This document shows positions 1 through 25,904 of a stretch of 25,904 nucleotides of DNA, one piece after another (positions within the stretch are counted from its first letter, which is position 1; each line of letters opens with the position of its first letter). The DNA comes from a virus. Lineage: Duplodnaviria; Caudoviricetes. The stretch is from positions 1 to 25,904 of IMG/VR virus record IMGVR_UViG_3300008740_000043. One strand, written 5' to 3'. Position numbers and translations under genes: made by a program. The notes under the pieces are model-generated. The model ran no database searches. It had not been told where the DNA came from and saw only the letters and a list, made by a program, of their open reading frames with translations.

Positions 1-56
<56 letters not shown>

Positions 57-158
57 TATTATATTAAAAAGAAAACACAAGTGGAAAATTATCAAAGAGA
101 AAAATTCTACCTACATAGTAACGCAATAAAAAATTTCTACCACCCTAGAAGCATTTAA

Positions 159-259
159 GCGCGCGCCCCTAGTGCTAATTTTTCCACCTAGTGCCTAACT
201 AGTGCCTAACTTTTAGCACTAGTGGTAATTCTGCGGACTTAGACAAAATCCGCAAAATT
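159..259. repeat. Cluster of direct and inverted repeats in the left non-coding region
   Basis: CTAGTGCTAA (169-178) is the perfect reverse complement of TTAGCACTAG (213-222); tandem CTAGTGCCTAA x2 at 188-209; AATTcTGCGGA/TCCGCAaAATT inverted repeat at 227-259; GCGCGCGCC at 159-167. Confidence 0.8.
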
Positions 260-536
260 TTGTAGTATGAATATTATCCTTAGTATCCATATTATCCATA
301 CTATCAATACTATGTGGTCGATTGCTACTTTACTTACGTGAATGCAATTATTAAGTTTCTTGATTAATATTAATAATATTTTTCTGCACCTTTTCTGCTT
401 AACTTTTGCTACGAAAAATTTAGTATGACTAAAACGCGAAAAATTGCCAAAAATTATTTGGCGAAAAAATCCGTAGAAAACGAAAAAAGGTTAAGAATTA
501 AAATTAAATTCTGCACCTTGTTAATGCCGGAGCTAC

Positions 537-570
537 AAAAAAAATTGTATTAAAAAAAAATAGAAAAAAA
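537..570 (-). terminator. Oligo(T) tracts after the amidoligase operon, possible archaeal-type terminator
   Basis: Three A runs on the + strand (T runs on -) immediately downstream of the stop at 575. Confidence 0.45.
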
Positions 571-574
571 GACT

Positions 575-907
575 TTAGAATTTTTGTCTTTTTAATTCGT
601 ATGTTGCTTTAACGACTTTTCGTAAATGTTCAAAGTTATCAGCTTCAAATATTTTCGAAGTCTCGCCACAAGTTAAGCCAATCTCCAAACATTCAAAAAT
701 AAATTGTGAATGTTCTGGATTATACCCGCCTGTTTGCAACATTTTCTTCATAGACAATCGTCCGAAATTAGAAGGGTTTTTTCTAACAACAAACGAAGTT
801 ATGAATCCTGTTTCTTCTGCAATTGCAAGATATGGGCAACCTGTAGAAAATATTTTTTCTTCTGCACGTTGCAACAATTCTGCAATTTGCTGTTTTTGTG
901 TTTTCAT
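575..907 (-). CDS. Hypothetical protein (110 aa), last gene of the amidoligase operon
   Basis: ORF 575..937; the ATG at 907 (MKTQKQQ) overlaps the GATase stop as TAATG, so it is the likelier start. Confidence 0.7.
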   Translation of the reverse strand: MKTQKQQIAELLQRAEEKIFSTGCPYLAIAEETGFITSFVVRKNPSNFGRLSMKKMLQTGGYNPEHSQFIFECLEIGLTCGETSKIFEADNFEHLRKVVKATYELKRQKF

Positions 908-1959
908 TATTGTTTTTCTCCTTTTACTTTTTTCCAAAGTTCAACACTTGGGTTTTTTTGCATGTGTCGCTTTAGTTTTCGTTTTTGTTTTCGGTTTTGT
1001 TTTCGTTGTAATTTCATTTGTTTTCGCATGTCTTTAAGGTCGCGTTTTGTTGGTTTAATCACGACCCTTTTTACAGTCTCGATTTCTTTTTTTAGATTTT
1101 CTTTTCTGTCATTGTGCAATAACATTTCTAAATCTAGTTCTGTCATACACTCGTTTAAAGTGTAATCATGCTCGGCGCATTCTGGATTAAAGAATGGACA
1201 ATCCCAACCATTAACAAACTTTGTTATTTTTTGGTTGGTTTGTTTTACTTCATTCTTTTTTCCATAGTACCACGAACCGAAGCTCATGTTATTACCCCAT
1301 GTATGATTCAAGTTAGAACAAATTATGTTTTTGTTTTGTTCTTTGAAGTCATTGAATCTTTTTACGCCATCTTTTACAGAGTGAACGCAAAACTTTGAAC
1401 TTTTGTTTTTCTCTGCGAACTTTTCTAAGAATTTAATTCCTAGATTTCCAACAACATAAGCGAGCGCGTTTGTATCGCTTACCAAGTTTTCAACTTTGGC
1501 GTTCATATCTACACCGCGTTTTTTCTTGATGGATATTATTTCCTGTGCCATGCGTTTTAGTTCGGTAAAATTCATTGTACCGTTATGGTAAAGAATTATA
1601 CCATCTTTCACAAGTGTTGCACGTTGTGGGTTTTGCATATCTTCGCTTAATACGAATCCATGACAGCCGCAAAGATGTTTTGGGTTTGGATTTTTATAAC
1701 TACATTCAAGTTCGTTGCATGTTGAACCGTGTGAAGTTATGCGGGCATGGAAAACAAATTCTATTTTGTCTCCTTGCTTGAATCCTTCCTTTTCTATTAT
1801 CTCCAAAATTGCTTCAGGAGATAAATCACGACCCTTAAAAAATTCAATCGTGTTTCTTTTTGTTCTGATGGAAAAACCGTTTCCATGTGGGTTAGTCTCA
1901 ACCATAGATTCTAAATCTTCTATGGTTGGTACAGTTTTGAAACAAGAGATAACGCACAT
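907..1959 (-). CDS. Class II (Ntn) glutamine amidotransferase-like protein with a basic C-terminal tail
   Basis: Starts M-C (catalytic Cys2); motifs NPHGNG, FHARITSHG, HGF, YHNG and SDT typical of GATase-II; Lys/Arg-rich C-terminus. Confidence 0.88.
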   Translation of the reverse strand: MCVISCFKTVPTIEDLESMVETNPHGNGFSIRTKRNTIEFFKGRDLSPEAILEIIEKEGFKQGDKIEFVFHARITSHGSTCNELECSYKNPNPKHLCGCHGFVLSEDMQNPQRATLVKDGIILYHNGTMNFTELKRMAQEIISIKKKRGVDMNAKVENLVSDTNALAYVVGNLGIKFLEKFAEKNKSSKFCVHSVKDGVKRFNDFKEQNKNIICSNLNHTWGNNMSFGSWYYGKKNEVKQTNQKITKFVNGWDCPFFNPECAEHDYTLNECMTELDLEMLLHNDRKENLKKEIETVKRVVIKPTKRDLKDMRKQMKLQRKQNRKQKRKLKRHMQKNPSVELWKKVKGEKQ

Positions 1960-2940
1960 TTAGATTATCATCTCCGTTGTTTCTGTACTGAAACTTCTGT
2001 CAGTTCTTTGTTTTGTTGGTGCAGAATGTAAACGAACCTTTGGCATTTTGGTTTCTTTCTGTACCTTGTCGACCCATGTTTCAATGAAAGCGAATATTGC
2101 ACAATCCATATCTGTACAAAGTTTTTCGCTTTTGAAGTGTGGCAAACCGCGAATTTCTACGGTACCATGCAAGGCATATGGATAATTTACGTATCTGTAC
2201 CTTAATGGGTGTCCATCTTCTGCAGAGCGTCCGCCGATTTTGTTTGCTTGTCTTATTCCTGCACGTACTGCGCTCTCGTCATATTGTGAGAAACACCAGT
2301 AAGAGCCGTTATCGTGTTCTCCATTTCCGCACAATCTGTTGTAAAATTCCGCGTTTGTTGTTTTGTACATTTTGCCAAAGACGTACAAAAAGTTGCACAA
2401 GGTATCGAAAAATGCCTTGTTTGTTAAGGTGCTGTACATGGCGTCAGTTTTTACACTTACGTGTAAATGACTTGAACCGCTTTTGTTGCTCCTTAAATTT
2501 CCGTTTGTATAGACTTGAGTTAAAAATTCTCTCCAGTCTTTTACAGATTTGGTTAATCTGTTTCTATCGAATTCGTTTTCTGAATGTTCGCCGTCTCTTC
2601 TGTCAACATAAACAGAAGGGTCAGAATGTGGATTCATGAAACTGTTTGCAAAGTCATGTTCCATTCTTCCCTCGAATTCTTGGTTTGTTGCAAAAATATT
2701 TTTGAATTCAAGTTGACCAATTAGAATTACTAAACGGTCAACTTTTTGTTTTAATTCTGAACCTTCGCTGTGCAAAGTTTCAAAATCGAATTTTTCTAAT
2801 CCAGTGTTGAAATAATTTTCTGGATTATTGTTTTGTGTTTTCCAATAGTCCAAAGCACCTTCAAACTCTGTTGTTATGTATTCCATAATTTCAGAGATTT
2901 CAGTTCTTACGGTTTCTTGGTTGTGAATTTGTTGGCTCAT
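1960..2940 (-). CDS. Phage-type amidoligase (Amidoligase_2-like, glutamate-cysteine ligase/glutamine synthetase fold)
   Basis: Motifs EFEG, HSDPSV, ENEF, SGSSHLHVS, RYRYVN and HGTVEIR; directly adjacent to the GATase-II gene, as in known phage amidoligase operons. Confidence 0.85.
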   Translation of the reverse strand: MSQQIHNQETVRTEISEIMEYITTEFEGALDYWKTQNNNPENYFNTGLEKFDFETLHSEGSELKQKVDRLVILIGQLEFKNIFATNQEFEGRMEHDFANSFMNPHSDPSVYVDRRDGEHSENEFDRNRLTKSVKDWREFLTQVYTNGNLRSNKSGSSHLHVSVKTDAMYSTLTNKAFFDTLCNFLYVFGKMYKTTNAEFYNRLCGNGEHDNGSYWCFSQYDESAVRAGIRQANKIGGRSAEDGHPLRYRYVNYPYALHGTVEIRGLPHFKSEKLCTDMDCAIFAFIETWVDKVQKETKMPKVRLHSAPTKQRTDRSFSTETTEMII

Positions 2941-3515
2941 GAGTTTTGCACCTCGTCAACATATTCGATTTTTGATGTTACGTGAATTTTCAAAACTCCG
3001 CTGAATTCTTGAAAGACCTCAGTGAGTAATTCACGTTGACATTTTGCGATTAAATCGCGTGCTGTATTTGCCCATGTTTTCACGTCCTCGAGCATGTAGA
3101 CGCCTTTGAAGGTTACACGTTGTCCGTTTTTTTCTCCAACTTTGTTGAATCTCAAAACGTTGAGATTTGGCTGTCCGTTAACCATGAGGTTTTGTGAACC
3201 GCCCTCAATTGGTGCGCTGGTTTTGTTAAAAAATTCTTGAAGGGTTTCAGAGTCTCCGCATCTTGAGCGGGATAGATTTCTGAATTGTCTAGAATTCGAA
3301 GAACTGACGTTATACTCTAGTTTCTTACAAACTAGTTCTGCAATATCAGAGCGAACTAATGCTCTCAAATTGCCATTGTCATCAATTCCGAATTCAATAG
3401 CGTTGTAGTTTTCGCCGTATTTGTTGAAATATACGGTTGGCTCAACGCCGAATTTTTGAACAAACATTTTTTGAAAATGTTCGTTTTCCATTAGTTCTGA
3501 ATTAACTTTTGGCAT
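2937..3515 (-). CDS. Hypothetical protein (192 aa), first gene of the amidoligase operon
   Basis: Long ORF, ATGA overlap with the amidoligase start, TATA box upstream. Confidence 0.8.
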   Translation of the reverse strand: MPKVNSELMENEHFQKMFVQKFGVEPTVYFNKYGENYNAIEFGIDDNGNLRALVRSDIAELVCKKLEYNVSSSNSRQFRNLSRSRCGDSETLQEFFNKTSAPIEGGSQNLMVNGQPNLNVLRFNKVGEKNGQRVTFKGVYMLEDVKTWANTARDLIAKCQRELLTEVFQEFSGVLKIHVTSKIEYVDEVQNS

Positions 3516-3536
3516 GTAGGAATTTACCTATATCAC

Positions 3537-3544
3537 TATATATA
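3537..3544 (-). promoter_or_regulatory. Archaeal-type TATA box for the leaderless amidoligase operon
   Basis: TATATATA lies 22-29 nt upstream of the ATG at 3515. Confidence 0.65.
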
Positions 3545-3762
3545 GTCATGTATCACAATTTTAGAATATTATGCTATATTATATATACTGATTAAGTATT
3601 ACTTAACTTTGGGCGGAGATATTGTACTGGAATTAAATCTCTATTCATAACCCTATAGGATATTCGAATCTATTTAATCATCACATTCATACCATTCATA
3701 CCATTGATATTAATGGTTAAGATTAATCATATTATTCTCTAAGTCTCACTCAAACGACAGCA

Positions 3763-4075
3763 ATAAACGCGCCTGTGAATTACTTCCCTTGCTTTATGGA
3801 ATAAATCCGCGCGCCTTTTTCTTTGCTTTATGATTCCTGAAAACTAGTGCATAACCGCACCGTCGCCTAGTGACTAACGGTACCGTTCCGAACGGTACGC
3901 GTACTGTAAATTACGGTACCAGTACCGCAAAGTACGGTACAAAAAAAATTAACAATCGGGCAGCATTTCTGCGTAGCGCGCCTTATTTATTTGTTTCGGA
4001 TTCGGTACGGTAAAGTACGGTACTTATAAAAAAAAGCGACCGACAGATACACTTATATACAAGGCGCGCCCCCCC
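3763..4075. repeat. GTAC/GCGCGCC repeat-rich non-coding region (candidate origin or packaging site)
   Basis: 10 GTAC at 3880, 3895, 3901, 3916, 3922, 3932, 3937, 4005, 4015, 4020, mostly as CGGTAC/GTACGG/GTACCG; GCGCGCC at 3809, 3976, 4064; TTGCTTTATG at 3789 and 3823. Confidence 0.8.
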
Positions 4076-4113
4076 TTTTTAAAAACCGAGAAAAAATCTC
4101 GAAAAATGGGCGG

Positions 4114-4269
4114 TTAGTCCTTCATGAGTTCGGAAGCCTTTCTCCATATTATCTCATAGCGTTTGCCTGAACGGCTATGCTCTTCCATGTGTTTTCGACA
4201 TAAATGGTGGGTGTTCTTATCCACTTGTATGTGAAAAGAGGCTAATTCTTCGCATAATCCACATTTCAT
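4114..4269 (-). CDS. Small Zn-finger protein (51 aa), not in the ORF track
   Basis: MKCGLCEELASFHIQVDKNTHHLCRKHMEEH...MKD*; CxxC...CxxH; TTTATA at -29..-24 (plus-strand 4293-4298). Confidence 0.75.
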   Translation of the reverse strand: MKCGLCEELASFHIQVDKNTHHLCRKHMEEHSRSGKRYEIIWRKASELMKD

Positions 4270-4329
4270 AGGATATATATACACTGGTATCTTATAAACC
4301 CAAGATATTATTCCTGCCCAAAAAAAAGG

Positions 4330-4350
4330 TTAATAATTAATAGTTATTAA
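4330..4350. promoter_or_regulatory. 21-bp palindromic operator-like site, copy 1
   Basis: TTAATAATTAATAGTTATTAA, identical to 10557-10577; followed by an extra TAGTTATTAA. Confidence 0.55.
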
Positions 4351-4419
4351 TAGTTATTAAGTGTTATTATTAAGAGTGTGGTGTGAGCTTGCATATCCCT
4401 ATGGGAAGGACTACCGTAG

Positions 4420-5019
4420 CTAAGTAGCACTCTTAGGATAATCTAAAACCTTTAATTTCAGTTTTACAGGCTTTAAAGGAAAAACATATCTAAATTTAGG
4501 TAATTCAGGAACCTTTTCATACCCATGCTTATCTGCACATTCTTTCTCTTTTAGACCCTCTTTCTTTGATAGATCCCAAACCACCCTTTTATTGACCCTT
4601 TCTCCGTCCTTTATATAGTGGTATTTACGTCCTGTTTGACCACAATATAACCAACTAGCAGCCTGATATACAGTACCAATATGACCTTCTGTTTGATCTG
4701 CAAAAGACACCAAACATTTGATTTGTGGAAATTTCTGTCTAAGTATTTTAATGGACTTTGAGATAAAAAAGGTTCTAGGTGTTATACATTCATCTAAGAC
4801 ACACATTCTAAGAAACTCAAAGGTGTTTGATTGATTACCACCTTCCCAGATAGATTGGGCTAAAAGCCTACCGCTGACTTGACCAAAAGTGATTACACCC
4901 ACTAGAATGTCCTTTTGAAACATACCTGTAATTAGAGAAGCCTTACCTAATGATTGAGTATAATGGTGTTTCTCAACGAATGGTTTAGCCTGTTCTCTAG
5001 GGATAATTCTAACGTCCAT
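4420..5019 (-). CDS. Mom-like (GNAT-fold) DNA adenine modification protein
   Basis: KHHY, VGVITFG, EFLRM and LVSFADQTEGHIGTVYQAASWLYCG match the pattern of the phage Mu Mom family. Confidence 0.8.
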   Translation of the reverse strand: MDVRIIPREQAKPFVEKHHYTQSLGKASLITGMFQKDILVGVITFGQVSGRLLAQSIWEGGNQSNTFEFLRMCVLDECITPRTFFISKSIKILRQKFPQIKCLVSFADQTEGHIGTVYQAASWLYCGQTGRKYHYIKDGERVNKRVVWDLSKKEGLKEKECADKHGYEKVPELPKFRYVFPLKPVKLKLKVLDYPKSAT

Positions 5020-5138
5020 TAAAACTTAGCACCACAACCCTTACATTTGGAATACCCTGTAGAATGTCCATCATTTTTACCCCAAATCCATTCCCAACCT
5101 TTAGTAGCCTTACATTTAGGACATGGTTGAATACTCAT
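5019..5138 (-). CDS. Zn-ribbon microprotein (39 aa), not in the ORF track
   Basis: MSIQPCPKCKATKGWEWIWGKNDGHSTGYSKCKGCGAKF*; CPKC...CKGC; TAATG overlaps with both neighbours. Confidence 0.75.
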   Translation of the reverse strand: MSIQPCPKCKATKGWEWIWGKNDGHSTGYSKCKGCGAKF

Positions 5139-5359
5139 TAACACCAACCTGAAGCCTTACAAAAATCAAAGTTTTTAGGATTAAATATATTATCTTCTCT
5201 TTCCCAATTAGAAGAGTCATATCTATCTCTTACCCATTGAGAACCAGTGTCCTTAATATCGGACTTTGGAATGAAACAACCCTCTGCACTAGGAACGAAA
5301 AAAAGGATCGTTGCCACAAGGGCAACAATCTTAAAATACAGCGGTAAACCTCTTACCAT
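5138..5359 (-). CDS. Small membrane-anchored or secreted hypothetical protein
   Basis: N-terminal hydrophobic stretch LYFKIVALVATILFFVP; part of a chain of overlapping genes. Confidence 0.65.
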   Translation of the reverse strand: MVRGLPLYFKIVALVATILFFVPSAEGCFIPKSDIKDTGSQWVRDRYDSSNWEREDNIFNPKNFDFCKASGWC

Positions 5360-5630
5360 CTGACTCGTCCTCTGCCTTCTGTAAAGCCCTTCTAACTGCT
5401 AATTCCATATCAATAGAGTCCATCTCCATTATAGTATGGTTAATCAACATGGCGTCTTTAATACCTAATATTTTTAACACCTCTATAGTAAGTGCCTGTA
5501 GTGTATCACTCATGTGATTAGCATTAGCACCCTGTTCTACAAATATATCGAAATTAGCCTTCAAATAGCCAAAAACCCATGCTATTTTCTCTCTATCACT
5601 AATCAATGTCAACCCACACCCATTTACCAC
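5331..5630 (-). CDS. Hypothetical protein
   Basis: 99-aa ORF in a tightly packed minus-strand operon; start uncertain. Confidence 0.65.
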   Translation of the reverse strand: MVNGCGLTLISDREKIAWVFGYLKANFDIFVEQGANANHMSDTLQALTIEVLKILGIKDAMLINHTIMEMDSIDMELAVRRALQKAEDESDGKRFTAVF

Positions 5631-5826
5631 CCTTTTTCCTAGCAGAACGGCAAATTCTAAGTAACTGCATAGTGTTTGCTACAGTATAGACTAATTTAGT
5701 ATATTCCGAACCTGTAGCAGTAAGCATTTGTTTCTCTAATTCATGTAGTCTAGCCTGAACAACATTAGGATCAGGAAGGTCATAATCCTGTTCTTTTAAT
5801 AATCCAAATAAGTTACCAAACCCCAT
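5599..5826 (-). CDS. Hypothetical protein
   Basis: 75-aa ORF, TAATG overlap with the upstream gene. Confidence 0.7.
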   Translation of the reverse strand: MGFGNLFGLLKEQDYDLPDPNVVQARLHELEKQMLTATGSEYTKLVYTVANTMQLLRICRSARKKGGKWVWVDID

Positions 5827-6044
5827 TATTTATCATCTCCTACTGAAACATTTAAAACATTTGCTAGTAAATCTTTAATACAATTAACATCTGAAAGTTT
5901 AGTAAATTCTATTGTAGTTTTTAATTCCTTTGCCAATATAGCCATCTCCCCTGCTAATTCCTTTACAGCAGTATCATTATGCTCATATTTATCTATTAAT
6001 AATGTTAATATCCTCATTAATTCTTCCTTATTATCTCTAACCAT
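5826..6044 (-). CDS. Hypothetical helical protein
   Basis: ORF 5826..6050; the ATG at 6044 overlaps the upstream stop (TAATG). Confidence 0.7.
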   Translation of the reverse strand: MVRDNKEELMRILTLLIDKYEHNDTAVKELAGEMAILAKELKTTIEFTKLSDVNCIKDLLANVLNVSVGDDK

Positions 6045-6244
6045 TACCAAACACTACCTTTGTCAGAACAGTCCATTTCAGCACCACAGTTAGTACACCT
6101 TAAATGACAAGCAGATAATTCCCCCATTTCGAAAGCACATCTAGGACAAATAATGTTCTGCGAGTTTGAGGAGCTTTTCGCAGTTTTCGTCTTTTGACGA
6201 GAGTGTGATTGTTTTGTCTTTGTTGAATGACGTTGTTCCATCAT
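6044..6244 (-). CDS. Small archaeal-type CPxC Zn-finger protein
   Basis: CPRCAFEMGELSACHLRCTNCGAEMDCSD; start uncertain because it overlaps ORF 6141..6329. Confidence 0.7.
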   Translation of the reverse strand: MMEQRHSTKTKQSHSRQKTKTAKSSSNSQNIICPRCAFEMGELSACHLRCTNCGAEMDCSDKGSVW

Positions 6245-6329
6245 TTATCTCCACCTTTATAAAGTAAAAACCTTCTCCTTCCTTAGTCTCTTGTTGCACT
6301 TCAGGCAAATTAACACTTCGTCTCCCCAA
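6141..6329 (-). CDS. Hypothetical protein (TTG start)
   Basis: 62-aa ORF that fills the gap after the Cys-rich gene; overlaps the next ORF by 104 nt. Confidence 0.5.
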   Translation of the reverse strand: MGRRSVNLPEVQQETKEGEGFYFIKVEINDGTTSFNKDKTITLSSKDENCEKLLKLAEHYLS

Positions 6330-6335
6330 TTTTCA

Positions 6336-6815
6336 TTACAACACACCGTCATTTTTCTTATTCCTCGATAAAACTAATTGTGAATACGCTCTACATTTTC
6401 CAGAACAATACATTTTACTTTTAACTTTAACCCCACACAACATACATTTCATATCGCTCAATCTCTTAATAAACCCTTCCTCACATAGTTTACATATCCT
6501 ATTTCTAGGTACATCTGTAGGTGGTATTTCAATACTACAGAATTTACAATGTACAATCTTTGCCCTTCTTAACCTATTCCTGTTATAAGCACGACGGTTA
6601 GATATACGAACCTTACAGTTTAATTCACAGTAAACTTGAGATAATTTTAAAGGTTGAAACCGTTTCTCACAACCAACACATTTTATTGTTACTTTGGAAG
6701 GGTGTTTTCTGCAATTAATACAATAGAAATGTTTTGAAGGCTTGCTAGATTTTGCATACTTATCAAATAAGGTAAAAGGCTTCTGACAGTCAATATTCTT
6801 ACAAATACGTTCCAT
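6336..6815 (-). CDS. Multi-Zn-finger (treble-clef/TRASH-like repeat) basic protein, about 159 aa
   Basis: Eight CxxC/CxxxC-type pairs including YCELNC and YCSGKC; start reassigned to the ATG at 6815 because AATCTTTATA places TTTATA at -29..-24 and removes the overlap with TerS. Confidence 0.75.
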   Translation of the reverse strand: MERICKNIDCQKPFTLFDKYAKSSKPSKHFYCINCRKHPSKVTIKCVGCEKRFQPLKLSQVYCELNCKVRISNRRAYNRNRLRRAKIVHCKFCSIEIPPTDVPRNRICKLCEEGFIKRLSDMKCMLCGVKVKSKMYCSGKCRAYSQLVLSRNKKNDGVL

Positions 6816-6838
6816 ACGGTATATTACTATTGTTTCAA

Positions 6839-6848
6839 TATAAAGATT
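6839..6848 (-). promoter_or_regulatory. Archaeal TATA promoter of the leftward small-gene operon
   Basis: The minus strand reads AATCTTTATA, with TTTATA 24-29 nt upstream of the ATG at 6815. Confidence 0.65.
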
Positions 6849-7364
6849 ATGCTTAACAACAGGCAGAAAAGGACAGATGAGGTTAGAAGTAAAATAAGAG
6901 ATTTGTATATATTCTTTCATAAAAGCCCATCTAGTATAACAAGAGAGTTAAACGAAGATCAAGAATTTACACGAAAATATGGTACCATTACCGTACCCGG
7001 TGTAAACTACCATATACAGAAAATTAAATCAGAATATGAACAATTCATAGGAGAAGACGCGATTGATAAATATACAGCAGAGTTTGTAAGATTACAAAAC
7101 TCATTTGATCATGAACTAGACGACGTAGATGAAATGATAAAGGCTACAGAAGATGAAGATGTAAGAATTAAACTTATGAGGTTAAGACATGAGATTAGAT
7201 TGGATAAAATGAAGATGTTACAAGATATTGAATTACCACTAGCAGTTAAAAAATTAAAAATGGAAAGAAAGAAGAAACTGTCCACTATCAAAGAAATACC
7301 ACAGGGAGATGGTGTAGGAGATACTTCTGTTTTTGAGCAAAAGGAGAGTGATAACGTTGAATGA
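6849..7364 (+). CDS. Probable terminase small subunit
   Basis: N-terminal HTH-like segment plus helical region, immediately upstream of TerL. Confidence 0.6.
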   Translation: MLNNRQKRTDEVRSKIRDLYIFFHKSPSSITRELNEDQEFTRKYGTITVPGVNYHIQKIKSEYEQFIGEDAIDKYTAEFVRLQNSFDHELDDVDEMIKATEDEDVRIKLMRLRHEIRLDKMKMLQDIELPLAVKKLKMERKKKLSTIKEIPQGDGVGDTSVFEQKESDNVE

Positions 7365-7379
7365 TTATGAGCTATACTA

Positions 7380-8783
7380 TTGGGGTTGGGTCATTTGCCT
7401 AAAGGACTAGCAGCAGAAGATACTAAGAAACTTATTCTAAGTGAAGTCGACTCTGACCAAACGGTAGTACCGCAACCATTTTGGTGTAAGAATAGTCTAT
7501 CTAAAAGACAAGACTGTTGTTTTTGGCATTTTGTAGGAAGTCCAGAACGTGATGATATATACCACCCTGTTTACGAATATGAGCAAATATTACTAGATGA
7601 ATTAGAAAAAGAGAAATGTCTAGCAGTATACAAAGCTACCGGGTTAGGTATTACTGAATTCATGATTAGATGGTTAGTATGGAAATCACTAACTGATGAT
7701 TTTTTCTTTGGTAAAGAAGCCATAATTATAACCGGACCGAATGTTGATTTGGCACAGGATATTATTAAAAGGGCTAAGGATTTAATCAGAGATAAGATAG
7801 ACTATCAGGACGCAGGGGTTTATGAGTTTATTGTAAATGGTAGTAGAATTAAATGTTATCCTTCAAACAACATTCACTCTGCTAGGGGTAAACCAAAAAT
7901 TTCTTGTTTCTTTGGAGACGAAGCAGCCTTCTTTAAAATTAGAGATGATAATATTGTAAGAACTGTAGGAGAACGTTACATTGGTAAATCAAACTCTTGG
8001 GTAGTTTGGGTATCTACAGCAGGAGAAGAAGCTGCAGGATTCTTTTTTGATATAATGGGAGAGAAAGATTCAATCTACAAGAAATTAGAGTTCTATTATG
8101 AATGGGGATTAAAGAAAGATAAGAAGACAAAGACAAGTGTATTCAATAAAGAGTTTATAGATTCTGCTATGGAAGCACGTTCCTTTGCTAGAGAATATTG
8201 CGGAGAGTGGGGTTCAAACTCTGGAGACATATTTAGTGCAGAAGCACTAGAAGGTGTATCTAATGATGATTATCCTATTAAACCAAACGACGATTCGTAT
8301 GACAGAGTAATGGCACTCGATCCCGGATTCAGTTCTTCAAACTTTGGAATAGTTATAGCACAAAGGTATAATAAGATACCACACATAATTTTTGCAGAAG
8401 ATTTTGAACGAACTTCATACACACAAATACTCTCAAAAATTAAAACGTTGGCTAAAAGCTATAAAATCAGGAAAATACGGGTTGACTCATCAAGACCCGA
8501 ATTAATTAAAGATTTGAGAGAATTAGGGTTTGATGTTGTTGGATTAAACTTTAGAGTATCAGGAAAAGAAATGACAGCAAACGCTTCAGAGAAAGTAGCA
8601 AAATTAGATGTTAGAATACACCCTACAATGAAGAGGTTGATATCTCAACTTATGACTATAAAATATAATACAAAGGGAACACCTGATAAGAACAACCATA
8701 ACCCATTCGATCTTGGAGACGCTTTTCTGATGTGTCTTTGGTACTACAAAATGGGTGGCGGTGTAGCCAAAGTGGTATATTAG
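7380..8783 (+). CDS. terL: Terminase large subunit
   Basis: Walker A-like YKATGLGITE, Walker B FFGDEAAF, motif III VST, FAREY, RNase H-like nuclease ALDPGF...DLGDA. Confidence 0.92.
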   Translation: MGLGHLPKGLAAEDTKKLILSEVDSDQTVVPQPFWCKNSLSKRQDCCFWHFVGSPERDDIYHPVYEYEQILLDELEKEKCLAVYKATGLGITEFMIRWLVWKSLTDDFFFGKEAIIITGPNVDLAQDIIKRAKDLIRDKIDYQDAGVYEFIVNGSRIKCYPSNNIHSARGKPKISCFFGDEAAFFKIRDDNIVRTVGERYIGKSNSWVVWVSTAGEEAAGFFFDIMGEKDSIYKKLEFYYEWGLKKDKKTKTSVFNKEFIDSAMEARSFAREYCGEWGSNSGDIFSAEALEGVSNDDYPIKPNDDSYDRVMALDPGFSSSNFGIVIAQRYNKIPHIIFAEDFERTSYTQILSKIKTLAKSYKIRKIRVDSSRPELIKDLRELGFDVVGLNFRVSGKEMTANASEKVAKLDVRIHPTMKRLISQLMTIKYNTKGTPDKNNHNPFDLGDAFLMCLWYYKMGGGVAKVVY

Positions 8784-8789
8784 TTCTCT
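8781..8789 (+). promoter_or_regulatory. Late-promoter motif copy (TAGTTCTCT)
   Basis: TTC core at 8784, 31 nt before ATG 8815. Confidence 0.7.
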
Positions 8790-8814
8790 TTTTGATTTAG
8801 ATTATACATACCGT

Positions 8815-9186
8815 ATGGTTTATTACCTTAAGTTAGACCAAAAAACATGGGGAGCAGGAGATTATGTTAATGATAATACTCTAGCCCTTACAGGTACAAT
8901 TTATAGTGATGAAGCACTATCTAGTGCAGTAAATATATCATCTTATACCCTTAAAATCAAGGTTTATCCTAAAGAAAGACCTGATTGGTATCAATTATCG
9001 GAAGACGCTGATATTGTATCAGGTTCAGATGGTACTTGGAGATATAAACCAACCATAAACAAACTAGACGACGCAGGATTATACAGAGTAGTTATTCAAC
9101 TATCTAAGACTGATGAAAGACTATCTGCAGTAGGTATAAAAGGATCAGATGAACTACTCGTAAGAAACGTGCCTACAATTACCTAA
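8815..9186 (+). CDS. Small beta-rich virion protein, BppU N-terminal/Ig-like
   Basis: Pattern GD...AVNISSYTLKI...IVSGSDGTWRY...LDDAGLYRVVIQL; has its own late motif. Confidence 0.55.
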   Translation: MVYYLKLDQKTWGAGDYVNDNTLALTGTIYSDEALSSAVNISSYTLKIKVYPKERPDWYQLSEDADIVSGSDGTWRYKPTINKLDDAGLYRVVIQLSKTDERLSAVGIKGSDELLVRNVPTIT

Positions 9187-9195
9187 TACTTCTCT
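9187..9195 (+). promoter_or_regulatory. Late-promoter motif copy (TACTTCTCT)
   Basis: TTC at 9190, 32 nt before TTG 9222. Confidence 0.75.
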
Positions 9196-9221
9196 AATTA
9201 ATTACCAACATTTATTGTTTA

Positions 9222-10547
9222 TTGGCAATATTTAAACCAAAAGTAACAGAGGGTAGAATAGCCGTTATTAACGAAGAGCATGGTAGTGCTTTGGTTAGAA
9301 GTTCTGATGGTGGATTTAGAGATTTTACATTTGAACCTGAAGTTAGTTTTGAAGACCTATTTTATACCAATGACCATGACGCTAGATTATCATTAGCATG
9401 TGATACTTATGTCCAACTTATCTTAGGTTCTGGATTAAAGATAAAAACTCAAAATGTCAAAGCAAAAAAGAAAATTGATAAATGGCTTAAAGTAACTCAA
9501 TTTGAACGTAAATTAGAAGACGCTACACATTCCCTAGTAGTAACAGGAAACGCTATTTTTGAGAAATTCCCAATGTATGCAGATTTAGTAGAAGTTGATA
9601 TTACAACAGTAAAAGAGATTGTTAGAGATGATCATGGTAAAGTAATAGAATATGTACAAGAGGTAGATGGTGTAGAAAATAGACTGAAACCTAAAGATAT
9701 ATGTCATTTCAAATTATCAAATAGGCATAGAGAGGTTTGGGGTAGAGGATTATTCCAATCTGTAGCCTCAAGAAGACTTATTGATGGTGTTTATGAACCA
9801 AGTCCAATAGAATCTATGTGGAAAGTAGAAAATGCTATGGTTAAGATTTTTGAGTCTTATGCTAGCCCTATGATGTTGATTCATTTCGCTGACGCAGGCG
9901 AACAATTCATAGAAAAACAAGCCGACGCATTTAAAAAGGCTAAACCGGGTGCAAAAATACTCACAGATAAGGAATTTGATGTAAAAGTATTCGAAGTTAA
10001 CCCTGCAAGCAAATTTGATAAATATATTGAGCATTTGCAGCAAGATGTGATAGAAGTCGGTTCACAATTCCCATTACAGATGTTTAACGCAGGATTTACA
10101 GCAAGAGCTTCTTCAGAAACAACCGATTCTGTCGTTTTAAGAAAGATTAAACGTATTCAAAGACGATTATCCGAGCAAATCAAGGTAGAAATCATTAATC
10201 CTATGCTAAAAATGAGTAAAATTGATCCAGATAAGGCAGATGTTAGCATTATTTTCGAAACAGAGAGTAAATTTGAGTTATCTGCTGATGATATTCAGAA
10301 ATTATTCGAAAAAGGAACGATTACAAGAGATGAAGTAAGAGGTTATCTCAAAAAGAATACAATTATTGACCTAGATGATGAAAAAGATGGAGATCAACCA
10401 CCAATTACAAGCGTTACACCAACAAACGACCTTCAAAATCAACAAATACCAACAGAATTTGATGAAAAACTAGAGGAATTGAAGGATTTAGTCAAAGAAA
10501 AGATACCAAAACCTCGTGGACGACCTAAAAAGTCTAGCATAGACTAA
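9222..10547 (+). CDS. Portal protein
   Basis: Position between TerL and the capsid gene, 441 aa, motifs LVVTGNAIFE, DICHFK, WGRGL; C-terminal KPRGRPKK. Confidence 0.88.
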   Translation: MAIFKPKVTEGRIAVINEEHGSALVRSSDGGFRDFTFEPEVSFEDLFYTNDHDARLSLACDTYVQLILGSGLKIKTQNVKAKKKIDKWLKVTQFERKLEDATHSLVVTGNAIFEKFPMYADLVEVDITTVKEIVRDDHGKVIEYVQEVDGVENRLKPKDICHFKLSNRHREVWGRGLFQSVASRRLIDGVYEPSPIESMWKVENAMVKIFESYASPMMLIHFADAGEQFIEKQADAFKKAKPGAKILTDKEFDVKVFEVNPASKFDKYIEHLQQDVIEVGSQFPLQMFNAGFTARASSETTDSVVLRKIKRIQRRLSEQIKVEIINPMLKMSKIDPDKADVSIIFETESKFELSADDIQKLFEKGTITRDEVRGYLKKNTIIDLDDEKDGDQPPITSVTPTNDLQNQQIPTEFDEKLEELKDLVKEKIPKPRGRPKKSSID

Positions 10548-10548
10548 T

Positions 10549-10577
10549 TACTTCTATTAATAATTAATAGTTATTAA
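10549..10577 (+). promoter_or_regulatory. Late-promoter motif (TACTTCTAT) overlapped by 21-bp palindrome copy 2
   Basis: TTC at 10552, 32 nt before ATG 10584; TTAATAATTAATAGTTATTAA at 10557-10577. Confidence 0.75.
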
Positions 10578-10583
10578 CATTTT

Positions 10584-12458
10584 ATGAAGAAAATTACAGG
10601 TTTACTAGCTTTACCTCGTATTTCTCGTAATGGTAATTTCTATTTTCCAGAAGAATTAGCAAAAGCAGATGGTAAAACAGTACCTTTGAGATGGAATCAT
10701 ATCCAAGACAACGAAGGTATCATTGGTACAGCAAAACTTATGTATGATGAGGAAAAAATGCAGATTAATTATGAAGCAACAGTAGAAAATGAAGCAATAG
10801 AATCACAATTAGGAAATAAAGAATTTAAAGTAAGTCTAGGCGCAGAACCACAGAAAGAAGAACGTATTTGTCATGATGAAGGTAAATGTTATAACGTTCC
10901 ATTAGGATTAAATTTTAAAGAAATGTCAATAGTAGAAACTCCGGGAATTCCTGAAGCTACTTTAGACGTTATTGAATACTTTACAACAGAATCAGTTAAG
11001 TTTGAAGAGTGTGATTGTGAAAATACTTCTAATAATACTTCCAATAAAGAAATAAGCATGGCAGAAGAAACCGAAACAAAGGTTACTGTAGATACAAAGG
11101 AAGTTCCTGCTGAAAAACCAGTAGAAGCACCTCAATGTCCTGAAGGTCAAACCTACAAGGACGGTAAATGTGTTCCAGAAGCACCAGCTCCAGAAGCTCC
11201 AAAAGCACCTGAAGCAGTTGTTCCTGCACCAACCGCTCAAGTAGCAGCACCTCAAGAAGATTGTGGTTGTTCTAAGGAAACTAAAGCAGAGGAAACCAAT
11301 GTTGAAACAGATATTAATGCAAAGGTTGAAGCCAAACTAGAATCCATTCAAGATGAGATTCGTGAGAACTATTCTCCAAAAGCAAAGGTTGAAGAAAACG
11401 CAGTTCCAAAAGGCTACGTTGAAGAAGGTGTTGACCAACAGGTCGAAGACCTCAAAAAAGTGCTAAAAGGAAACAGTGTTGTCATTGAAATTGACAAAGA
11501 GGACTTTTATCAAGCCCACACTGTAAAAGAAAACTCTCCTGTTACAGAAGCAGTTTCTACTTCAGGTACTATCCCAACCGTTTCTGCTCAAAGAGATATC
11601 ATTGTTCTACCGGGTGGCATTAGTGTCAAACCTGTAAGACAATGGACACAGTTCAAAGAGATTCCGCAAGGCAACGACAAAGTTCGTTTCTACAAGATTG
11701 ATATCCCTGCATTTGGCGATATCACTGAAGGTGGAAGCGACATTACTGCAAGCACCCATACTTTAACTAGTATTGATGTTGCAGCAGATACCCCTCGTGG
11801 TTTCCGTCAAGTAGTAAAGAAAACAGAGATTGAAAAATACCCAAGTGGTCTATTAGAAGCAATCCGTTCTACTGCAAGACTAAGAGCTATCCAAGACGAA
11901 GCAAGTATTATCTTGAAAGATATCGCAGCACCAGCTGCAGCAGCAAGTGGATATAACACTTTTGTTGCAGGCAAACATTTGAGAGCTGACACAGGCGCAA
12001 ACGTTGGATCAACATCTGACGAAGACGCAGCTGGAGAGTTCTTGAAAGAGGGTGTAGAGTTTGGTCGTCAAAAACTAGAAGAAGCAGGCTATGATGTAAG
12101 TCCGGGCAACGTTGTCTTGGCAATCACACCAAGAGCTTTTAGAACATTAATTTCTGATCCTGACATAGCAAGATTTGTACAAAACGGAGATCCTTCTATC
12201 TCACAACAAGGTAGATTGGAAAGATACTTAGGTGTCGATCTATTTGTTACAAACACACTACGAACTGCAAATAACTCTTACAGAAATGTAATGTGGGTTA
12301 AAGGCAAAGCTTTCGCAGTTGCTTCAGGAAGAAAACTCGAATTAGAGTTTGACAAGAACATTGATAACCAATCCGTTTCTGTAGTTGCAACACATAGAAC
12401 CAACGCAGGAATATTGGACAGCAACGCTTACGTTATCTTAAGTAGCAAACAAGATTAG
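10584..12458 (+). CDS. Prohead protease-scaffold-major capsid protein fusion (HK97 fold)
   Basis: N-terminal SRNGNFY, PLRWNH, VSLG and EMSIVETPG (phage prohead protease pattern); Pro/Ala/Glu-rich linker; C-terminal MCP-like region (TEG, AITPRAFRTL, GRLERYLGVDLFVTN). Confidence 0.88.
   Translation: MKKITGLLALPRISRNGNFYFPEELAKADGKTVPLRWNHIQDNEGIIGTAKLMYDEEKMQINYEATVENEAIESQLGNKEFKVSLGAEPQKEERICHDEGKCYNVPLGLNFKEMSIVETPGIPEATLDVIEYFTTESVKFEECDCENTSNNTSNKEISMAEETETKVTVDTKEVPAEKPVEAPQCPEGQTYKDGKCVPEAPAPEAPKAPEAVVPAPTAQVAAPQEDCGCSKETKAEETNVETDINAKVEAKLESIQDEIRENYSPKAKVEENAVPKGYVEEGVDQQVEDLKKVLKGNSVVIEIDKEDFYQAHTVKENSPVTEAVSTSGTIPTVSAQRDIIVLPGGISVKPVRQWTQFKEIPQGNDKVRFYKIDIPAFGDITEGGSDITASTHTLTSIDVAADTPRGFRQVVKKTEIEKYPSGLLEAIRSTARLRAIQDEASIILKDIAAPAAAASGYNTFVAGKHLRADTGANVGSTSDEDAAGEFLKEGVEFGRQKLEEAGYDVSPGNVVLAITPRAFRTLISDPDIARFVQNGDPSISQQGRLERYLGVDLFVTNTLRTANNSYRNVMWVKGKAFAVASGRKLELEFDKNIDNQSVSVVATHRTNAGILDSNAYVILSSKQD
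11024..11033 (+). promoter_or_regulatory. Internal late-promoter motif inside the capsid gene (TACTTCTAAT)
   Basis: TTC at 11027, 31 nt before the in-frame ATG 11058; 10/10 identical to the copy at 12734. Confidence 0.7.
11058..12458 (+). CDS. Nested in-frame scaffold-MCP isoform lacking the protease domain (466 aa)
   Basis: ATG 158 codons into the fusion gene (MAEETETKV), just after the protease domain, preceded by the late motif at the standard spacing. Confidence 0.65.
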   Translation: MAEETETKVTVDTKEVPAEKPVEAPQCPEGQTYKDGKCVPEAPAPEAPKAPEAVVPAPTAQVAAPQEDCGCSKETKAEETNVETDINAKVEAKLESIQDEIRENYSPKAKVEENAVPKGYVEEGVDQQVEDLKKVLKGNSVVIEIDKEDFYQAHTVKENSPVTEAVSTSGTIPTVSAQRDIIVLPGGISVKPVRQWTQFKEIPQGNDKVRFYKIDIPAFGDITEGGSDITASTHTLTSIDVAADTPRGFRQVVKKTEIEKYPSGLLEAIRSTARLRAIQDEASIILKDIAAPAAAASGYNTFVAGKHLRADTGANVGSTSDEDAAGEFLKEGVEFGRQKLEEAGYDVSPGNVVLAITPRAFRTLISDPDIARFVQNGDPSISQQGRLERYLGVDLFVTNTLRTANNSYRNVMWVKGKAFAVASGRKLELEFDKNIDNQSVSVVATHRTNAGILDSNAYVILSSKQD

Positions 12459-12481
12459 TCAATAAGGTTAGACTAGTAAAT

Positions 12482-12490
12482 AACTTCCCT
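12482..12490 (+). promoter_or_regulatory. Late-promoter motif copy (AACTTCCCT)
   Basis: TTC at 12485, 32 nt before ATG 12517. Confidence 0.7.
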
Positions 12491-12516
12491 TATCTTTTTA
12501 TTATTTAAACTAAACA

Positions 12517-12729
12517 ATGGTAGATATTGAAGATCGTCTTTTTCAACGAATCGACAAGTTCGAAGAACGTTTAGATGATACATGTAATCGTATTGAGAAG
12601 ATTGACGCATATATCACATTAGAAAGAGAAAACTCTGAACGAAAATTTAATAAGGCAGTAGGCGTACTAGGCACAATTATTGGTGCTGTAGGATTATTCA
12701 GTATAATGGACTACTTACCTAGCATTTAA
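12517..12729 (+). CDS. Coiled-coil plus C-terminal TM protein (XhlA/holin-accessory-like)
   Basis: Charged heptad N-terminus, then hydrophobic AVGVLGTIIGAVGLFSIM. Confidence 0.7.
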   Translation: MVDIEDRLFQRIDKFEERLDDTCNRIEKIDAYITLERENSERKFNKAVGVLGTIIGAVGLFSIMDYLPSI

Positions 12730-12733
12730 ATAT

Positions 12734-12743
12734 TACTTCTAAT
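12734..12743 (+). promoter_or_regulatory. Late-promoter motif copy (TACTTCTAAT)
   Basis: TTC at 12737, 32 nt before ATG 12769. Confidence 0.72.
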
Positions 12744-12768
12744 TTGATAGAATCATGGGGGTTTTGAT

Positions 12769-12927
12769 ATGTGGACAACAAGATATGTAGGAATCATTTC
12801 TTATGGTTTGATCTCTGCACTGTTAGTTGCAAAAGACATTGTAAAAGATGTTGAGGGAGCAGTTATATTACTTGCACCTGTAGCAGCATTTATAGTAGCA
12901 GATCAAATTAAACATAGAAACGAATAG
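12769..12927 (+). CDS. Small two-TM holin-like membrane protein (52 aa), not in the ORF track
   Basis: MWTTRYVGIISYGLISALLVAKDIVKDVEGAVILLAPVAAFIVADQIKHRNE*; two hydrophobic segments, charged tail, own late motif. Confidence 0.75.
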   Translation: MWTTRYVGIISYGLISALLVAKDIVKDVEGAVILLAPVAAFIVADQIKHRNE

Positions 12928-12930
12928 ACT

Positions 12931-12944
12931 GCTTTTATATAAAA
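12931..12944 (+). promoter_or_regulatory. Canonical archaeal TATA box of the metalloprotease gene
   Basis: GCTTTTATATAAAA, with the TATA element starting about 27 nt upstream of ATG 12961; no WASTTC motif. Confidence 0.6.
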
Positions 12945-12960
12945 AATTTAGGTATATAAT

Positions 12961-13791
12961 ATGGAATACCTATACATTCTCCTTTTTTTCTTAGCATTTG
13001 CTATGGTTGGACTAATGATTGGTGTAACTATGGAAGCTGCTTTTGCAGATTATTTTGACGCAGTAAATATTAGATATAATGACAATCCTGTAACTTGTAT
13101 ATTTGAACCCGAATATGATGAAGATTATTTTAATTCAAACCAACTTAATGCAGTATTCACAGGTGTGAAGGAATGGGAAAACACATTAACTAGAGCAACG
13201 GGTGGAGATTGGTATATCCCAATTTATGTATATGAATGGGAAGATCATGTAGATAAAGAAGTTCATGATTTTATGAATTGTGATATTTTTATAACATTTG
13301 AAGAACATAATGATGGTAAGATTGTAAACAACAGTGCATTAGGATTTAATTATTTTAATCATAGTTGGTCAAAACACAAATATTCACATATAGTAGTATT
13401 CTCAAATACAATAGATAAAGAATCACTTAATATTGATTTGGGTGTAATACAAGATGGAGATCATATAGAAATAGTATTAAAATCAGTTAGAGTGCCTGAT
13501 TCTGATATTCATCATATAGTAAAACATGAGTATGGACATGCAGTAGGATTACTACACCATTGGAATACAGATAAATCAAACGAAATTAAGAGTGTAATGC
13601 ACCCTGTTTTTGATCCATTTACAGATTTTTATATGGAAATACAACCTAGAGATGTATATGGAATAGTTCAACTATATGGAGAAGACGGGTGGGGTAAACC
13701 AAATCCCTTATTTGTAGGTAAAAAAATAGAAAGTTTGGAATGGTTTATTCCAAAGATTGACGTACTTGACGTAAGAGTATTGTTGCAATAA
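12961..13791 (+). CDS. Membrane-anchored or secreted metzincin (matrixin/M10-like) zinc metalloprotease
   Basis: HEYGHAVGLLH (HExxHxxGxxH), Met-turn SVMHP, D-x-x-G-I-x-x-L-Y-G terminal helix, N-terminal hydrophobic signal. Confidence 0.9.
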   Translation: MEYLYILLFFLAFAMVGLMIGVTMEAAFADYFDAVNIRYNDNPVTCIFEPEYDEDYFNSNQLNAVFTGVKEWENTLTRATGGDWYIPIYVYEWEDHVDKEVHDFMNCDIFITFEEHNDGKIVNNSALGFNYFNHSWSKHKYSHIVVFSNTIDKESLNIDLGVIQDGDHIEIVLKSVRVPDSDIHHIVKHEYGHAVGLLHHWNTDKSNEIKSVMHPVFDPFTDFYMEIQPRDVYGIVQLYGEDGWGKPNPLFVGKKIESLEWFIPKIDVLDVRVLLQ

Positions 13792-13885
13792 AATCAAATT
13801 CTTCCATAAAATCGCCTGTTTTATACACATATCTTTCCATATCTCCTAGCCATTTTATGTTGTTTTGTTGTAATAAAATTTGCAT
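13745..13885 (-). CDS. Putative small antisense-oriented protein (46 aa), not in the ORF track
   Basis: MQILLQQNNIKWLGDMERYVYKTGDFMEEFDFIATILLRQVRQSLE*; ATCTTTATAT with TTTATA at -30..-25, the same string as the 6815 promoter. Confidence 0.45.
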   Translation of the reverse strand: MQILLQQNNIKWLGDMERYVYKTGDFMEEFDFIATILLRQVRQSLE

Positions 13886-13894
13886 AACTTCTCT
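13886..13894 (+). promoter_or_regulatory. Late-promoter motif copy (AACTTCTCT)
   Basis: TTC at 13889, 34 nt before ATG 13923. Confidence 0.65.
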
Positions 13895-13922
13895 TTATAT
13901 AATCCCTAATATAAAGATGTAT

Positions 13923-14243
13923 ATGGTATATGGAGATTCAGCAGAAGTTCAGAAGCTAGTTTGGGGGAATGTAAAGTCTTCAACCCCTGCAAACGTAGCA
14001 AGTGCTTTACAGGTGGCTACAACTAAGATTAATTCAGTATTAAATTTACAAACAGATATGAGTTCAGTTCCAGAAAGGATTAAAACTATAGCAGAATTAT
14101 ATGCAGCAGGACTTATCCAAGAAGCAAGGACAGGTCGAGAATCCACTTTTACTAAACAGGCTATGGAAGTCTTACTAGCAGTACGAGATCAACAAATTCC
14201 TACTCAAGAGGGTAATTGGGGAAATGTTAGGTTCGTGTGGTAG
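13923..14243 (+). CDS. Probable head-tail adaptor (SPP1 gp15/HK97 gp6/Mu gp36-like)
   Basis: About 106 aa, N-terminal MVYGDSAEVQ, helical ATTKINSVL and VPERIKTIA; position after the head genes; start reassigned using the late motif. Confidence 0.65.
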   Translation: MVYGDSAEVQKLVWGNVKSSTPANVASALQVATTKINSVLNLQTDMSSVPERIKTIAELYAAGLIQEARTGRESTFTKQAMEVLLAVRDQQIPTQEGNWGNVRFVW

Positions 14244-14285
14244 TGAGGAAGAAGAAAGACCGGAATGGGATTGGTTGAAAAGAAA

Positions 14286-14375
14286 ATGAAATGTGAAATA
14301 TGTGGAAATAATATAACTGATGATGGAAACAATCAATATGAGGATCACTTGATGTGGCATGACCGTAACGATTAG
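14286..14375 (+). CDS. C2H2-like Zn-finger microprotein (29 aa), not in the ORF track
   Basis: MKCEICGNNITDDGNNQYEDHLMWHDRND*; CxxC-x14-HxxxH; fills the gap between the adaptor and terminator genes. Confidence 0.5.
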   Translation: MKCEICGNNITDDGNNQYEDHLMWHDRND

Positions 14376-14874
14376 AAATCTAAGTGGTGCAAGAGAAAAC
14401 TTTGATAAAGTTCTTGACTATCATTTAACAAACGATTGGACTTCAGGTAACACAGGGGGGGTTACACCTGATATAGAAAATGGAACTGATGATCCTGACT
14501 TTATGGCTAGACAGGATATAACAGGTGCAAATAAAATTTTTATCAACGTCGTTAGTAGAGCAAGAAGTTCTGATTCTGAAAATGATCCAAACGGAGATGG
14601 TTCACATGAATGGAGAACTGAAGTTTCAGTTGATGTTTGGGCAGAGGATTTAGAAACTTTGGGTTTATTTGAAGATGAAGTTAATCGTATAGTTTGGGAA
14701 AGAGCTCCTGATAATTCTACAAGATTAGTTAAATCAAACGGAGCTAACAGTGAGGCACAATTTTTTGAAAACACTGAATTAGAATTTAACCGTATTGAAC
14801 CTGAAGGAGAATTAGACACCAATCCTAGTAGTCAAGGATTCTTGATTATAGTATGGTATAAGGATAAATCATAG
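14359..14874 (+). CDS. Probable tail terminator/completion protein
   Basis: Acidic 171 aa directly upstream of the tail tube; VSVDVWA strand followed by helix LFEDEVNRIV. Confidence 0.6.
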   Translation: MTVTIRNLSGARENFDKVLDYHLTNDWTSGNTGGVTPDIENGTDDPDFMARQDITGANKIFINVVSRARSSDSENDPNGDGSHEWRTEVSVDVWAEDLETLGLFEDEVNRIVWERAPDNSTRLVKSNGANSEAQFFENTELEFNRIEPEGELDTNPSSQGFLIIVWYKDKS

Positions 14875-14875
14875 A

Positions 14876-14884
14876 TACTTCTCT
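14876..14884 (+). promoter_or_regulatory. Late-promoter motif copy (TACTTCTCT)
   Basis: TTC at 14879, 32 nt before ATG 14911. Confidence 0.75.
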
Positions 14885-14910
14885 TTATTATTTTAATCTA
14901 AGGGTTTACT

Positions 14911-15825
14911 ATGGTAACGGCACATAATATCACTACTAAGAAAGATATTGTAAAACCACTACAGTATATTCAAGAAACAACTAACACATTAACTACACCA
15001 ACTGCATACGGAACTACACCAACATCTAGTCCTACATTTGTAGCAGCAGGACTTAACACAGAAATCACATTAAACCCAGATGTTGTACACCAAGATGTTG
15101 ACGTTCTAGGATCAGAAGATGTTGTTGACGCTGTAAAAACAGGAGAATTATATACATTTACAACAAGATTTAATCCAACAGATTCAGTATTACTAAATTA
15201 CGGTTTAGTATCTGGAGCAGGAACAGGAACTATTGACGCTTCACTATCATTCATATTTTCAGAGAAATTAGATAACACAGAATATTTCACTATTTTAAAA
15301 GGTTGTTTACCAACTTCTACAACTCTATCATTAGAGAGAGGAACTTGGAACGCAGATATGACTTGGATTTGTAAAGAAATCACAACCCCTGCAACCTCAC
15401 ATGGTTTAACTAACCCAACATTTGTATCAATTCCTACAGCAAGTCCATTAACTCACACTGACGCAGGATCTGACCCTTTCACATGGAACTCTGTAGCAAC
15501 ACCTGAAAGAAGATTCTCAACAACTGTAACAAGAGAAACATCTGTCCTATCAGTAAACGGAGAAGATAAAATTACTTATGCAAAACCAACCTCAAGAAGA
15601 ATTGAGTTCAGTGTTGACGCATTTGTAAAGAATACGACATTCATGACTGACTTTAAAGCAAAGACAGCAAGAGCAGCAACATACAAATTCTCATCTAGTC
15701 CAAGCAAGACTTTAACCTACTCAAATTGTGTAATCACAGGTTGGTCAAGTGCTAGAAGTGCAACTACAACTGACGCATTTGTAGAAAGCGTTAATGTAAG
15801 AGCAGAAGGCTTAACCATAGCATAA
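14911..15825 (+). CDS. Major tail tube protein
   Basis: Thr/Ser-rich beta protein of 304 aa, N-terminal YIQET...YGTTP, immediately upstream of the frameshifting chaperone gene. Confidence 0.78.
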   Translation: MVTAHNITTKKDIVKPLQYIQETTNTLTTPTAYGTTPTSSPTFVAAGLNTEITLNPDVVHQDVDVLGSEDVVDAVKTGELYTFTTRFNPTDSVLLNYGLVSGAGTGTIDASLSFIFSEKLDNTEYFTILKGCLPTSTTLSLERGTWNADMTWICKEITTPATSHGLTNPTFVSIPTASPLTHTDAGSDPFTWNSVATPERRFSTTVTRETSVLSVNGEDKITYAKPTSRRIEFSVDAFVKNTTFMTDFKAKTARAATYKFSSSPSKTLTYSNCVITGWSSARSATTTDAFVESVNVRAEGLTIA

Positions 15826-15838
15826 GGCTTATAAAGGC

Positions 15839-15859
15839 TTAATAATTATTAGTTATTAA
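15839..15859. promoter_or_regulatory. 21-bp palindromic operator-like site, copy 3
   Basis: TTAATAATTATTAGTTATTAA (1 central mismatch) between TTATAAA (15829-15835) and ATG 15859. Confidence 0.55.
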
Positions 15860-16224
15860 TGGAAGTTGATTTAGAAAACGGCAAGGTTATTGTCCGCGAC
15901 GACCTCATTTATGAGTTTAGAGAATTAGTAACACGTAAAGATTTACAAGTAATAAGGGATCTTAGAAAAAAACACTCTGAATTAGAAGAGAAAGGTGTTG
16001 AGAGTATATCACAAGATGATATGGAAAAACTCGAAGATGAATGGTATAACACAGTATTACCACTAGGATTAAAAGACTTTAAAAAAGATGATATAGATAA
16101 TCTCACAGAAGGGGAATTAAGAGAATTAGCAGCTTCTACGTTTGTTTTTTTAACAAAATTTGGGTCGACCGCTTTGGCGAAGCAGTTCGCTATTGCTACG
16201 AAGGAGATCCAAAAGAACGACTAG
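15859..16224 (+). CDS. Tail assembly chaperone (lambda gpG-like)
   Basis: Acidic 121 aa after the tail tube; contains the slippery T TTT TTA at 16146-16152. Confidence 0.78.
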   Translation: MEVDLENGKVIVRDDLIYEFRELVTRKDLQVIRDLRKKHSELEEKGVESISQDDMEKLEDEWYNTVLPLGLKDFKKDDIDNLTEGELRELAASTFVFLTKFGSTALAKQFAIATKEIQKND

Positions 16225-16424
16225 AGGCGTTCAAAGACTTTCCTGAACTAAAGAATATAGTCTTAATTCTTAACTCTATCAATCTAGGTTTTGGGAGCTT
16301 ACGTGATGTATTAGACATTAAAGACAAATATGGCGAAAAATTCCTTACTGAATTAGGCACAGTTCAAAAAATCATAAATACTTTACAAGAACAAGATAGT
16401 CGTAATTCACATAGAGTTGGCTAG
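15859..16424 (+). CDS. Tail assembly chaperone -1 frameshift product (gpGT-like, about 188 aa)
   Basis: The -1 frame is open from the slippery site to TAG 16422-16424 (NKIWVDRFGEAVRYCYEG...SHRVG*) and fills the gap to the next gene. Confidence 0.78.
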
Positions 16425-17055
16425 CGGAATTAAATGGACAGGAATTAAAGAGTATAAGCAAAAGCTTATGTCATTACAGAAAGCAAAGACACGTTATGAG
16501 AAAGAATATCTTAAAATTTTAGAAAATTTAACATTAAAAATGATTAAACAGGCTGCTCCTAAAGATACAGGAGAGTATGCTAACTCATGGACAGTTGTTC
16601 AGAGGGGTGCAAAGTTTATTGTTATAGATACAAGCATGCCTGATTTATTTAATTGGTTAGAGAATGGTACTAGACCACATAAAATTAGAGCAAAATCAAC
16701 AGATTTTCTGTCTTTTGGCGGAATATTCAGAAAGGAAGTAGATCACATGGGTACACAACCACGACCACATATTATACATGTAGTAAATCAACTAGATAAA
16801 ATTATGAAAGATGTCATGCACGTTCAGATGAGGAAACATAACAGATTATTTAATCATATTTCAACAACAGGTGGTGTACCAAAAACCTCAAACCTTACAA
16901 AAACCGTAGGTCTTACAGGAACTAAAGTTTCTAGCCTTCGAGGAAGGGGTAAAATCACAATGGTTAGGGCTAGAACAGGTAGAAAACAGTTCAAAAGAAG
17001 ACTTGGAAGACGTAGAAGAACAGGTCAATGGATTAAAAGAGCTCAAGCAAATTAG
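16417..17055 (+). CDS. HK97 gp10-like neck/tail-completion protein with an Arg-rich C-terminal extension
   Basis: APKDTGEYANSW, WLENGTRPHKI and HMGTQPRPHI motifs. Confidence 0.78.
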   Translation: MASGIKWTGIKEYKQKLMSLQKAKTRYEKEYLKILENLTLKMIKQAAPKDTGEYANSWTVVQRGAKFIVIDTSMPDLFNWLENGTRPHKIRAKSTDFLSFGGIFRKEVDHMGTQPRPHIIHVVNQLDKIMKDVMHVQMRKHNRLFNHISTTGGVPKTSNLTKTVGLTGTKVSSLRGRGKITMVRARTGRKQFKRRLGRRRRTGQWIKRAQAN

Positions 17056-17061
17056 TTCCCT
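17053..17061 (+). promoter_or_regulatory. Late-promoter motif copy (TAGTTCCCT)
   Basis: TTC at 17056, 31 nt before ATG 17087. Confidence 0.7.
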
Positions 17062-17086
17062 TTATGATTAGTGAGTAGTAATATAC

Positions 17087-18184
17087 ATGGCACGTAACGA
17101 GATTTCTAGGCTAACAATATCCATAGATATTGATAAAGCAACAGGTAAAATTGTATCTTTTAATCAAAAGATTGGAGAAACTGAACGTAAAGTTAGATCA
17201 GCAGGAAATGCCATGCAACAAACAGGCACACAAGCTGGTCGTATGGGAGATCAAGCAGCAGCAGGCGCAGTTGGCTTTCAAACTATGGCACAGGGTATGC
17301 TTAACGTTACAACTTCAGCAGCCCAAACTTATACCTCATTTACAAACTTAGCTTCAGCAGAACACAGAGTAGCAACTGCACATATTGGTGTGGCAAGAGC
17401 TCAAGATTTACTTAATGCTAAACAATTAAGATATGATGAATTAGTAGCAAAAGGTTTAGGAAACTCACAAAAAGCATTAAACTTACAAAATGAATTAAGA
17501 ACCGCAACAGCAGATCATACAGCAAAATTAGAAAAACTTAGAATTGAAAAATCAAAACTTAATGATGTTTATATATTATTTGGTGTTAACTTATTAAACG
17601 TAGCAGTATCATTAGGTACTACAATATCTGCTATGAAAATGGCAGGGATTGGTACAGCGGGTTTAACTGCTGCACAAAAAGGATTGAATTGGCAAACAAC
17701 AGGTTTGTTATCAAAAACAGCCATGATACCCGCAGTAATGACAGCAGCAGGCAGAGCTGAACTCGCAAAAGCGTTTGCTACAAGAACATTAACTGGTGCA
17801 GTTAGAGGTTTGTATTTAGCACTCGGTCCGGTGGGTTGGGCAATAGCTGGTGTAACTACATTATTAGCAACATGGGATATGCACTTAGGTAAAGTCTTTG
17901 GTTCATTAGATGAGATAGGCAGAGGAATATTCGGAATGTCCGACGCATTAGAAGAAGTTGAATCTGAATTAAATACAACAACTGACGCAGTAACAGGTTT
18001 AGATTCATCATTAAAATCTACAGCAGATACAATGAAAAACCAAATACCTGACGGTACTAGAGTCATGGTAAAAGGATTACAAAATGCAATAGATAATGCT
18101 GAAACTTTCCAACAAAAATTATCATTAATTAGAACACAAGCAGAGATACTTAAAAGTTCAGGCGTACTGGCGGATTTTCGTTAG
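17087..18184 (+). CDS. Tape measure protein, short (zero-frame) form
   Basis: Ala/Gln/Thr-rich helical protein with N-terminal LTISID strand, coiled coils and hydrophobic LGPVGWAIAGV segment. Confidence 0.82.
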   Translation: MARNEISRLTISIDIDKATGKIVSFNQKIGETERKVRSAGNAMQQTGTQAGRMGDQAAAGAVGFQTMAQGMLNVTTSAAQTYTSFTNLASAEHRVATAHIGVARAQDLLNAKQLRYDELVAKGLGNSQKALNLQNELRTATADHTAKLEKLRIEKSKLNDVYILFGVNLLNVAVSLGTTISAMKMAGIGTAGLTAAQKGLNWQTTGLLSKTAMIPAVMTAAGRAELAKAFATRTLTGAVRGLYLALGPVGWAIAGVTTLLATWDMHLGKVFGSLDEIGRGIFGMSDALEEVESELNTTTDAVTGLDSSLKSTADTMKNQIPDGTRVMVKGLQNAIDNAETFQQKLSLIRTQAEILKSSGVLADFR

Positions 18185-19791
18185 GGGGCTTAACTAGCCC
18201 CCAAGCAGTAACAGGAACAAGTCCTGCAGGATTTGCAACAGGTTCAACAGGTGGTGGTGTACAAGTACCATCAGAACAAGGTGTACCACAAACAGCAAAA
18301 CCACAAGCAGCACCAACTTCAAGTCCAACTACTTCAGCTCCAACTGCTATATCTGCAAGAGGCGGTGGTGTAGTAAAACCTGTTACAGAACAAGAAGGCG
18401 AAAAACTAAAACAAAAATCACAAGGATTCACATTCACATCAGATACAACATTTTCAAGTGCTGTAATGCAAGGTGTGGACGCAAAACAAAAAAGTGTAGT
18501 CTTTGATCCTTCTACATTAGGTACACAACCACAACAACAACCAACACCTGACTTGAACGCATTTATGGCTATGGCAGATCCATTTACTGCTCAAGGACTT
18601 GCAATTTACGATTCAATGGGAAATAAAGAAAAGACAAAAATATTAGAATCTAAAATATCACAATATAAAGAATCCGACCCTGCTTTAGCACAAAGATACT
18701 TTGACGTTTTAACACAAGTTGTAGCAGAAGAAGTGTTAACACCAAAACAAAAAGAAGAGTTCAAACTTGCTAAAAAAGGATTAAACTTTGGAATAACAAC
18801 TGCTTTCGGAAGGCTACCTAGTGCAATACATGATGGTGTAATAAGTACAGAACTTCTTCAAGATAAATATAAGAAATCAGGTGTAGCACAATTACAACAA
18901 GCCATGATGTTACAACGTGGTACTAATGCAATAAACAAAGAACAACAACTTAGATTCAAAGCAATTACAGAAGGTGGTAAGGTTGTGGAAAAAGGCGGAA
19001 ATCTATACCTTGAAACCAGCTTAGGTCGCGAGTTATTACCCGTTGGAGATGTTATAACAGAACAAGAACAATATTGGGATCCTATATCACAAACAATGAA
19101 AACAAGACAAGTTAACATACCAATTTCAGCATTTAAAGCACGAGAAGAAGAAGCAAGAAAAAGACAACTTGCGTTTGGAGATTCAAGAGGTGTATTAGGT
19201 GGTGGAATATCATTCCAACAAGAACTGTTAGCAGCAGGCGTAGGTGGTGCAGCAAACTTGGCAGTATCACAAGGTCAATCATATTACAGAAATGTTGTGT
19301 ATGGAGAAGCTACAGGTGCTATGGCAAGAAGTCATGCAGCAGCACAAGCATTAGGTAGAGCAACTTGGAACAAAGAACAAAACCAAAATAGAACAGTGAG
19401 AACAGGTGGTAATGGACATGGAATTGTTGCAAGATATAGAGGTGTTGCCATAACAGAAGAAGATCATGCAGCGTTTGAATCATTAGCAAATTCACATAAT
19501 TCTCAAGTTTCAAATTATGGTAGAGAAGCGTTTGATAGAGGCAGGGATATACATTTAGGTTGGCTTGTAAAACAAACAGAAAACAATGCAAGAGCATTAG
19601 CAGCAAGTATATCAGCTAGGATTGCAGCAGAGGAAGCAAAAGTGAAACAATTTAGAGATCAAGGATTAGGTTTATCACAACAAGAAGCATTGAAAGTTTT
19701 AAGAGATAAAGCACAAGGAGAACAAACACTTTCTGATATGTTATTATTTCAACTAAGACTTGAAGCACAAAGTACGGGGGTTGTAACTTGA
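17087..19791 (+). CDS. Tape measure protein, long -1 frameshift form (about 901 aa); includes ORF 18466..19791
   Basis: The -1 frame is stop-free from 18154 to 19791; 18181-18465 encodes a protein-like G/S/T/P/Q linker with genome-typical codons and no ATG. Confidence 0.72.
18172..18202 (+). other. Putative programmed -1 ribosomal frameshift signal
   Basis: G GAT TTT heptamer (18172-18178) in the correct phase, 5-nt spacer, then stem-loop GGGGGCT-TAACT-AGCCCCC (18184-18202). Confidence 0.75.
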
Positions 19792-21485
19792 GCTTAACAC
19801 CAAATTACGATATTAATCCTCTTAGTCCTAAGATTATCATAACTGATAGAACAGGAACGGAGAAATACAGATATGAAACAACAGTAACAACCGCTTCTGT
19901 ATCTCCACAACAGGACTTTACATTATCAGAACTACAAATACATAGTGGTATAAACAGTGATTATGGATATGCAATATTAAAGATAGATGATAGAGATAAT
20001 AACCTTACTGATACAACTACAAAGCTTAGGGATTCAAAGATTGAAAGACAGTGGGATATTCAGATTTATCTAGGTAAATCACAACCTTTACTTCAGCGAT
20101 ATTTTTATGGTAAGATTTATGATGTTGATATTCAAAGACCATTTACAAATAGGCAAACATTAATCATAACTTGTATTGGTTGGGGTGTAACATTAAGGGA
20201 TAGAATTACAAATATTAAGCGTTTTCAGGGAAAGGCAGCAGATGGGGTAACTGTAGATAATACAAATACCACAACCAAAGTAAGTGAATTGGTAAAACAA
20301 GTAGTTACAGATAATGATCATCAGGCAGATCATGGTCTTACAAATGATGATTTAGGTATAACAACAACGGGTGTTAAAGATGTAGATGTTAAACTACCTG
20401 ACTTACAGAAAAATTTTGCAACGTATGCAACAGTTCTATCAGAATTATCATCTAGTGGTAATGTAATGTATGGTGTTGACCCAGATAGAGATTTATTCTT
20501 AAGAGATCCAAACAGTGTGGATTCTGGATTCTTATTTACAAACGACTTGAGTTCATCAGTATCACAAAATTGGGATTCATCAAGAATTGGATATTTAATA
20601 AACGCTAGTCAATCATGGAGAGATTCATCTTATGATGGTGCATATTCTTTCTTACATGGATTAGGTGCAAACACTGTAAAAATAGACACTTCAAAGGTTG
20701 GTTCAGAAAATGCAACGAGGGCTTCAAACGTATCATGGATTGGAATACCATTTACGCCTACAACAGATAATATTGGTAAGATAGCATTAAAGATAGCAAA
20801 AACAGGAACTCCTACTTCCCCTGCAACAATTCAGATTACAGGTATTGATACATCAAATAATAAACCAAAGGTGGATAATTTAAGGAAAAGTATTGTCCTT
20901 GACAGTAAAAGAATACAAGGATTAACAACAAGTGGTGCTTGGGAAGAAATATCATTAGATGAAAAGATTAACGTAGAACCAAACACACCGTTAATGATAG
21001 TTGTTAACCAATATGGAGACGGTAGTAATAACTTTACAATGGATTATCAAACAGGTACAGGTACATTTTATACTTCATCAGATGGAGATACTTGGTCAAG
21101 TGCAACAGGTAGTTTCTCATTTAGAGATTATTCACAAAAAGCCTTACATATTATTCTTGAAAATACTAGGGCAAAGGCAAAATATGGTGTAAGAGAGAAG
21201 GTGGTTAACTTTAATGCGGGTCAAGAAGAAGGTTCTGCAAGAGAAGCGTTAATCAATGCAGGAGAGGTATTAGGTTTAGAAAGAAGGCATTATTCTCAAG
21301 TTACGGTGTCTCCACCAACACTTAGAGTACCACTTGGTCAATTCTGTCGTGTTGTTGACAGTCAAACAGGCTTAAATGTAAAGGCTTCAATTATATCAAT
21401 GGATATACATATGGCTTCTAAATCAGGAATAACTTCTGTTGGGGCAGATCAGGTAATATTAGGATTAGAGGAAGTGCATTATTAG
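19788..21485 (+). CDS. Tail tip/baseplate hub protein with an inserted beta-sandwich domain
   Basis: Follows the TMP; hub-like motifs IQIYLG, FYGKIYDV, ITCIGW, YGVDPDRDLF, KYGVREKV; insert IPFTPTTDNIGKIALKIAKTGTP. Confidence 0.7.
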   Translation: MSLTPNYDINPLSPKIIITDRTGTEKYRYETTVTTASVSPQQDFTLSELQIHSGINSDYGYAILKIDDRDNNLTDTTTKLRDSKIERQWDIQIYLGKSQPLLQRYFYGKIYDVDIQRPFTNRQTLIITCIGWGVTLRDRITNIKRFQGKAADGVTVDNTNTTTKVSELVKQVVTDNDHQADHGLTNDDLGITTTGVKDVDVKLPDLQKNFATYATVLSELSSSGNVMYGVDPDRDLFLRDPNSVDSGFLFTNDLSSSVSQNWDSSRIGYLINASQSWRDSSYDGAYSFLHGLGANTVKIDTSKVGSENATRASNVSWIGIPFTPTTDNIGKIALKIAKTGTPTSPATIQITGIDTSNNKPKVDNLRKSIVLDSKRIQGLTTSGAWEEISLDEKINVEPNTPLMIVVNQYGDGSNNFTMDYQTGTGTFYTSSDGDTWSSATGSFSFRDYSQKALHIILENTRAKAKYGVREKVVNFNAGQEEGSAREALINAGEVLGLERRHYSQVTVSPPTLRVPLGQFCRVVDSQTGLNVKASIISMDIHMASKSGITSVGADQVILGLEEVHY

Positions 21486-22574
21486 ATGAGTATAGACATT
21501 AATAATTATATCAGAAGTGGAAAGTCAACCGATAGACAAACCATAAATAAAATACTGGAAGCCCTTCAGGCAGCAAATCCAGAAGTAGAGCAAGACTCTT
21601 TACAAGAAAAAATTGCATTTAGTCCTGAAATCAGAGATAGAACGTTAACGGATAATTCAGGTGGAGCTGATTCACTAGGTTCACTAACTAAGGATAGAGA
21701 TGATTTTACATTTACTTTAACTCCGGGTTCAAAATCAGCATATCCTGTAACTAATACAACTACAGGAACTATAACATTCCCGTTGACAGATTTAAAGTTT
21801 GGAGCAGAGGGAGTTTTTGACGGAAATACATACATTACTATACCACATAATACTGCACTATCTCCACAAGACGCAAACTTTGGAATGATATTTTGGTTTA
21901 AATCATCACAACAGGGTGGAGCAATATATTCAAAATCAAACATAACAGATTCTGATCCAGATTATGATTCAGATGATTATCTAGCAGCAGATTACTTACA
22001 AGTTCAACCGGCAGAATCGGGAATGGAAGTTATAATAAATCCTGCACAGAATGATAATTTCTCATCAGCAGATTTTGACACAGATAATTTTTCAACATCA
22101 AATGTTCAGAACAGTGTATATGTGGAAATTGAAGATGGAACTGACACAGTATCATTAGACGCTACAACTGCAACTAACATATTTGACGGTAATTGGCACA
22201 GTATATGCGTAAATAGTACGGTGTTATCTGATCCAGATTATTTGGCAGCAAACTATGACGCAGATGATTATGAAACAGTAGTAACAGGAAGTGAGGTTTT
22301 GGAGATATTCTTGGATAAGGTATCATTAGGTAGCACTTCTTCAGCAGTAATAGATAATTTAGATACAACCGTAAACGCTATGATTGGAGCAGATAAATCT
22401 GGAACTAGAACTTTACAGGGTTCATTGGCACATTGGTTCTTTGAATCTAAACCACTATCAACTGCAGAAATAGCCAATTTTCATGATAATGCTAGAATGA
22501 CCACTAAAAATCAACTAAATGCAATCCAATTTATCACAAATGAAGCCGTAAGTGTTAATGATGAGGTTTATTAA
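21486..22574 (+). CDS. LamG/concanavalin A-like minor tail protein with acidic repeats
   Basis: KFG...FDGNTYITIP, IFWFKS, DGNWHSI, IFLDKV and LSTAEIA typical of LamG domains. Confidence 0.72.
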   Translation: MSIDINNYIRSGKSTDRQTINKILEALQAANPEVEQDSLQEKIAFSPEIRDRTLTDNSGGADSLGSLTKDRDDFTFTLTPGSKSAYPVTNTTTGTITFPLTDLKFGAEGVFDGNTYITIPHNTALSPQDANFGMIFWFKSSQQGGAIYSKSNITDSDPDYDSDDYLAADYLQVQPAESGMEVIINPAQNDNFSSADFDTDNFSTSNVQNSVYVEIEDGTDTVSLDATTATNIFDGNWHSICVNSTVLSDPDYLAANYDADDYETVVTGSEVLEIFLDKVSLGSTSSAVIDNLDTTVNAMIGADKSGTRTLQGSLAHWFFESKPLSTAEIANFHDNARMTTKNQLNAIQFITNEAVSVNDEVY

Positions 22575-22583
22575 TACTTCTCT
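22575..22583 (+). promoter_or_regulatory. Late-promoter motif copy (TACTTCTCT)
   Basis: TTC at 22578, 32 nt before ATG 22610. Confidence 0.75.
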
Positions 22584-22609
22584 TTTTAATTTATATGGGA
22601 TAATACATT

Positions 22610-23218
22610 ATGGTCTTTGATACTATTTCAGGGGATTCGGCTTCTACAAGTACCAAATTCGGTGGTACTGCATTAAACAAAATTGGTAATTGGTTAAACG
22701 GTGGTGGTTCAGAAATTGCCTATATTAAAGATGATGATATTGTAATTACAGATCCTTCAACTACAACTAAACGAGTAAGAATAGACGCAGGCACAGTTAG
22801 TGCTTCACAAACTAGAGTATTGAATATGCCTGACAGAGATGTTCATGCTAACGTATTTAATGAAGTCATATTATTGGCTTGTTCAGATGAGACTTCTGAC
22901 CTCACAGTTGGTACAGGAAAAGTTTCGTTCCGTATGCCTTTCGCTATGACAGTAACAGGTGTAAGTGCTTCATGTCAAACAGCTCCCGTAGGAAGTACGA
23001 TTATTGTAGATATTAACGAAGCAGGATCAACCATACTTTCAACAAAATTATCGATTGACGCTTCAGAAAAAACTTCAACCACAGCAGCAAGTGCAGCAGT
23101 CATATCTGATACTGCTTTAGCTTCTGACGCAGAAATAACTGTTGACATTGATCAGATTGGATCATCTACAGCAGGAAAAGGACTTAAAGTAAAGATAGAA
23201 GGATATAGGACTGCTTAA
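22610..23218 (+). CDS. Tail fibre-associated virion protein
   Basis: Ser/Thr/Ala-rich; C-terminal beta-sandwich FRMPFAMTVTGVSAS...TAPVG...IIVDIN...ITVDIDQIGS...GLKV. Confidence 0.65.
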   Translation: MVFDTISGDSASTSTKFGGTALNKIGNWLNGGGSEIAYIKDDDIVITDPSTTTKRVRIDAGTVSASQTRVLNMPDRDVHANVFNEVILLACSDETSDLTVGTGKVSFRMPFAMTVTGVSASCQTAPVGSTIIVDINEAGSTILSTKLSIDASEKTSTTAASAAVISDTALASDAEITVDIDQIGSSTAGKGLKVKIEGYRTA

Positions 23219-23219
23219 A

Positions 23220-25004
23220 ATGGTTTGGGGTAATTTAGCCACAGGCTATTGGCTTGGTGGAGCAGCAGCAGCAGGATTACAATGGATAGAACTTGGAAGA
23301 AAAACATTAACAGGTACTTCAGATAATATAGATGTTACAGGAGAAGCAGCAGATCACACATGGACAGAGGACTTTACACAAAACCTTGCAAGTGATTATG
23401 ATTCAAGTGAAGAATCAAGTAACCAATGGCAGAAATTTAATGCTACTACTGATAGATTAGAATTTAGCCATCAACAAAATAATACGTGGTCAGCTATGAC
23501 TAGAGACCTTACAAGTTCAACAGGAATAAATGCTGCATTTAATACATCTAAATGGTCAGTTAGATTTAAAATTAATTTTACAGAGTTATATGGTAATGAT
23601 TCAAGATGGTCTCACGCTGGCTTTCTCTTGTCATCATTTTCACGAACAGATGTTAGCACAAATAACAAATATAAAGCAGTAGCAGCAGGCGATAATGCAA
23701 TAGGAGTTAATTTCTACAATACAACAGGTGGTTCTGCAGTCAGAGCTTGGCATTGTGATAATGGAAGTGAAGGAGATGATTCAGGAACACAATATACAGT
23801 TTCAGGAGATAACGCAGAAGAATGGTATTATATTGAAATTTCAAGAGATGGTGCTAATGTAACAGTAAAGGTATGGACAGATAGTTATAATGGTACTTTA
23901 CGAGTAGATAAAACTTGGGATCTTGGTACAGATTGGGCAAACGGTACAGGAGATCCAATAAAATACTTTGGTATTTGGTCTAGTGAAGATCAATGGGGTA
24001 ACAGTTCTTATGCCGTTGCAGGACATCTTACAGAACTTAAATATTATAATAATGTTGCACCTGTAGTAGCAGATTTGACAGCAAAACCATACATGATGAT
24101 ATTAGAGCATAAAATACCATCAGGAAATTGTAGGTCAAGATATAGATTCAATAGTGATTCAGGTAATAATTATGCAATAAGAACATCACAAAATGGTGGT
24201 ACTGACGCAACATTGACAAGTACCAATAGATTAGACTTTTATCATGGTGGTGGAGACGCTAAAGCATTTAGCACAACTTTTGTATCTACTATTCCAACTC
24301 AAGAAAAATTATTTATTTGTCATGACGTTGAAGCAGATGGTGGTGCAGGAGCAGGAAACGCACCTAAAAGAGATGAGCATTTTGCAAAGTGGGCAAACAC
24401 AGCAGATGAAATAAAAAGTGTCAATGTTTATAATGATGGAACAGGCGACTTTGGTGCAGGTTCAGAAGTTGTAGTATTAGGTTATGATCCAGATGATACT
24501 GAAGGTGGAAATGTTTGGGCAGAATTAAGTAGTGATAGTTTAGGTAGTGCAGGATCGACATTAACAGCTTCTTTCACAGCTAAAAAATATCTTTGGTGTC
24601 AGATACGCATGGTAAAAGACGACGCAATAGGTGTAGGTATAGAATTTAACTCTGATACAGGTACTAATTATACTTATAGAAGAAATGATAATGGTGGAAC
24701 TGATTCTACAATCGCAAGTGATGATGAAATATTTATTGATACATTAGGTAGTGCTGCAGCAGGATCAGAATGGTTTGGTAATATATTTATAATTAATAAA
24801 CAAGACCAAGAAAAATTATGTATTATGGAATGGTATCTTAACAAGACAGGTTCTGGAGCTGGTAATGCAGGACATAGACGAGAACAGGTTGGCAAATGGG
24901 CAAACACATCAGCTCAAATATCTTCTATTCGTGTAACAGGTGGAGATGGTTATTCAGGTAACTTTGGTAGTGGAAGTTCAATTAAAGTATGGGGTTTTGA
25001 CTAA
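23220..25004 (+). CDS. Tail fibre/receptor-binding protein with two repeated beta modules and a lectin-like insert
   Basis: Two modules W.EL...K.Y...FNSD.G.NY..R...GGTD...QEKL.I...GAGNA..R.E...KWANT...I.S...G.FG.GS...V.G.D. Confidence 0.7.
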   Translation: MVWGNLATGYWLGGAAAAGLQWIELGRKTLTGTSDNIDVTGEAADHTWTEDFTQNLASDYDSSEESSNQWQKFNATTDRLEFSHQQNNTWSAMTRDLTSSTGINAAFNTSKWSVRFKINFTELYGNDSRWSHAGFLLSSFSRTDVSTNNKYKAVAAGDNAIGVNFYNTTGGSAVRAWHCDNGSEGDDSGTQYTVSGDNAEEWYYIEISRDGANVTVKVWTDSYNGTLRVDKTWDLGTDWANGTGDPIKYFGIWSSEDQWGNSSYAVAGHLTELKYYNNVAPVVADLTAKPYMMILEHKIPSGNCRSRYRFNSDSGNNYAIRTSQNGGTDATLTSTNRLDFYHGGGDAKAFSTTFVSTIPTQEKLFICHDVEADGGAGAGNAPKRDEHFAKWANTADEIKSVNVYNDGTGDFGAGSEVVVLGYDPDDTEGGNVWAELSSDSLGSAGSTLTASFTAKKYLWCQIRMVKDDAIGVGIEFNSDTGTNYTYRRNDNGGTDSTIASDDEIFIDTLGSAAAGSEWFGNIFIINKQDQEKLCIMEWYLNKTGSGAGNAGHRREQVGKWANTSAQISSIRVTGGDGYSGNFGSGSSIKVWGFD

Positions 25005-25904
25005 TGGGTTGGGAAAAATTAGGTTCAAAAAAAATTGGAGCAAGAACTCCAGATTTTGAAGCAACAAATAACACAAGTTGGACACAAGTTGGAACAGGTA
25101 TCACTATAGACAGTAATGGTAAAATAACAGGAGCTGGTGCTACTGCAAACGCAAGAGTTTACAAAGCATTGGGTTTTACATCACACGCTTCAAATTGGAT
25201 TCTTGATTTTGAATTTACAAGAACATCAAGTGGTGGTAATAATGCAAGACCAATATATGTAAGTGAGAATACAAATGCTCCTGCAGATAGTAGTGATAAC
25301 GACACAATAGGAGCATATCAAGATACAAATTTCAATCTCTTTAAGAAAGAAGGTACAACACATACAGCTCAAGGTTGGACAGCAAATACACAGGGTACAA
25401 AATATTATGGAAGACTGACACGTCTTTCTGACACATCATTTAAAGTTGTAATGTCAACATCATCATCAGATAGGGACGCAGGATCAGGTGGTTCAGTTAC
25501 ACAATCTATCACTTCAAGCACAATAGGTGGACTATCATACATTGGTTCGGGTACAGGAGATCATACAGGAAATCATACTTGGGAAGTTGAAAACATAAAA
25601 TTTTATAATGGTACAACAACAATGACTAACTCAAGTGATACAATGTTGGTTTCAGGAATGGAAGAAAAAAAACACTTACTTGTTCAAGTTAAAGGTATAG
25701 GCACAGGTGGTACAATAAACTGTAATTTAACATTTAATGGAGACACAGGTGGTAATTATGGAATAAGAGAAAATGTAAATGGTGGTAGTGATTCAACAAA
25801 TGTAAGTATTACAAATACAGATAATTTAACAGGTACAGTAACAGGTAATGTATTTGCAAATATTCATATAATCAACATAGCCGATAAAGAAAAATTATTC
25901 ATAT
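25004..25904 (+). CDS. Second paralogous tail fibre/RBP, truncated by the window end
   Basis: ATG at 25004 (TAATG overlap), open to the end: MGWEKLGSKK...KKHLLVQ...FNGDTGGNYGIRENVNGGSDST...IINIADKEKLFI. Confidence 0.78.
   Translation, partial: MGWEKLGSKKIGARTPDFEATNNTSWTQVGTGITIDSNGKITGAGATANARVYKALGFTSHASNWILDFEFTRTSSGGNNARPIYVSENTNAPADSSDNDTIGAYQDTNFNLFKKEGTTHTAQGWTANTQGTKYYGRLTRLSDTSFKVVMSTSSSDRDAGSGGSVTQSITSSTIGGLSYIGSGTGDHTGNHTWEVENIKFYNGTTTMTNSSDTMLVSGMEEKKHLLVQVKGIGTGGTINCNLTFNGDTGGNYGIRENVNGGSDSTNVSITNTDNLTGTVTGNVFANIHIINIADKEKLFI

Follow-up and report, generated by a model that had tools for sequence, protein, structure and literature searches.

The window, that is, the whole 25,904-nucleotide stretch of tailed-virus DNA analyzed here, contains a compact cluster of four genes (g1-g4) together with the flanking features listed in Table 1. 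Apart from the two overlaps given there, g2 and g3 abut, the TAA stop of g2 being followed directly by the ATG of g3; for g4, the ORF listing also has a longer alternative frame with a TTG start (575-937). The same order, Mom-zf-IGR-g1-g2-g3-g4, was present in a second viral lineage (L092/L093), against which dN/dS was 0.22 for g1, 0.16 for g2, 0.12 for g3 and 0.26 for g4. Such values against a related virus indicate that all four ORFs are real coding genes under purifying selection, and an earlier note on this DNA, which had described a translationally coupled four-gene operon, was borne out by the contiguous reading frames, the conserved gene order and this selection.

Table 1. Operon genes and neighboring features, with positions in the window
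Feature	Position	Strand	Description
T-runs	520..574	-	Directly 3' of the g4 stop; predicted oligo-T transcription end, from sequence
g4	575..907	-	110 aa from the ATG at 907; start overlaps g3 stop (TAATG)
g3	907..1959	-	350 aa; residues 2-~215 class II (Ntn) GATase-fold, predicted amidohydrolase
g2	1960..2940	-	326 aa; predicted GS-fold ATP-dependent carboxylate-amine ligase
g1	2937..3515	-	192 aa; lineage-restricted protein; stop overlaps g2 start (ATGA)
Upstream region of operon	3516..3625	-	Palindrome TTAAGTAATACTTAA and two TATA-like boxes; predicted archaeal promoter/operator
Mom-family (GNAT) DNA adenine-modification gene	4420..5019	-	0.9 kb upstream of the operon; separate predicted unit

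The proximal TATA-like box, TATATATA, lies at -29 to -22 relative to the ATG of g1, and the upstream region leaves no room for a leader. The final ~110 nt before g1 were ~95% identical between the window and L092, compared with only 54-55% for the g1 protein, and repeats D6 and I6 were recorded in the same region. The position of the box and the conservation of the segment fit one archaeal-type promoter with a near-leaderless start, as the single TATA promoter proposed before would predict. A sigma-70 scan gave no enrichment (13 found vs 12.9 expected). Transcription of the operon is predicted to end in the T-runs behind g4; in L092, a convergent gene block begins after this gene. Two RNA-library contigs, differing at 0-1 positions, fell on 2026-2377 and give a weak hint that the operon is expressed, weak in that carry-over of DNA may account for them.

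A near-identical 34.7 kb contig encodes a full MCM helicase, and all of its best 80 cellular matches (80/80) were archaeal. On these sequence grounds the virus is archaeal, in line with what had been supposed, and a peptidoglycan target is therefore unlikely. The more specific proposal of a thaumarchaeal host was not supported: the viral MCM, the longest branch in the tree (2.63), nested in no sampled phylum, and the g2 profile had no match in any of the 401 genomes (0/401) of the GTDB phylum that includes a Nitrososphaerales genome. Modification of an S-layer or receptor protein, also suggested at that time, was not supported.

None of the four proteins was matched by any Pfam, NCBIfam or PHROG model, and thus the enzyme motifs named in the earlier note needed to be tested at the level of the fold. 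The claim that these motifs are intact stands at the fold and motif level and fails at the level of family models. The models of g2 and g3 were built from 5-6 sequences. The g3 model (pLDDT 64.5) gave 27 Foldseek matches in PDB at E<=0.001, the best being GFAT-1 (7.6e-5, prob 1.00), and the top 30 rows of the VIA search were without exception class II GATase/Ntn enzymes (30/30, Z 8.9-5.8), including EgtC (Z 8.9), GlmS (8.7), PurF (8.3) and 1te5 (7.0), with the next unrelated row at 4.2. Residue 2 of the model aligned to chain residue 1 or 2 in these matches. The model thus has the four-layer Ntn fold of class II GATase with Cys2 at the catalytic position, as had been claimed from the motif.

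The g3 protein of the window begins with MCVIS, and Cys is the first residue after the start in the window, in L092 (from TTG) and in P0008, P0010 and L095; P0009 starts with MCC, and the P0006 and P0007 homologues were called from a later Met. In a family set that includes a 25%-identical phage homologue, the invariant residues were Cys2, N23-F29 (NPHGNGF), H71-I74 (HARI), H125-T128 (HNGT) and S161-D162 (SD). R73, N126-G127 and D162 are invariant and occur in the contexts HxRxxS, HNG and SD, which may correspond to the R73, N98-G99 and D123 motifs of GlmS. In the whole-Pfam scan g3 had no match to GATase_2/4/6/7, and GATase_4 and GATase_6 alone did not match the window at E<=10, with controls ringing in 14 of 14 genomes.

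Besides the GATase fold, g3 contains a Cys/His-rich insert (C81, C86, H95, C97, C99 and H100). A synthase domain is absent; residues 215-350 consist of Cys/His motifs, among them CPFxNxxCxxH...C at 254-271, and a basic helix. The last 65 residues have a net charge of +19 with 26 K+R, and the corresponding charge of homologues ranges from +9 to +20, which agrees with the very basic tail reported previously. It is reasonable, as was also suggested, that the GATase acts as a hydrolase, given the lack of a synthase domain and the top match to EgtC, a stand-alone gamma-glutamyl amidohydrolase. The candidate for an ammonia-receiving partner of g3 is the adjacent ligase g2.

The evidence for g2 as an amidoligase was weaker but consistent. 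With its model (pLDDT 66, pTM 0.72), all 13 top rows of a wide VIA search were GS, PafA, Dop, YbdK-like or GCL proteins (Z 6.2-4.4), GS coming at Z 6.2 and PafA (5.8) and Dop (5.7) at ranks 2-3; all of these values are below the caution line of Z = 8. Phage amidoligases occupied five of the six named rows among the top 11 in BFVD (best E 0.045), and Foldseek against PDB returned nothing at E<=0.001. When g2 was aligned by hhalign with 33 Amidoligase_2 proteins, the score was 31.8, compared with at most 20.2 in 22 controls, at a probability of only 15%. Under low-mact alignment the motifs were collinear: QEFE with ELELE, D107xS with DGS, NE123 with GxE, H158xH160 with HxH, RYxYVN with KYTxLN and E262xR264 with ExR. 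A search of the whole of Pfam gave no match to g2 even at E<=1 (the gathering score of PF12224 is 22 bits), and the positive controls phiEco32 gp84 and L095 matched PF12224 with 34 and 67 bits, respectively. Because PF12224 gives no match, g2 is counted only as a distant relative and not as a member of this family. Its assignment as a predicted carboxylate-amine ligase related to phage Amidoligase_2 is fairly well supported, and the earlier identification is kept in this form.

On the whole, it is highly probable that g2 and g3 are a ligase and an Ntn amidohydrolase. The opposite explanation, that the folds were misassigned or the proteins lack catalytic activity and that the operon consists of structural or regulatory look-alikes, would agree with the silence of the sequence-family models and with the moderate confidence of the two models. 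However, homologues down to 25% identity all keep Cys2 and the remaining motif positions, the top VIA rows of g3 belong to one enzyme class, the ligase motifs of g2 are collinear and purifying selection is strong, and we regard this explanation as extremely unlikely.

The two remaining proteins appear to be restricted to this lineage. An exhaustive phmmer search with g1 over 1.84 billion representatives returned seven matches, all from its own family; Pfam, PHROG, NCBIfam and PDB sequences gave no match, and hhalign of g1 with phiEco32 gp85 and gp86 remained at background (score 15.8). SRA-family clusters appeared among the ESM look-alikes of g1 at 0.90, which shuffled proteins attain in 4-10 of 100 cases, and this resemblance is a lead only. 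Model PF18491 did not match g1 at E<=10, SRA families were absent from the Pfam scans of five g1 family members, and the lead was supported by no HMM test. The C-termini of the g1 family vary (YVDEVQNS, FVDEVDNS, FVEENKK and YSGATNQ). As to g4, which is 57-58% identical in L092, there was no family match in Pfam, PHROG or NCBIfam and no match in ESM Atlas; two stretches may, in our reading of the sequence, be helix-turn-helix-like.

The neighboring Mom gene was assigned by PF25680 (E 4e-43; 147.9 bits, the cut-off being 27.1; match from 3 to 202 of the 202 profile positions) and phrog_1384 (E 7e-42). Its product is 27% identical to Mu Mom, the Gly-tRNA-dependent enzyme of N6-adenine hypermodification, and both have HY, RM, PR, SFAD and G.VYQA. 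Synteny between Mom and the operon is kept in L092. A terminator-like hairpin with a T-run (4102-4086) parts Mom from g1, and the cassette was present in none of five other Mom-bearing viral loci (L099-L103; Mom 31-72% identical, some short); thus, Mom is not obligately linked to the cassette. Both observations speak against a nucleic-acid reading of the operon. According to PMC13219725, Mu Mom needs no helper enzyme and acts as a single enzyme, a further point against that reading. The operon here is a separate unit. A functional link between Mom and the operon is only a hypothesis.

With regard to function, we tentatively favor the possibility that g2 and g3 together form or remodel amide bonds on a nucleic-acid-associated substrate, most likely the bases of viral DNA, and not on the cell wall. 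Nucleic acid as the target is our leading guess, to which we would give somewhat less than an even chance; it is circumstantial and comes from the basic tail of g3, the neighboring Mom and the GNAT/ASCH context in an unrelated phage. In the latter (L095), the pair comes after an ABC-ATPase+GNAT fusion, and 1.7 kb downstream there is an ASCH-domain gene. The ABC-ATPase+GNAT architecture is predicted in PMC7824862 to acylate a DNA base, and PMC8989533 describes amidoligase and amidotransferase domains as co-associated with thymidine-hypermodification clusters. No pairwise similarity was detected between the Mom of the window and the GNAT of L095. Mechanistically, g2 would activate a carboxylate with ATP and join it to an amine, and g3 would either release ammonia from glutamine for amidation or hydrolyze a gamma-glutamyl or carboxamide group, resulting in trimming or deamidation. 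The basic, Cys/His-rich C-terminal part of g3 may bring the pair to DNA or RNA, and g1 and g4 might serve as lineage-specific adaptors or regulators.

A bolder form of this idea, which we consider very unlikely, is that the cassette extends momylation and that the DNA of this archaeal virus would thereby carry a novel, larger hypermodified adenine. The viral Mom would add carbamoylmethyl to adenine N6; g3, recruited to the DNA through its basic tail and zinc-finger-like motifs, would deamidate the carboxamide to a carboxylate, an activity likened to that of Dop on Pup; and the GS-fold ligase would then couple an amine or amino acid with ATP. If this were true, phage amidoligase/GATase cassettes would be DNA-base amide-remodeling systems.

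The same two enzymes might act on a protein or peptide. In that case a carboxylate on a viral or host protein, perhaps g1 or g4 itself, would be amidated by the ligase or would have an amino acid such as glutamate joined to it; preparation or trimming of the tag would fall to the Ntn enzyme, in the manner of Dop and PafA with Pup. The ranks of PafA and Dop among the matches of g2, the gamma-glutamyl amidohydrolase EgtC as the best match of g3 and the translational coupling of two small lineage-specific proteins to the enzymes are consistent with such a target, and PMC11706807, citing Iyer 2009, ties phage cassettes to secondary metabolites or the modulation of gene expression. On the other hand, GS matches as well as PafA/Dop (Z 6.2 vs 5.8), so the fold does not favor protein ligation; a conserved acidic tail resembling a substrate is not seen, the C-termini of g1 being variable; and this target accounts neither for the basic tail nor for the Mom/GNAT/ASCH contexts. 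We judge a protein or peptide target to be rather unlikely. The phiEco32 cassette, which lacks Mom and sits beside an ATP-grasp ligase and a YtfP-like gene, is a separate observation that points to peptide or gamma-glutamyl chemistry and away from nucleic acid.

A small-molecule product, such as a glutamine-dependent amide or gamma-glutamyl metabolite, signal or anti-defence compound made during infection, is quite unlikely in our estimation. Most of the leading VIA rows of g2 are taken by GS, gamma-glutamylmethylamide synthetase, GCL and YbdK-type ligases, each of which acts on small molecules, and annotations in PMC11706807 term the pair auxiliary metabolic genes. However, neither the K/R-rich tail and Cys/His motifs of g3 nor the coupling of g1 and g4 would be explained by a metabolite, and the 24 ORFs of the window and 16 ORFs of the sister contig included no transporter or further biosynthetic gene.

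Whatever its substrate, the operon indicates that the pair persists in an archaeal virus, past the reach of every sequence-family model, and its minimal four-gene form is easy to clone. The extension of g3 and the recurring neighbors of DNA-modification type (Mom; ABC-GNAT and ASCH) provide a testable hypothesis, DNA base amide chemistry; even if that hypothesis fails, the operon offers a compact system in which to look for the real substrate. In addition, a protein family now listed only as 'hypothetical' becomes easier to annotate.

The pairing of an amidoligase with a class II GATase in bacteriophages was reportedly pointed out by Iyer and colleagues in 2009, and we found no report in the literature of a measured product for such a pair. 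The stand-alone or glutaminase-domain relatives of g3, namely EgtC, the YafJ-like PA1307 (PDB 1te5) and the domains of GlmS, GFAT and PurF, have in common with it the Ntn fold and a predicted Cys nucleophile after Met, but they are only 10-17% identical to g3, which has 135 extra C-terminal residues and no Pfam GATase match. The earlier note had regarded the system as undescribed, which can no longer be maintained, since PMC11706807 annotates an amidoligase and a GATase, next to a metallophosphoesterase, in the Poseidoniales virus Vyasavirus brisbanense, likewise a marine archaeal tailed virus. This comparison is by published annotation only; the sister contig of the window has a weak Metallophos match (E 0.0054), and Mom and MCM, by contrast, have 0 occurrences in the available text of that paper.

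The closest known arrangement is that of the tailed phage phiEco32, in which an Amidoligase_2 gene (gp84, PF12224) lies directly upstream of a GATase gene (gp83) among non-structural genes. That cassette also holds gp86 (COOH-NH2_lig, PF14395), gp80 (ATP-grasp) and gp77 (YtfP-like); a PF14395 ligase, an ATP-grasp and a YtfP/GGCT-like protein were absent from the four operon proteins, the 20 other window ORFs of >=70 aa and the 16 ORFs of the sister contig. Its GATase has 676 aa, compared with 350 aa for g3 with its Cys/His motifs and basic tail, and the virus of the window differs in having an archaeal host. Searches of the phiEco32 genome with the A1 and A2 profiles at E<=10 were negative, as was tblastn against 50,697 phage records. 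In the high-GC phage contigs L095/L096 from IMG/VR, an Ntn protein directly follows the ligase gene, and that of L095 is a sequence homologue of g3 (25% identity over residues 1-216, E 1e-11) with which it has MCVI, NPHGNGF, FHARI, HNGT and SD(S/T) in common. L095 differs from the window in that its ligase is a Pfam-positive Amidoligase_2 (2.3e-18), its Ntn protein has neither the Cys/His insert nor the CPF..C motif, and its neighbors are the ABC-ATPase+GNAT fusion and the ASCH gene instead of Mom, g1 or g4. The ligase-Ntn pairing is ancient, the gp84/gp83 pair of phiEco32 and the Amidoligase_2/g3-family pair of L095 having the same gene order. The archaeal virus operon carries a strongly diverged version of the phage cassette of phiEco32 type.

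The four minus-strand genes g1 to g4 are tightly packed at the left end of the window, a viral record of 25,904 bases that was judged 72% complete. The earlier note took them for a translationally coupled operon, and this reading held: g1 and g2 share a stop-start overlap (ATGA), the ATG of g3 immediately follows the g2 stop and g3 and g4 overlap in TAATG. The same order (Mom, a DNA adenine-modification family gene, then a small zinc-finger ORF, the intergenic region, g1, g2, g3 and g4) was found in L092 and L093, two mutually 99.99% identical metagenome contigs of a second viral lineage. T runs are present 3' of g4. At the fold level, modelling supports both proposed enzyme assignments, strongly for g3 (class II glutamine amidotransferase, GATase) and moderately for g2 (amidoligase).

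Coordinates of the operon genes in the window and of the replication genes in the near-identical sister contig (MCM locus L007)
Feature	Position	Strand	Description
g1	2937-3515	minus	192 aa
g2	1960-2940	minus	326 aa
g3	907-1959	minus	350 aa
g4	575-907	minus	110 aa from ATG at 907
MCM helicase	L007:7555-9372		full: OB, P-loop and lid domains; PF00493 at 7e-66
PD-(D/E)XK nuclease	sister contig replication module
Winged-helix protein	sister contig replication module
Metallophosphatase	sister contig replication module		weak match

Family searches gave little for these proteins. No matches to g1–g4 were obtained in Pfam, PHROGs or NCBIfam, and the GATase_4 and GATase_6 models, each run alone against the window, detected nothing. 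The alignments of g1, g2 and g3 likewise drew a blank as profiles against PDB, and 50,697 phage records held no tblastn match to g2 or g3. Sequence relatives were limited to five clusters for g2 (its own counted), five clusters for g3 and, for g1, 7 of 1.84 billion representatives, all of its own family. Because family models were lacking and relatives were few, fold and profile-profile tests were needed to evaluate the assignments; the HMM check proposed in the earlier note thus came back blank, whereas the fold-level tests support both enzymes.

In Foldseek, the g3 model (pLDDT 64.5, alignment of 6 rows) gave 27 matches at E<=0.001, with GFAT-1, GlmS and PurF glutaminase domains among them; the best had an E of 7.6e-5 and prob 1.00. 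When it was re-aligned with VIA, a structure-comparison search giving Z scores, class II GATase/Ntn enzymes made up all of the top 30 matches (EgtC 8.9, GlmS 8.7, PurF 8.3, PA 1te5 7.0 and AsnB 5.8), and the first unrelated protein appeared at Z 4.2. The catalytic cysteine of these enzymes (chain residue 1 or 2) pairs with residue 2 of the model, and all g3 homologues with an available N-terminus have a Cys immediately after the start codon. The motifs NPHGNGF, FHARI, HNGT and SD(T/S) are invariant in the family, even in a high-GC phage homologue with 25% identity. Beyond residue ~215, g3 has conserved C254, C261, H264 and C271 followed by a K/R-rich tail, and a second Cys/His cluster is located at residues 81–100 within the Ntn domain; no synthase domain is present. 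It is therefore strongly supported by its modelled fold that g3 is a class II GATase-fold enzyme with Cys2 at the catalytic position, as initially proposed, and the very basic tail ascribed to it is likewise real (net charge +19 in the last 65 residues, +9 to +20 in homologues).

The g2 model (pLDDT 66, pTM 0.72, alignment of 5 rows) had no Foldseek match in PDB. The Foldseek-independent VIA search placed GS-fold ligases (glutamine synthetases, PafA, Dop, a YbdK-like ligase, glutamate-cysteine ligase and gamma-glutamylmethylamide synthetase) in all 13 top positions, with Z scores (6.2–4.4) that fall below the search's own caution line. Among predicted viral structures, phage amidoligases accounted for five of the six named proteins in the top 11 (best E 0.045, prob 0.93). 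An Amidoligase_2 profile of 33 proteins gathered from phiEco32 gp84 scored 31.8 against the g2 family in hhalign (probability 15%), and none of 22 controls (20 with shuffled columns, plus a reversed and an unrelated profile) exceeded 20.2; in a permissive alignment, the conserved ligase motifs were all collinear between the two families. These lines are individually weak, yet they are independent and in agreement, and we therefore consider it very probable that g2 is a GS-fold carboxylate-amine ligase related to Amidoligase_2. The amidoligase motifs reported in the earlier note are ordered and the assignment has moderate support at fold level, but g2 lies below the Pfam threshold and is not classed in PF12224.

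The partners g1 and g4 are less readily placed. ESM features put g1 near SRA-domain clusters (score 0.90), but neither HMM tests nor the PDB profile search bore this candidate out. Comparisons of g1 by hhalign with phiEco32 gp85 and gp86, and with the ligase and Ntn families of which it might be a degenerate member, stayed at background, and these identities were rejected. For g4, no ESM match and no Pfam, PHROGs or NCBIfam match was found; in our reading of its sequence, it may contain two helix-turn-helix-like stretches.

The intergenic region 5' of g1 is 600 nt long. Its last ~110 nt are ~95% identical to the second lineage, although the g1 protein is just 54–55% identical, and this conserved stretch includes a perfect palindrome, TTAAGTAATACTTAA. 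A TATATATA box is located at −29 to −22 of the g1 ATG, a spacing in keeping with a predicted archaeal promoter whose message would be leaderless or nearly so. Bacterial promoter-like sites were not enriched (13 found, 12.9 expected). Between the Mom unit and the operon, GGTAC(C/G)G-type units occur with 21-nt spacing as direct and inverted repeats (window 3875-4023, and 3809-4069), together with three GCGCGCC motifs; the region might serve as an origin of replication or as an array bound by a regulator. About 100 nt of the Mom-operon intergenic region are 100% identical in L092. Two small zinc-finger-like minus-strand ORFs flank the Mom-family gene (window 5019-5147 and 4114-4284): a 42-aa CPKC...CKGC ORF that ends at the Mom start, and a downstream 56-aa CxxC...CxxH ORF that is 80% identical in L092. 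They recall Com of phage Mu, a zinc-finger activator overlapping mom (Mu annotation). At the outer end, window 1-56 consists entirely of C (56 in succession), which most probably stems from assembly or from the contig end and is not biology. The sister contig stops within g2, and the L092 genome runs on beyond g4 into a convergent gene block.

The remaining window encodes the structural module of a tailed virus (terminase, Mu-like portal, HK97-type capsid and tail proteins), and the sister contig, which has 34,725 bases and is 96% complete, also carries a replication module. All 80 best cellular loci matching the viral MCM were archaeal (33–42% identity), which indicates an archaeal virus, in line with the earlier note; a peptidoglycan-bearing bacterial host, named there as a result that would refute the reading, does not agree with this. 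The thaumarchaeal host of the note is only a candidate. When 81 MCMs were placed in a tree, the extremely divergent viral protein had the longest branch (2.63) and fell outside every sampled archaeal phylum, so that assigning a host lineage from this tree was rejected. Host copies or proviruses were sought in 401 sampled, incomplete genomes of the phylum to which a Nitrososphaerales genome belongs: none matched the g2 profile, and 1 matched PF12224. A marine origin and 35% G+C would fit several archaeal groups. The amino-acid make-up of the viral MCM is unlike that of the cellular proteins. In the structural module, a 276-aa ORF (window 12961-13791) has a C-terminal match above cut-off to Peptidase_M10 (E 1.3e-5), a matrixin zinc-protease family unusual in a tailed-virus morphogenesis block. 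In addition, a 624-aa capsid-region protein (window 10584-12458) matches the major head protein family only at residues 363–622; its unassigned N-terminal 360 residues could be a fused scaffold or protease.

Comparison with L092/L093 revealed protein identities of 54–55% for g1, 62% for g2, 77% for g3, 57% for g4 and 76% for Mom; terminase, portal and capsid proteins were ~95% identical. The dN/dS ratios (Nei-Gojobori; comparison covering g1–g4, Mom and MCP) were 0.22, 0.16, 0.12 and 0.26 for g1 to g4, respectively, which argues that these are real genes under purifying selection. Their dS values were 1.2–2.2, compared with 0.38 for the capsid gene. Divergence is thus far greater in the operon module than in the structural genes, which makes a mosaic; the left arm has undergone either recombinational exchange or much faster evolution. 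The modification and early genes together (window 575-5019) have dS of 1.0–2.2 against L092, and the capsid gene (10584-12458) 0.38. Relatives with 90–95% nucleotide identity were contigs from runs of estuary, freshwater and biofilm samples; runs X4–X19, whose word shares were small, did not enter this naming of habitats. Two RNA-library contigs map onto g2 at 2026-2377, a weak hint of expression.

With regard to function, g2 would use ATP to activate a carboxylate, which it would then couple to an amine. For g3, the Ntn enzyme, two roles come into question: providing glutamine-derived ammonia, or hydrolysing a gamma-glutamyl or carboxamide group. The hydrolase option is suggested by the best structural match of g3, EgtC, which works in this way, and by the missing synthase domain. 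We tentatively lean to a nucleic-acid target, at somewhat less than even chances, on the basis of the Cys/His motifs and strongly basic tail of g3, the Mom-family gene 0.9 kb upstream, whose position is kept in the relative, and the pair in the unrelated phage contig L095, which lies after an ABC-ATPase+GNAT fusion and before an ASCH-domain gene. The modification-type contexts observed beside the pair number two and are independent. DNA-base acylation is predicted for the ABC-ATPase+GNAT architecture in PMC7824862, and PMC8989533 describes amidoligase and amidotransferase domains as co-associated with thymidine-hypermodification clusters, which also favours such a target. However, a hairpin and T-run at 4102-4086 predict that Mom is transcribed separately, phiEco32 has the cassette without Mom, and Mu Mom is reported to act alone with Gly-tRNA (PMC13219725, which names R111 and S124 as Mom catalytic residues). 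Obligate linkage to Mom was rejected, as the cassette was absent from all five other Mom-bearing viral loci, which again argues against a nucleic-acid target. As serious rivals, the same enzymes might tag a protein or peptide, although we regard this as rather unlikely, or yield a small-molecule product, which appears improbable; the S-layer, receptor and other targets put forward in the earlier note are candidates only. The boldest version of the nucleic-acid reading, in which the Ntn enzyme would deamidate the carbamoylmethyl-adenine made by Mom and the ligase then extend the modified base, is very improbable.

That such pairs occur in bacteriophages, as the earlier note stated, is illustrated by phiEco32 and by the high-GC phage contigs L095/L096 of IMG/VR. 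In phiEco32, an Amidoligase_2 protein (gp84) is encoded immediately upstream of a 676-aa glutamine amidotransferase (gp83), in a neighbourhood that includes a second ligase (PF14395), an ATP-grasp enzyme and a YtfP-like protein; the g2 profile and a second operon profile detected nothing in this genome. In L095/L096, a Pfam-positive Amidoligase_2 (2.3e-18) lies immediately upstream of a true g3 homologue, which ties the g3 family to the classical cassette. The region L095:5501-10795 holds, in a row, the ABC-ATPase+GNAT fusion, the canonical Amidoligase_2 and the g3-family Ntn protein, with the ASCH-domain gene ~1.7 kb beyond the last. An amidoligase and GATase pair has been annotated in print in one archaeal virus (PMC11706807), and its presence in such a virus is thus not in itself new; the "undescribed" system of the earlier note is better seen as a new, very divergent variant. 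On these comparisons, the operon is a slimmed form of the phiEco32-type cassette with two lineage-specific partners. This kind of cassette is known in viruses yet functionally unexplained, and the operon offers a testable hypothesis of a nucleic-acid target for it.

Follow-up and report, generated by a model that had tools for sequence, protein, structure and literature searches.

A start-anchored, promoter-like TACTTC element of virion genes in tailed viruses with ammonia-oxidising archaea as their likely hosts

How tailed viruses of archaea time the expression of their virion genes when they lack an RNA polymerase of their own is the question raised by a short word that recurs in the window, the 25,904-nucleotide stretch of viral DNA analysed here; an element defined across a whole virus family bears directly on it. 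Known archaeal viral transcription, as reviewed in PMC5569661, comprises TATA/BRE promoters, repressors and one downstream motif. By its genes, the window is assigned to a tailed virus related to Nvie-Pro1 (FR725450) and to a Yangshan Harbor Nitrososphaeria virus, with which it shares a fused protease-capsid gene and homologous portal, terminase and tail genes. The protease-capsid protein is 36% identical to the protease/MCP of Nvie-Pro1 and 41% identical to the prohead protease of the Yangshan Harbor virus. Homology, an MCM helicase and a small zinc-finger family found mostly in Nitrososphaerota suggest that the group likely infects ammonia-oxidising archaea; the sole genome match, a 9-kb contig in a bacterial MAG, is probably mis-binned. 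Nvie-Pro1 and the marine viruses have only virion genes in common, and a locus scan with the Nvie-Pro1 protein as sole query returned no loci.

The preliminary description of this DNA listed ten copies of WASTTCYMW together with their TTC-to-start distances, and all ten were exact on re-checking of the window sequence (Table 1). Among orthologues, the motif lies upstream of the portal gene and the tail tube gene in 12 of 12 genomes each, of the protease-capsid gene in 11 of 12 and of the gene at 8815 in 7 of 11; in these counts the window and G001 are the same virus, and G007 and G010 are nearly so. The conserved non-virion clusters 14, 15 and 17 carry it in 1/9, 0/10 and 0/8 cases. Orthologues also back the doubtful starts 9222, 12769 and 13923. 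Both copies with a G (8781 and 17053) overlap an upstream TAG stop, the marine form being ACTTC, and the slot before the HK97-gp10-like gene holds ACTTCG in some relatives.

Table 1. Motif copies, ordinary TATA boxes of the contrast class and associated genes in the window.
Feature	Position	Strand	Remarks
Ordinary TATA box	4291..4298	-	29 nt before ATG 4269, left arm
Terminase large subunit (terL)	7380..8783	+	without motif; PHROG 9, E 2.5e-9; Pfam Terminase_6N
Motif copy TAGTTCTCT	8781..8789	+	overlaps terL stop; TTC 8784, 31 nt before 8815
Motif copy	9187..9195	+	TTC 9190, 32 nt before portal start TTG 9222
Portal protein	9222..10547	+	PHROG 9232, E 6e-14
Motif copy	10549..10557	+	TTC 10552, 32 nt before protease-capsid start 10584
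Fused prohead protease - linker - major capsid protein, 624 aa	10584..12458	+	PHROG 267 on residues 363-622
Internal motif copy	11024..11032	+	within protease-capsid frame; TTC 11027, 31 nt before in-frame ATG 11058
Second internal match	11036..11044	+	19 nt ahead of ATG 11058 and thus off-register; unlikely to be the working copy
Predicted nested in-frame protease-less product (scaffold/linker + capsid), 466 aa	11058..12458	+	conserved internal Met; RNA contig start
Motif copy	12482..12490	+	TTC 12485, 32 nt before 12517; orthologues with motif 8/8
Motif copy	12734..12742	+	TTC 12737, 32 nt before 12769; orthologues with motif 4/7
Ordinary TATA box	12933..12942	+	before M10-peptidase-like gene 12961
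Motif copy	13886..13894	+	TTC 13889, 34 nt before 13923; followed by canonical TTTATATA
Motif copy	14876..14884	+	TTC 14879, 32 nt before tail tube gene 14911
Tail tube protein	14911..15825	+	Pfam Phage_tube_2, E 0.0015, below cut-off; profile match to Nvie-Pro1 major tail protein
Ordinary TATA box, inside structural block	15828..15835	+	before likely tail assembly chaperone 15859
Degenerate copy TACTTTA	16379..16385	+	35 nt before HK97-gp10-like gene 16417
Motif copy TAGTTCCCT	17053..17061	+	overlaps upstream stop; TTC 17056, 31 nt before tape measure gene 17087
Tape measure protein, 5' part (split in window)	17087..18184	+	clusters with Nvie-Pro1 tape measure
Motif copy	22575..22583	+	TTC 22578, 32 nt before tail-region gene 22610

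The raw number of matches was rejected as evidence, since the 19 matches on both strands are near chance (12.4 +/- 3.4 in shuffled sequences, with 3 of 100 shuffles reaching 19). Their placement is more telling: 10 of the 12 plus-strand matches lie ahead of a real start, the exceptions being 3781 and 11036. The corresponding binomial P of 2e-22 is inflated because the motif had been defined on the same sites. A fairer test used a matrix built from 94 sites of relatives, some of them close, and placed all ten sites among the 15 positions on both strands that score above 9 bits.

Positional enrichment was examined in 26 dereplicated loci of relatives (<85% identity). Here, 266 plus-strand WACTTCY sites gave 139 pairs with an in-frame ATG at 31-35 nt (72, 34, 10, 14 and 9 across these five distances) and 64 pairs at the remaining 51 distances in total, whereas 173 minus-strand sites gave none at 31-35 nt. 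In the marine set, variants differing from the motif by one base gave no spacing peak. The majority of copies are only a few nucleotides away from the upstream stop; at gaps of at least 50 nt, 50 sites keep 31-35 nt to the start with 15-853 nt to the stop. The position of the motif tracks the gene start rather than the upstream stop. In Nvie-Pro1 (53% GC) the element takes the form AGTTCT/AATTCT at 31-35 nt and is found before 10 of 28 plus-strand starts, to which three AATTC variants can be added. The third base varies by virus clade, being C in the marine viruses and G or A in Nvie-Pro1 and G011.

Promoter distances were measured from start codons, not from mapped start sites, and the ordinary TATA slot used for comparison is the TATA position in these viruses and in host-type loci. 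On this scale the hexamer spans about -34 to -29 and so reaches 1-3 bases into the TATA slot; its geometry fits BRE plus TATA at -35 to -27 as given for haloarchaea (PMC2151090). A purine-rich BRE directly upstream of the slot is absent, and WTACTTC occupies its place. The stretch behind the motif is AT-rich and often an imperfect TATA, as first described, with a weak WTTWAT bias only; a canonical box centred near -27/-28 is uncommon, TTWWAW occurring at just 16 of 140 gene-start sites and 0 of 28 internal sites. Words resembling a Shine-Dalgarno (SD) sequence precede 8 of 119 motif-preceded genes versus 31 of 67 coupled genes. The motif-preceded genes show the features of leaderless mRNAs, few SD sites and a promoter-like element abutting the start codon.

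The virus's non-virion genes have ordinary BRE/TATA-type promoters, and TATA-like boxes were located 27-31 nt before 3515, 4269, a probable start near 6812, 12961 and 15859. Both promoter classes recur in the held-out genome G012. The suggested split between structural genes with the motif and non-structural genes with TATA is not strict, because the likely chaperone gene 15859 lies within the structural block and carries a plain TATA box (in 8 of 10 orthologues) and because several virion genes (terL, 14359, 19788, 21486 and 23220) have neither element and abut the preceding gene.

The internal copy lies in the linker of the protease-capsid gene and occurs in every distinct complete gene (72 of 72), a count that leaves out by filter 9 of 101 loci without a complete protease-capsid frame, one of which, L185, was read by hand. 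Without exception, a copy of the word stands 31 or 34 nt ahead of the nested ATG. As a codon control, ACT-TCY encodes the linker Thr-Ser in 26 of 26 cases versus 5 of 26 at an invariant Thr-Ser of the capsid domain and 12 of 97 at other Thr-Ser pairs; the contrast between 26/26 and 5/26 indicates selection on the copy as DNA. At a spacing of 34 nt, the corresponding site is AGTTCT, read as Ser-Ser, in Nvie-Pro1 and AATTCT, read as Asn-Ser, in G011.

Transcript data consist of assembled contigs, which strain branching can also bring to an end. One metatranscriptome contig of a related strain has its first base exactly at 11058, with no loose end, which is a weak hint of an RNA 5' end at this position; the exact start was seen in only one study, and a contig from another study begins at 11081, 23 nt inside. 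Run X8 yielded no contig over 10880-11260, and the cover missing over the protease part in X1-X3 was not counted as evidence. One low-depth contig begins at 14911, the tail tube start. In X4, contig depth is 75 upstream and 6849 from 11058; these depths were not used to rank genes because they are per-contig figures and the runs had been found by these very words.

Taken together, (A/T)TACTTC(T/C) is very probably a promoter element, and if so late timing is probable. What stands of the preliminary description, on the grounds of spacing, codon control and few SD sites and with the RNA contig at 11058 as a weak hint, is a promoter-like element that is specific to the viruses, anchored to the start and placed at virion genes whose mRNAs are probably leaderless. 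The term "alternative BRE" is too narrow because the hexamer reaches into the TATA slot as well; in our best reading it lies across the BRE and the 5' end of that slot. On balance we favour a virus-specific core promoter of predicted leaderless, likely late mRNAs that is read by a virus-encoded, sequence-specific factor. Such a factor would bind at about -34 to -29 and offset the degenerate TATA by positioning host TBP, TFB and RNA polymerase, and transcription would begin at the start codon or 0-4 nt before it. Until the factor had been made under an ordinary TATA promoter, the virion promoters would stay quiet. From the internal copy a second, protease-less scaffold-capsid mRNA would arise, and we propose that one open frame would therefore yield much capsid and little protease-capsid fusion. 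The fuller scheme, a late programme with its own non-TBP, non-TFB protein reading TACTTC and a capsid-to-protease ratio set transcriptionally by the internal copy, is offered tentatively and is, as a whole, somewhat less likely than not.

As to the reader, searches for TBP, TFB and the TFB zinc-ribbon in ten viral genomes gave no match over the cut-off, one scrap reaching E 0.449, and therefore show neither of the readers proposed at the outset, a viral factor or a particular host TFB paralogue. The best candidate for a virus-encoded factor, at present a lead only, is a protein of about 350 aa that is conserved, helical and rich in Cys and His (G001 2751-3797, outside the window). It occurs in G001-G008 and G012 and has 73 homologues and 41 profile hits; no copy was found in G009 or G010, both of which are incomplete. 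It matched nothing in Pfam, PHROG or Atlas, the best PDB sequence reaching E 0.12. Its structure model (pLDDT 76, pTM 0.38) gave no Foldseek match at E<=0.001, and the best VIA-align Z of 5.8 is within noise. In G011, a 257-aa protein encoded ahead of the terminase genes shows weak similarity to the candidate (E 5e-4; 72% and E 3e-5 across 65 columns in a profile-profile comparison). Links of the first gene of Nvie-Pro1 to the 257-aa protein and to the candidate itself (E 0.26-0.51) were not significant. A second candidate, a 64-80-aa zinc finger found in nine genomes and G011, is ranked lower because it was not found in the complete G012.

Ammonia-oxidising archaea possess several TFBs, and the same promoter element might instead be read by a host TFB paralogue or by a host activator that infection or stress induces. 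The absence of TFB/TBP matches fits this, as does Nvie-Pro1, which keeps the motif while sharing only virion genes with the marine set and is reported to lack replication genes (PMC6563490). Precedents are described as well: in HFTV1 infection the individual TFB copies are expressed differently (10.64898/2026.09.13.751334), and Sta1 is a host activator that acts on viral promoters (PMC1635249). Against a host reader, a motif at 31-35 nt precedes 1 of 775 host-type ORFs, compared with 42 of 775 for TATA, and 0 of 460 host-type WACTTCY sites lie at promoter spacing, in a sample of 80 redundant soil-type loci covering 10-kb flanks of one gene. The amo promoters of ammonia-oxidising archaea are described with ordinary TATA and BRE (PMC3379541), and the third base differs by virus clade. 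We consider a host reader unlikely and lean modestly towards a viral one.

A role in RNA, as terminator of the upstream gene or as a signal to cut a long transcript some 31 nt further down and so release leaderless mRNAs, would suit the many copies near an upstream stop and the T-runs that often follow the Nvie-Pro1 copies, and cutting with unequal stability could also yield the contig start at 11058. Such a role is improbable: T5 runs follow only 10 of 140 gene-start and 0 of 28 internal sites, the internal copy has no preceding stop, in the 50 long-gap cases the distance to the start is constant and that to the stop is not, and the spacing equals archaeal promoter geometry. The preliminary description had named a terminator or processing function as a finding that would overturn it, and the results support its view that the motif is not a terminator. 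Slightly less probable still is an operator for a repressor keeping virion genes off until late over weak host-type promoters, although the archaeal viral repressors F55 and SvtR are described as binding over BRE and start sites (PMC5569661) and the stretch behind the motif is AT-rich; with so few canonical TATA boxes there is little to repress, the word is not palindromic, and a role in positioning accords with its strict orientation and its spacing within a 5-nt window. Chance or protein constraint (a linker Asn-Thr-Ser, stop codons in short gaps) can claim the near-chance raw count and the two copies over TAG stops; it is refuted by the sharp one-strand spacing peak and the codon control, other amino acids being encoded in Nvie-Pro1 and G011, and its probability is negligible.

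Compared with known systems, the virion promoters resemble leaderless BRE plus TATA promoters of haloarchaea (PMC2151090) and of amo genes (PMC3379541), as described there, in start-codon distance, lack of SD and AT-richness at about -27 to -22. The haloarchaeal BRE is given as purine-rich CGAAA (PMC2151090), whereas here a pyrimidine-rich ACTTC covers the 5' TATA edge and TATA is degenerate. The GTC motif of SIRV1/SIRV2, served by Sta1, is likewise a virus-specific cis element (PMC5569661, PMC1635249); it is reported downstream of a clear TATA in most promoters (PMC5569661), whereas the present element lies upstream of a weak TATA and at virion genes only. Late promoters of beta- and gamma-herpesviruses (TATTWAA) are similarly tiny, with a non-canonical sole clear element at the TATA position of structural genes, but are described as serving Pol II with a known six-protein viral complex (PMC6541308); no such reader turned up here, and the parallel is not meant as homology. 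As predicted for the present virus, nested protease/scaffold genes of lambda (C/Nu3), HSV-1 and HFTV1 (gp17/gp17.5) use an in-frame internal start for a protease-less product (10.64898/2026.09.13.751334). For gp17/gp17.5 the same source describes translational bias, its authors having found no motif, whereas a promoter-like word is present here. The predicted nested product of the present virus also differs in including the capsid protein. HSV-1 UL26.5 has a promoter of its own. Nvie-Pro1 has the same fused protease-capsid, virion gene set and element; in the main text of its paper (PMC6563490) the words "promoter" and "motif" do not occur. A literature search found no description of the TACTTC element, in line with its first being called apparently undescribed.

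If the fuller scheme is true, TACTTC and its reader would form, in archaea, a late switch comparable to those of herpesviruses or of the T4 type. The internal element would explain capsid production from a single fused frame. One sharp prediction follows, namely that a primary 5' end lies at the nested ATG within the protease-capsid gene. Since the host of Nvie-Pro1 is in culture and Nvie-Pro1 has the element, a test is within reach, and the element also bears on the nature of Nvie-Pro1, provirus or gene transfer agent. Finally, the motif serves to correct gene starts in these genomes.

The motif WASTTCYMW (about TACTTC in its marine form) is real and family-wide. For the positional enrichment check suggested in the preliminary description, 79 loci of related viruses were reduced to 26 (protease-capsid identity under 85%, 368 kb in total), in which the 266 plus-strand WACTTCY sites could be paired 139 times with an in-frame ATG 31-35 nt downstream. 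Distances of 31, 32, 33, 34 and 35 nt accounted for 72, 34, 10, 14 and 9 pairings, respectively, and the remaining 51 distances together for 64. The 173 minus-strand sites of these 26 loci showed no pairing at 31-35 nt, and no spacing peak was obtained in the marine set when the first C of the motif was changed to G, A or T. A slightly looser pattern precedes the portal (12/12), tail tube (12/12) and protease-capsid (11/12) genes of a 12-genome set that includes two near-identical genome pairs, as well as tape-measure frames (12/14, where split halves account for the two surplus frames). The same pattern recurred in G012, a relative added after the main set, and stands before about four genes only in the relative G011. 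In Nvie-Pro1, a related element of a Nitrososphaeria host (53% GC), 10 of the 28 plus-strand starts have ASTTCY 31-35 nt upstream, and a further three have AATTCY.

Within the window, the spacing of 31-34 nt reported for ten starts was exact, and 10 of the 12 plus-strand copies precede a real start; orthologues back the starts 12769 and 13923 as well as the TTG start of the portal gene. The raw motif count says little, since 19 occurrences compare with 12.4 +/- 3.4 in shuffled sequences. All ten sites ranked among the 15 top positions on both strands by a matrix trained on 94 sites of relatives, some of them close to the window virus.

The putative nested promoter inside the protease-capsid gene is the sharpest part of the finding. 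ACTTC lies 31 or 34 nt before the internal ATG, the two distances permitted by codon phase, in 72 of 72 distinct complete genes (9 of 101 loci had no complete frame by the filter and were excluded). In an alignment of 33 sequences the linker is otherwise unalignable, with Thr-Ser kept shortly upstream of a Met. This linker Thr-Ser is encoded by ACT-TCY in 26/26 cases, compared with 5/26 for the invariant capsid-domain Thr-Ser and 12/97 for other Thr-Ser pairs, and at 34 nt from the ATG Nvie-Pro1 carries AGTTCT (Ser-Ser) and G011 AATTCT (Asn-Ser). Both the codon bias and the differing residues argue that the word is conserved at the nucleic-acid level; its distance to a start is fixed, and there is no stop codon nearby.

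The consensus of 140 gene-start sites is (A)(A/T)T-ACTTC-T, in which ACTTC itself was the selection pattern, followed by a weak WTTWAT. Downstream of the motif, canonical TTWWAW occurs at 16/140 gene-start and 0/28 internal sites, and a T5 run at 10/140 and 0/28, respectively. Where genes lack the motif, there is a TATA peak whose first T lies 28-30 nt before the start; in host-type loci the peak is at 30. The element had been proposed as an alternative BRE; with TTC at 31-32, the hexamer occupies the BRE slot together with the 5' edge of the TATA slot, so that it may act either as an alternative BRE or as a replacement of TATA. At 50 sites with gaps of at least 50 nt, the distance to the start stays at 31-35 nt, and that to the preceding stop ranges over 15-853 nt. 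SD-like words are found before 8 of 119 motif genes versus 31 of 67 coupled genes. The preliminary division into structural genes with the motif and non-structural genes with TATA mostly stood, its boundary being inexact: TATA stands instead before the likely tail assembly chaperone of 8/10 genomes, and several of the virion genes lack both elements.

What the data establish is the motif's position, strand and conservation, the weakness of the TATA behind it, the scarcity of SD sites and the restriction to virion genes. We infer that the motif is a viral late promoter element. Transcription would begin at or just upstream of the start codon, a dedicated factor would compensate for the weak TATA, expression of virion genes from these promoters would be late, and the internal promoter would yield a protease-less capsid precursor exceeding the fusion. 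RNA material consisted of assembled metatranscriptome contigs only. In run X4, a related-strain contig has its first base at 11058, the internal ATG, without a loose end, and the upstream contig stops at 11043; in run X1, from a different study, cover starts at 11081 and one contig of low depth has its first base at the tail tube ATG (14911). Run X8 has no contig over the internal-start region, and in X9 (type unrecorded) a contig is continuous across it. The contig starts at 11058 and 14911 are weak hints of leaderless starts; contigs also break at strain branch points.

As reader of the motif, a viral factor seems somewhat the better candidate, since the motif hardly occurs in the host sample and virus clades differ in its third base. 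The main rival is a host TFB or host activator, and the suggested search for a viral TFB/TBP-like gene gave no TFB, TBP or TFB zinc-ribbon match over the cut-off in ten genomes. The host sample (80 redundant soil-type loci flanking one cobalamin gene, 886 kb) contained 775 ORFs, with TATA before 42 and the motif before 1; as it covers the flanks of one gene in soil-type loci, a small host regulon with the motif may exist elsewhere. Two non-virion genes are widely conserved among the relatives. One candidate for the favoured viral factor is a helical Cys/His-rich protein of ~350 aa, without family or fold match, present in G001-G008 and G012 and weakly matched in G011 directly before the terminase genes; another, a small Zn finger, went undetected in G012. 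Genes significantly shared with Nvie-Pro1 are virion genes only. Nvie-Pro1 gene 1 corresponds in position to a 257-aa protein of G011 with a conserved HTH-like stretch, their similarity not being significant.

The element is apparently undescribed: no description was found in full-text literature, a scope that does not take in the first papers on Nvie-Pro1 and on the Yangshan Harbor virus, and 'promoter' and 'motif' are absent from the main texts of PMC6563490 and 10.1101/2025.08.23.671958, the latter reporting TFII-like genes in another virus family. Promoter alignments in PMC3379541 and supplementary material of the preprints may be relevant to the comparison with host loci; further comparison literature includes PMC5569661, PMC2151090, PMC4010524, 10.64898/2026.09.13.751334 and PMC6541308.

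The right two-thirds of the window encode terminase, portal, a 624-aa capsid-domain protein, tail tube, an HK97-gp10-like protein and tail genes. The 624-aa protein shares 36% identity with the Nvie-Pro1 protease/major capsid protein and 41% with a prohead protease from a Nitrososphaeria virus of Yangshan Harbor. A 34.7-kb record with an identical gene carries an MCM helicase gene as well. Judged by this homology, the host is probably an ammonia-oxidising archaeon. A 9-kb contig of the same virus family (L084), found inside a Neomarinimicrobiota (bacterial) genome bin, is probably mis-binned.

Further features of the window and of one related locus
Position	Feature	Observation
1-56	~56-nt C run at contig start	Probably assembly artefact
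907-2940 (-)	Gene pair	Co-occurs in six genomes; no Pfam match; Met-Cys start of first gene as in class II glutamine amidotransferases; second may encode an amidoligase
3760-4110	Non-coding; GC-rich words, GGTAC/GTACC and GCGCGC repeats	Possibly origin or genome-end region; one out-of-context motif match (3781)
4420-5019 (-)	Mom-family DNA modification gene	Pfam E 4e-43; in some relatives only
12961-13791	M10-like metallopeptidase gene	Own TATA box; within head-tail block of five genomes
15859-16424	Likely tail assembly chaperone	T-run near 16142-16151, shifted frame open to about 16424; resembles lambda G/GT frameshift; downstream frame kept in relatives
17087-19791	Tape measure gene	Two frames, split near 18180, likewise in G001; single frame in nine relatives (833-962 aa); possible programmed or strain-specific frameshift
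L083 1353-2245	Nvie-Pro1 gene 1	Start may lie upstream of annotation, in other frame
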